The notes under the pieces were generated by a model. The model was not told the DNA's origin and made no database searches. It saw only the letters and a list, made by a program, of their open reading frames with translations. The position numbers were made by a program, and so were the translations under genes. A DNA stretch of 64,000 nt from Isurus oxyrinchus (Eukaryota): assembly GCA_026770705.1 (NCBI GenBank), contig JANJGN010000034.1, forward strand, positions 6,634,001 to 6,698,000, in the 5' to 3' direction. Shown one piece after another: positions 1-64,000 of the stretch (positions within the stretch are counted from its first letter, which is position 1; each line of letters starts with the position of its first letter).

Positions 1-911
1 GAAGGGAGTTCTCAGCGATACAGGTGGGGTAATTAAATTAATTTACTATTTCAGAAATCAGTTGTTCTCATTGACCGGTACCTTGCAAAGAACTAACTGT
101 CAAATAACATAAACCCTCATCCACATTCAATTTCACCATTAACATCATTGAAATCCATTACCTCAATACAAGTGAGTAATAATAGACTTGACAACATGTG
201 AATGCCGTGGTACAGTTCATTTAACAAAATGCTTCAATCCAACTGAACACACCTGGAAATTAGAGGCCAAGGATCAGTCAAAACCTCTGCAAAACACTAT
301 CACACCAAGTACTCACACGTAGAAATCTTCAGGTTTTCTGGTAGCACATACTTAGCTGGCAGCAATGTTTTAAATGAAGACATTACTTGAGTTTCATGGA
401 AATATTTATCTGCTGTCAAGGACTACTAAATAATCCTAAAAGAATCATTGCACTGCAAGAAGGAACTCAACGCCATTTAGTTCATTTGACGAGATGAATA
501 GTATGTGTTTCAGTTTAATATTAGCAGCACAGGTTCAATTCCCACCATGGCCGTGGTAGACTTCTGACCGGCCTTATTGCCCCGTTGATCGAAAATAGAA
601 GGCAATGGGAAGGCATAACTGACTAAAACTGCCAAAAAAAAAAACAGCTCAGGATGAAGAATCCGCTGATAGTATTCCATGAACATGGCTTTAGGCAACA
701 GGCACATAAGATACTAGACACCACGATTTATCTTACATGCGTGCATCATGGAATATTATTGTATGATTCAACTGTCTTTATTTAAAGGTTGTATAGACAT
801 TTTCGGATAGTACTATTGCCACTATGACTCTGAACTGTTGAAGCTTCAAGAAAGACTATGTGTCTAACAGCAGATTGTACATATTGTATCAATGCTGAAG
901 ATTACTATGAG

Positions 912-951
912 ATGCGTTTTTTTGTGTTTGCGTGTGAGTGCTGGATTGCGG
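912..951 (+). CDS. Candidate signal-peptide (leader) exon, MRFFVFACECWIA + phase 1
   Basis: ATG at 912 is followed by 13 mostly hydrophobic codons plus 1 nt and a consensus donor G|GTGAGT. Phase 1 matches every downstream exon. One Glu in the hydrophobic core weakens the call. Confidence 0.5.
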
Positions 952-1379
952 GTGAGTTCGCACTTCCTGGTCCTCATTGTTCAGGAGTTATCAGATTACA
1001 CTGTTCTATGATGACAAGGCTGGAAGTTGTTTGCAGGAGACAGAGAGCAGCGCGGTTAAGTTTGGCCTCGAGTGTGTAAAGCTCTAAAGCCAGGGTCAAG
1101 TAAGAGGTACTAATTGTTGCAGTGCAAATTAATTTGTTGATATAGATAATATTGTTTAGTGCTAAGATGAAGGATAAAATGTGGCGTTCATGTGCAGTTG
1201 CTGTGATTTGCATTGTGGCCTGCATGATGTAATTGACCATGCGGAGGTATTAATAGGCAAATTCACCTGCCTGACTCCTTTTTATCAATGTTAGTGGAAA
1301 ACTTAACGGAGATTTGTGCATATTAGTCATTGGAGTTCCATTCAAAAAAGATTAATCTTCAATTAGCTGCAAACAAGTT

Positions 1380-2165
1380 GATATCTGAAATTATAGCATA
1401 AGTGCTGGGAAAACTCAATGGGTCTGGCAGTGTTTAAGGAGATTGAAGCAACGTTAACGAGTCGAGTCCGTAAGGCACTTTTTTAAAGATGAAAGGTAAA
1501 ACTGCGCCCGGTTTTATGCTGTTAATCAGGTCGAGTGTGTGTGTGGTGTGGAGCAGCTGGAGCAACATAGCAGGTCAGCGATATGTTTGAGGGTAGCAGT
1601 GGTAAACTGACAAGGACGTCTTGGACACAAGGCACATGAGAGTAGTAAATGACTAAAGCAAGTGTTAATAGCAGCAGTAAGGTCATAATTATGAATATAA
1701 TAATGGCAGAACAAGAGTCAGAGCTTTCTGAAATCAAAGTGTTGGAACAAGGTACAGACTGACGCTTGGGGAAGGAGGCAGAGTGGTGATAGAAAAAACA
1801 AACAATGAAATGATGAAAAATTTCTTGGTCCTAAGATGTTGAAGCCAATGTTAAGTCCAGAACTATGGAAAATGTGTAATCGGAAGATTAGATGCAGTTT
1901 CCCGTTATTCATGGGCATTACTGGGACATTGTAGCAGGCCAAATTCAGAAACGCGAGCATGAGGACTGTAAGTGAATTAAACTGAAAAGAGAGGTCAGGG
2001 TTATGGTTGTGGAAAGCATGAAGGTGCTCTGTAAAGTGGTCACTAAGTCTGTTTTTAGACTCCCCAGTGTGGGGAAGACAGCATTTTATGTGCCGTCTTC
2101 AGCATACTAAATTGAAAGAAGCGCAAATTAATCGCTGCTTCACTCAAAAGCAGCTTTGGTGCCTG
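1380..2165 (-). mobile_element. Degenerate Penelope-like element 3' portion
   Basis: Similar along its length to the left arm of the Penelope pair at 22.6-23.5 kb (ggaaaactca..gtctggcag.. terminus, then reverse-strand endonuclease-region remnants). Confidence 0.7.
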
Positions 2166-2192
2166 ACATTTCTTGAATCTCCAAATTTACAG

Positions 2193-2582
2193 ATGTAATT
2201 GGTGCGAGAGGGGATTCAGGTGATAATCACGGCTGAACCTCCTAAGTATATGCCGAGGTAAAAGAGCAATATTATGGTGAGGTATCACTTCATCCTTGCT
2301 GTCGCCAGTGAGGGAGCAAATTCCAGCGCATTCAGTTTAAAGATTATGTGGCTGGTTCAGCTGAAACAGATGAAGTGCTGAATTCAACATATATGGGTCA
2401 AAGTGTCCTGTTGGTTAATTGAAGCCCGCCACAGACTGGACAGCCCCAGTAGTGTCTCCTGACCATCCAACGTTTTCTCTGTGCAGGATAAGGGTTTTCA
2501 TTTGTTTAAATCTCAGCAACATGACCATTATTGAGTGCCCAGCAAGCTCTTAGAAGACATGTTTCAGCTTTGCAGATGACAA
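2193..2582 (+). pseudogene. Disabled IgV-like exon 1 (V1)
   Basis: Acceptor tttacag| at 2192. Across frameshifts and stops it reads DVIGARG/IQVIITAEPPK..SNIMVRYHF..LKIMW..YMGQSVLL..CLLTI/NVFSVQDKGF/ICL, which gives the V-set W, LTI and D-x-G-x-x-x-C motifs. Possible donor A|GTCAGG at 2582. Confidence 0.55.
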
Positions 2583-2599
2583 GTCAGGAGTTAGGGTTT

Positions 2600-2720
2600 C
2601 TAGGCCATTTGAGGAGAAACATAGAAGGCAATCACATTGCTGTGTGCCTGGAACCACAACTAGGCCGCACAATCATAGGTGGACAGAGTTGCTCCGCAAA
2701 ATGTCATTACTGAAGTTTAT
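2600..2720 (-). mobile_element. HE1-type SINE fragment
   Basis: ggccatttgagg..aatcacattgctgtgtgcctggaaccaca..taggcc resembles the reverse complement of the elasmobranch HE1 SINE body (recognised from memory). Confidence 0.5.
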
Positions 2721-2959
2721 TACTGTTTTTGTCAGTATGAATGTTGCAGTGCTCATCATTAACGTGTCTAAATTTGTTGTTGCTTAGAGATTTGTGAAAT
2801 CTAATTAAGTTCCACTGGTTGCTTTTGTAAACACGAGTATGTTTTATGAGACTATTTGCCGGGGGCTGAAAATGAGCATTCCATTACAATACCAATGCCA
2901 TCACCCACATTTCGGACCCCCATCACTCCCCTGACCCCACCACCGACCACATCCCCCCA

Positions 2960-3420
2960 CTTCACAAGTAAATGCATAGCGGAGACTACTACCGCCTTTG
3001 ACGAGCACACAAACCGTGCATGGCAAAAGAGAAAGCTGATGTTTAAGATCAATATGCTTGTTTACGAGTCTTGTCTTCTCAGCACATTTTGTTATTGATG
3101 TGAAGCTTGGTTGGCTTAAATAAGTCAAATAATGTAGGGTAAGTTCTGTTTTCTTTTCATCTGTGATTAATTTAGCGAGTTCCTGGTATGCCATTAAAAC
3201 ACAACACGTATGTGACAGCTTGCTGAAACAGAACTTCTCAAGTTTCCGCCCAATTATCAAGCAGAGAACATGTTGCACTCTGGTACATGGTGCAGGATTA
3301 ACGACGGGGGCATTCACATGGAGGTATTCCTACTGAGGAGTTAGCTAGAGCCATAAAGACATTATAATACACAATGCTTATCTTCAATGATGCTTGGACG
3401 TGTGTCATTAAGGACCCAAG
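2960..3420 (+). mobile_element. Degenerate RTE-clade LINE fragment (RT C-terminal region)
   Basis: Translation CIAETTTAFDEHTNRAWQKRKLMFKINMLVYESCLLSTFCY*CEAW matches the RTE motif A..AF..L..RVW..R.L...TK..VY...VL.TLLY..E.W. Confidence 0.7.
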
Positions 3421-3594
3421 CATCGAATTTTTAAATTTTATTTTTGGCTGAACAGGTACAAAATATTAAACAACAAGAGAGATAAAGAGTGACACTAAAT
3501 GTTTGCAAGCATAACGTTCGGTGCCTGCAGCAGTTTGAGAATATGCATTACATCATCCCACAATTAGATCTCATCATAATCTCATTTGTGGCAG

Positions 3595-3800
3595 CTTTGG
3601 CGCAACCTACCTCTCAGGAATCATTCACTTTAGACATCAGCAAAAGTGCACTATGTGTAATTATCCCATGTCGATATGTTAGCTGCAGGTGCCTCATCGC
3701 ATGCGGAGATAAAAATGTCTATGTTATAATGAGTAATATATGATTTTGCCCCATGTCCACAACCTCTAATGTGAATTATTACAGTACAAAACATGAAAGG
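3595..3800 (+). pseudogene. Disabled, shortened IgC-like exon (C1)
   Basis: Acceptor gtggcag|. Phase-1 reading ALAQP.., shifted frame KCTMCNYP, then VSC (expected W) ..GDKNVYVIMSNI*..NVNYYS. This fits the B7/BTN IgC pattern C-x5-YP..V-x-W..(LF)-x-V-x-S..Y-x-C. Confidence 0.4.
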
Positions 3801-3832
3801 TAGTGGGAATATGTTTCCTTTGTTCCAAATAG

Positions 3833-4250
3833 ATGGCTGGTTTTGTTGTCAGCAGTGTAGGAGAAGCAGTCATCATACATTGTGCTCTGATTTGTCCACA
3901 TCCTTATGCTGTAGATCAGCATGATACAATTCCTGGACGTATTTTCCATTTAGCCGCTCTATACAGGAGAACGGTGGTGTTCAAATGCGGGCAAATACGT
4001 CATAACTGTTCAGCCACAGTTTACGGAATCTGTACTGAAGATTTAGAAACCACGCTTACATATTCCAGATAACATCGCTCGCAGAATTTGAGATCAACAC
4101 ACTGAAAATATGGAAATAGATGTAAAATTAAACGGCACAGAAACTGGAAGCTAAAAGTTTAAAACAAACGTTCCTGTAATTTAATGTTTTCTGCTGGAAT
4201 GAGAAAACTGTTCCCCTGTGTAAACAATTATCATTTAGGCATTAATGGTA
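3833..4250 (+). pseudogene. Disabled IgV-like exon 2 (V2)
   Basis: Across frameshifts it reads VVSSVGEAVIIHCAL..SWTYF..RFRNHAYIF/PDNIAR..ETGS*KF. GAA ACT GGA AGC TAA AAG TTT is three substitutions from D-T-G-S-Y-K-C. Confidence 0.55.
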
Positions 4251-4284
4251 ACTTATCACAGATGAATGAACCTTCGAACTACAA

Positions 4285-4940
4285 GACCTTGAGGGTTAAC
4301 ATTAAACAGAAACTGAATTAGACTAGACATATAAACATTATGGCTACACGAGCATTTCAGAAGCTACGACGAGTATCTCCACTCTGGTCTCTCCACAGAA
4401 TTCCCTTCTACAAGGTGCAAGACAGGAGCGTGATGTAAAATTGCCCCATTGCCTGGATGAATGCGGCTAGCATACCACTGGAGAAGCTTGACATCATCCA
4501 GGACAAAGCAGCCTGCTTGAGTAGCTCCACATCCACAAACATTTACCCCCTCTACCACCGATGCAAAAAAGCAGCAGTGCGTATCATCTGCAAGATGTGC
4601 TGCAGGGATTCAACATGCACCTTAGAAAGCACGATCCACAAACACAGCCACTACCATCTAGAAGAAACCATGGCAAAGATATATGGGAACCCTACCAACT
4701 GAAAGTTGCCCTCCAAGACTCTCACTATCCTGACCAGATAATATAGCTACGTTCCTTCATTGTCACTGAGTCAAAATTCTGGAACCCCCTTCCTAACAGC
4801 ATTATGGGTATAAATACATCACATGGACTGCACTGATTGAGGACGGCAGCTCAACACTACCTTGCCAAGGGCAACTCGAAATTGCCAATAATTGCTGCCC
4901 TAGGCAGAAAGGCCTATATCTGGTGAATGTATAACAGAAA
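4285..4940 (+). mobile_element. HER1/CR1-type LINE 3' fragment
   Basis: Homologous to the 3' end of the 28.3-31.0 kb element. ORF2-tail translation WMNAASIPLEKLDIIQDKAACL; ends near gtgaatgtataa. Confidence 0.75.
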
Positions 4941-5138
4941 AGAATAACTGAATTCACCACCTGCAAATGTTTCTGTCGTGCATACTTTGTAAGAGTTTGT
5001 TGTGAAGACGACTTTCATGCGATTAAACTGATTGCAAGGCTAAATCTATTAGCGAGGTATCATGGTAATAAAAGTCGCAGAAATGTAGGGTAAACCTGAC
5101 AACTATCAGATTTACGACTTTAACTGGTAATGCGTCAG

Positions 5139-5447
5139 CTTTATACTTTTCTGTTAGTTGTCGTTTAGAATAAAGATGAGGCCGGGTGTTCTCTCCGCTG
5201 TTATCAAGGAGGCATTCCGTTTTCATTGCAGTTGTTTTATTTTATCTATTTAGTGCATTTCAGGCAGAAATTGTGACTCATTCACATAACAAAGATTAAC
5301 TTCGCAGTTCTTCCGAATGAGTGTTTATGCTAACTTCACTAAGAATAGATCTGATATTCGAACGTATTTATTTATTTATTTATGACGTCACAACGGAAAG
5401 CCATTATGACAACATATGTCTCTGCTTAACGTCCATTCAAAAAGGCC
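5139..5447 (+). pseudogene. Disabled B7-type IgC exon (C2)
   Basis: gcgtcag|..|gtaaaa, 309 nt, phase 1-1. Reads ALYFSV.. / shifted SLRCYQGGIP / ..SSE*VFMLTSLRIDLIFERIYLF, compared with the B7-family IgC motifs LTC...GGYP and LFNVTSTLRI....Y.C. Several stops. Confidence 0.6.
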
Positions 5448-5610
5448 GTAAAATGGTACCCGCATTCTTCCAGATGATGAAAAGTCGTGACAATCTTCCA
5501 GACGGTCCGTATTAACTCTTATCTGAGCCAAATTACATCACTGGACGTTTTCAACTTTCTCTCAATTTTACCTCATTGAGTGGTAGTCTATGCTTTCCAA
5601 CTCTTCTCAG

Positions 5611-6001
5611 CGATAGTTGAGCAGTTTCATTTTTCCTTTTCGTGGAACAGTAAAGAACAGGTTATGTATGTGGAGGTTAAAGTTGCTCCTGAACTTGCTA
5701 CTTCAATACTTCCAACCGTTGCTTCAATTATCGATCCCGAAAGATACACAAAGCTCCACGAATGATCATCAATATCTTTTAGCACACGATAAGTCGGACA
5801 ACACTATGAGGCTCAAATAATGGCGAAAACTGAAGGAATTTTAACATGCAGAATTGGCCACAAACTGGAAGCTGAATACTCAGAAATGCATTCGGATTGG
5901 GACTCCACAGAATGTCCGAGCAGCCTTCCACTCAAAACAGCAGGGACACAAATTTCGAGAATTTGCGCATACCAGCCATGCAGAGCACGAATTCATATGC
6001 G
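5611..6001 (+). pseudogene. Disabled IgV-like exon 3 (V3)
   Basis: Strong acceptor ctcttctcag|. Across frameshifts it reads EQVMY/GG/KLLL/TCYFNTSN..TGS*ILRNA/HSD-x-GLH/EC (V-set C-x-F and D-x-G-x-Y-x-C remnants). The 3' end is uncertain. Confidence 0.45.
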
Positions 6002-6221
6002 GTTTGGACTGGAGCTGGCACCTATTCACCTGATTCGAAAGATTTGTTTTCTTTTTCTCGCTGTTGATACAACAACTCCAGGGTCCCAAGAACGATCCTG
6101 ACTAAAATAGATCCGCAGAGCTATTTCAGGCATGAGTTCAAAATGTTAATAAATCCTGAACTTTCTCATTGCTCGTAAAAATGTATAACAGTATTCAAAG
6201 TTGTTCACCTCTGTTTGACAG

Positions 6222-6531
6222 CTGTATAAAACAAGCACTTGCATGTGAGATGAACCCGGAACTCGGTAGACTCGCGTTGCGCCCATGATATCATTTGGCC
6301 TCGCGCTGCCTGTGCTCCACTATGGCATTTGCCTCGGAAGTCTATTGCAGAAAGATGCTGAGATTGTGGACGTTACCAGCAACATTAGAAATTCACAAGT
6401 TTTCTGTACGGCCACGGTTGAAAAGCCTTACTTCACCACTGACCTCAAAACTCAGACTGATTTATATTATCAATCTTTTTATTCGACGAGATTTTGAAAA
6501 TTGCAAATTTCCGGCACATGATTTGATACAG
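6222..6531 (+). pseudogene. Disabled BTN/B7-type IgC exon (C3)
   Basis: tttgacag|..cag|gtcatc. Reads AV*NKHLHVR*TRNSVDSRCAHDIIWPRAACAPLW / QKDAEIVDVTSNIRNSQVFCTATV..KLQIS, giving the IgC C..WP..W, DAE..DVTS and second-Cys motifs, with stops and a frameshift. Confidence 0.55.
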
Positions 6532-6728
6532 GTCATCATGGAGCCACTTACCTGGGAGAGTTAAGTTACAATAGAATGGCAGTCATATAAGACTGTGATG
6601 AGGTGAGATGATTAAATTGACTGCCACTGGGCTGCTGCAAGGATCATGCTGCATTCTCCAAGAAATGTTTTTTTAGGAAAGCTAAACACTAAACACAATG
6701 TTATTTTTTGTAAATTTGTTTATTTCAG

Positions 6729-6755
6729 AAAATAAGCTTCATGCCTGTGAGCGAG
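6729..6755 (+). CDS. Coiled-coil microexon, class B (27 nt): ENKLHACER
   Basis: tttatttcag|AAAATAAG..GAGCGAG|gtaaat; phase 1-1; paralogous to exons at 14186, 25385, 31597, 39520 and 61307. Confidence 0.8.
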
Positions 6756-7672
6756 GTAAATAAAATTCTGCCTTTGCAGTATATTGTACAGCCATTCAAG
6801 GCCTCTCCTATGCTTTGTTTCTAAAGCAAGCCTATCTCCGGAGTTTTTATGCTCCCATGGGCAGCCTGGAATGGAACAACATTTTTGTTGTTGTTACAGT
6901 GGCTTAAAAGTAGTTCCTGTGTTGATGTAACATGGGGAGATTTATTAGCAACTGCGTGTCAAATCGGTGGCCCTGTAAGATGTGTACCTATGCTCAAGGA
7001 TAATTCGACAGGGTCAAAGCCCATGAACGACCGCACCTCTCACACAGTTTAATCACCTTGCGTACCCCTTTTGGCACCGTAAATAGATACCACTGAAAAG
7101 CATCATTCAACCCAACAACGGCGCAAATAAGAAGTTAACATAAAATTGGCCAACAATGTTTGATTCATTATCTGTCCATCTTCCCTGCACCAGGAGAGAA
7201 AACCCCAATGAATTGTTGCTCCCCCTTCTAACATTAAAGATGTAGAGTGGAGAGCACGCCGTCACGGCTGGGCGATAGGAAGTACCCTGACTCAAGATTT
7301 GGGAGCCAAATCTCCTGTAACATCAGCACCAGTGCAGTCCCCACATCCGGCTCAAAGCACAGCTGTGCATTTCGCTAAACTCTTCTTGACTTTCCAGCTG
7401 GGTTAAAAAGATGCTGAATTTTAGGCTATGTTCTTAATCTTTACCCCACCAATAGGATCAATATTGATTAGACTTGTTCGATATGTGTTAATTGAAAGTG
7501 AGCGCCGATTCGCATTCCTTAAAGGTTTAATTGAGCCAAGGTGTAGTTTTGTCGTGCAGCAAAAAAAAAATGTCCTGGCTCACATTGTTGACGGACCATT
7601 TCTTTGGCAAGGACATTTAGAACCAATGACTTTTTCGCCTTGCAACATCCTTCAATTCACTATTCCTTACAG

Positions 7673-7699
7673 AACTGGTAGACAAATGCAAAAGCGATG
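7673..7699 (+). CDS. Microexon, class C (27 nt): ELVDKCKSD
   Basis: ttccttacag|..GATG|gtaagt; paralogous to 31719. Confidence 0.85.
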
Positions 7700-9092
7700 G
7701 TAAGTAGGAAAAGACTTTGATGTAACGCAATGAGCCTCTGTAGCATTCTAATCAGGGTTCATGCACAAAACTGGTTACAATTTAACCCTGGGTCGCTTAC
7801 GTGTTATAGGAAAGATTGCAGAGACCTTAGTTGCAGAGTTTGGTAGACGGGTTTACGAGGGAATTCGAAATTTTAAATTCCAGGCTTTTGGCCTGAATAC
7901 GTATAGTGACTGATGTTTGAAAATCAGGTAGACCTGTGTAGAGCGTCATATTTGGAGATGGACTCAGAATTTACAGTGTTGTAGAACCAGAAATGTTTGC
8001 AGAAATAGGGGACGACGAAACCATGATGATATTTCAAAACAGCACCTAAATCCATGAAATCAATGCGCTGCTGTCCTTGGGGCAATGTATGATTACGGCT
8101 TGCTGTGAGTTCTATATGAGCACAATGTTTTTGGGCGACCTCATGTTTCTGGAACGCAGGACATGGGAAGCCACCACAACGTGCAATAGAATGGGAAAGT
8201 TCATATGTTGCCATTTCCTGACTGAGGCACTCACTAGTGTATGGCATGAGGCTCAGAAGACATTGCACTATTTTTCGGAGTTGGAAATTACCATTTTGGC
8301 AAGAAGCGTGTATGTTGTTAGAATCCAAATGCGAGGTTATAAAAAATAAAGCTAGAACTTTTGCCATGTATCTGGCTGAACCAAAAACAGCTGAAAGGGA
8401 AGTTGATGGTGTTGAGGAATAAGGGTAGGATGTGAAGCAATCGGTGGATTAAGGAAGCACATTGATCCCAGTGGTGTTAGGGATTAAGAATGTTCCAGTG
8501 GTAGGCAAAAGCGAGGACACGAAGGGAATTGATAACAATGATGAGCATTGTAATTGACGCATTACCTGACTACGGACAAATGTATGCCAAAGTTAAGCTG
8601 CTTTTCAAATTCAAGGCACTTTATTTTTTCAAATAAGTGCGAGATTATGAGACATTGTTTTTATTGTCACAACGGGCAATGGCACAGCAACGGTGCTATC
8701 GGCTTAGCTCAGGATTTCCATCATCTTCTCAATAGAATAGGACAACCAATTGAATAACGAAGGATTGCACAACTTAAAGATAGGCCTGTATCATGCAATT
8801 GACCCCATCGCCCTTAACTGCAATTCTCCGCATTGCACAATGGCAAGCCTAACTGACATGAAGCAGATTTAGGAAATTGACATTTGAATAAAAATGTATG
8901 CCATGTAATGTTAAACAGAAATCTTTACAGAAAGATCAAATTGATTATTTCGCTAAAACATTGGGCCAACCTAATGTCATTGGTTATAAATCTATGCATG
9001 ATTATATTGTATATTTATGCTGGCCTAATGCAAAATATCCTGCACTGCAAAAAAAATGCTTTACTAAGATTTGCTCACTTTCTACATTGCAG

Positions 9093-9119
9093 CGCAAAGG
9101 CTACTTGAGAAAGATTTAG
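9093..9119 (+). CDS. Microexon, class D (27 nt): AQRLLEKDL
   Basis: tacattgcag|..TTAG|gtaaaa; paralogous to 15430, 26299, 34875 and 57323. Confidence 0.8.
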   Translation, partial: RKGYLRKI

Positions 9120-9205
9120 GTAAAATAATTGATTCTTAGGGTTATTCGCCAATTTATTGTAGACATTATTCGAATGCTATGGACTTGGAATTCTCATTTT
9201 TTCAG

Positions 9206-9256
9206 AACATACGAAAGTTCTATCATACTGTCTCGCAATTTATGCGTAGCTGGAAG
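9206..9256 (+). pseudogene. Class E 51-nt exon with in-frame stop: EHTKVLSYCLAIYA*LE
   Basis: Strong sites ttttttcag|..GAAG|gtaaga; phase 1-1; TAG at 9247-9249. Confidence 0.55.
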
Positions 9257-10056
9257 GTAAGAGTAGGCACAGATGATTTGTTTTCTTATGCATCATGAGG
9301 AAACAACCCTTCCACCTCTCATCCATGCCAGCATCCCTTCAACACCCCCACCGCCAACACACCACCCCTTCATGCCCGTTCGCTCGAAGACATGGACCAC
9401 CCTCAGAATTTTCATTAACAGCAGCGAAAAATCCTATGGGAAATAGGCAAAGAAAAAAACTCTCCAAAATTACCTTCCGAAACTCAAGAGATAAGGAGCA
9501 GTCCAATAAATGACATGGTTGAACGGTGAATCTCTATAAAGGCACAGTCTTTTGAGTATATTCCCTGCCGCAGTGAAGAGCCAATATAGCTCCTCTTCGA
9601 TGATGTACAAACAGTCTACCAACAGTGAATAAGCTAGTTACTGCAGATGCTCACTACTCTCCAAGAAAATAGGAACACGCTAGCATGCAATGTATTCTGA
9701 CCACTTAAAAACTTCAAGTGGCTGTTCACCGATCCTCTCGCTCCACGTAAACAGGAATTGTTTATCAACAGATACATTATGCAGGGTATCCGTCATGGTA
9801 TAATACCTGAATACTCCTGAAAAGAGAAATATGTTACCGAAGCTTATCGTTTTGCTCACATGAGGGCAGAAGCAGCAATTTCAAGCGGCCACGACAAATT
9901 ATTGATATCATTTTGCTTATTAGGTGGCAATGCGAATCTCTGTAGCCAAGGACTTGCAATGGAGGCAAAGAAAAAAAAATCTGTAGGCGTCCATGCTCTC
10001 CGACAATTACATCAATTGCACAAGGTTTAAACATTTTCCTTTTGCTCGCAGAGCAA

Positions 10057-10252
10057 GGCTGCCCTTGTAAGAATGCATGTCTCTTATATGAGCCATACAT
10101 AAGTGATGTAATGTGTGCAACTGATTATCTGACTATCTGAAATCTCTCACTCAGTCAGAGGCTGCTCTTGTAAGAATGCATGTCTCTTACATTACCCATA
10201 CATAAGTGACATAACGTGTGCAACTGACTATCTGACTATCTAAAATCTCTCA
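10057..10252. repeat. Imperfect tandem duplication, period 103 bp (2 copies)
   Basis: ggctgcYcttgtaagaatgcatgtctctta..cataagtga..gtgtgcaactga.tatctgactatct.aaatctctca starts at 10057 and again at 10160. Confidence 0.9.
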
Positions 10253-10999
10253 TCCTTACTATTTATCTAAAATCGTTTGCTATGGAGCTTTAGACATATG
10301 TAGGATTTCTCTGCATCTGCTAGCTAATTGCTAGCATGGGCTTGTTCCTGTATTCTTCCGCTTATGAACAACAGAATTAACATGCTATTTGATTCGATCA
10401 CCAGCCACTGAAAAAAAAGGCATGTATGCCTTCCTAGCACATGCAGTAAAATTAATGCACTCACAATGTTTTGGTAGGTAGGGCATATCTTAGGGCAGAC
10501 AGAAGGATCAAGTTAGTGCAAAATGCCACTCGCGTACTCTCTGCATAATGGCAGAGTTAAAAAAGGTCTCTTTGACGTGCTTTTCGTTTATGTTTTGAGA
10601 TATTTAATCTACCTAGGATAATTTGAGAAAGAGGGCACTTTTCAAGTCAGGAAGTGGCCTTTTCCCCAGTTGCGTATTTTAAATATAAGCACAATGAAAG
10701 AACGCATGGCTTGACTCTGTATATGAATGCGGCTGATAAAAATGCAAATAGCGTTCTAGCCATTTGCTCGCCTTATAAACTTTGTGCAAAAATATAGCAT
10801 TTCTAATACAACACTTGCAGGACAATGGCTATCCTGACCACGCCATTGTTCGCTCACAAATGAGCCAACGCCTGCCACTTATGCATCCGAAAGATGTCTA
10901 GTGACCCAAAAAATGTAAAGCATATACTGAAAAAGAACAGCATGTTTAAACAAAATTATACCATACTGCTACTTTGCACTGGCTATGCGAATGGTTAAT

Positions 11000-11600
11000 C
11001 CCATTATAATTATACTGCCAGCCCAAAGAGGATGTACCACTCAACGGATCTACGTCATTTGAATTTCAGCATATGCGCGTCCAAGTTTATGATCCGTAAA
11101 TGGCAGCGATTCAATAATCGAATCAAACAACATATTCGTTTGGTTGTTCCCAATATGCAGATGACATGCCATGCTCAACTAGCCCGCGTTTGCAAAGCTC
11201 AAAAGAAAATGGCTAATCTTAGATGGGTCTGCGTGATTTGGCAGCACTTACTGATCAACAGCAATTCTGCTAATAGCTACCCTAACAACCAATTTAAAAT
11301 AATCCTTTGAACTCGGACGTGGCTCATTTATGCTTGCCAGGGATGGAACATGATAATATTTCGGCCTCTTGTCTGTTTGCTTAATTGCATTGGAACTCGG
11401 GGACCTTAAGATTTCCCCATTGTGTTAGCAATGGAAACGACTCGACAAATTAGAATCGACTCGGTAAGCAATCAGCACTTGTTTTGACTTTTTTTATCCT
11501 TATAGTAGATGATTGTTTGTAATATTGCTGTTCTATGTTTATCCTGATCAATTCAAATGCAAAGCTTCGGCAAATTGTCACTACTTTCAGTAATCTAAAA
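11000..11600 (+). mobile_element. Penelope-like element 3' fragment (same family as 44.85-46.5 kb)
   Basis: Translation RIKQH...IWQHLLINSNSANSYPNNQFKII is typical of the C-terminal half of Penelope GIY-YIG domains. Confidence 0.6.
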
Positions 11601-12429
11601 GTTATGTGCTATCAAGCGTGTATCCTTTATAGATCTGTACTATACCACAATGCAGTCGACGTCGCTTTACAGTGATTAGAGCAAAAATAATTCACACATC
11701 TCAGCTGGTGATGGTGTTAAATTGCAAAATATTCTGGCAGCGGTCCAAGGAATTTATCCAATGCGAGCGTGTCATTCATAGTAAGGAGGCAAAAAATTGG
11801 GCACGATGTTCTAGATGTTTTATGCCCAGCTTCGAAAAAAATCGCACTTCGAAAATATGTTGAAGCCTTCTGTGAAAACCATTGAGAGTCCTTTTAGCTT
11901 CGGCTAGAAAATTTGTGCATTATTAATGTACTTTAACTTTCATGGAATTGAGATTTATTTTGATCTATTGTTCCTGGATGGGTGAATTATGAACCAGCTG
12001 ACGATAATTGATAGCGAACATTTGACTCATGATCTATTATCCTTGGACCACGTGGCTACCAGAATGCTGGATTATGAGCTAAGTGGATTCCAGCCTTTTA
12101 GGCCCGGCAATATTTTTAACCTAGTCGGCCTTAAACTAAGATATTTCAGTGCATATGCAGGGATTTTCTTCTAGAAAGGGAATTTTAAGAACATAATAAT
12201 GCAAGCAGTCGCGAGACCTGCCACACCATTGGCTTCTATGATGGTTGTCTCGCATACAAGTCGTACATGTCTGGTTTTGATCTCTTAGCTCCAGTAATCA
12301 TGCTCAATTTTAAACTTGTCAACTGACGACCTGTTCTGTTGGGGTAAAGTCCTAGATAGATGGCGCAAATGATCTTAATGAAGAAATCCAGGCATTGCTC
12401 ATGTAGTTATTTTTTAAAATCTTTTTTTT

Positions 12430-12700
12430 TGTTCATTCATGGAATTTTGCCGCCGCTGGTTAGGCAAGCATTTATTCTGCATTCTTAACTTCCCTTAAGA
12501 AAGAGATGTCGTGTTGCCTTCTTGAACCCACTGCACTCCATGTCGAGTATGTACATCCGAAATACTGTTAGGGTGGGAGATCTAGAAATTTGAGCCACAA
12601 ACAGTGAATTAAGGAGGAAGTCAGTATAGTGAGTGGCTTCGAGGGGTTCTTCAATGTGGTGCAGCTCTCAGGTGCCAGTTGCTCTTCTCCAAATAGATGC
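12430..12700 (-). mobile_element. HER1/CR1-type LINE 3' tail fragment
   Basis: Reverse complement of the same 3' tail (ttcattcat..gcatttatt..cccttaagaa..ttcttgaac..ctgttaggg). Confidence 0.65.
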
Positions 12701-12990
12701 TAGTGATCCTGCTGCTTGTTCCGGAATTCCATCCAACAAGATGATTTTGTTAATTACTTTATCTATCAGATTGAATCACTTCGTCAATATAAATAGATTC
12801 GAGAGTGGTCCAACTTTCTAAACTCAGCTAATGTAATTCAACTGTACCCAGCTAGCCCGTCTGTGCCAAATTGAACAAAATATCTCATTGCCACCAACAG
12901 CTGATCGGAGACACATAAGTAAGAATGTCCAAAACAGCATCTGCGGAAAAAAAAACGACAAATCAAGGATGAATTGGTTCTGTTTTCCAG

Positions 12991-13026
12991 AATTGGAAAA
13001 ACTGAAGTCAGATCTGCAACATGCAG
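12991..13026 (+). CDS. Microexon, class A (36 nt): ELEKLKSDLQHA
   Basis: tgttttccag|..GCAG|gtcagt; paralogous to 21897, 28263, 35744, 58075 and 59976. Confidence 0.85.
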
Positions 13027-14185
13027 GTCAGTGCTAGTTTGATTGTGAATAGGAATTTTCAATTTCCAAGATTATCACGTGCTAATTTGAAGAAGTGTAA
13101 TTATATTTCGAGTTTGTAATCATCTGCACTTTGCTTGCAGGTGCGGGAATCAATTCTACTGAAAAAAAGGCAGAAGCCGATATTGTTCTTTATCGACATG
13201 CCTAATTAGTTCTACTCTCCTGCTCTCTCAACATAGGCATTAATTAATGTGTCTAGCCAACCTCCATTTGAAAGTTAACATTGAATTTACTTACAATTCA
13301 ACTTAACCCTGGTCACGTCAGATACAAGCAGCACGAGTAAAACAATAACATTACGTCATTTTTCCTCTTCTACGCTTGCCAATTCCTTTAAAGCTATGGG
13401 TTCTGGTCCACAAAGCTCCAACCAGTACAAACAGTGTTCCCATTACCCCATTCAACTATGTCCCTCCTGCAACTTCGCTAAGTCCTGCACATTATTTCTA
13501 AATTATGGTCCGAGGTATGTTCAATGGTTCAAATGGGTCCAAAGCAGAAACCTGCCACTTATTTGCCTTTCATCATGTGTTATGCTTTGCATGACTCTTC
13601 TTCAGAAGGCAGGATGTATTATGCTTCTTAACATCATGGCGAACATAACCTACATTGATCAAATATTTCATACTGTGCACATCTTCCTTCACCACTTGTA
13701 AAATCATGCACCCTTTTTAAATGTAAATTAAAAAATAATTGAACCTATAATTAATGCATGTAGAAGGCAGCATGCCTTAAAACATATAGTGTACTCCATC
13801 ATGAAGGCGGAATTATATTTAGCTGGGTTGCAAAGTAGATTGGACTGGCTTCGCCGCATGTGCTACATTCCATCCTTGAGGAGCAGAAATGCGAATGTTG
13901 CAGGAATCACTACTATCCACACGGAATTTTACATCATGTGTGCAAGCTGTGTCTTGCTTTCAATGCATGCTTGCCACTGAACCGAAATTTCCAGTATCTC
14001 TACGGGGCGCGAAACCAGCGGGGGTACAATTTTTAAGTAAAATGAAGTTGAGATTTTCCATTGGAATTGGTGCACATTGCTTTGTAACTGCTCACCTTTA
14101 TTTCACGGAACTCTATTCAGATTGAACTAATACACACTCAACAGAATTATATGAAGCTTTTCATTCTAATTGTGTTGCATTTCAG

Positions 14186-14212
14186 AAAACAAACTTGTTT
14201 GGTGTTACAAAG
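14186..14212 (+). CDS. Microexon, class B (27 nt): ENKLVWCYK
   Basis: gcatttcag|..AAAG|gtaagt; phase 1-1. Confidence 0.85.
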
Positions 14213-15429
14213 GTAAGTATGAATGATTATTGGGTTTAGTGTACACTGTGTTCTGGGAAGCGTACAGGAAATGCAGCATTCTTTCTGAAAGTATACTCGC
14301 GATTATTTTTCATTTAGACATGCAAGAAAAGTGTAAAAGTGATGGTGAGTCGAATGAACTGCATACATTCACACGGGTTTCCGTTCCCACTGCGGTTAAA
14401 CATTTAGAGTGTTTGGTCGGGCGAGGAAAGGCGGGACCAATGTCTCGATGGCCTTATAGATGCCCTCCACCATATTGAGTCCGGATGATTTGAATAGAAG
14501 TGGAAAACGGTCAGGGTGTAAAACGGGCACCCAATAAATACCGCCACTGTGTTGCTCCACTGCTCATATACAACTGAAGTTCTATCTCAAGGAGACATAA
14601 GCTGAGCAATTTGGTCCTCCATTTAAGTGACTTCTCTAAGGATAAAATAAAAGTCGTGGTATCCGCAGAAATTTGAAGTATCAAAACGGCCTTTTGTTTC
14701 ATTGTCGCCGATGGAAAAAGGCAGCGATATGATTGGGCTGGCGATTTCATTGATATGGTTAGTCCATTACAATTGAATGACCCGTGCCATCAAGGTCTGT
14801 GTAATAACGAGTCACTTGTTGGCCTTATCTCCAGTTTATACATCTTAACTATGTGGAAGCACAAGAGTTGTGCCTGGTCATCAGGATCAAAACCAATAGA
14901 ATGGAATATCTGGTGGACACGTAACTCGGGAAACATCCCTTGGTGACATTGGACTTCAAGATTAATGTCTCCCCCATTGTGTAGCCAAAGTACTGAGAGA
15001 TGCAATCCTATCCGCAGATAGTCCCGTCATTATATGACTAAATCATTAGAATCTTTGTATATACTTAAAACAAAACAGTCGTTAACACAATCCAAGTTCA
15101 GAAAAGTGTCCAGCCATAATTTCAATTTGTTATCCCTCGATATTTAAAGAGGCCCTCTTGTCCAATCATCCTAGTAACACAACTTCTCGGCTATTATTTA
15201 GAATTTTGCCAGTGAAACAGTTTCCTTCATCGAAAAGGCATTTTCATTTTCCGAAGTTTGGTACCATCTAGATAGTGTTCTTAGCAGAGGATGCAGGATC
15301 ATGCTCTGCTTTCATCCAAAGCTCAGGCAGCATAGGCAGGATGGGATGATGCTTTCCTTCCTGCAATGAAATAAATTCAATAAGTGTATGGCGCAAATTA
15401 ATGATGTATTTTGACTTCTGTCATTTCAG

Positions 15430-15456
15430 ATCAACGGCTACTTGAAAAAGAATTGG
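15430..15456 (+). CDS. Microexon, class D (27 nt): DQRLLEKEL
   Basis: gtcatttcag|..TTGG|gtaaga; phase 1-1. Confidence 0.85.
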
Positions 15457-16477
15457 GTAAGATGATTCATAACAACGCTACGAATTATACAGATGCATTA
15501 GTATGTGTTATCTGGTTAAATAGAAGACCATTCATACAAGGCTTTGCAGAATAGAGAACGGATTTCAACACCGCAGATGGAAATGCGTCACTTCACATGC
15601 AGAAACATGAAAATGAAAGGGCGTCTAATCCCGAAATCGGACGATTGAATGTTGCAGTCCAAGGCCAAAAAAACGAAGATCACGTTCAAGGCTAATACAG
15701 CCGTTGGGGTCTTGCTGCAGTGCTACACTCTCGCAGGTATTTGTTGCCTGATGTCGCATTTGTGGCGTTGATTTGGCTGACCACTGACAGGAATATAAAA
15801 TATCCAAACTGTTAATTTCAAAACAGACCAGGAGTCCTCCATCTCTTTATCCAATAGTCCTAACTCATCCATAAAAATTTGCAAGGGAGCTCTAATTGCA
15901 ATGCCAGCATAACGGTCAGTCTGTTCCCTCATTTCTGTTCTAAATGGCTAGGTGTAATTGTCATCTTTATGTGCTCCGATTAACACGGAAAAAAAAAAAC
16001 AATCGATGTTATATTCCGCTACATGTTGCAGTCTTTGCACAGAGAATGGTGATGAATAAATTTGAATAAAATGCTGAGGGACCGGAATGAGCCCATCCTT
16101 TCCTCGAACCTGCTCTGCGTTTTCACAAAAGGTTGTTGATTCTCAACATTAGCATTGTTTCTGCTTTGAAACCCGATATGACTTGAGTGCAACAATGAAC
16201 AGATTTCAGCCTTGAATAATTTTAATAGTAAGGAAAATAAAGCCCAATGATGTTCACGGTCCCTACTGTTCACAACTCTCAACTTGGTAAATGTGTGATC
16301 ACTATTTTACCGTGAGATTCAGGCTTTTACTTGTTATACTCTATTTAAATAACAATAAAGAATTTAGCCCCATCTGGAGGTAATGAGTTGAACATGGCTA
16401 GCACAAATTTGCTGCTAGGCAATCATTATGGCCAGCATTAAAAATGTCACTCGTCACAAAAACAAGTTCCCGCAAAG

Positions 16478-16560
16478 GTGGTGGGGGGGGGGGGGGGGGG
16501 GGGTGCGGTGGGATGGGGGTGGGGGGCGGGTATGGAGTGGATTGATGTGGGGGGCGGGGA
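16478..16560 (+). repeat. Poly-G / G-rich low-complexity tract
   Basis: A run of ~20 G plus flanking GGG runs, visible directly. Confidence 0.85.
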
Positions 16561-18329
16561 ATAGTGTGTGGAGAGGGCTGCGGTGGGTCGTAGAAGGTTG
16601 AAACGTTAACTTATTATCATGTTCAAAAAATCTTCCTAACATGTGTGTTCATAATCAATGCGGATTCAACAGGATAAAATAAATATCAACTTGCTCCATC
16701 CTTTAAAAAGAACTGGCTTATCCACGAGCTCAACTCTTCTTTCTGGTCCGATCCCCATAGTCAGTGATTCCCTTAGAATCAAAAAAATTATCCATCGAAA
16801 ATATTAACTTATTCGATAGAACATTCAGAATCCAATGGTTTGGATAATTCCAAAGGCGCACAATCCTGAAAGAGTAAAACAAATCGCCACTGCTACAACA
16901 TGAGCTGCAATATCTTATCTGTTATTCGCTCTGTCAAAGACAAAAAAGTGCTTTGTCTCATCAGGTTTAACTCGAGAATAATTTCGCAAAAACAATTTCA
17001 AATTAAAGAGTTATTTAAAAAAATGTAATATATTTAAAATTATTTTTAGCATGCTTCTATTATAAATGGTGAATCAAACAAACACAATGTTAATGCCTTG
17101 TTATGTCCTTCAGTGAGAGCCCGTTTGATAATCGACTTTTCAGCTTGATTCCAATGCATCTTCATTATTTAACAGGGAAATTGAGCTCAACCTACCGATA
17201 TGCATCCATGAATCAATTTCTGTTTCTCTTTCAATTCCATGAGCTTGTTGAAAACTTTGTTTCCCTTCCCAGTCAATGATAAAAATGTAATGAGTGTTCC
17301 ACACATTCGAGGTTCAGCCTCACTCTTTGTGAGATCCATTCAGCTAACATTCATTTTTCGTTTTTTTGCTCAGTCTGTCAGCATTCTGCTTTGGTGCTGG
17401 ACGTCAAAGAACCTCTATAAACTCAAAGCATCAGAGTAGAATAAATCAATGCCTGAGAACTCGTAACATATTGGCAGAATTTTTGTTAATGTCAAGCCAT
17501 GAAGATATTGGGCAAGCTTTCAGGAGTCAGGAGATGTGTTTCTGGCCACTGAACTACCAGCTTCTGAACTATCTGTGTGGCTACGGTGCGTATATAGCCA
17601 TCTTTACGTTTATATTTATATACTTGCTTGCAGGCAAGATGATTTGCTGCATTACCCGCACAGGTTATCGCACTTAAATAAAAAATCAACGCTCATTAAC
17701 GTTGTAGGTTTTTCGGCTAGTGCTGAAGCATAAGCAAAACAACGTATTTGCCGGAAATTTAAAGTAGACACTGAAGAAAAAAAACATGTTGTAAAACTGT
17801 AAATGCTCAGGTAATCAAAAAGTCTCTTTGGAGAGAACATTTCTAAGGAAAGGCCATCGACCTGACGAGGTTGATGCTGCTCCTCTCTTCAAACATGATG
17901 CCTGAGCAACTAAAGCATTCCTGCACATTTGGTGCATATTTTTTTGTGCGGTGAGCATCCTCCTTGCCTCATTTACGCACTACATAAATGGACTTTTCCA
18001 CTGTCAGTTCACAACTGGGATTAAAGCGCGCTGTTAGATCAGTTGATATGAGGGTGCTGGTTTGTCAGCCCATTGATGAGGTTTAACCGAGGTGTGATTA
18101 TTCCTTGTTGAAAACTTTTCCCAATACACTGCTTTGACGACTTGAAATATAGGCGACAATGGCAATTTTGACAGTCTCTGCGGACAAAAAAAAAATGCTT
18201 TGTGATTAAATAACACGAGGGTGCATACGTTGTCAATTTATATCCAATGTGCATTTGGTTCGGTGAAACGCTGCTTTGCGATTTAACAAGCCTTGGGACA
18301 GCATGCTAGCATCGTGAAATCGTAGAACA

Positions 18330-18720
18330 CGTTAATTATGGTTATTTTATCCAATGCTTTATCTCCACATTTCGCCTATTTCAAACCCTTCCCCCCACGC
18401 CGCCCCCAGGGCAATCTGTCATTTGCTCTTCCTGCTTTCTACTCTTAATGTCATCATTTGCACATGCCTTAGCTAACATCACCGCCGTCAACACCCATTT
18501 TTCCTTTTGTCTACGACATTTTTGGCAATCTTTTCTTTGGCTCCAGATATCACTGGCCCTCTATCCAGCTCTTCATGTACCAGCCCCTCGACCAGCTTAT
18601 CTTTCACCTCATTTCTATATTTCATTCCTTGCGATGAAGACTCGAAACGTTAACTCTATTCCTCTCCGCAGATGCTGTCAAACCTGCTGAGTTTTTACAG
18701 CTATTTTGGTTTTCTTGCAT
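18330..18720 (+). mobile_element. Penelope-like 3' terminal fragment
   Basis: Ends gactcgaaacgttaactct..ctctccgcagatgctgtcaaacctgctgagtttt, the same terminus type as 24.2 kb. Confidence 0.7.
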
Positions 18721-20290
18721 TAGAGGAAGACCCATTCGTACATCAGGGTCCCCGCAGTTGCTATGGAAAAGAAATTTCGTCCATCCTGCTCCTCACCCTA
18801 CGTGCCTTCTTTGACTATTTAACCAAACGCGTTTAAAAGGTTTTGTTTGGTTCACTACCCTACCTTCCACTCAGCTGAGCTCCCTATTTTACGAACATAA
18901 TGATCCAATTTCTGCTGAATATCTGCTTCTTCAAGGAGAACAGACCGGGTTTGACAATGTATCCGTATATCTCACACCCTTCATCAAAGGAATTAATCAG
19001 AGAAATCTTTGCCACACCTTCTCTAAACCACCATGCCTTTCCTGAAATGGGTGGCTAAGAATTAGAACATAAGATCAGAAGAAATATTACAATTAATACA
19101 CCAGCCTAACTATCGAGTCAGCTGCGTCGTTCAGTGCTGCCTTGCTGGATATTCGTCTGCAACTTCACTTTGACGCCAGGCTCCAATTTAGCTTCATTCA
19201 GTTGGATGCCAAAAATAAAAAGATTATGTACAACCATGGAGCAAACATTTTTCTCAGTAGCAGAGACTTCGGACGTTAGGACAATTTTCAATTGGATATA
19301 TTTCTACTTATCTCAAGTCTTAATTATTGCTCCCTTACACCGAGACCTTTTCCCATTTGCTAGATTTTCCATCCAGGAGATACATCCTCTCTGCCTACTC
19401 TGTCATTTTCCTTCAGTAGCAGACATGTTTCAATGATATCACTGCTTATCCTTGCATATTTCAGAGTAACATCAGTTTAGGCAGTCTGTGATCGGAGGAC
19501 ACCTCTCTCGTCCCAAAGACCAATGTGGTGAACATTTCCTCTGCCACATCTGATGGAAAGGTATTTTCACTTAGCTATGGAGACTAAAGCTGCGCATATT
19601 ACTCCCACGACTGGTCTGAAGAAGACCCTGGACAACCTTCGCAAAGTGCATTTATTTCTTTGCACCAATCTCTTTACAATACACCACGAGAAAGTGTTCA
19701 CCACCCTCATCATTTACAGTACTTGTATGTAATGTGTACATCCTCCCACTTGGGTTTCTCTGAATAGCAACATTTAGAAGTTTCAAATATTAAAATAAAA
19801 ATTGCTCTTCTTACTCTACGATCAAATCGAATAAATTAAAAAGTCTCCACGTTATTTTTCATCTACCATGTTGCTGTCCACTTACTTAACCTGCTGAAAT
19901 GTCCTTGCAGCGTTATTTTGTCCTCCTAGCAGCTTGCAGACCCACGTATATTTGCTTTGTGGGCAAAAATTAAATAAGTATTCCATCGCCAATATCAATG
20001 ATTTGGAATGCAAATTGTTGATGCCCAAGCAATGATGCTTCCTAGTCTGCAATATTCACACCTTGTCAAATTGAAAATGCGAAACTGCCCTTGCTTCAAG
20101 TTTCCTCTTGTTGAATAATCTATCCATCATGACATATTAACTCCCAGTATCTGAGACCTAATTTTGGATATTAACTCATATATAATAAGAAGACTAGTTT
20201 CATTTTGATCTGACCTATTCTCTTTCCTCAAAATCTACAGAAATTTTCTAAAGTACATTGCTTTTAAACGCTTCTGTTTGCCATGATGAC
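18720..20290 (-). mobile_element. Degenerate CR1-type LINE fragments (several pieces)
   Basis: Reverse-strand CR1 3'-region remnants (ttcaaggagaaca.., tgcaccaatctctttacaat.., ctgtccacttacttaacctg..). Boundaries approximate. Confidence 0.45.
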
Positions 20291-20334
20291 TTTGTCTGAC
20301 CATGCCATTATTAGCTAAATGAAGGGCTAAGATT

Positions 20335-20810
20335 GTTTACAGGAATGCAGCCAGGGCTAGGAAAGTGCAACTGCGAGGAGAGTTTGGATAGATTGGCGTT
20401 ATTTTCCTTAGAACAAAGAAGGGAAAATGATTAAGGCATACACAATTATGAGGGGACTAGATAGAGTTGACAGGATAAAATTGTTTCCCTTAGTAGAGAA
20501 TTCTAGAACCAAGGGAAAGTATATTCAACATAAGTGGTAGAAGATGTCGGGTGCACATAAAGTAGAACTTGTTTATGCAGAGCATAGTGGGTGTCTTGAA
20601 TTCGCTAACAAAGTTGGTAATAGAGGCAGAAACTGTAAACGCTTTCTAAAAATATCTGGATCTGCACCTTAAGTGTTGTAAGCTGCAGGCCAGGTGGAGG
20701 AACGTGGGATTCGAAAGGGCCCATGGGTGTCCTCGGGGTGGCATAGAAAGGATGAGCCGAATGACCTCCTTGTGTGCTGTAGCTTTTATAAGGTTCTATG
20801 GTTCTAAGGC
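20335..20810 (+). mobile_element. CR1 LINE 3' end fragment
   Basis: ccagggctagg..gaggagagtttggatagattgg..ttttccttagaacaaagaagg..atgaggggactagataga; ends in ttctatggttcta-type terminal repeats. Confidence 0.75.
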
Positions 20811-21896
20811 TTCCTTAATGACGAAATGCATCTCTCACTGTCCGACTGATATCAGTATTGCATTTCTGTCCATGTCCTACTGCCTTCGTTTCATGGCAGG
20901 AATCTCTTGTTGGATATTACCAATGTTTGACAAATGTTCACTATCATTTTATTAACTATGCCCTCAATGCCTCTATAGCAAAATGCCAAGATAACACTGT
21001 GAATAAGTCACTAGTTTGTAAACAGATGCTGTCATTTTCCACTTGCTGTGCAGTTATACTCCAAGCTCTTTCTGATCCTGTGTTGTCTTTCGAATTAGAT
21101 CTTATGCTTTGCATAGCCTTTCCTCGTTCTACCAATCAAAATGCATTTCTTTACTTTTCTATGCACTAACTATCACACGCCATGATATTTATGATATGCC
21201 AATCACTCATTCCACCTGCCTATCTATGCCATCCGCAGTCCACAAACCTCCTCTTCGCAGTTCACAATATTTTCAGGTTTTGTATCATCTGAAAGGATAT
21301 CAAGAAATTGTTTTCCGGCCGTCCAAGTAAAGGCAATTGATGCATATCGTGATTTAAAAAATACAAGAGTGGCCCTTGAATCTACATCTTCAAAATCAAT
21401 TGCATGCCCAACCCCAATCCTATAAACAGGAACAACTGGCTATTACAGTTCTGTATTTCCTCTCACTCAGCCAGCTTGAGATCAGGCCAGTCACCGTCAC
21501 TTTATGTTATAGCAAGCTCGCTATGTAGCATTTTTTTCCAAACAAATAGTTCACGCCCATGGACAACACGTCAGCTGCATGGCCATCATTAGAAGTCTCT
21601 GTAAACGCTTCAAAAATAAAAGCTAATTAAAATATGCAGGTTTTTTAAAGCTAGTGTGTCAATTTCCCACTTAAAACTCAATATATCATTTGTGTTCAAA
21701 CTTCCTACTGTATTGTTGAAAATGCATTGAAATGAGATATTCTTTTAATGGATTTGCACAACTTGAGCAAATCAAATGAGCCTTACACACCTGGTTGAAT
21801 TTCAGATAGTTGATTTAGATATTGCATTGTCATTCAAAGTTATCATTATACAGAAATAATCTAATTACACTGAAGAAGGTTTATTGCGCTTCCCAG

Positions 21897-21932
21897 AATT
21901 GCAACAGATGAAATCAGATCTTCAAGATGCAC
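21897..21932 (+). CDS. Microexon, class A (36 nt): ELQQMKSDLQDA
   Basis: gcttcccag|..GCAC|gtgaga; close paralog of 12991 (KSDLQ). Confidence 0.85.
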
Positions 21933-22595
21933 GTGAGAATTCCCTATGGATATTCAAATTCAGACGCTACATTCCCTGTGTTTCCCTGTTATTGAGGACA
22001 CAATTTCTGTAAGATGAAGCAAAATCCCCAAATCATCTCCATCTCTATGCCTTATTTTCGTGGTTAAACTTCTTGAAAGTCCACCGCCTTGAATGTCAAT
22101 CGGGAAATAAAATGAGTAGCATTCGTGCTCATGGCTGATTTGCCTGATTTGTCAATCCGGTGCTTGCTTAAACAATATCTAGAATTTAGGTGCTCACTGT
22201 GTTTGGCTATTCTATAGACACAACTCAAGTGATGCACACAAAAACAGAAATTGATGAAAGAAAAAAATGAGAAGGTTTGACAACAACTGAGGAGACCGAA
22301 ACAGATTTGAAGTTTCGAGTCCAAAAAAACTCTTTGGAGCTGAAGGGAGCTAGAAAAGTGATGTTATTTCTATTGTTCCAAAGGGTCGATATCAGGTAGA
22401 AGGAATGAGGGGTCAGAGATAGGTTAAAGGCTATTGCGTTTAAATAACACGGACATTATGAAACAAAAGGCTTACGAAGTAGTGATGGTTGCAGTAAAGA
22501 ATTTTAAAAAATAACATTGGAGCAGGGAAAAGTATGGCAGAACAAAAGGCACATCCGAAATCAAGAACTTGAATATACGAAGATAAAAACAAAAA

Positions 22596-23466
22596 ACTGC
22601 AGATGCTGGAAATCCAAAACAAAACAGAATTACCAGGAAAAACTCAGCAGGTCTGGCAGCATCGGCAGAGAAGAAAAGAGTTGACGTTTCGAGTCCTCAT
22701 GACCCTTTAACAGAACTGATGTTTCTTTACAATGAGAAGGGTGAAATATAAGCTAATCTAAGGTGGCGGGGGGGGGGGGGGGGTGGGGGGGGGGGCGGGG
22801 GGGGGGGGGGGGTTGGGGGGCGGTGGAGGGAGAGAGAAGTGGAGGGGCTGTTGTTGTAGGGCCAAGCAAGCAGTGAAATGAGCAGATGATCAAAAAATGT
22901 CACAGACAATGGAACAAAAGAACCCAGAGGTGTTGAAGTTGGTGATATTATCTAAACGAATGTGTTAATTAAGAATGGATGTTAGGGCAATCAAAGTTTC
23001 GTTCTAGTGGGGGTGGGGGGCATAAAAGATTTAAAAATAATGGAAATAGGTGTGAAAAGAAAATTCTATATAAATTATTGGAAAAAAAAAACGAAAGGAA
23101 GGGGGAAGAAACAGAAAGGGGGTGGGGATGGAGGAGGGAATTCAAGACCTAAAGTTGCTAAATTCAATATTCAGTCCGGAAGGCTGTAACGTGCCTAGTC
23201 TGAAGAACAGGGGCTGTTCCTCCAGTTTGCGTTGGGCTTCACTGGGATAATGCAGCAGGCCAAGGACAGACATGTGGACAAGGGAGCAGGGAGGGTTGTT
23301 AAAAGGCAAGCGACAGGGAGGTTTGGGTCATGCTTGTGGACAGACCACGGGTGTTCTGCAAAGCGGTTGCCCAGTTTACATTTGGTCGCTGCAACGTAGA
23401 GGAGACCGCATTGGGAGCAACGAATAGTAGACTAAGTTGGGGGAAATGCAAGTGAAATGTTGCTTC
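22596..23466 (-). mobile_element. Penelope-like element, left (inverted) arm
   Basis: Reverse complement of 23493-24275; carries a disrupted GIY-YIG region and the 3' UTR with a poly-G tract. Confidence 0.85.
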
Positions 23467-24275
23467 CAAGGGCCCAAACACTCCGTTCAAGTGAAGCAGC
23501 ATTTCACTTGCATTTCCCCCAACTTAGTGTACTGTATTCGTTGCTCCCAGTGCGGTCTCCTCTACATTGGAGAGACCAAACGTAAACTGGGTGAACGCTT
23601 TGCAGAACTCCTCCTGTCTGTCTGCAAGAATGACCCAAAACTCCCAGTCGCTTGCCATTTTAACAGTCCACTCTGCTCTCTTGCCCACATGTCTGTCCTT
23701 GGCTTGCTGCATTGTTCCAGTGAAGCCCAACGCAAACTGGAGGAACAGCACCCTATCTTCCGAGTAGGCACTTTACAGCCTTCCAGACTGAATATTGAAT
23801 TCAACAAGTTTAGGTCTTGAGCTCCATCCTCCACCCCCAACCCCTTTCTGTTTCTTCCCCCTTCCTTTTGTTTCTTTCCCCCATTATTTATATGGATTTC
23901 TTCCCACCTATTTCCATTATTTTTAAATCTTTTATGCCCCCGACGCCCACTGGAGCTATACTTTGAGCGCCCTACCATCCAAATCTTAATTACAACATTT
24001 GTTTTGATAATATCACCAACTTCAACAACTCTGTGTTCTTTTGTTGCTTTGTCTGCTCCGATCACTGTTTGCTTGTCCCTACAACAATACCCCCCCTCCA
24101 CTTCTCACCCCCTCCCCCACCCCGCCCCCACATTAAGCTACCTTATATTTCACCCCTCTCATTGAAAAGAAAAATCACTTCTGTTGAAGGGTCAAGAGGA
24201 CTCAAAACGTCAAATCTTTTCTCCGCCGATGCTGCCAGACCTGCTGGGATTTTTTTAGGTAATTCTGTTTTTGAC
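23467..24275 (+). mobile_element. Penelope-like element, right arm with open GIY-YIG endonuclease C-terminus (ORF to 23820)
   Basis: HFTCISPNLVYCIRCSQCGLLYIGETKRKLGERFAE..PVACHFN..RKLEEQHPIFRVGTLQPSRLNIEF is a canonical Penelope GIY-YIG domain. Confidence 0.9.
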
Positions 24276-24309
24276 TTGAATATACGATACTGACTGGCAC
24301 TTACAGTCA

Positions 24310-24950
24310 TGCAAGCTAAACAAAAAAGTTTACAGCGCAAAAAGAGGCCACGTATCACATCATGTCTGCGCTGACCAAAAAAGGAGCTACCCAGTTAACC
24401 CAGTTCTAGCATTTCGCACGCAACCCTTCAATTTAAAGCACTTGAGATGCATTTCCAGGCAGCTTTGACATGCGCTTAGATTCGCTGCCTCTGCTCTCCA
24501 TTCAGACAGTGATTTCCAGGCGCCTACAGCCTTCTGCATGAAATAGTCCTCATTTCTCTCTCATCTTTCTACTAAACGTTTTAAGTCACTGTGCCTTAAT
24601 CACGGAACACCCTGATGAATTTTAAAAAATGATTATATTTCACCTGATATTTCACCCCTCTCCTTGGATTCACCTAGTTCTGTTGAAGGGTCATGAGGAA
24701 TCGAAAGGTCAACTCTTTCTTCTCTGCCGATGCTGCCTGACCTGCTGAGTTTTTCCAGGTAATTATGTTTTTGTTTTTTAAAAAAATGTGCCTCTCGTTT
24801 ACTCTATCGAGTCCCCTCAGAACTTTGTTTATCAAAGTCGAATCTCCCCTCAGCCTTCTCTTTTCCAAGGGGAATAACCCAAGCCTACCTAATGTTCCCT
24901 CATAGCTGTATTCTTCCAGTCTTGGCAATATCCTCGTAAATTGCCCATGC
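24310..24950 (-). mobile_element. CR1 3' fragment interrupted by a short Penelope terminus (~24640-24780, +)
   Basis: Minus-strand translation FTRILPRLEEYSYEGTLGRLGLFPLEKRRLRGD is the CR1 ORF2 C-terminus. The insert repeats the ctgttgaagggtcatgagga..gatgctgcc..acctgctgagtttttccagg terminus. Confidence 0.75.
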
Positions 24951-25384
24951 AAAATATTTCATGCAATTGCAAATGCACTTTTTAAAACATTTCAGAGCTC
25001 TTATTTGTTCTGTCATTAACACTTAGCGTGCGGCAATGCCATGGGACCGTTAATCCTCTGCAGTTAATATTTGAAGAGATCAGCATAGCTCAATTTAAGG
25101 GTTAGGTAGATAAACAATTGTAGGATGATGGATCGGTAGCGTCGCCTGATAGGAGGTAGTGGGCGTGGATTCATGTATAAAGAAATCATCAAAAAATCAT
25201 TTGGGCCATTAATAGCATCTTAATGAGCTCTGAAAAAGAAAACAAGAGCCGAAATGATAAATTCAATACAGAATGAACTTCCCGGAACGTGAGCCGTTGT
25301 GCAGCCATTTATTAGGTAAAATTACACTTGGATTTAAACTGTCCAAATGTTTGTCCAACATTCAATGGTGTGCTTATTTCTCAG

Positions 25385-25411
25385 GGCGAAAACTGAAGGA
25401 CTGTCAAAAGG
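25385..25411 (+). CDS. Microexon, class B (27 nt): (R)RKLKDCQK
   Basis: tatttctcag|..AAGG|gtaaat; phase 1-1. Confidence 0.8.
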
Positions 25412-26298
25412 GTAAATCAGGACGAACGATGCCGTGTTTTAACTATTTGAAAGTCCATAGATTTGATGGCTGCTTCCATATGGACTTTTCACGCATTTTT
25501 ACTTCATGCAGAACTGCGAGGAAACACCAAGAGCGACAGTAAGTCACACGTTTCAACCGCATTACATATAGTAAATAGGAAGCGGGAGGGTCTACTACAT
25601 TCACAGAAATGGTGACCGTTCAAAATTTTAAATGCGTGGACATTCGGAAGAAATTTGAGATTTGAGGGGAAGAAAGTCTTTTTAACTCCCGCGGAAAATT
25701 CGTGGAGCACTGTGTAAAAACTGACAGCAATCTGATTCTGGGATTGAATATCAGGTGTGGAAGTTCGATCTCATACGCCTCTCTGGCTTTACCATAATGG
25801 AAGTCGTTTTTTTTTTTATTTTCCATACAACGCTCGGTTGTGCAGAATAGGAATACCAGGAAAGAAATGCCAACAGATTATATACAGGAATTGCAATGTG
25901 GGTGGGTATTTCTTTTTTTAACAGTGGATAATTGAGGCAGAGCAATTTGGACATTGTTTCCCCAAGCATGTGAACGAATCAGAGCATAGACGATGTCGCA
26001 ATTCTGACGATAATGGTCCCTTCAGCAGTCTTGTGTCCCTGCTGAGAGTCAGTTCCGTTAACGGTATATTCGGTGAATCTAATTCCTCTGCCGTGAAACG
26101 TGTCATCTAGAGTCCACGCTTATGCCTGTGAAGTTGAAACAGTGGATGGGTTATTAAAATAATACTCTACAAAGCGGCTTTTAGGTTTAATATTTAAAAG
26201 GATCAGCAACATTCGACCACGACGCGAATGACTGAGTGGACAAAAAGTAAGTCCATAGCGATTTTTTGATTGGAGTATTATTCTTTCTTCTATTATAG

Positions 26299-26325
26299 AT
26301 TGGAAGCTTTTAGAAGGGGAAATAG
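26299..26325 (+). CDS. Microexon, class D (27 nt): DWKLLEGEI
   Basis: ttctttcttctattatag|..ATAG|gtacaa; phase 1-1. Confidence 0.8.
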
Positions 26326-27619
26326 GTACAAATGCATTGATAACCAAATCTTTGGAAATATTTTGATCCGTTCTGCATTGCCTGATGAAATGTAATCTAC
26401 TTGACCATTTCTGAAAACATGTACTGACCTCAGAACAGCGCAGCGTAGAATTAGAAGAACAATAAAGGATCTAAAACGGTTTAAACTATCAGGAAAACTT
26501 CGATAGGCCACGACTGTACTACTTTTTGTATGAAGGTGAAGGAAATATATCATCTTTATTATGAATAGATAGATTTAGGATAGAGTGAAAAAATGTTCTC
26601 TGCCGGTAGAGTCAAGACATAAAATGATATAACAGTAGCATTAAAAATACGGAAATCTGGTATAGTGTAAAGAGCAGTATGCATTTTTTCACACAAGAGA
26701 ACATTGAAATCTAAAACCATTGTCTCAAAAGGCTGTTATGATGCCTCCGTTGTATACATTTTTTTGTTGAACTTATATTGGCAGAGCTTTCTTGTTCCAG
26801 AGTGTTTTTGGGAACGGAGCCACAATGGGCAGATGGAAGTAGGATAGAAATTAGTCATGACCAGAGCCACTAGTGTAACAGGTACACAGTTACCAGCATT
26901 TCGGAAGACCGATAACTGTTTGGAAAATGCAACTGATATTGCTCCTTGGCAAAAATGGTAAGCTTCCATTTAAGCTAATCGACCCAAGACTTTTTTTACA
27001 AGATTTTGATCACTTGATTTGAACATTGAAGAAGATAATAACCCAGCTGAAAGAAATATGTCTGTTGAACGTGCAGTTATTAAATTATATTTTCGATAGG
27101 GGGCAATGTTATCACGGCGACAATGTTTTAGTCTACCATGCAGCGAGATTAAATTTCGACACACACAGAATTGATCGGTAACTTGATCTATGTTTCACAT
27201 TATTAAGCCACTATTAAATAAAAGTCGCGAAAGTTTTAGAGACGACTTCGTGAAAGTACAGGGGTAGACAGCACTTCGTCCATATTTGCAGCTTTCGTGA
27301 ATGTATTTTACTTTGATCTTCGTTGCACTATTGATGCACCATTGAGCTGAAATTGTTGCAATTGCTCTTTCTTAAATATTCAAAAAATGACGAAGTGCAT
27401 ACGGTCAACAATGATGCCAATAGACCAATTGTGTGTTTTGGTGTTAAGCAAGAAGCAGATGGAAGAACAATTCTATAGCCCACCTGACAATGTCAAAACA
27501 TTATTTGTCACTGCCATACTGCAATGCAGGTAAATTCAATCCCATCGCAGCCTCGAACTTATGTGTTCAGAATGAACATTTCACTGCTCATCACAGTCGT
27601 GGTGTGAGTAATACCGAAA

Positions 27620-28030
27620 TGAATGCAGGCCACACTCTGGAGAGGTGAGCATAATATTTTAGAACTTTGCTTCTGGTATGGTCGGAGTGGAAACCTGCCA
27701 GGGAGCGTGCCTTTCAGATGAGATGATAAGCCAAAGCTCCGTTTGCTGTCGTATCAGGAGAATGTGTTGTGCCACAATTTGACAGACGGCAGAACAGTAC
27801 AGTTCAGTCCGGATTCCGAGAACAAAAATTAACATAATCTATCATCACAGAAAAAGATTTTTCTGCCGTTAGTGAATTGATCTTTCTGGATTTTTTGTGT
27901 TCAAAAATTGGCTGCCGCCCACTTCCTACAACACAACATTGTTTTCACCTCAAAACTAAACGATCCATTGTAAAATGAGTTTCGCCCCCTGAGATCGTGA
28001 AAGCTACAATATCAACCGAGAAATACATTT
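27620..28030 (+). mobile_element. Degenerate Deu-domain (SacSINE1-like) SINE with L2-type tail
   Basis: ccacactctggagaggtgagc..gcctttcagatgagatgataa..aaattggctgccgc..ttcctaca..tgtaaa..cctgagatcgtgaaag resembles that family (recognised from memory). Confidence 0.55.
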
Positions 28031-28262
28031 TGACCTGTTACTAATTACCAAATTACACCTTGAAGGCATTTCCAGTCTCATCTCCCATATTTTCATCTAA
28101 ACTTTAAACGAGCTATTTTACGGACAAAGGCATTTTATGAAAGGCTCGTGCTGTCCAAAATTAAGCTTTGGAATTTTAAAAGATGGAATATTGCTTTTGG
28201 CCAGAAACGCTATATACAGGGCAGATTGAATATGTTGTATTAACTTTGGTTTTGATTTTCAG

Positions 28263-28298
28263 AATTGGAAAATGTGAAAAGGAAGCTGAATAATACAG
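28263..28298 (+). CDS. Microexon, class A (36 nt): ELENVKRKLNNT
   Basis: ttgattttcag|..ACAG|gtaaag; phase 1-1. Confidence 0.85.
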
Positions 28299-28329
28299 GT
28301 AAAGAAAGATATCGAATTCCCAATGGCAA

Positions 28330-31000
28330 TTTAGGATACATGGCACAGGTGAGGAAATGGTGTAGTGGTATTGTGGCTGAACTTTGAATACAATTGCGAT
28401 GGCTACCACTGCACTAGGTGTCTTCAATGTTGATATCGAACTGGAAAACATGAAGTTTCAAGGTATCATGTCAAACATCGGCAAGGAAATTGCCTGCTGA
28501 TTATCAAGAACAGCCAAACCACAGCTGATGAGTCACTGCTCCTCCGTGCTGAACGTCATTTGCAGGGCATGCTTAGGGCTGGTAGGGCACAGAATGCACT
28601 CCGTGTGGGTGACTTGATGTCCATCAGAAAGAGTGGCCCGGTATAATTTGACAAGTTTTAAAGGGCATTGATGATAGACGGAGTCTCAAGCAGCTGGTGA
28701 TGGAAGCAACAAAACGTAAAACATAATTTGCTGCATCCTCAAATGTATGCCTCTCTATGAGGATGCCAGTATCAGTGAGCACCGCAGAGCTCTTGTGGAC
28801 ATCAAACACTGTCCACAAATTAAAATTACACCCCATCATGTTGTGTGGAACCACCGCTGTGCTAAATGAGATAGACTTCAGACAGATCAAGAAACTCGAG
28901 TCTGGACAAACACAGGGCATTGTAAGACATCAGCAGCAGCAGAATGCACTCAACCTCAATTTGCATATCCACCATTCTAACGTTGCAGTCAACCCGAGGG
29001 ATCAACGCTGATTCAATGAAAACTGCAGCAGGGTAAGCGACGAGAAGCACCAGACATATGTAAAATTCAGGTTCAATGTGGAAAAGATACAAAGCAGGAC
29101 CGCTTGCTTGCCCAACAGCATAAGGAGCAAGTGATAGAAAGAACTAAGCGATTCCATGCCAACAGATCATATCTAAGCTCTGCGGTCCTGCCACTTCCAG
29201 CCATGTCTATTGGGGGTCAATTAAAGAAGACATTTGAAGCGGAAGCTCCACAGATATTCCCAACCTCAAAGAAGGAGTAGCCCTGCAAATCAATGGACCA
29301 GATAAGGCAGAATTACTTGCTACAATTTTCAGCCAGAATTGCTTATTTGATTATCCATCTCAGTCTCCATTAAATGTCTCTTGCATCACAGATGCCAGTC
29401 CCAGCCAATTCGATTCAATTGACATGATATCAAGAAACGGTTGAAGGCACTGGATAGTGCAAAGGCAGTGGGGTCTGCCGATATTCCAGTAAGAATACAA
29501 AAATGTTGCACTCCAGAGCTTGCCATTCCCCTAGAGAAGCTGTTCCAGGACAGCTACAACATTGGCATGCTGTCAACAATGTGAAAAATTGCACATGTGT
29601 GTTCTGTAAATAAAAAAGGATAAATCCAACGAAGCAAAGTATTGCCTGATTAGTCCACTTTCATTCATCAACAAACTGATGGAGGGAGGCGTCAACAGTG
29701 CTATCAAGCAGGAACTTGCTTTGGTTCCAAGTGGCCACTCAGCTATTAAACTCATTACAAGCTTGGCTCAAATATGCACAAAATATCTGAGCTCCCGAGG
29801 TGAGGTAAGAATGACTGCTCTGGGATGCAAGGCCACATTTGACCGAGTGTGAGATTAAAGAGCCCCAGCAAAACTGAAGTCAATGGGAATTGGGAAAAAG
29901 CACTACCCTGTGGTTAGAGTCATAACTAGCAGAAAGAAAAATGGTGGTGGTTGTTGGAGGTCAGTCATTTCAGCTCCAGGACATAAGTGCAGAAGTTCCT
30001 CAGGATAGTGTCCTCCTCCCATATACCTTCAGCTGCATCATCAAAGACGTTTCTTCCATCATAACGTCAGAAGTGGAGGGTGTTCCCTGATGATTGCACA
30101 TTGTTCAGCACCATTGCGATTCCTCAGATACTGAAGCAATCCATGTCAAAATGTAACATTTTCTGGACACATCCACGCTTGGGCTGACAAGCAAAGCGTA
30201 ACATTTGCTCAACACAGGTGCCAGGCAAATACCATCTCCAACAAGAGGGAATCTAACGATCTCCCCTTGATATTCAATGTCATTAACATGCCTGAGTCTC
30301 CGACAATCAATATCCTGGTCTTCACCATTGAACAGAAACTGAACTGGACGAAATATTGTCTCGAATAGGCACAAATGAATATTGTAGCTACAAGAGCAGG
30401 TCAGAGGCTTGGAATCCTGCGGTGAGTTACTCCCTGCCTTACTCCCCAATCCCTGCTCACAATCCATAAGGCACAAGTCAGAAGTGTGATGAAATACTCC
30501 CCTCTTGCCTGGACGAGTCCGGCTCCAACTCAAGGGGCTTGACACTATCCATGTAAAAGTAACCTGCTTAATTGGCGCCCTAGCTACAAACCTTCAGTCC
30601 CTCCACCACCAAAGTGCATTGGCGTCGGTGTGTACCATCTGCACGATGCACTGAAGAAATTCAGGAAGGCTCCTTAGATAGCATCTTCCAAACAGATTAC
30701 CACTACCATCTAGAAGGACGACTGTAGCAGTTAGATGGGAAGACCACTATTGGTGGTTCCCCACCAAGCCACTCACCATTCTGACCTGGAAATTTGTTGT
30801 TGTTCATTCACTTATCTCTCGTTCAAAATCCTAGAATTCTCTCTCTAACAGCACTGTGGTGTAACTACAGGAAATGGACTCTAGCGCTTCAAGAGGGCAC
30901 CTCACCACCACATTCTCAATGGCAATTACGGATGGGAAATTAATTGATTAATGTGCCTATCCACTGAAGGCAACATCATTGGAATGAATAAATAAAAGAA
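28330..31000 (+). mobile_element. Long degenerate HER1/CR1-type LINE (ORF2 endonuclease-RT remnants plus 3' tail)
   Basis: Frameshifted ORF2 motifs (gtgggtgactt..catcag; ggccacatttgaccgagtgtg; gttcctcaggatagtgtc; gatgattgcaca) and the 3' tail ending atgaataaataaaa. Confidence 0.85.
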
Positions 31001-31596
31001 TGCCTTTGTGTCCATATTAAACTTGGGTGTTTGACCCCAGCGAGTCTTAGATGCCTCTCTGATTTCTTTCTTACATTTGTCAAAATGATACAAGTACTGA
31101 CATGTTAAAAGAGAACAGATTTCATAATTGAGAATTTTTTTTTAATATAGAAGAGTGTGCGATGTTTTGGTTAAGCTATTCCAGTTGGTTTAAGAAAAAC
31201 TTATATATATAGACACGGATTAGCATCAAAGAGTTAAGAAACAGGGCAGCCGCTTCGGATCATCATGTTCAAATTGAGGTTCGGCTGTTCATGAACGGTG
31301 CCAATATGCAATTACTTGCACCTATGGCAGCTGTAATATGTAATTAAATCTCCAGCTGACGGCTCCCTTTCCAACCACTCCTCCACCAATCCCATGCCCT
31401 ACAAAATTAAATAAGGTTGAGGAAATTTCACAAATTGTGAACCATACATTTTGCTTATCCATTGGTGTTATTTAACAGATGTATTTTATCGCTTGGCAGA
31501 TTGTTTGTAACATCATTACTTGCATGAACCAACAGCGCCGAAAAACCTGTTTTATTTTCTGATATGAATTACATGCCTTTTGTTTTTCTTATACAG

Positions 31597-31623
31597 AAGA
31601 CAGGTTACGACAATGTGAAGAAG
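31597..31623 (+). CDS. Microexon, class B (27 nt): EDRLRQCEE
   Basis: tttttcttatacag|..GAAG|gtagta; phase 1-1. Confidence 0.8.
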
Positions 31624-31718
31624 GTAGTATATGACAAAAATAATAGATTTCCGGTTTGATTTTTAAAATTTAACATTGAATTTTCTTCCTGTTGACCAAT
31701 TATCATTTTTTTTCTTAG

Positions 31719-31745
31719 AGTTGCATAGAAAGTGCAAAACTGATG
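31719..31745 (+). CDS. Microexon, class C (27 nt): ELHRKCKTD
   Basis: tttttttcttag|..GATG|gtgagt; 95-nt intron from the previous exon. Confidence 0.85.
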
Positions 31746-31989
31746 GTGAGTGGGCCAAATAAATAAAGCTTGCTTAGCTGCTTTGGAATATGGAATTTTA
31801 CCAAACGAAGTCTGTTATGATTTGTGCAAATATTGCACCCTTTATTTTACATTGCTTTTAGCATCAAATCCTGTTATCGATTGTAGAAATCTTCAAACCC
31901 TGCCCTTTGAAGATGGGGGGCGATGGGCTGAAAGAAGGAAATGTCTTGGCCATTTTGATTTTCACTGAAGAACGTGTAGGATAGCATGT

Positions 31990-32650
31990 TAAGAGTTCAA
32001 CAATCAATGTTGTTACCTGATGCTAACAGCAGTGTGAAATAAGTTGCACAATTCTTAAGGGGGTGCTTGAGCAGAAGGACCTGGGTGTAAATGTGGATAG
32101 GTCATTGAAGGCAGCATGACAGATGTAGAGAGCAGATGATAATGCATACAGGATCCCGTGCTTCTTGAATAGGGTCATAGAGCGCAAGTGCAGGGAGATA
32201 ATGAGGCGTGTTTTCCTAAAACGCTACTTATACCTCAGCTGGCTTATTGTATACAGCTCTGGGCGCCATCTACAGGAAGGCTGTGAATGCATTGGAGAAG
32301 ATTTTTAACAAGAATGGTCCAGGAATGAGAAGCTACTGATATTGAATTTGATTGAAGAGGTTGCCACTGTTCGCCTTGGAGAGGAGAAAGCTAAGGGGAA
32401 GATTAATAGAGGTGATCAAAATCATAAAGAGACTGGATGGAGTAGTTATGTAGAAACTGTTCCCGATAGTAAACGGAATGAAAGGGCACAGATTAAAGTG
32501 ATTTGTAATAGAAGTAAACGTGATGTGAAAAAAAGTAACTTGTTCACACAGCAACTAGTTCAATTCAGGAATTCAGTGCCTGAATGTGTGCTGGAAAAGC
32601 TGAAATAAGTCGCTGTCAAAGAGTGAATTTTCTGGAGCATTGCAAAAGAA
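31990..32650 (+). mobile_element. CR1 LINE 3' region fragment
   Basis: gagcagaaggacctgggtgta..atagagcgcaagtgcaggga..cagctctgggcgccatc..ttggagaggagaaagctaagggg. Confidence 0.75.
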
Positions 32651-33169
32651 AGGCGAAATTTGGCGATGCAGTGCCATTTGGGGAAGGAGTTACAAATATG
32701 GAAAGCCCGGTCGGCAATGCTGATGGCATAATGATCAAGGATGCAGAAGTGGCCAGAATTCGAGGTGTCCAGAGATCTTTAAGCTATTTCGGCCTAAAAG
32801 AGATCATAAAAGGTGCCAATCCCGACTCTGTGAAGGGATTTCAAAACAAACGTGAGTGTTTCAAATAATCTCCTAACTAAAACAGAAACAAATGCCATGG
32901 AATCATGGCTGCTGCGTGTAGAGAAATGGTTGCGAGTTAAGATGCAGGAACTTCTTTGTTTTTGACGAGTTTCAGTTTATCGGGCAATGTGGAATAATTG
33001 AATATTTGCATCCCAATGAAGCCACGGCTACAGTAGTAGCAGAAAAATCCGGAGCCAGTCTTTCAGAAGGCAGCGGTCTGAGTGATGTTACAGCTCTGCG
33101 CTCAACAACATATTTCCAAGTGAAATATAACATTGCACTTGTAAAGATTCGTAGCGAGCCTCAGATTAT

Positions 33170-33530
33170 CAAATTATAGATCTTGAGGGATATTGACAGC
33201 ATCATTATCGAGAAGTTGTACCCTCTGAAATAGAATCGAGAATATGTGGCCACTGTTTAAAAATAAGCTGTCTCACAAATAAAACAGACATCAGGTGTTG
33301 TGCTTTTTTTTCCTCTCAGAGAGTAGAGAGTTTTTAGAACTCTTCCTGAAAAGGCAGTATAGGCAGAGTATTTGAATGCATTTAAGCAGAAGTGGAATGA
33401 GTATTGTTAAACAAGGGTTTAATGGTTGTCAGGGGTAGGCGGATTTCTCTAATCAGACGAATCATGAACTTACTGAATGGCGGAGAATGGTCAAGGGCCG
33501 AAAGACCTAGTTCTGTTCATAATTCGCGCA
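33170..33530 (+). mobile_element. CR1 LINE 3' terminal fragment
   Basis: atcttgagggatattgacag..ctctcagagagt..aaggcagt..tactgaatggcggaga..aagggccgaa. Confidence 0.65.
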
Positions 33531-34874
33531 TCTAACTTCGCAAGAAACGATTTCGTCACAGGGAGAAAAGTGCTTCAACCTTTCCAATATTTACTGCGAA
33601 TAAATTTGTGAGCAGCCAATTCTTAATTTCAGACAAACAACGCAACAGGTCTTAGGCAGGGCAGAGGGTGTGAGTGTTTGTTATGAGGTGAACCTGCGTG
33701 CCATCATTGTACATATATAATGGATTGTAGCTATCCCGTGTGAGATATCCTCAGGGAAGCATGTAAATGAAGCAAAGAGAGAGAGGGTTATTTCAGGGGA
33801 AAAGAACATCAGTAATAAAATGTATTCTCAATTATTTAATAACACTGTAACTCATGGAAGCATAAAACATGATATCATATTTTTCAAAACAAGTAAAAAG
33901 TGGCTGACACGTTATTTGAAAGAGGAAATTGGAGGTAATTCAGCCTAAGGTCAAAGATTGGGAAATTATTAGAAATCCTTATCAGGAATCGACGTAAATA
34001 AGATTCAGAAAGGCATGGAGTAATCAACATTACCAGAATTGATGAGCTAAAGGAAAACCGTGTTTGAAGGAGTATTTTGAATTGTTTACTGTGGTAACGG
34101 AAAGTAGTTTTCAAGTGGCTCAGTGTTTATTGTCAATACGGAATTTCTATGGCATTGGCACGCTAGACAGGAGACACGATAACCAGATGGAGGCACAGAG
34201 AAGTAAGATCAAAGCTGCGGTGTGAATCACAATGAGATCAGTGATAGTAAGTAGAAGATGGTCGTAGCAGATGGCTGTTTTAAAAACAAAACATGGACGT
34301 GGCTTGCAGATGCAGTTTGGGTCCAGCTGTTTGTCCATTTTTGTTTGTTTTATGACAGACATTTTCTAAGCAGTAGGGACCATTGTGCATATGTTTTTGA
34401 AAAATACAAAACTTGAAAAGCTGATCCACAATGATGAGTTATCTTATATTCTGCCACGTGAAAGCGACGTGGTAGATGGAACTCAGAGGCAGTTGTCCAG
34501 GTCTAAACACTGCTGTTTCCGGGGGGAAGCGAGGGGGGTTTGTGATCAAAATGGCTGAATGTTAACAAATCAATTGTACAGGAAATTGAATCTGATAAGC
34601 TGACCCTGCTAAGATAATAAAGAGAAATGCAGCTCGATGCGTAACAGGTTTTAGACCATTTCCTGAAGCGCATATGTCATGCTTCTTTGAAGTTCCAATA
34701 TCTGCACACACACAAGCACATACTGCAGGCGTGTTTTTTTTCTCTCTCGCTTAAGGCCCTGAATTTGCCTAATCATGTATGCATTAATACCACCTTTGAA
34801 GGCTATTTTCCAAAAGGATTCAGCACAAAACTCCAAAAATTCTAATGTATTTCACGTTCTCCTCCCTGGTAAAG

Positions 34875-34901
34875 AAGAAAGATTGCTGGAAAAAGATATA
34901 G
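34875..34901 (+). CDS. Microexon, class D (27 nt): EERLLEKDI
   Basis: ctccctggtaaag|..ATAG|gtaaag; phase 1-1. Confidence 0.8.
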   Translation, partial: KKDCWKKI

Positions 34902-35743
34902 GTAAAGCACTGACAATTTAATTTGAGATGTGGTTTGACATAATTATTTTTAATAAGCCGAATGAAGCCCTTTTTCAGTGAGAGCGATTTTGACAATGGT
35001 AAAATGATTACTTATTTATGTATTTGCTTAGGTTAATTGACTAGATGATTTGTAAATTGTTTCAATGAAGTGGAAGTTCCAGACAGCTTTTGTTCTAAGT
35101 ATTCATTGGAGGGACACCCGATATGCAATATAAATCCTGAACTGATCATTGGCTCAATAACGGTAAGTTTCAGTTCCAATCTACCATATGTGCTCTGCCA
35201 GAAGGCATATTCGTTGCTTATTGCCTACTGAAACTCAACCGTGAGACTTTTTTTTCCCTAGTTCATTATTTGCTCATGTTTTATCTTGCCAATCACTCCC
35301 AAGTGAAGGGCTACGAGGTATATGGCTCAAGTCTAACTCCGGAAAAATGCAAATTGATCGGTCACTGTTGACATGATTGTGCAGAGGACTCCACTAATTT
35401 AACCTGCCGATCTACACCCCCTCCCCTCCACCCAAGAACATATTTATGAATAAACTAATTCGTGAATTTAGAATCATGTTTCTTTGCACTGCGAGTGGTG
35501 AGGATATGGACATAACTCCAGAGGTGAAGTTGAGGACTTGTTGAGAGAGCTAAATGAAGACTGAGTTTGATTTTTATTAATGGAAGGATATAATGCCAGC
35601 TTGGCCAGAATGTTATGCAGGAGGAAGCAGATACGGACAATAAATATTCTTGGAGAGGATTGAGGTAATATTATTTGCCTAAGCTGTACATTGTCTATAT
35701 GATTATATGTAAATCCTCAAAATAATGTTTCTTTGCTTTACAG

Positions 35744-35779
35744 AGCTCGGGAAAATGAAAAAAGCCCTCAATGATGCAG
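35744..35779 (+). CDS. Microexon, class A (36 nt): ELGKMKKALNDA
   Basis: ctttgctttacag|..GCAG|gtgaag; paralog of 58075 (KAL). Confidence 0.8.
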
Positions 35780-37249
35780 GTGAAGAAGGGCATTTAAGTG
35801 CATTTTATACGAGCACGTGTCATATATTTTAGTTCCATGGTAAATGTGTGTTAATAATTGTCGAGTTGCAAGAGACTGGTCATCCATTCGCCATCTTGAC
35901 CAAAACACTTCCACTGACTGCATGATGTGAAATAAAGCATTTTGGAAGAAACGATGTGTGGATGTATATTAAATGGCGCATGTTTAAATGTGGCACAGGA
36001 GCAGAGAGAAAGTCGATGTTCAGAGAAAATATCCTTGAATGTGACAATTCATGCATAATCAGTCATAAGGCACCGAGACGTGTGAGGACACCACTGTGTC
36101 GGTGTGAGTTTTGGTGATTGGTGGGGGGATTGGGGAGTTGGTTTAATTATATGATTAGGTTTTGGATTATGGTAGATTAAAGATATAGAGAGGCAAAACC
36201 TCCTGAAAATTATACAGCTGAACTTCCTTGAAATATTTGTATTGTTGCATCTAAAAGGGAAACATATCTGGCCTGGTGCTAGGGCATTATGTTTCTCAGT
36301 ACAGCAATTTCTGTAGGTGTATTTGATAAGATGACAAAGGTATTATAAGGTTTATATGTGTCGTAGGGTAAAGTAAAGAAAAATAAAACAAAAGCAGCAT
36401 TCTGCATTGGAAGAAGGTACAGTTAAGGAGGTTCAAGGAGATCTTATCAGGGCAAAATGGAAACAGATATGAGGGTAGAAAACAGTTCCAGTCCAGTTAC
36501 TGACGAACGCCATCTGTGAAGAGCAAAACAGTCTTACACAGGTTGTGACCTATGATCAGAAATCGAAAAATGTTTTGGAAAGAGAAAAACTGGAACAGAT
36601 GAATGGATGATAGTTATAGAGTAAATTACATCGGTCCTGGCAAGACGGATGCTAAAATGTTGTAACGATCGAACAATAAAATGTAAGGCTCCATGATTGA
36701 GGAAGAGATTGATTATGAATGAGATAGAGAATGCGCTGAAAAAAAATGATCATTATAACGCAAATTTTAAAACTGGAAACTGGACCAAACACAAAAATTC
36801 AAAAGTGACATTGAAGAAGGGCGAACAATGTGACGAAGAGAGAATGAAGTATAAGTTAGCAGAATTGGTAACACGGTATTTGACTACATGTAAATAGCCA
36901 ATGGTTAGTTAGAAGTGGGGAATGCCTATTAGAGAGAAATCGTTTTCGAGGGGGCGTGGGACAATGCTAGGATATTCATCCTGCCAGATGTTATGGTATT
37001 GGGAGCACTGATACACCGAACAAAAGTTGTGCTTTGCGTTAGGAACAACCGGAAGCCCAGACCAGAGCACAGGTGATGCCTTTGCCCAGGAAGGCCACAC
37101 GTCCAATAGGCTGATTTGCACTCCCCTAGACAAGGCGGGTCCGGCTCTTACATTGATGCCACTGTTAGAGACCTGTATTCGATAAATGATAAGGAGCCAG
37201 AGATTTAACATATAAGGATTGCACTGTTGTATATACACTGTATTTCAGT

Positions 37250-38300
37250 GAATAATAGTGCTGCTGAACCCAGTACACAATGCACATCCACCCACAGAAC
37301 CAAGAACCCGCACAAACCGTATCAACCTATCCTATTAACATGCCAAAACCAATTTCACCCAAATAGACATCAACTGATTCAAGCACCCTTGAATACACGT
37401 TCCTGGATGAGCCACCAAAATCATCCAGACACCTGACTGGACACCGGCCAAATATTTGTGGACTCAAACTAATATCTAACAAGCCCGACAAACTCCGTTC
37501 CTCTCCAAAGTACCCAATAGGTCAGGGATACAGGCTCGATCCATGAACATCCACCACAGAACCCGAATAACACTTCTTCCTTGACCCGAGCGGCCTCGGG
37601 TTGAGCCCAGCTGGTGTTATCCTCCAATGGTCTGAATACTTACCGGATCTGATTAACACACCACCAACCATCACCCTTCTCCACACAGCAGTATCTCACC
37701 CGACTCGGTTCCTGGAACGTCCCGATTTGAATAACAACACCTGATCATGACTTACTAGCCCCAAAAGTACTCCCTATTCTAGCCTAGACAATGACATTAC
37801 CTAACTCACCAAAGATCTCTCCCTGGCCCCTCACTCACTCAGTCACCCACTCAATCACCCATTCAGACAACCGCATAAATAGATATTCCTCCTACCACCG
37901 ATTCAACCACCAGACAGGACATGGCTAGCTGCCCCTGGAACGCCTGGAATAAACCCCGAACCATATGTGGACAACCCCGACGTGTCCCGAATGTCCTTCC
38001 CACCCCGCATCACCTGATTGTCTTTTGACTCTATCCAAAAGTATTCCCCTCAACCAACACGATTTGCGACCTTACCCATAGCCAGCTACCATTGTCCGGA
38101 CTGTATCTGCAATGACTGGCCCTCTTTTGCTCCGCTCCAACCACTCAATTACTGACCCACCAGATTACCTACCAAGTCACTCTCACTCGTATTCACTCAC
38201 GCAGAAACACAGCGACTTATTCACCCACAGAGATTAGCCCCATCCATTCACTCACTCACCGAATCAATCACCCATTCACTAACCCAGTGACCCAATGAAA
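37250..38300. repeat. C/A-rich, G-poor low-complexity region with decayed (TCAC)n tracts
   Basis: Recurrent cactcactca / acccga / cacctga motifs and a marked C-over-G strand skew, visible by eye. Confidence 0.6.
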
Positions 38301-39519
38301 ACTTTCGCGTCGTGTAAAATTCTTCCTGAACATGAAATAAATTGTCACAACGTAATGGACATTTCTTTTTTGCTTGTGCCCTCGTGCTGTGCTGAAGCAT
38401 TGCAGTGGCAGCTGCTTGAACAATTTTAAAATGGTGATGCAGAAATATTTGCAGTCAGCAGCCATATACCACGACAGACCGCCCCCACCATCTACTCCTC
38501 CCCAACCCTTTCCAACCCCTTCACGGCCCAAAGTTTTCCTTAACATCTTGTATCCTGCATTATTGATTTATCATTTCCGAAATTCGATGTATCAATTGTG
38601 AATTTTAGTTTATGAGTGGAACAAATAGAGTTTCACCATAATAAGGTATGGATCGATAAGAACGAGGAAGACGTGATGCTCCCATTACCTTTCTCCTACA
38701 CGCACGAGGGCACATATAGTTATGTCCTTGAACCAGAAGCACAGGGAATATGAGGATGGAGGACCTCTGCTGAATGTAGCGATTCGTCAGTACTCTGAAG
38801 TCACAATGGTACTGGGGGCAGATGTTTAACATAATTTCTCAAGCACCAGCTGCAGTAGAACGTCCAGTTCTGAGCCTTGCACATTCGGAAGAGAAGCAAG
38901 GCCTTTGGGAAAATTTCTTGTCATTTATGAGGCTTGTTCTCTGGATAGCTTACTTCAGTTGGCAAACGAGACGAGATCACCTATGGTTGTAGTGCGATAA
39001 CCAATAAATATTAATAGCTGAGTTATAGTTATACGAGAGCATGTCATATTTTGAAACAACACTTACTGGAAAACTATTTCTACTGACAAAATCAAGGGAA
39101 GTTGGAGCACACAGTTTTAAATTAACTGCCAAATGTACCAGGGGCAAGAAATAGATGTTTTGTCGTTCTCATTGTTTTGCAGCTACCAAGCATGATATGG
39201 AAAGTCTCATTTTAAATGTCGATGACCCTGGATTCAATCAGAATTTTTAATGGTAAATTAATAAGCTACTTCAAAGGGAGAGGTGTTTCACTTAGCAGAA
39301 AGGCCAGCGCATGGGTTTATTAATCAAGTAATACAAAGTTTCGGCACAAGCTCCTGTGGGTGAAATCCTGCCTTAAGTGATGTACCAGGTTATTAAAATA
39401 TGCTTATATCAATATTTTTCTGTAAATCGTCTCTTGTTTATCTTCCTCAAGTATGGATCATGCATCTTGCTTGGAAAACAAAATATCATGACAGTGACAT
39501 ATCTTTTTCTCTTGCTTAG

Positions 39520-39546
39520 AAGAAAAGTTGGGCAGATGTGCGACAG
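39520..39546 (+). CDS. Microexon, class B (27 nt): EEKLGRCAT
   Basis: ttttctcttgcttag|..ACAG|gtaaat; phase 1-1. Confidence 0.85.
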
Positions 39547-39644
39547 GTAAATGAAAAGAAAGTGGTGGTCGGGTTCACTCTTGCTGTACCCCGTGGACAT
39601 GATTTTCCTGATTAATCATTCGGTGCTGAACTTGGTTTTCACAG

Positions 39645-39665
39645 TTAAAGGCGATTCATCAGATG
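39645..39665 (+). CDS. Microexon, short class C (21 nt): VKGDSSD
   Basis: ggttttcacag|..GATG|gtaagt; 98-nt intron after the class B exon, like the 31597/31719 pair. Confidence 0.75.
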
Positions 39666-40754
39666 GTAAGTAATATTAAAAATACTTCTAACACTTCAAA
39701 TAAATTACCAATATGAATTACCTGTTCACACCTGACAGTGTACAACATAGTCTTATTAATAATCACAAGACTAATTCGACTTTAGAAGTTGTGTAAGAGA
39801 TGGTTCAGGTGAGAAATGCAAATAAAGAGCTGTGCATTACTTGCATCACTAATTGCAATACACTTCTTGTCGAAAATAGAATGAAAGTGATACCAGATGC
39901 AGGGATTCAAATTTGTACAAAATTCGATTAGTGAATGATGCCATTCTGTTCTCCTTGTTGTGATCTCGAGGGACATTAACTTTTAAGATCAATTCGAAGT
40001 TCCAATTATTAGCATAAATAGATCACGACACACGGTTTTGAGTATTAATATTAATCAAAACAAGTTCATTTTATTAACACTATAAATCCCATACCATGAC
40101 TTTTTAAACCCTAACATATTAAGATATTTCAACTGACTCATAGTTATGTTTTCTTCATTCAACTTACGATGTCCCCCATATTTTCCAGATCATTGAGTGT
40201 GCTTTCGCTTCTCCTCAGTTCAATACAAGTGTCCTACTGCTTTTTGGAATTTCCTTTACTCCTCATTTGTCTTCCTCCCGTTTTCTGGGGATACGGTTCC
40301 TTGAGATCCTTGCACTATCATTGACCAATTCTACCCTATAACTCTATTTAAGCACCTCAAGTTTGCGGAAACATAGTTCATGCATTGGCTTAATTTCATT
40401 CTTGGTTATTGGCCTACATCCCCGATTCTGGCTGTTGGCTGATCCGACACTACCTTCTATTTGGTTTACTCACCACCTGATGTAGACACAGTCTAGCAGC
40501 TATGCTTTAAGACTTGGACAGCTTGGTCAGTATTGGTGCCACCTAGCCACTTTTGGAGGTGGACATCGAAGCCTCCCGCCCAGAGGTGCCCTAGCCACCA
40601 TCTATGCTTCCTCCAAGTGTCGTTCAATGTTGAAGAGTGCTGAGTCATTATCTGAGGGAGTTATGTATGTGGTAATCAGAAGGAGGATTCCTTGCCCACA
40701 TTTGACCTATTGTCAAGAGACCTCATCAGGTCTGCAATCGATGTTGAGACCAGT

Positions 40755-40945
40755 TATGGAAGGCAGATTTCCTTTCATAAGAGGCATTACTGAACCAGTT
40801 GCGTTTTTCAAACAATCGAAAATTGCCTTAGAATTCTACATTTCATGGAAATCAAATTTCAACAACTGACGTGGATTTAAACCCGGTATTCCACCGTTTA
40901 TTACTCAAAGTCTCTAGATAATTAGGCCAGCGACAATATCACGAT
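40755..40945 (-). mobile_element. HE1-type SINE 5' portion
   Basis: ggcagatttccttt..gcattactgaaccagtt..aaatttc..ggatttaaaccc..ccagcgacaatatcac is the reverse of the tRNA-derived head. Confidence 0.55.
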
Positions 40946-41099
40946 GTCATTGTTTCATTCTCTCTGCTGTATTGGTGATTAAACTTGCACTCATAAAAGA
41001 TTAACCTTAAACAAAAAATATTACGACCATGGTAATCTATGTGCAGTGGTAGGCCAACACGAAACTTGAGACTGCTTTGCCATTTAACTGGATCAAGGC

Positions 41100-42390
41100 T
41101 GATCTTCAATCTCACCAACATTTTACCGCATTGTTCACATGTCCCTTCATGTTATCGGTATCTAGAAATCTATCAAAGCCTGTTTTCAACATTTTCGAAT
41201 GACTGAGCATTCACAAGCCTCTGTGATACAGAGCTCCAAAATTCACCACCCCGTGACACCAGATGTTCCTCCTCATCTCTGTCCTAAATGGTTTAACTAA
41301 TTTCTGGGAATTTGCCCCTTCATGCTACACATCTTAAATATGGGGAAATATCATTTATGCATCGACCCCGTTGAACACGTAACAATTCTCTACTCCTTTG
41401 CTTTGGAGAACAAAACTTCGAGAAATATTCAAGATTTGGTTTTACAAAGGCTATATCAAATTGCAGCAAGAAGTCATTATCCTTGTTTGCAAATCCAATT
41501 GCAATAAAGTGTAGCAAATCATGTGAATTCCAATTTTTTTGATGCATCTGCTTGTGAATTATGAACAAGAATTACCAGGTCTCATTGCAAAAAAATAAAT
41601 TTCCCATTCTTTCCCAATGTATGATGTACTCTGCACTTTTATTTCTCCTACCAATCTGCATAAATTCACATTGGCCCTCTTTAACTTCCATCTGGAAAAT
41701 TGTTGCCCCCAAATGTAGCCTGTCTAAATCTCCAGAAAGCCTCTTTGCATCCTTTTCGCAGCTTAAGTTTCCAGCAAGTTTTCTGTCCACAATTGATTTG
41801 AAAATATAAAATTTTGGACGCACATCCAAATCACTGATATCGATCGTGAATAGCTGGCACCCAAACACGGTTCCTTGCAGTGCTCACAATCACAGCTGCC
41901 AAGATGTGAGTGTTCCGTTTATTTATACTCTCTGACTTCTGTCCGATTATAATCCTCAATCTTCCGATATTTTCCTCCTTATCCCATGCACCACAACGTT
42001 GCTTACGAGCATCCTGTGTGGGACCTTGTCGAAAGACTTCTGAAAACCTAAATGGACAACATAAACGGGGTTTTCCTTATCAATGTTGCCAGCAAAGTCC
42101 TCAGAATGCACGGACAGGTTTGTTAAACAAAAGTTCGAAAATCCATGCTTACACTGACAATCTCACCATTGTTTTCGAAGTGCCCAGTTTATGAAATGTT
42201 TATTATATATTCCAGCATTTTTATTCTAATATTCGGCTGACAGCCCTGTAGTTCCCTTTATTCTCACTCCTTGTTTATTTCATAGAGGGAGCACGTTTAC
42301 TACCTTAACATCTGCAAGCACCTTTCCTGTATATCGGGAGTTGAAAGATGATCACTAATGCATCCAGTATTTTAAAAGAAACCCCTTTCA
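41100..42390 (-). mobile_element. Degenerate CR1 LINE (RT C-terminal region and 3' end)
   Basis: Minus-strand translations LFTIDISDLD..FKSIVDRKLAGNLSCEKDAKRLSGDLDRL and AFVKPNLEYFSKFCSP are CR1 ORF2 motifs. Confidence 0.8.
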
Positions 42391-42859
42391 GCACTAAATC
42401 GCACTCGTCCCTTTGCTCCCTCTAATTCAGCGAATAGCCTATCTTGATATAAACGTTACATATTCGGGATTCCTCCAAACAAACATAAAAAAAAACAATT
42501 TGCGAAACGCTTCAAAGCAACCTTTTGACTCCCAGGAATAATTTATTTCCCTAAAGTGGATAATAACTCTTCTAATAGAGTAACTTGCTAAAAAAAATGC
42601 TTACATTTACGTTTACACTTCCATAATTGGCGGACCATAAATCAAGACTTTAAACGCAAAACTTGACATTTTATCTTCAAAGAATCTTCCGAGATGCCGT
42701 GCTAAAAACTGATTCCTCCCTAAGGGTCTCACGTAGCCAGCAATAATCCCTTGTCTGGATTACCTTATATCATCATTCTGACAACACAAAAAATCCCTGT
42801 TGAACTTGAATTACTGCAGACATCCTGAGATTTCACTTGCATCAGTCGTTTTGTAACTC

Positions 42860-44545
42860 ATTATTTGACTGGATGAGAGCGGCACTGGCTTAGTCCACAT
42901 TTATTGTCGATTGTTAAATACTCTTTCAGAAGTGATGATGAGACATTTCCAACCTGCACAAATAGAGTGCTGTTAAGAATGTAGTACTTGGGCTTTTACC
43001 TATATAAAATCAACAAAATATGACATAGTTACAAATCAAGATTGTGTAATTTCATGAGGAATGTACAGTTCTTGTGGTGTTCCCGTGCATCTGTTACCCT
43101 TGTTCTTCTTGGTGGCAGATTCGAGAGTTTGTAATTTTATTTTCAAAAGAAACTTTGGATGCTCCTGCAGTCCATTTTCTAAATGGTACACACTGCTGTT
43201 ACTGTTTTCCAGATGTGGAGGTATTGATAAGCTGGTGGATTGGGTGCCATTCAAGCTGGATGCTTTGCCTTGGATGCTGTCGAGCTTCGTCAGTCTTGTT
43301 CGAACTGAACTGATCCAGGCAAACTGAAAGCATTCCAGCAGATTACTGTCTTGCACCTTCCAGATCGTGGGCCGGGTTTGTGAAGTAAGGGGATGAGTTT
43401 CTCTCCACCGAATGCCATAGCTCTGTTCAGCCCTTGTAGCGACATTATTGATCTGCCGTCACTGGACCAGTAAGCCAAATATCCAGGATAATGCTGTGAA
43501 GACTCGCGTTCGAATCCCAGCAGAGCAGAGGTCGGAACTTGAATTCAGTAGGTATCTGGCATTACAAGTCCAAGGATAACCATGAAGCAATTGTTGATTT
43601 CCGAAAAAATGAACATGTTGTTCATGAATGCGCATTTGCCAAAGAAATTAACCATCCTTACCTGGCCTGGCTAACGTGTGACTCCATTGTGGGTGCAAAT
43701 GCACCACATGGACTATAAAGTTTCAAAGAGGTACCACACCACCACTTTCTCAAGAGCAATTAGGGATGTGCAATAAAAGCTGTACGACACTGCAAAATAC
43801 TGATACCTGAGAATCTGGTGTTGTAATGCTCTTGAATGTGTATGGGAGTTGGTTGCTTTCTTACGTCTTTGCAGATGGCCAATGATTGGCATTTCTCTCA
43901 CTGAAATGTGAATAGCCTCTATTCCGTTCAAGCCAAATGTTGTATCCATCTTACTGCATATTGACACGGACTGCGTTAGCACCTGTGGAGTCGACAGTGG
44001 CGCTGAACTTTGTCCAATCGTCCAAGAACATCCACATTTCTGACCTTAGGTTTCAGCAAATTGAGTTGACGAAGCTGCTGACGCTGGCTGCACCGAGGGC
44101 AGTACCCTTACAAAATGCTGCAGCAATGTCCCGTGGCTGAGATAATTGCCTTCCGGTATCCAACGCTATAGCCGTTAATGCTATTTCCACTCCAGTGGAG
44201 AAATTTCCTTTTGTTTTTCAATGGCTTCATTGTTTCTAGGGCTCCTTGAGCCAACGGCCTTTCAAATGCTGCTTCGATATCAAAGGAATTCACTTTAACA
44301 CACCTGTTGAGATCAGGACTTTCGTCCAAGTTTGCATCAAAAATGCATTGAAATCACGCACTGAATGACCCTGGTGGAAGAAAAACTGAGCATCAGTTGG
44401 CAGCTATTGTTGAGCTGCACTTGCTTGATAGCACTGTCGACGACACCTTCCATCACGTTCAAGGGTAGACTGATATATTAGGGATTGGCCAGTTTGATTT
44501 GTCCTGCATTTTATTCACTGGACAAATCTGTGCAGATCTCCACAT
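42860..44545 (-). mobile_element. HER1/CR1-type LINE, degenerate, interrupted by an HE1 SINE
   Basis: Minus-strand translations AWISSVRTRLTKLDSIQGKASSL and VNSFDIEAAFER; same family as 28.3-31 kb. Confidence 0.8.
43450..43800 (+). mobile_element. HE1-type tRNA-derived SINE nested in the LINE
   Basis: gtcactggaccagtaa..gttcgaatccc (B-box, ~43508)..ccatccttacctggcctggc..gtgactcca..caattagggatgtgcaataaa. Confidence 0.7.
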
Positions 44546-44849
44546 TGCTGATTAGAATACAAAGATTTGTTTGGTACAAGAACATTTACAACACAATTTG
44601 TTTACTGGTTTCGATGTTTCCATTTATCAACCGTTAAAATGTAATTCCTAAAACTAAGGAGTATGCCTTTGTAACACGAGAATTCTGAAATTAGGAGTGT
44701 TGCAGCATTTTTTTTTCGAACTTCAGAGTTTTACATTGTTTCCTGCAGCCCACGGTACTAGTGCCACTGGGGTTTTCAAAAATGATATGTTTATTTCCTT
44801 CGTGTGGTCGGCACAAATTAGAGATCAGTAACTAACATGAATTTGAAAT

Positions 44850-46520
44850 GGTAGCAAGACGGAAGTCCAAAAATGAATTCCCGATACGCCATTTCTTATG
44901 CACGACTGCTTCTGCACATCATGATTCGGCCAAACGGTTGAGCGAGTTGCTACCACAAGTTCTGCGCATGTTTTACACAAAGACGGTGAAGGACTTCTTC
45001 ATCTTTTCAAAAGCCATACTGGGCCTGCATGCCAATAGCAAAGCTGTACCCTTGTACTTGTTCGGCATTGCTAGTCTATTCACAATTGTCACCACTTCAC
45101 TATGTTATGGTGATCTAGACACACTACAACATGTGAATCTTTATTCATTTAAATTAAGAATTCAGCAACTAGTGCCACTCAGTTCAGTTTTAAACACGCC
45201 ATTAATGCCTGAATAGATCATATTGTCATTGGTTCCCCAGGGGCCCCACTCTCGCATTTAATTCCATCGTTTTCCTTGAGAAACGTCTCTTCAATTGAAT
45301 GACACCTAACTTCCTACCCATTGCATAATTACGATACACAGATGAATTGTTACCTATATTTGAACCCACAGCTGCAGAAGAAAAATTCCTTGCACTACAT
45401 AGTGAGCGCCATTTTGCGCTGTTATTCAACTTTGAAATAAAGGATCAAAAGGAACTCCCTTTCCTCGATGTGCTGGTTAAGACGTCTGCAAATGGCTAAT
45501 CTGCTAATGCCTCATGCAAGCCTACCTTCATTAGCCAATGCACGCATTATGGCAATTGCAGCTTCACAAGCCGTAGAATTGGCTTGATTGACAATGTCAT
45601 GAATAGGACAATTTGCCCATCGTGCAATCGTGGTGCAGAAATCTGGAGAATTAAGGTCATCCTGCAAGATTATGTTTATGTTGAAGCGTTCATCGTTCAT
45701 TATATCTCAGTCAACAACATGAATGGTCCTAATACAGCCATTGTCGGCCCTTAGAATTGCCCAGTCAACCTGGGATTACCCTGCAAGTGTGAGGTGTCTC
45801 AAACCTTTGAGCAACAAGCTGTTACTACACAATATAAACGCGAGTGGTATTCTCCATGAACAGGCTAGTGCAGTCAGGCAAAAAAGATGTTCTGCCTATT
45901 ACGAATGGAGTGGTATATAAATCCCTGGCTGTTGTGATGTCAGGTATATAGGCCATACATCCCAACCATTGACAAATACATTCATTCAGCTATTTCAACA
46001 AGGAAAATGATGATCACATCCAACCAGCACGTACTTGCAACACTTGGAACATAGTCTCCACATCAAGTGTCATTCCATGCCCTGCTAACAATCCTAAGTG
46101 CGTGAAGAATTACACTCAAAAGTGAGGTTGTCAGTCGTTCTCCCATTGTGCCTCACTTACGCATGATAGGAGCCACAGATATGCACGAACAGGACTCTGT
46201 ATATTGCACAATGAAAAAACATGTGCACCCTTTTCATATAAACAAAATCGTAGGGAGCAGTAATTTCCTGGTTCAGTGCCCGTGACAATGACTTGACCAA
46301 TCAACGTCCTCCTCTCCGGTTTGCATTTGGAAAAAGCTGTGCTGCTAACTGCGTCAAACTGCATGCTCCATGACAAAACGACCATGCGTCCAATCCCCAA
46401 CCAACCAGCCATCGTTTCTCATGCAGCATAATTACCTCTTTCCACGATAGCTTGGTAGTGCCTTGCGAACTACCCTGATATGTGCATAATGAAGAGTTTT
46501 GATAGTATGTCACGCCTTTT
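44850..46520 (+). mobile_element. Degenerate Penelope-like retroelement (RT plus GIY-YIG)
   Basis: PIRHFL..SAHHDSAKRLSELL..TVKDFFIF..LFGIASLFTIV (RT motif); EIKDQKELPFLDVLV; VVYK..C.CD..YIGHTSQ. Confidence 0.8.
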
Positions 46521-48439
46521 CAGTAATACTCAAATTAAAAATTAACATTCAAAGAGGCTTTAAGAAATAACAGAGGGAAGAGGTATGCAGAAGTTTAGGA
46601 AAGAGCCAAGCAATGGAGCTAGCAAAAATTTTCTTTGAGAAGTTGTCATATAATTGATGATCTGGAACACCGTCCTATAAACCATCATATTATCTTACCT
46701 CATAAGTCCAGGATACTGAAACTTAAGTTGTACAACGTTCACGAAATGTGCACCAGGATGGTTCTTCTCTTTATCTGGAAAATGAAAGGCTGACATGTGA
46801 TGCTATAGTGCATTGGAGCATTGCGAAAATGTCGATCGAATACACAGTAAGTACACAATTTCATCTGTTAGGAAGTAAAAAATTAGGAGAGGTAAATCTT
46901 AGATAATCTGTAATACATCTAATGACACGTTAATGATAATGAGCTGTACAAGAGAAATTACTTCACTAAACGAATGCCTCTGGCGTGGAACTAAAAGCGC
47001 AATGAAGCCAAAAGCATTTAACTGGATTATCCATAAGCACTTGAAGGGCATAAGCACAGAGTAAGTTTGGATAAGCTTCCCTCGGAGGGAGATTCTGTAG
47101 GGCATGAAAAATGGCATAGGCTAATTGGGCTGTCTAGCTTTTTTTCGGGAATGTCACAAATACAGTTTACTTTTTTTTGTGTTTAATTTTGCAATGACCA
47201 GTCAGAATTATTTGTTTTTCAATCTTCTCAGGAAGATGATTCACGTTTTTGTCGCCCTGATTAATCTCCATGATTAAATGAACAATGTATGCTAACTAAT
47301 ATTCAAATCAACCGAACCACTTAAACATTACGATCCAGTAAACGGTGCTGTTTCGTCAATAAATTTGTTCTGCCTAATGAATGCCTCTGAACATGCTGAT
47401 GATTGGAGTGTTCTGTGTAACATCAACATCTTGAATTGAACAGGATTTATCTAATTATCCAACTGAATTGAGACTGACAACACTTTTTGGGCACTAGCAC
47501 TGAAGAACAGTATTACATCAGTCACCGGTTGTACATCCCGATATTCCGTTCTGTTGTAGTGGATGGAACTAAATATCGTGCATGAAGCTCAACAAGAGAA
47601 AATCCATGGCATCCATTCTACGGTTTTGGTTAACATGAATTCTATCAAAGGTGGCTATGTAAATATGTTGATTCGGACTGTTGAACCTTTAAACTGCATT
47701 GCTCTCATTTCCAGGCAGCTAACACGTAATGTATATTTTGTTGTGAGCAAGTTGGATCGTGTCAAATTCCAAACGTGTGCAAGACTGGTATTTCGAGACA
47801 CTGGAGTTGGAATTCGCCATGAAATGACATTCATAAGGGGAGATGATTTAACAACATCCTACCATACATACCATCATTATTTTCCGTTGACAGCTGCCCT
47901 CTAAAGCAGCGTCAGGGAGCCGAATACCTGAATATTCTCTGTCTATGCTTAATAATTTACATAAGTCTACGTGGCCCTGAACTTCTCCATCACGTGTTCA
48001 ACATAGTCGTGGCCTTTCAACACTGTCTTGCAGGAACAGTAATTGAAGTTCCTTGGCAATTCTAAACACCGTCTATTCTAGTTGACAGATAACAAATTGT
48101 ACTTTAGCATTAAAAAATGCCCAAGTTAAATTCTAGAAAATACAAACACTGTACAGCTTTGCACGCATCAGAGGGAACAAGGAGCAAATGAACCACTGGG
48201 AAAAGTTACTTAGGAATCCCTTAATGATGATTTAAACGTCACTTGTCAACAAACAATGTAAGCAAGGCTTCACAGAATTTACCGAAACATGATATCAGAA
48301 TTCCAAAAGTAATTCTTGAAATGTATTAAAGACATAAATGACAACGAGGTGTTCTAAAAACAGATAGGATACTGTTAGGAATCAAGTGAAAAATTGTATT
48401 CCTGTTTGGCTATCGCTGATAGGTGGCTGGCTGTAATGG

Positions 48440-49030
48440 TTTGCTTAATTTATTTACCTGAGATGGGAGTCGTGGGCTGAGGCAGCATTTACTGCCCATC
48501 TCAAGTTGCCCTTGATAAAGTGGTGGTCAGCAGCCTTCTTGAACTGTTGCAGTCCCTGTGGTGTAGAGGCAGACACAGTGCTCTTACTTGGGGAGTTCCA
48601 GGAATTTGATTGTGAGACAGGGAAAGACAGTTAGTATGCCAAATGGCTTGGATGGGAACTTCCAAGCGGTGCTCTCATCTACCTGCCGCCCCTGTCTTTC
48701 TAGATGATAGCTGTTGTTGGTTTCGAAGATGCTGCCGAAGGAGCTTTGGTGAGATTCTTTAGAGCATCTTGTAGATCGTACACACGGCTACCTATGTTCA
48801 ACGTTGGTAGAGGGAGTGAATATTGTGAAGGGTGGGCCACCCAAACAAGCTGGTTTGTCCTGGATGGTGACAAGCACCTTGAGAATTGCCAGAGATGCAA
48901 TTATCCTGGGGAGTCGAGAGTATTCATCTCATGCATTAATTGGACCATGATGGGCTTTGCTGAGCCAGTATTTGAGTTACTTGCCACAGGGCCTTTAGCC
49001 TCTGACCTGCTCTTGTAAACACACTATTTG
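48440..49030 (-). mobile_element. HER1/CR1-type LINE 3' fragment
   Basis: gcatttactgcccatctc..gcccttga..gtggtg..ccttcttgaactg..; reverse complement of the 3' part of the 28.3-31 kb family. Confidence 0.75.
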
Positions 49031-51249
49031 TGTGGCCACACAAATACTGCTTTTATGAGCTTTTGAGACAATGAAGAGTCAGTGAACTGATTTTAAGAAA
49101 TGTCCTTCGGCGCTGTAAATTCCCTCATCTAACACTCATCTGTCTACTTAATCTGTTGTCAGTTACTGCGATGTAATGAGTCTCAGACTTATAAATAGAA
49201 TTTTCAACGCTGCAGCACACTCTTCTATGTCCCAGCACATGCAATACACCCATTGTTGATTCCAAAAGGAAGATGGATGCAGTGATCTAACAGTTTCATC
49301 AACCACATTATCGCCTGTGACCTCGGGTGGGGAGGAAATTGAATTGGATTGCCTCTCTGCTCCTAATTTCTTCTCTGGAAATCCAGCCGCTCCTTTGTTC
49401 CCGATCTTGCAAATTTGACTGAGGAGAACTTTGTTGTGCAATTAGTTCGAGAGGCCTAAAGTGGAGGGCAGCAAATTCGAAGGTAATTAAAACACACCCC
49501 CTTTTTACGCACCATTTGTGAGGGAGCAGGTGAGTTTAAAGGTCCAAGTCACTTTCAGAAGCCAGTGAGACGATACCTGCATAAGGAAACTAAGCCGGTT
49601 GGAGGATGTTCGTTTCAGCATCGGAGAGGCGGGTCGAATTACATCGGGGCTGCAGGGTGTTGTCAAATCTGGGTGGCTGCCGGGTATGGCTGGGGCCTGT
49701 GACGGTCGGGAACGCGCCCTACTCGGTCGAGGGCCAGGGTAGTCGGGGAGCTGTGGAGGTTTGGAGGGGTAGGGTCTAGGGGGAGCTCAGTGAGGATTCT
49801 GCGGAGGTAAGCAGAAGATTTGTCCAGGAGCTGGAAATTGTTTTACTTTTTCATAAGGTTTCTTTCCTGGGTCACTGATGCTGTAAGGTAGTCCAAAGCA
49901 TTCAATGTTTCCCATTTAAATCGCATTGTTGGAAGGTTCCGAATTCAATGCCCTTGGCGAAAGGAAGCTTCAACTTCCCCGGCAATTGTTACCTGCGAAA
50001 TCCCGGGCTTTGTTCTTGATGCTGGTTTGGTGGGGTGGGGGCTGGTGGGGGAGGTGGGTGCGTACGGGCCTGATGGTCGATACGCCAGATATACTGTCCT
50101 TCAACTCGGAGATCGACCTATTTAACTTGTATTGGTTAATCATTGAAAAACTGTTAACATTGTTTTACAAGTTTGCATATGCCTTCATTCGTTGAATATG
50201 GAACTCTATGTGTGTCTCTTCAATGGGAGAAATGTCATTGCTCTGTCTTATTTTCATGCCAAATGTACAAAACTGGCACGTACATGACAATACTGGAAAT
50301 GACTGCATCTGTGCTGCCCACAAACAGAACACAAATCTACACCAAACCATTATACTTCATTCCTCTAATCTACATCATCTGCAAAGTGACAGAATGTGTG
50401 GTCGACAAAGTGGCAGTTGCACTACAATGCATTTCTTAAAAATGCTCAGTTTGTCTTCCACCCGTATGACTCAGCTTCAGATCTGTGGGCAGTGTTATTC
50501 TGAACATGGACAAAAGAGCTGGAAATAACAAAGGAGACCAGAGCATTTTTTATTGCAATAAGACGCAATTTGGCAAACTGTAGGAGTCACAGTAAGGCTG
50601 AAAGAGAATGGTGGAAACTCCAAAAATTGGCGACATAGCTAGAACAATTGCCATTATAGTTGTTGGAATGCAGCATATAAACGACAGGGCATCGTCACAG
50701 GAGTTTGTCAGTGAGGTGTCCGATGGTCAATGATCATCAGCTGCTTGGACAGTGAACTTCCTTCCATCAAATGATCAGAATTGTCCATTTTTGCTAATGT
50801 TTGCTTACGGCTTAGAATAATTCTGACATACTAAATACGGAGGCAGTCCGCTTAGAGAAAAATTATGGACAATACTCGGGCTTGGGCTCTTTAGTGGAAA
50901 GAACGTTTCGCCGGGTGCTGCTGTCAGACAATGATGAACTCCTGCCAGATAGATTATATCCTCCTGAAATGCTAGGGCAAAGGATTTAAATACTCCACCT
51001 CCACCACCCCACCTCCCATCCCCCGTCCCCACACCCCCATCCAGCACAAATATGTCAGGGTATACCATGTATGAGCAATATAACTGGATGAGGGATTTTC
51101 AAGAAAGAAACATACTGCAGATTCTGGAAATAAAAAAAAATGGAATATCGCTGGCATTATCTATGTTAAAGTTCACAGTCCGTTTGTCTCTTCTTCAGAG
51201 AATTTAAATACTGTGATAAGAAGTGTGGGCCAAGGGATCGGAAATTTGT

Positions 51250-51850
51250 GGCGATAAAGTCACCCACATATTCCCAAAGCCGCCCAGGAATCAGACACTA
51301 TTCATGAGTCTGGCAGAGCACATTTCAATTGCCTGCATAAACGCAGCTTCAATGATACTTGAGGCTTAACTTAAGCAAAGTGAAAAGAGTGCTTTTGTAC
51401 GGCATTCCATCCACTGTAGCAGTTATAAACTACCTTCACCAGAGGCGCACAGTTGCAGAAATGTTTACCATATGTAGGATCTACCAGCGGCGCACTCCAG
51501 CAGCAACGTGCACCAGCTTCAAAATGCTCTACAGCGATTCACATAACATCCTTCGACTGCTTCATCCAAACCCCCAACCACAACCCCCAAGAAGAACAAA
51601 ATAAACAGACGCATGAGAACAATATTACGTACCAATTGCGCTTCAACTCTCGCAATATCTGGTCTTATAATTCTGCTGTTTTTCCTTCACTGTCGCTGGA
51701 TCAGGTCGTGGGTCCCTTGCTGGCAACATTATAAATGTAACTATTCAAGCTGGACTACACCTGCCCTAGAACCACTTTTTGCCTATTGGGAGTGGACTAC
51801 AAATGTTAGCCATGTCAGCAGCCCTCACATTCTTGAAATAAATAAAATAA
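51250..51850 (+). mobile_element. HER1/CR1-type LINE 3' fragment, highly diverged
   Basis: ccttcaccagaggcgcacagttgcag..ttcgactgcttcatccaaaccc..ttccttcactgtcgctgg..; ends in an A-rich tail. Confidence 0.6.
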
Positions 51851-54800
51851 ATCTCTACATATAGCCGGTCCTTAAACCAAACTATCAAAAAAGAAATCTA
51901 CAACAAACATTCACCATTTCAATTCCTGCAACACCTCCTTCATTTTTTTTCATTCTAAAGTAGAAAAGTATGGTACTGAGTTGATGAATAAATGAAAGAT
52001 ACCTCATTCAAAATGTGTGATTTTTTTTAAGATTTGACAAATGTATATTGAAATTCAGTGCTAAGCCCCATTGAGGGTTTTGAGAAACGTAAAAAAATTT
52101 CTGCCATGAAGCTCTATGGCTTTATCTTCAATCACTGAAAGTGAATAATATTTTCACATGATCCTTTCACCGCCTTCAGGGGCTAAATACGCGCCATATG
52201 CCAATCATAGCTCTCATAATCAAACTGAAGAATTAAATAATTATTGTTATGGTTGCAATGATGTCCTGGCTTATCAGATCATACAGATCTTCCTTCTTAA
52301 CTGTTGTACCAGATATGTTGAATTATTTATCCTGATTGTGTATCCATCCTGAAGTTTTCCTAGTCTAACTAATTGTCATGTTCAATATTAAACATTGGTT
52401 TCTGACTTACAATCTTCGATGAGGTATACTGGTACTCGTTAAATGGTGCCCCGTCAATTTCGTCATCAACCTTGCATGTAATGTTGACCATGCCTCTCAC
52501 CAGCAGCAATTACGTGGCCCTCCTCTCGACAAACGTATTGCACAACCTATAACACTAAATATGAAAAACAAAGCAGACCGTTGCTTGACGGAGCTTCAAC
52601 ATTTTATGAGGAATCTAAGATACCAAGTTGTCCTCTAAGGTTTTGAAGAGCTACTGCTGTGCCAGATCTAAATGAAAAAGCGACAAAGAGAAAAAAAAAA
52701 CAGTAACTAGAAAAATCATGTGACTTATCAATTGGAAAATTGCATTTTTCTCACTCAATCCTCCTGTCCCTACCAGCAAGGCGCGCTCAAAAACAAAATA
52801 ACATAAGAGATAGGAGCAGCAGTAAGCAATTCGGCCTCTCGAAACCTCTCAACATAAAAGAGCCGGCCCTTGCAATTGCGTTCGATTATCCTTTTTCCCG
52901 GGACACATTATGTTCCAGTTAGCTTTTAAATTTAGGATATTTTGGTAGTCCTTTGGCCTATAATTAGAGATGTTCAACTACATGCAGGTCGAACAAGATT
53001 TGCGGTGGTGGGGTCAGAAAGGTGCACATTTAACGATGATCTCACTGCAAATGTTGACTGAATTTACCACCCACGTCACGCTTGAACCACTTTTTGGCAA
53101 ATGCACTGCTACGCTCTTTACAGCACTTGCAAATTTGAGTTCTAGTGCATACTTCTCTTCCCTAACAGATTGTTGTTAATGTGTGGGTCAAACACTTATT
53201 ACAAATGCTAAGGAAGGAAACAACATGAGAGCCAAATTTTTCCATTTCAGAACTGGACAAACTGCGAATAGCACTAGACGATTCAGGTGAGGATATCACT
53301 TTAACGCCAGAATCTATTTCTGGTGTTTGAATTGTATTGCATGGGGTCGGGGGTCGTTGAAGTTTTATAGGGCTAGAGCAAAGCAGGCAAGAATGATTTG
53401 TCACCGGTCATTAGAACTATTTGTTCTTCATAACTGTTGAAGTAATTATATCTGGACTACTTGGCAAAAGGAAAGGCAATGCATTTATAGACTTTTGCGA
53501 TGGTATGCCTGATTTCGCGCCCTTTTGTCGACGTTCAAGACCCGTACAAGTAAATATAGATTAATTGATATGCATGTCCTTTAAAGTCAAGCGGACGACT
53601 ATCCAGCACCAGTATAACAGAAGCTCTGTGCTTTCTGTCTGGATTTGTGCTACCTCCCAGCATGAATTTCAAAGGTTGACTTCTAAAGCACAAATACAAT
53701 GTAATGCATGACTCCAATATAGCAGTATTAGCAAGGAAGACTCGTTTTATGTGCTTTAAAATTATCTTTTTGTAGAGGACAAGCTGCGGAAGTTTATTCA
53801 AGGTAAAAAGGGGATAACACTTCAATGACTTTCCTTTTACTTTGGCTCTTAAACAGCTATTGTGGAAGCAATTGAGAGCTTGTATTTTAAACCAGCCTTA
53901 ATAGCAAATGGTTCTTGCTGCAACAGCAACACAGACTTGCTGCAATTTAATGAACTTTGTTATAATCAATTTTGCTCTACAAATATTAGGTCAGATATAT
54001 CTTCCTTAGAGGGGTGCAACGAAGTATCACTGAATTGATTATTGTGAGAATGTGATCGTCCTTTGGGAAAGATAGAATAACGGCAGCTAAATTGCCTGAA
54101 GTCTTTTTTTAAAGTGGTGATCTCAGGAATCGCATACAATTCGGATGGGGTATTTCTGGAATTGTAGTTATGTTCACCCTCCTTGGTGAATATCGCTGTA
54201 TATGCACATAGGAACATCAGTAAGTTAGTCACACACTGTTGCAATATTCAACACAATCGTGGCTGCTGTGGAAGAAAAATAAATCAAATAGCCTGTATTG
54301 CCCGATCTCTCTGACACTGTTTGTCGTACACAGGCCTATCAGTCACAGTTTTAAATTTCGCAGTTATTCTTGCACGACCCGCAAATTTCAGCGTTATGTT
54401 ACGATAGCCTACCATTGGCAGCGTGTAGAACTGTTTCCTAATTCCACTCCTGAAAGGCCTGCCTCTCTTGTTTTATTCGAAGCTGCTTGGTCCTGCACTT
54501 CTCAATCATAGTAAATGTTTTTGCACAGTCGATGCTATCTGGAGCTGCAAGTTATATCTAAATCTTTAATCGCTACCTATCTTAACTTTCTAAGTTCGAA
54601 TCAGTAACAATTTTTATACCAAGCCATGGCTTTGCATAGAGCTTGTCTTTTGCATCCATGTATACTGTGCGAAAAGACATAACGGCCAAATTTTATCGTT
54701 TCCATAATTATTATCTGAAAATGTCAATTAATGTTCTATGATTTAAGAATCTGCACTCCCACCTTATGATGTACCGTGGATCATGGTTTAGGGCTGAGAT

Positions 54801-56041
54801 GAGAGCAACTTGTTTATTCAGTGGTATGTGGATGTTTAGAATTATCTGCTCTAGAAATTTGCGGATGCTCATTATTCAGAAGTTTCAGGGATGGGATGAA
54901 TAGTTTATTGATCTCAGATCACAAGTTGATGGGGTTAGGCCCATATCCCTTAATTGACTATAGGTTAAGCATCTGTTCCACCATTGAATGTATTCAGTGC
55001 CTCATAATTCATAAACCCTGAGGCAAAAAATTCCAAAGATGACAGCCATGTGAGAGAATTAAAATCTCCGCCTTCCCCCACGAAAGGGAGCACTTTTCAG
55101 AATCTACCCTCTCAAATCGAATCAGAATATGTTACGTTGGTCAAGTCACATTTCTTTCTTCTTAAATTTCCTAAGTATTGAACGATCTTGTCAAAACTTC
55201 TTCATAAGAATTTTTTTTCAATTGTTGTTATTGCATTTCAGCATTTAATTTAAATTTAATTAGATGTTGCTCGCTTTTTTTAATCTATAAGGGCAAACTC
55301 CTGGACCACAGCACGCTATAGTCTCTCTCCCCATAAATAATGCAGTACTTACTGTGCATCTTTTTCAAAGTTTCTAAGTTCGCATGTTGATACCTTACAT
55401 TTTTTTTCTGCAAACCCAGTCAGTTAGTTTCTGTATATCCTTTGGGGACACTTCACAACTTCCTTCTCCAAGTACCTTTGTATCATCAGCACAATTCTCG
55501 TCAATGCACTCCTTCCCTTAGTTCTTATAATTAGTGTAGAATTTAAATAGTTGAGTCAGGAAACGTTGAACTGTTATCATGCCCTATTTGGTTTAATGTG
55601 CTAATCTGATAATGGCCCATGACCATGTTGTGTTTTCTAATTCTCCAACCGTGAAAAGCCAGGCTGTAAGAGATGTATGCCCCACACCTAAACGAAATTC
55701 GTGTCTTCCAAGAAATCATTCAAAAACTAAATGTTGCAAAGATTCTAAATCTGTAATATAGCAAGGAAATATACTAAATGATTCAGACGTCAGATCGCCT
55801 CTCTGAAATCAGTAAGAAAGTTAACTTTCCAGGTCAATTATTTTTCATGAGTAGGATGATATCTTGAACAGTTTTAAACCAAGTGCTTAGGTAGGGAAAC
55901 TGACGAGGAAGGAAAACAATTCAATATCTTTGCTCCGTTACAAAGCACGAGAGGTTACTTAGGAAAGCTTTTCGAACATTATCGCTGTACGGAATCTCGA
56001 GCATTATGATATTTTACTATTATTTCTCATGGAACATGCAG

Positions 56042-56059
56042 GCCTTCGGAAAGATGATG
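56042..56059 (+). CDS. Microexon, class C variant (18 nt, GLRKDD; ancestral 27-nt form 56033-56059, EHAGLRKDD)
   Basis: Perfect donor GATG|gtaagt. The usable acceptor is catgcag|; the position expected for a 27-nt exon reads ttctcatgg (AG>GG). Confidence 0.6.
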
Positions 56060-57322
56060 GTAAGTCATAATGTTTAATAATATTGTTGACCATCTATCAA
56101 TTGTTTAAAGCTAACTCAATTTGAGAATACATGTAAAACTGGAGCTTTCAGTCAAAACCAACACTGCGAAATACTCAAAAAGGAAACAATGGATTGATTC
56201 CAGTTGCAGTGATCACGTCAAGTCTTACTTAAAAAGGGTGACATCAATGTATGAAGAAAATTAATACTGAACAGTGAAGTCCTTCATCGGTCCAATGAAA
56301 AAAACGTTCTTCACTTTATACGTGCCATTAATCTGGCTTTAAAGGAGTAAAACGGTCTGAGACGCCTCAAAGGAGCATTGTCAAACGGAAATTTGATATC
56401 CTGACCAGTATGAAGCTGACAAACCATCTTGTAAATTGCCCAGAATTTTAGCTGAACACCTCGGTTATGAGGCAATTTAAGTTAATATGCCCCAAGCAAA
56501 TTTTCATCATTTTCAAGATTTTTTTTAAATCTTATTTTTTCTCTATGCAAAGCTTGCATGAGGACAGGAGGCTTGGAGAATCAATCAGCGCCACGAATAT
56601 GCTACTGCAGGTATACCATTCCGTTGAACCAAATGGCAGGGAACAATCATGGACTTGCAAAGCATTCATTAACCAGTAACGAATGTGCCACCAGAAACAG
56701 GTTTCAAATTGCTAATGCCTTAACCTCTCGACATGCTACACAGCATTGCAACATTTATTCATGTCCATTTGGCCTTTATTGCGCCACATTTGACCGCAGC
56801 AAGGAAAGTTGAAACCATACTGGCAGAACGGATATTATTGTCCTGACGTTGTACAACGATTGTTATCAATACTATTATTAGTTTTTCCTCATGTCAATCA
56901 AGGATCTTAATGGTAACGCTGGTGACTCCAGAAATTGTTGTCTACATCTTTGTCTGCCTGGCATGTTACCGCAGGTTGTTGCCACGAGCACAATAACACT
57001 TCCCTAACGAAAATACTGAATGCCACGTGACTACCTTCTTAGCCTATCTTGACCACCTCACATGTTCCTTCATTACTCAGGAAACTGGTGCTACCGGCAA
57101 AAAATCATTCCTCCCCAGCTATTCTCTCTCGTTCTTTCATGTATTCCGAATAGCTACCTCCTTTTTCTATTGGCATATGTGCGAGTTTGTTCTAGTATCA
57201 TGTTAAGTTTGACGACAACTGTTCAAAAACATTTTTCAGCTACATGGCTACCATAATTTCTCTGCAAGGTATTATTGTTATTGTCATCTTACTCATTAGC
57301 TCATTTTGAAAAATAATTGCAG

Positions 57323-57349
57323 ATCTGCGGCTCCTTGAACAAGCTTATG
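57323..57349 (+). CDS. Microexon, class D (27 nt): DLRLLEQAY, GC donor
   Basis: ataattgcag|..TATG|gcaagt; clear RLLE paralogy and the expected position between a class C and a class A exon. Confidence 0.7.
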
Positions 57350-58074
57350 GCAAGTGTTTGTGATTCTGGTAACGCTAATATTTTTCTGTTCTTAAACCTA
57401 AGTTTAGAAGATGCCGTGGGAAGCAATTTCCAACTGAGATAAACGATTATGCTTTAAAACTCAAAATAGGATGATTGAGGAGATAATCTAACCTGACATT
57501 TCAAAACACTACTTTGGGAAGTGCTGCAGATCCAAATGTTCCGCCGCTTGTGTTGGAAGTTGCAGCTTCAACAACTCTTAAAAAGCTCTACAGCATTCAG
57601 GATAATGTGCACCCAATGCGTGGAAGCCCTTCCACCACCCCAATGCGTGCAGCGTGGAATTTAATTGTTTCACGGTTCATGGGTAAAGCTGTCTTGTGCT
57701 TGATGTCTGCTATTCTTTTCCTAAACCACTCGGCCTATTATTTATTTTTCGGGGACATTGCGCAAAATGTCTCTCTTTAAGTAAGTTTATAGGCAAATGC
57801 CTTAATGTCTCCCTATAGTGTTTTCAATGAATCAGATGGCCACAATTGTTACCTCAGTAAGTGCCAACAATTGTCGTATAGCTCTCCTGCGATGTCATTT
57901 TGGGACGTTGATTACTTAAAGAGCGTTGTTGTACATCAATTTATCGTCCTAATATAGGTATATCTATCGTGCTTTTATCGTGCTCGCTCACTTCATTTTC
58001 TTTTGCCACAGGCCTATTAGCTTCCAACTCCAGTTTGGTTATATTTCTCTCATATGGAGGTTTTTCTTTTTCAG

Positions 58075-58110
58075 AACTATACAAATGTAGAAAAGCCCTG
58101 AAAGATTCAG
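58075..58110 (+). CDS. Microexon, class A (36 nt): ELYKCRKALKDS
   Basis: tttttctttttcag|..TCAG|gtaatg; phase 1-1. Confidence 0.85.
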
Positions 58111-59213
58111 GTAATGAAACAAAACAATTATCATTTCGAAACGCGCACATGTATCATGAGTTCATGTTCTCCAATGTACGCAACTCCCGATGACTTAAAT
58201 GTCCAGATGTGGATACGGGGACCGGACAGTGAACAAAGATTGCATGAACTGGCAGTGGACATCATTGAACACAACATAACAAATGATGCATTAATTGCAG
58301 GAAACTGGGGTGATCTCAAAATTAAAAACATGTCAATTAGAGAAGATGCCATGAATCGCTTCTTCCCATGCACAGTAATATAAAACAGACTGTCTCTCTC
58401 AAAACTTTGTTGAGGATACGTTTTGTTTTGAAACTTTCAAGCCTTAGATTAATAAAAGTTATACATTAAATTAGGAATAAATTCTGCCGAGGAGGGACTA
58501 AGATAAATGACAGGCTCAATCTAATTAATTGGGTATTGTGTTAGAATGGCGAAACGGTGTGATTCATTCCCATGGTCCTATGAACCTATATAAAGGAACA
58601 CGCCGTTAGAGCTAAGTTAATGTTAAGTAGTGTTAATACACAACAGAGAAAAACGCTTGGCAATAATTGGATGAATTGTATCATTTGTCACGTGCAACCA
58701 TTTCTCATGCAGCCTGCTAACATTAATGGTTATGAAAATCTAGAGTCTAAAGTTTTTTTTAATATCCACTAGTGCAAGACTGTAGTGGAAAAGAACACTG
58801 AAACTTCACTCCATAACACGAAGGCAATGTCAGGCACATTGGATTTGCAAATGGATCTGTCATGAGTTTTGCGGGACTGGTACGTACAGCCCAAACTCTA
58901 GGCACAAATGAACATAGGGCCAGATCAAGTCGGCTGTGCATAAAAAGTTCATTCACGTATTGCTTTATTTTTATTTCAATGGAAATGAATATTGTGCATG
59001 ATGTATGAAAGACGTCTGATGTGCTATTGCCAATTTGGCGCTGCTGTCCAAGCTGACTGTCAATGTTAATTGAACTGAAAATCAGACGTAGTTTATAACA
59101 CATTACCAATGAATTCCACGTATTATATGTTCTTTTGTATGTGTGCTTAAAGACACCTGTTTTGGTTTTATTTGTTATATCATTTAATTTGATTATAATT
59201 ATTTCCTTCAAAG

Positions 59214-59237
59214 ATGAGACGAAGAAAACAAGTGACG
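59214..59237 (+). CDS. Microexon, short class C-like (24 nt): DETKKTSD
   Basis: atttccttcaaag|..GACG|gtaagt; phase 1-1. Confidence 0.7.
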
Positions 59238-59975
59238 GTAAGTTACATTAAGGATGCGGAAAATGCGGCCTGGGTAAGAATGGTCACCAGTCTTAGCTCG
59301 TAAACGAGAGTGTTTCATGTTCCTACAGCGTGGGTTTTTTAAACTTTCGTTAAGAAATGTGCATTTATGCCGTCAAACGTTGTCTCCAGGCAACCTTATT
59401 TAATGTTGCATAACACTTGCTGCAACTTCTCTAAACACAGTCACAAATGTAATTACAGTGGGAACCTTGAAGAAATTAAATGGACTCCATACAAATCACC
59501 ACTGATCTTAATATGCACCAAGTCCCATGCACCCGTCAGCCACATTGCCCACTGAGAGGTTCTGGTTAAGAATGTCATATTCCATCGATTTTGGGCATTA
59601 TCTTCTGTGTGAGCTAATCTATCCCTGGTGTCTTGTTGCACCATCCGTTTCCCCTCTTCCAAAACTACAAAGCTCCCATATATGTACACTTATAATCACA
59701 GAGACTCTTGCTGCTGCTTTGTTCAAATGGCTGTGGACATCTCAAAAACACTCCCCCTCTATTCCTTTAAATCAATCCCTAAAATCTAATAACTGGCCAT
59801 AACCTTGTTATGATATCTGTTTACCTGCATCCACGTCACGCGTTGGTTGATGTCACTGCTTGTGAAGTGCATTCGGATTTTTTTTTGCAATACTCAGCAT
59901 CCTATTGCTAATCAAGCTGTTGTTAATGCTTGGAACAAAAATCTGTCTCATTGTTGCGTTTCTTTTCTTTTTTAG

Positions 59976-60011
59976 AACTCATAGAATTGGGCGATCTGAT
60001 AGGCAAACTGG
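59976..60011 (+). CDS. Microexon, divergent class A (36 nt): ELIELGDLIGKL
   Basis: tcttttctttttttag|..CTGG|gtgaga; phase 1-1. Confidence 0.75.
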
Positions 60012-61306
60012 GTGAGAATAATTTATTTTCAGCAAATTAGGTTGCAAGGCTTATCATCGTTGCCTATTTAGTAACTCCTCAAAAGCTAATAACTTCAAAA
60101 TGACAAAGTAGAATTCACGCTCCAGCTGATCAATTTCAATTGTATCTGACCGTTATCATTTAGATTTATTACTCCTGCCTGAGAGGCTAATGGATAATCG
60201 GTCAAAATACTCATTGTGGAGCTCAGATTTAGTTTTGGCAGCACTACAAGCCTTATGTTCCTGCTCGAGGTTCTTTCGAGTGACATGCCCCACCGTTACC
60301 TGACGCTAAGGCGTGGACGATGGTCACTGCGCGAGTGTGATGAATGCTTGAATTAATTTTTCTTGTCGTTCTTGACTGGGACAAAAAAAAAGATCTCAGT
60401 GACTCCAGGAAACAGTAAATGTGTTGATTATTCGTCCAAACAGCACATTATAATTGGGTTCCGTTTTTATTTTTTTTATAAGGCACAATTATCGTCCTGG
60501 AGATTTATTACATGGTGTCTTTTCAGCGTGTTTCCATAGACAGATAGTTAGCTACATGAAGCAGACAAACATGCCAGCTGCAGGATTGACATTGAGCTCA
60601 GAAACATTATGAATTTGTGGAAACGCAGAACTGAAAAAAAATCACGTGAGGTACTCTCTCTGCTACACGGGATTGCCGTAACACATGATATATAATCGGT
60701 TCGAGTGCGGAGGACTGCAAACCTATGGGTGCTGAGCTTAATCTAGCTGAGTTATGAACATTCGAGATTTTTTTTTTTTGGAGCGATATCTGAGAAGGGC
60801 AGCTGAAACGATGAAGAAAGCTCGAGCCAGTTGGATTTTAGAGTAAGGAGCGTTGAATTTATTACTCATAGAAGATCGTGCGGATAATTCATCGGGATTA
60901 TATAGAGTGGACATCAACACTTGTGGCGTGCGGATGGGGAATAGAAATGGAAAATTCAGTTTGATATTAAGAAGATACGATATCTTCTTTCCATCAGAGC
61001 GATTTGGCTACGAATTTTTCACCTTCAGGAAACAGGGAAAACTGGGCCTTGAATTTCTTCAATGTTGATTTAAATAATTTTTGGTTGACAGGGAAGTCCA
61101 GGCTTCTGCCGGCAACATGAAGTGCAATTGAGGGCACAATCAATAAGATTTGGCCGTAATGAATGAACGAGCATCGTACAAGGGCTTAATCGCGATGTTC
61201 CTTTGTTACTAAAGAACTATTTTTAAGTTGCATATTCAATTCATTTCTTTGGAGTAATAAGTTTTTGCATGTCTTTGGCTCTGCTAATGCTATATTTTTA
61301 TTGCAG

Positions 61307-61333
61307 AAGATAAGTTGTCCCCAACTAATAAAG
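61307..61333 (+). CDS. Microexon, class B (27 nt): EDKLSPTNK
   Basis: tttttattgcag|..AAAG|gtaaaa; E-D/N-K-L start as in the other class B exons. Confidence 0.75.
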
Positions 61334-62569
61334 GTAAAATAATGCATCATGTTCACAGAAAATAACCATCAAATATTGTAGAGAAAAATAAATTTGAATT
61401 AAGAAACCAATGAATAAAGACAAATAGGGAAAACGGGGAGAGCTATTAGAAAATTGGACACGGAGACAAAGTGAAGTAAGAAAGTAAGAACACGGTGAGG
61501 GGAATGAGAAATAATGTGATTGGGTATTGGGAACTGAGAGACAGGCGGAAATGTGGGATTCAGCCAATGAACTAGTTGAAAGGAGGAAAAACCACTAAAG
61601 TGATTAGAAGGAAAGGATGCAAGAAAAAAGTAAAGAAGATAAAATGAAACACAAAGCGGGGAAAGGCTGCTTGCAAACACTCTATGTTTTCCCATTTTAT
61701 TTTTCCATCCAATGAAGAGGATTATTTCCAGATGCTGTCACTGTTGTGATTTGCAGCAAAGTCAGGCAAACAGGGAATAATAATGATCTTTTTGCATATG
61801 CGTCGTTATTTGCAAGTTTCTTATAAAACTGCCAAACAAACAAAAAACATTCAAATCAATGTATCAGCTTTCAAAGGACTTCAGCATTAAATGCATTGTT
61901 ATTAATAATTACATGTGAGCCATGACAGCAATTAGCAGTAATTTCGTAGGTACTTCAGGTCGTAATTATAGCGAAAAAGAGGGCTGACCAGGCTAATATG
62001 TTAGGTGCACCAGGGAAGATTCTGTTTAGGCTCAGCCTAGTTTTAAATTATATATGTTCATGCCATTTTTCTTATATCACTTTCTTTCCGATCCCTAAGT
62101 ATCGGGATGCGTCAAAATGATTCCTGGTGCAATTATGCATAGCTGAGTTTTACCAAAAAATATTCCACCCAGAACAGACTTTGAAAGAATTGGCAATCGA
62201 ATCAATTAAATGAAAACAAATATGCCACCCAGGAGCGTGCTTCAGACGACGCATAAATTGCGATCGAATGAGCTAACTGATTGAATTTTATTGAATGAGT
62301 TTTTTTTAACCACATGAGTAGTCCAAAGAGTAACCGTTAATTTTACTGATCTATTGAGCCTTCTAAAAATAATATAATTAAAATACTTAGCTAATGTCAA
62401 AAGTTTAGTTTTATTTTTTATATTGACCCAAATATTATTAATGCAAATTATGAAATCATAGAATGATTACAGAACAGCTGGAGCCTGTAGGTGCTGTTTC
62501 TGTGGAGAATTTATGTAAGAGCTGTTGAATATAGATCGCCTCACCAGCCTATTGCCTAGGGCGGTCTCT

Positions 62570-62950
62570 TATCTAAATAAACCAGTCCCGAGTTCAGTAA
62601 TGTTTTCTCGAAATTGAATTGGAGGTATTTTAGCTTTTTTTCTTTCCCTCTCCAGATGATCGGAAAATTTAATTTGAAACCCGAGATTAATTATATCTCG
62701 CGCAAGCTCCCTTTCAGTGATATACAGATCTCAATCACTCTCTCAATGCAAATAAACAGGATCAGCCATGTACATAATGTGGGTGGAATCATTTGGCGAA
62801 GGAAGCCTCTCACCCTCGCCTAGTGTAGCCTATATGTGAACCTAGGCCTACAGCAATCTGTTGAACTCTTAACTGTCCTCTGAGATGGCCTAAGAAGTCA
62901 TCACGTTGCAGTTAAATTAAGGATCGGCACAATGCATGAAAAATATAATT
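62570..62950 (+). mobile_element. Degenerate HE1-type SINE
   Basis: gaaggaagcct..gcctatatgtgaac..cagcaatctgttgaactcttaactgtcctctgagatggcctaag. Confidence 0.55.
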
Positions 62951-64000
62951 TAAAATGAAACATTTGCCAAGTAAACCGTCTTTTCATATTTTGTCTCCCC
63001 AATCTTGTGATCGTTCATAATATGTTCACGACATTTACAGGGAGAGTCAATGCTGGAACAGGGCCTTCTCGTAAACGTAGGACAGCATATCTCTTAACAT
63101 TACCTAGCGTGTCAAAAGTGCCCGTGTATTGAAATGCAATGTTGCAGAGATATTTGAGAGGATTGTCCACGAAATCTGAACTTCATTGAATTATTTTAAC
63201 AATTACTTGTATGTGAACAAATCATGGTCCTTATATGCTGTTAGACCCTTAATTGATTGAACTTTAGTTTTCACTATGTAGAATAACAGGGATGATAATT
63301 GTGTTTGACAAGAGCTGCTCTCCAATAATCTGCAAGCATTACATAGAATTTTAGACTCATTGAGTGTTGAGCATTTTGAACCAGTTCGCTGTCCTTTGTC
63401 TTCCATTTCTGGATACTTGACTCTTATGGCTCTAAAGGAAGACATTTGGTGCTCTTCCCGGTATCAAACTTTGCTCATTAGCTTTGCTTTACAAGTTTGT
63501 GAAGACATATGTCGCTGGTGGTTTCAAATGCTTCAAATAATGCACTGGCACCCTGGCATTCCCTCATGGCGGTTATAGGAAATGCTTGCCCAGGAAGCAG
63601 TATTAGACTTTGACAATGCAGCCTAATCCTTTCTATTTTTGTCACTTCATTGACGTTTTTTCTGTGGTGCCTGGCACGCACACTGCTCCTACCAGAGTGG
63701 TGTATCTGCTTATTTCCAACATGAGTTTTGCGACGAGCATCAGTCACACTGAAAGGGTTTCTTTTGTTTAGACTTGCACATGCAGTGCCCTTCAATGTCA
63801 CTTAGCTTGCATATGTCATGATCTGCACGCAATATGATGCACAGGCAGGAGAGGAATCACCCGCGTGGCTTGCTCGGTTCCATTAACGGATGACAATAAA
63901 TTAACATGAAGAAAGAGGTTGTACATTTTCCCCCTTTGCGAGGATTACGTCATATTCACAAAAACATTCAGTGGAGCATCAAAAGTGTATGATTTCAGAT

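Follow-up and report, generated by a model that had tools for sequence, protein, structure and literature searches.

A predicted megabase microexon array ending at a B30.2 exon in Isurus oxyrinchus

The window, a 64,000-nt stretch of Isurus oxyrinchus contig C34, contains microexons that comparison with a paralogue confirmed as real, conserved coding exons. It covers only a minor central portion of a predicted microexon array of ~1.04 Mb that ends at a B30.2 exon. The array probably forms one gene (probability roughly 0.58) for a soluble, anchor-free coiled-coil dimer, a rod with two B30.2 heads that would serve in the cytosol as a long tether or scaffold. Judged by its sequence, the gene is best read as built like the tails of BG proteins and butyrophilins, not as a member of that family. 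The preliminary description of a hidden cartilaginous-fish gene, in which symmetric phase-1 microexons encode a coiled coil and which grew by cassette duplication, was borne out.

Microexons, cassette and coiled-coil register

Both strands of the window were scanned for short AG..GT candidates using splice signals alone. At the strictest cut-offs, candidate lengths were divisible by three in 20/22 and 8/8 cases on the + strand and in 2/5 and 1/2 on the - strand. The 22 phase 1-1 microexons reported previously, including one with a GC donor, were all found by similarity and paralogue-guided passes (matched by eye), along with four that had been overlooked (Table 1). The resulting 26 exons (747 nt, all phase 1-1, 18 to 36 nt) contain no stops, and a junction stop would arise in none of the 650 ordered pairings of exons. 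A 27th exon overlaps the window start. Compared with a colinear paralogue 1.08 Mb upstream (C34 5.556-5.628 Mb), AG and GT/GC were kept at 26/26 exons vs 74/153 intronic AG-27-GT control pairs, and exon identity was 90.9% (679/747) against a background of 81.6%. For the 26 exons, dN was 0.066, dS 0.191 and dN/dS 0.35.

Table 1. Microexons in the window, in positions of the 64,000-nt stretch. S, splice-signal scan; H, similarity pass; P, paralogue-guided pass; K, splice sites kept in the paralogue; N, absent from the preliminary description.
Class	Length (nt)	Position	Strand	Evidence	Remarks
A, 3' part	36	1..23	+	H	starts 13 bases before window; array continues upstream to C34:6459146
B	27	6729..6755	+	S, P; K	
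C	27	7673..7699	+	S, P; K	
D	27	9093..9119	+	H, P; K	
A	36	12991..13026	+	S, P; K	
B	27	14186..14212	+	S, P; K	
C	27	14318..14344	+	S, P; K	N
D	27	15430..15456	+	S, P; K	
A	36	21897..21932	+	S, P; K	
B	27	25385..25411	+	S, P; K	
C	27	25512..25538	+	S, P; K	N
D	27	26299..26325	+	H, P; K	
A	36	28263..28298	+	S, P; K	
B	27	31597..31623	+	H, P; K	
C	27	31719..31745	+	S, P; K	
D	27	34875..34901	+	H, P; K	
A	36	35744..35779	+	S, P; K	
B	27	39520..39546	+	S, P; K	
C, shortened	21	39645..39665	+	S, P; K	
A	36	53251..53286	+	S, P; K	N
B	27	53776..53802	+	H, P; K	N
C-like, shortened	18	56042..56059	+	S; K	
D	27	57323..57349	+	H, P; K	GC donor, also in paralogue
A	36	58075..58110	+	S, P; K	
C-like, shortened	24	59214..59237	+	P; K	
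A-like	36	59976..60011	+	S, P; K	
B-like	27	61307..61333	+	S, P; K	last in window; array continues downstream

The cassette consists of four exons, B-C-D-A (117 nt, 39 residues), with four clean copies in the window. Cassettes of 90 and 117 nt had been described; the 117-nt form stands, but the 90-nt form in the window was an artefact of two missed class C exons. The coiled-coil periodicity reported earlier holds in modified form, not as plain heptads but as a 39-residue repeat with a hydrophobic period of 3.54 (39/11; power 2.76 vs 0.87 at 3.5). Genomic exon order beat 995/1000 shuffles, and the class C cysteines fall on the core stripe. The 248 residues contain 9 regularly placed cysteines. 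Any exon can be skipped in frame, as proposed, but the power of the hydrophobic stripe, 2.83 with all exons, fell to 1.46-1.78 when one was removed; removal of exon pairs or a whole cassette left it at 2.18-3.33. Free combinatorial tuning would thus be limited by coiled-coil register.

A cassette of 39 residues is close to the 40-41 residues per actin given for tropomyosins (284/7, 248/6 and 161/4) in the passage cited (10.64898/2026.07.06.736648), and the soluble BG tail is described, in the passages cited, as displacing tropomyosin and regulating actin-myosin (PMC5938342, PMC4046983). Even so, an actin-matching repeat, by which the rod would align with actin filaments in the manner of tropomyosin and the BG-derived zipper protein, seems highly improbable: 39 is not 40-41, and only some parts of the gene show the four-exon cassette in regular form.

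Extent of the array, twin genes and 5' ends

The array is not confined to the 55 kb originally described. A terminal B30.2/SPRY exon, for which a downstream search had been suggested, is present outside the window at C34:7496441-7496959 (Pfam SPRY, E 4.6e-12), and no B30.2 of this subfamily was found between C34 6.396 and 7.496 Mb among the 150 of 456 candidates scored. A microexon caller trained on the window's exons, 22/26 of which it recovers there, made 79 calls on the + strand of 342 contiguous kb and 0 on the - strand. In samples totalling 110 kb and reaching the B30.2 exon, the counts were 28 vs 0. Density was even, at 0.255-0.28 per kb over 1 Mb. Among the 79 called exons, 43 were 27 nt, 25 were 36 nt and 7 were 21 nt long. 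Exon classes shift along the array, from 21-nt exons at the 5' end (6 of the 7 called) through B-C-D-A cassettes mid-array to A-B pairs later. Internal promoters or polyadenylation sites could divide the array.

If one transcript spans the array, its ~260-300 exons, an extrapolation with 110 of the last 700 kb sampled, would encode 2,500-2,900 residues of rod. Translation may start within the first microexons, where an in-frame ATG occurs in one (C34:6459146), or shortly upstream of them. As has been proposed for BG tails, the chains would form parallel pairs; the class C cysteines would lie in the core stripe, and the rod is predicted to reach ~400 nm with both B30.2 heads at one end. Duplication and deletion of exon blocks probably changed its length in evolution; in the cell, skipping register-neutral exon pairs or entire cassettes would tune it. 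It is unlikely that the array, though real and coding, instead yields many shorter transcripts that arise at internal promoters and may or may not include the B30.2 exon, and no giant transcript. The drift of exon classes and the size of annotated relatives, 218-460 residues with alternative first exons, point that way, but a single strand, a single phase, the even density and a single terminal B30.2 exon do not. Moreover, the RefSeq model of at least one orthologue (P0008) appears truncated by automatic annotation, two bamboo-shark models are the B30.2 exon alone, and SPRY/PRY-only ESM Atlas clusters of 1277 and 1579 residues resemble a relative (0.92, 0.88), a lead only.

Five B30.2 exons on C34, all with microexons upstream on their own strand, mark five such predicted genes, with B30.2 identities among copies of 92, 56, 43 and 43%. 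The upstream sister gene covers 1.52 Mb from its first called microexon at C34:4877430 and has 370-440 exons by extrapolation; human titin has 363. On contig C21, a short paralogue carries this cassette too (36-27-27-27), in colinear order with RefSeq proteins of catshark and electric ray. The two C21 family members sit within a large B30.2 gene cluster. Near the 5' end, a 241-kb block present in the sister is cleanly absent from the window's gene, and could have carried its true first exon. This difference, and a search of the 5' end that found neither first coding exon nor promoter, would accord with a pseudogene that died recently, its first exon having gone with the block. Such a fate is scarcely credible given 26/26 intact splice pairs without stops, an open B30.2 exon (dN/dS 0.45 vs the sister's) and 22 kb of upstream region kept in both twins.

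We scrutinized 990 kb for N-terminal domains, including the entire gap-free 62.7 kb between the preceding B30.2 exon and the first microexon and excluding 146 kb of the sister's 241-kb block. For Ig, a profile built from 10 BTN N-termini and run on ORFs of all six frames gave a best E of only 2.5, tblastn gave no match below E 0.4, and Pfam found none on 90/105 + strand ORFs of >=82 aa in the 5' gap, 15 low-complexity ORFs being excluded. For RING/B-box, a profile of 12 TRIM N-termini reached only E 0.19. Around the C21 paralogue, 88 kb contained no Ig or RING match. A heuristic scan, restricted to phase 1-1 exons of 60-200 nt, found 0 transmembrane-type exons in three 5' regions (62.7, 60.3 and 37.4 kb).

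A secreted filament of cysteine cross-linked rods, with B30.2 as an outward recognition head, is very unlikely. The regular cysteines, a skate relative with a signal-like start and, upstream of the window's gene, two candidate phase-1 first exons of the ATG-hydrophobic type are in its favor. However, one candidate (C34:6421476) is outside the region shared with the sister, the other translates a dinucleotide repeat, and no such candidate occurs on the sister's own strand. Catshark, ray and chimaera isoforms begin without a signal segment, and the hydrophobic, signal-like starts of two database relatives (P0151, P0038) are probably intron read-in.

The B30.2 domain and its relatives

The best solved-structure match of the B30.2 was BTN3A1 (E 4e-20). 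In an alignment using the sister's domain, 92% identical to that of the window's gene, both His and two of three Arg at what we take to be the phosphoantigen-pocket positions are Ser/Gly and the third Arg is Lys; a BTN3A1-type basic pocket is not kept, and the domain may bind a protein target rather than phosphoantigen. A tree, midpoint-rooted only and with orphan rows picked by likeness to the query, separated 7 genome copies and 12 cartilaginous-fish proteins from 8 Ig-butyrophilins, including shark ones, and 22 TRIM-type rows (100/100 branch). Pfam detected only SPRY/PRY in 7 relatives, and no Ig domain occurs in the 12 clade members from databases (Pfam scans or precomputed domains), whose recorded lengths are 129-460 residues. 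Isoforms of catshark, electric-ray and chimaera relatives differ by 6- and 9-residue indels, two of which adjoin the boundary of a 36-nt exon.

The BG/butyrophilin membership put forward in the preliminary description was not upheld, with no Ig or transmembrane exon found and a B30.2 apart from the Ig-butyrophilins sampled. A membrane receptor of that type, with a huge cytoplasmic tail and its signal, Ig and transmembrane exons in unread DNA, such as that upstream of the entire cluster or in the sister's 241-kb block, is improbable. The BTN3A1 match, the phase-1 21-nt exons that open the array as in BG tails and the existence of shark butyrophilins favor it, and the DNA read leaves out both the 146 kb within the sister's block and the greater part of C34 3.81-4.10 Mb. 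Nevertheless, the DNA from the preceding B30.2 exon to the first called microexon showed no Ig or transmembrane exon in either twin, and neither did the 37 kb leading up to the C21 paralogue's first microexon with strong support. The sister's unread block is downstream of its first called microexon, and the Ig-less clade excludes the sampled butyrophilins.

Comparison with known systems and significance

In chicken BG and the zipper protein, as in the shark array, the coiled coil is encoded by numerous phase-1 microexons whose first codon is split; BG exon number differs between genes, splicing changes length and a soluble tail form exists, according to the passages cited (PMC5938342, PMC4046983). 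These give BG genes 13-37 exons, mostly of 21 nt, with IgV and transmembrane exons and a UTR exon last (PMC5938342, PMC4046983); a signal exon stands before the IgV exon (PMC5938342). Relative to those passages, the shark array would have ~10x the exons, most of which are 27 or 36 nt long and make up a cassette of 39 residues, and it has a terminal B30.2. Ig and transmembrane scans of the DNA read did not find the BG signal, IgV and transmembrane exons, and 7/79 called exons are 21 nt, unlike a BG-type tail.

The shark gene shares with butyrophilins phase-1 heptad microexons followed by a 27-nt exon and then a terminal phase-1 B30.2 exon. It differs in that no IgV/IgC/transmembrane module was found, its B30.2 occupies a separate long branch, and the predicted rod has thousands of residues vs a few heptads. 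C-IV TRIM proteins (TRIM21/39/A33-type) also have a coiled coil then B30.2, but theirs is encoded by few larger exons, whereas that of the shark gene comes from symmetric microexons, without RING or B-box in the 990 kb or the 88 kb of C21. Guinea-pig enterophilins combine a soluble extended leucine zipper with B30.2 and lack Ig, but are mammalian, a few hundred residues long and built of plain heptads.

Auto-annotated coiled-coil and SPRY proteins of cartilaginous fishes (for example XP_038672306.1, XP_069775384.1, XP_055510696.1, XP_042191566.1 and GCC29436.1), labelled TRIM39/58/69-like or A33-like, belong to the same B30.2 clade and lack RING, B-box and Ig. Such proteins share the exon cassette with the C21 paralogue, and their marks, in-frame indels between isoforms and a coiled coil spelled out by phase-1 exons of 36 and 27 nt, were found. 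The models, 129-460 residues long, include several evidently truncated to the last exons and no megabase gene; we found no published study of these proteins.

Annotation misses these genes because nearly every exon is <40 nt, and several 'TRIM-like' shark annotations would be mislabelled fragments. If one transcript spans the array, the gene would be among the most exon-rich in vertebrates, and a natural test of how the spliceosome joins hundreds of microexons in the right order and of whether exon skipping is limited by coiled-coil register, with the twin genes and short C21 paralogue as built-in controls. More tentatively, there may be an ancient cartilaginous-fish family of anchor-free B30.2 rods, some of them megabase microexon genes, acting as splice-tunable 0.4-0.6 micrometre rulers whose length is set in register-neutral blocks, with the sister equalling or beating titin as the vertebrate gene with the most exons. 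The family would put the microexon-heptad/B30.2 module to a third use, alongside those in butyrophilins and TRIMs and common to chimaeras, sharks and rays, and would bear on the origin of BG and butyrophilin tails.

Coding nature of the window microexons

When splice-site scores alone were considered, 20 of 22 short AG..GT segments on the forward strand had lengths divisible by three at the middle cut-off, compared with two of five on the reverse strand; a stricter first splice scan gave six matches. Similarity passes, together with comparison against a colinear paralogue 1.08 Mb upstream on the same contig (the sister), recovered all 22 exons of the preliminary description as well as four that it had overlooked, giving 26 exons and 747 nt in the window. 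All were in phase 1-1, their joined frame contained no stop, and none of the 650 ordered exon pairs created one at the junction. AG and GT/GC were kept in the sister for 26/26 exons compared with 74/153 control pairs, and identity to the sister was 90.9% for exons against a background of 81.6%. Exonic dN was 0.066 and dS 0.191, the latter near the intronic distance of 0.21. The protein sequence that these exons encode is under purifying selection, and that they are coding is close to certain; a fresh pseudogene is extremely improbable. Chance origin was ruled out by the strand asymmetry and the conservation in the paralogue, and a tandem-repeat or transposon origin by the presence of neither at the exons. 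The window introns carry repeats of their own (see table).

Features of the microexon locus in Isurus oxyrinchus (C34, contig JANJGN010000034.1; w, window positions; L numbers, stretches of the same genome)
Feature	Location	Strand	Remarks
Window	G000:C34:6634001-6698000	+	host genome 4.98 Gb
Overlooked exons	w 14318, 25512, 53251, 53776	+	
Short B-C introns	w 14213-14317, 25412-25511, 31624-31718, 39547-39644	+	
Long intron	w 39666-53250	+	13.6 kb, no conserved exon
103-nt tandem pair	w 10056-10252		
G run	w 22765-22820		
Short interspersed repeats	w 18634-18716, 22616-22752, 24140-24273, 24644-24777		some inverted
First called exon	C34:6459146	+	opens array
Terminal B30.2/SPRY exon	C34:7496441-7496959	+	ends array
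Sister B30.2 exon	C34:6395819-6396336		Pfam SPRY E 2e-13
Further subfamily B30.2 exon	C34 4.817 Mb	+	own-strand microexons, 27-nt exon just before domain
Further subfamily B30.2 exon	C34 3.474 Mb	-	as above
Further subfamily B30.2 exon	C34 2.709 Mb	-	as above
Twin difference	C34 6455835/6455840 vs 4850373/5091193 (L052, L062, L069)		241 kb, clean; further microexons in sister's block
TATA-like conserved block	near C34:6450860		
GPCR fragment	L048:1857-2582 (C34 6.416 Mb)		between twins; broken, rhodopsin family, 7tm_1 E 8.5e-5
V-set match	C34:13072277-13072594	-	5.6 Mb from gene
Internal segmental duplicate	L027:2383-7581, L028:1-5202 (C34 7.07, 7.15 Mb)		duplicated exons
Low-complexity tandem repeat	L077:7991-9493	-	several frames open for 300-500 codons; 10 kb before terminal exon

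Cassette structure and coiled-coil register

With the four added exons, the window resolves into four regular B-C-D-A cassettes (27+27+27+36 = 117 nt, 39 residues) followed by a more irregular run. Hydrophobic residues recurred with a period of 3.54 over 17 exons, in agreement with 39/11, as heptads interrupted by a single stutter in each cassette would give. Hydrophobic power was 2.83 at this period versus 0.87 at 3.5, and a plain 7-residue repeat was rejected accordingly. Power fell to 1.13 without the two missed C exons, and only five of 1000 exon-order shuffles reached that of the genomic order. Class C cysteines lay on the core stripe and those of class B at its edge; a secreted, cross-linked filament is nonetheless very unlikely. 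It had been proposed that any exon could be skipped in frame, which holds for the reading frame but not for the register: dropping one exon reduced power to 1.46-1.78, compared with 2.18-3.33 for a pair or whole cassette. The B-C intron was about 100 nt (95-105) in four of five cassettes, other introns being 0.5-13.6 kb; in a short paralogue on another contig of the same genome, C21, it measured only 155 nt. So short an intron may tie the two exons together during splicing. At the long intron the cassette order breaks (a short C, then A, with no D), as it does in the sister.

Extent of the array and its 5' end

The preliminary description reported exons spread over 55 kb. A caller trained on these same exons, which recovers 22 of the 26 in the window, extended the array in both directions, calling 79 exons on the forward strand and none on the reverse in 342 kb (C34 6.456 to 6.798 Mb), and 28 and none, respectively, in sampled stretches that total 110 kb and reach 7.4985 Mb. 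The array opens with six 21-nt exons and ends 1.04 Mb from the first called exon. By extrapolation, the gene would have about 257 exons, or ~303 after correction for the 22/26 recovery, and encode a rod of 2,500-2,900 residues (9.7 residues per exon), about 400 nm long, a coiled coil rising 0.15 nm per residue. The sister, whose B30.2 exon is 92% identical, is longer by a 241-kb block located close to the 5' end, spans 1.52 Mb and would have 372-440 exons (extrapolated from 282 kb scored); the totals for both genes are estimates by partial sampling, not counts. Human titin is reported to have 363 exons (PMC12198301). Division of the array among several shorter transcripts is possible, though rather unlikely.

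Between the sister's B30.2 exon and the window gene's first microexon lie 62.7 kb, which were covered whole and gap-free. Neither this stretch nor the rest of the 990 kb of DNA analysed matched a butyrophilin Ig-region profile (best E 2.5) or a RING/B-box profile (best E 0.19); a B30.2 segment within one query was detected, providing an internal control. Within the sister's extra block, 146 kb falls outside these 990 kb; it lies downstream of the sister's first called microexon. No transmembrane-type exon was found in three 5' regions. A membrane butyrophilin with its 5' exons in DNA outside the 990 kb is an unlikely reading. A genome-wide V-set search with 150 of 3319 candidates scored, which carries no weight for this locus, gave a single match on C34. 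The twins have 22 kb in common upstream of the deletion junction, a likely promoter region, and their alignment there revealed five conserved donors and the TATA-like block, but no convincing first coding exon. The first called microexon contains an in-frame ATG. No RNA entry was listed for window positions 6500-16000. In the 10 kb surrounding the B30.2 exon, four contig runs from the same species, of uncertain type, covered repeats but not the exon, a result that weighs neither way.

Relatives and predicted function

The nearest database proteins were models from cartilaginous fishes (skate, catsharks, bamboo sharks, basking shark, electric ray and chimaera), labeled TRIM-like, A33-like or, in one case, BTN3A1-like, and holding only SPRY/PRY domains. 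In a midpoint-rooted tree of 49 B30.2 rows picked by likeness, 12 of these database proteins and seven genome copies were split by a 100/100 branch from eight Ig-bearing butyrophilins and 22 TRIM-type rows. One C21 copy is close to the basking-shark protein, pointing to a lamniform source. The best solved-structure match was BTN3A1 (E 4e-20), although the positions that we take to form its phosphoantigen pocket were not kept in the alignment. Membership of the BG/butyrophilins, as originally suggested, fails on Ig, transmembrane and B30.2-clade evidence, and TRIM membership on RING/B-box and B30.2-clade evidence. On C21, one cluster at 82-118 Mb held 138 of the 150 B30.2 matches listed, and also two family members (89.72 and 91.35 Mb).

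The 36-27-27-27 cassette recurs in the C21 paralogue, which aligns colinearly with RefSeq proteins of catshark and electric ray. Isoforms of these proteins differ by 6- and 9-residue indels, two adjoining the 36-nt exon. Assuming that these models are RNA-based, they lend indirect support to splicing and skipping of such exons in relatives. None of 832 candidates in a homologue search was a longer protein sharing the single B30.2 exon. Among 83 matches to a profile search, only P0008, the RefSeq model of an orthologue, belonged to this clade, the rest being mostly fused TRIM/BTN models; this search, word-limited and capped at 2000 residues, returned no giant annotated orthologue. As a lead, SPRY/PRY-only clusters with lengths of 1277 and 1579 residues are listed close to a relative in the ESM Atlas. 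A literature search, with most subscription journals outside its reach, found no published study of this coiled-coil-B30.2 family; butyrophilins proper are reported in all jawed vertebrates tested (PMC12841164).

The window's gene is a real, selected and unannotated microexon gene, far larger than first described and a variation on a known design. In how it works it resembles BG/butyrophilin tails; those of BG reportedly comprise 13-37 exons, mostly of 21 nt, and one exists as a soluble actin-myosin regulator (PMC5938342, PMC4046983). A tropomyosin-like actin ruler is nevertheless highly improbable here. We favor, at a probability of roughly 0.6, a soluble dimer whose chains pair as a parallel coiled coil, with both B30.2 heads at the C-terminal end; we infer the single transcript, its start, the dimer, its location and its ligand. 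Such a protein would have grown by block duplication, of which the internal 5.3-kb duplicate (83.5% identical) would be a recent example, and would act in the cytosol as an extended tether or scaffold whose length may be tuned in register-neutral blocks.
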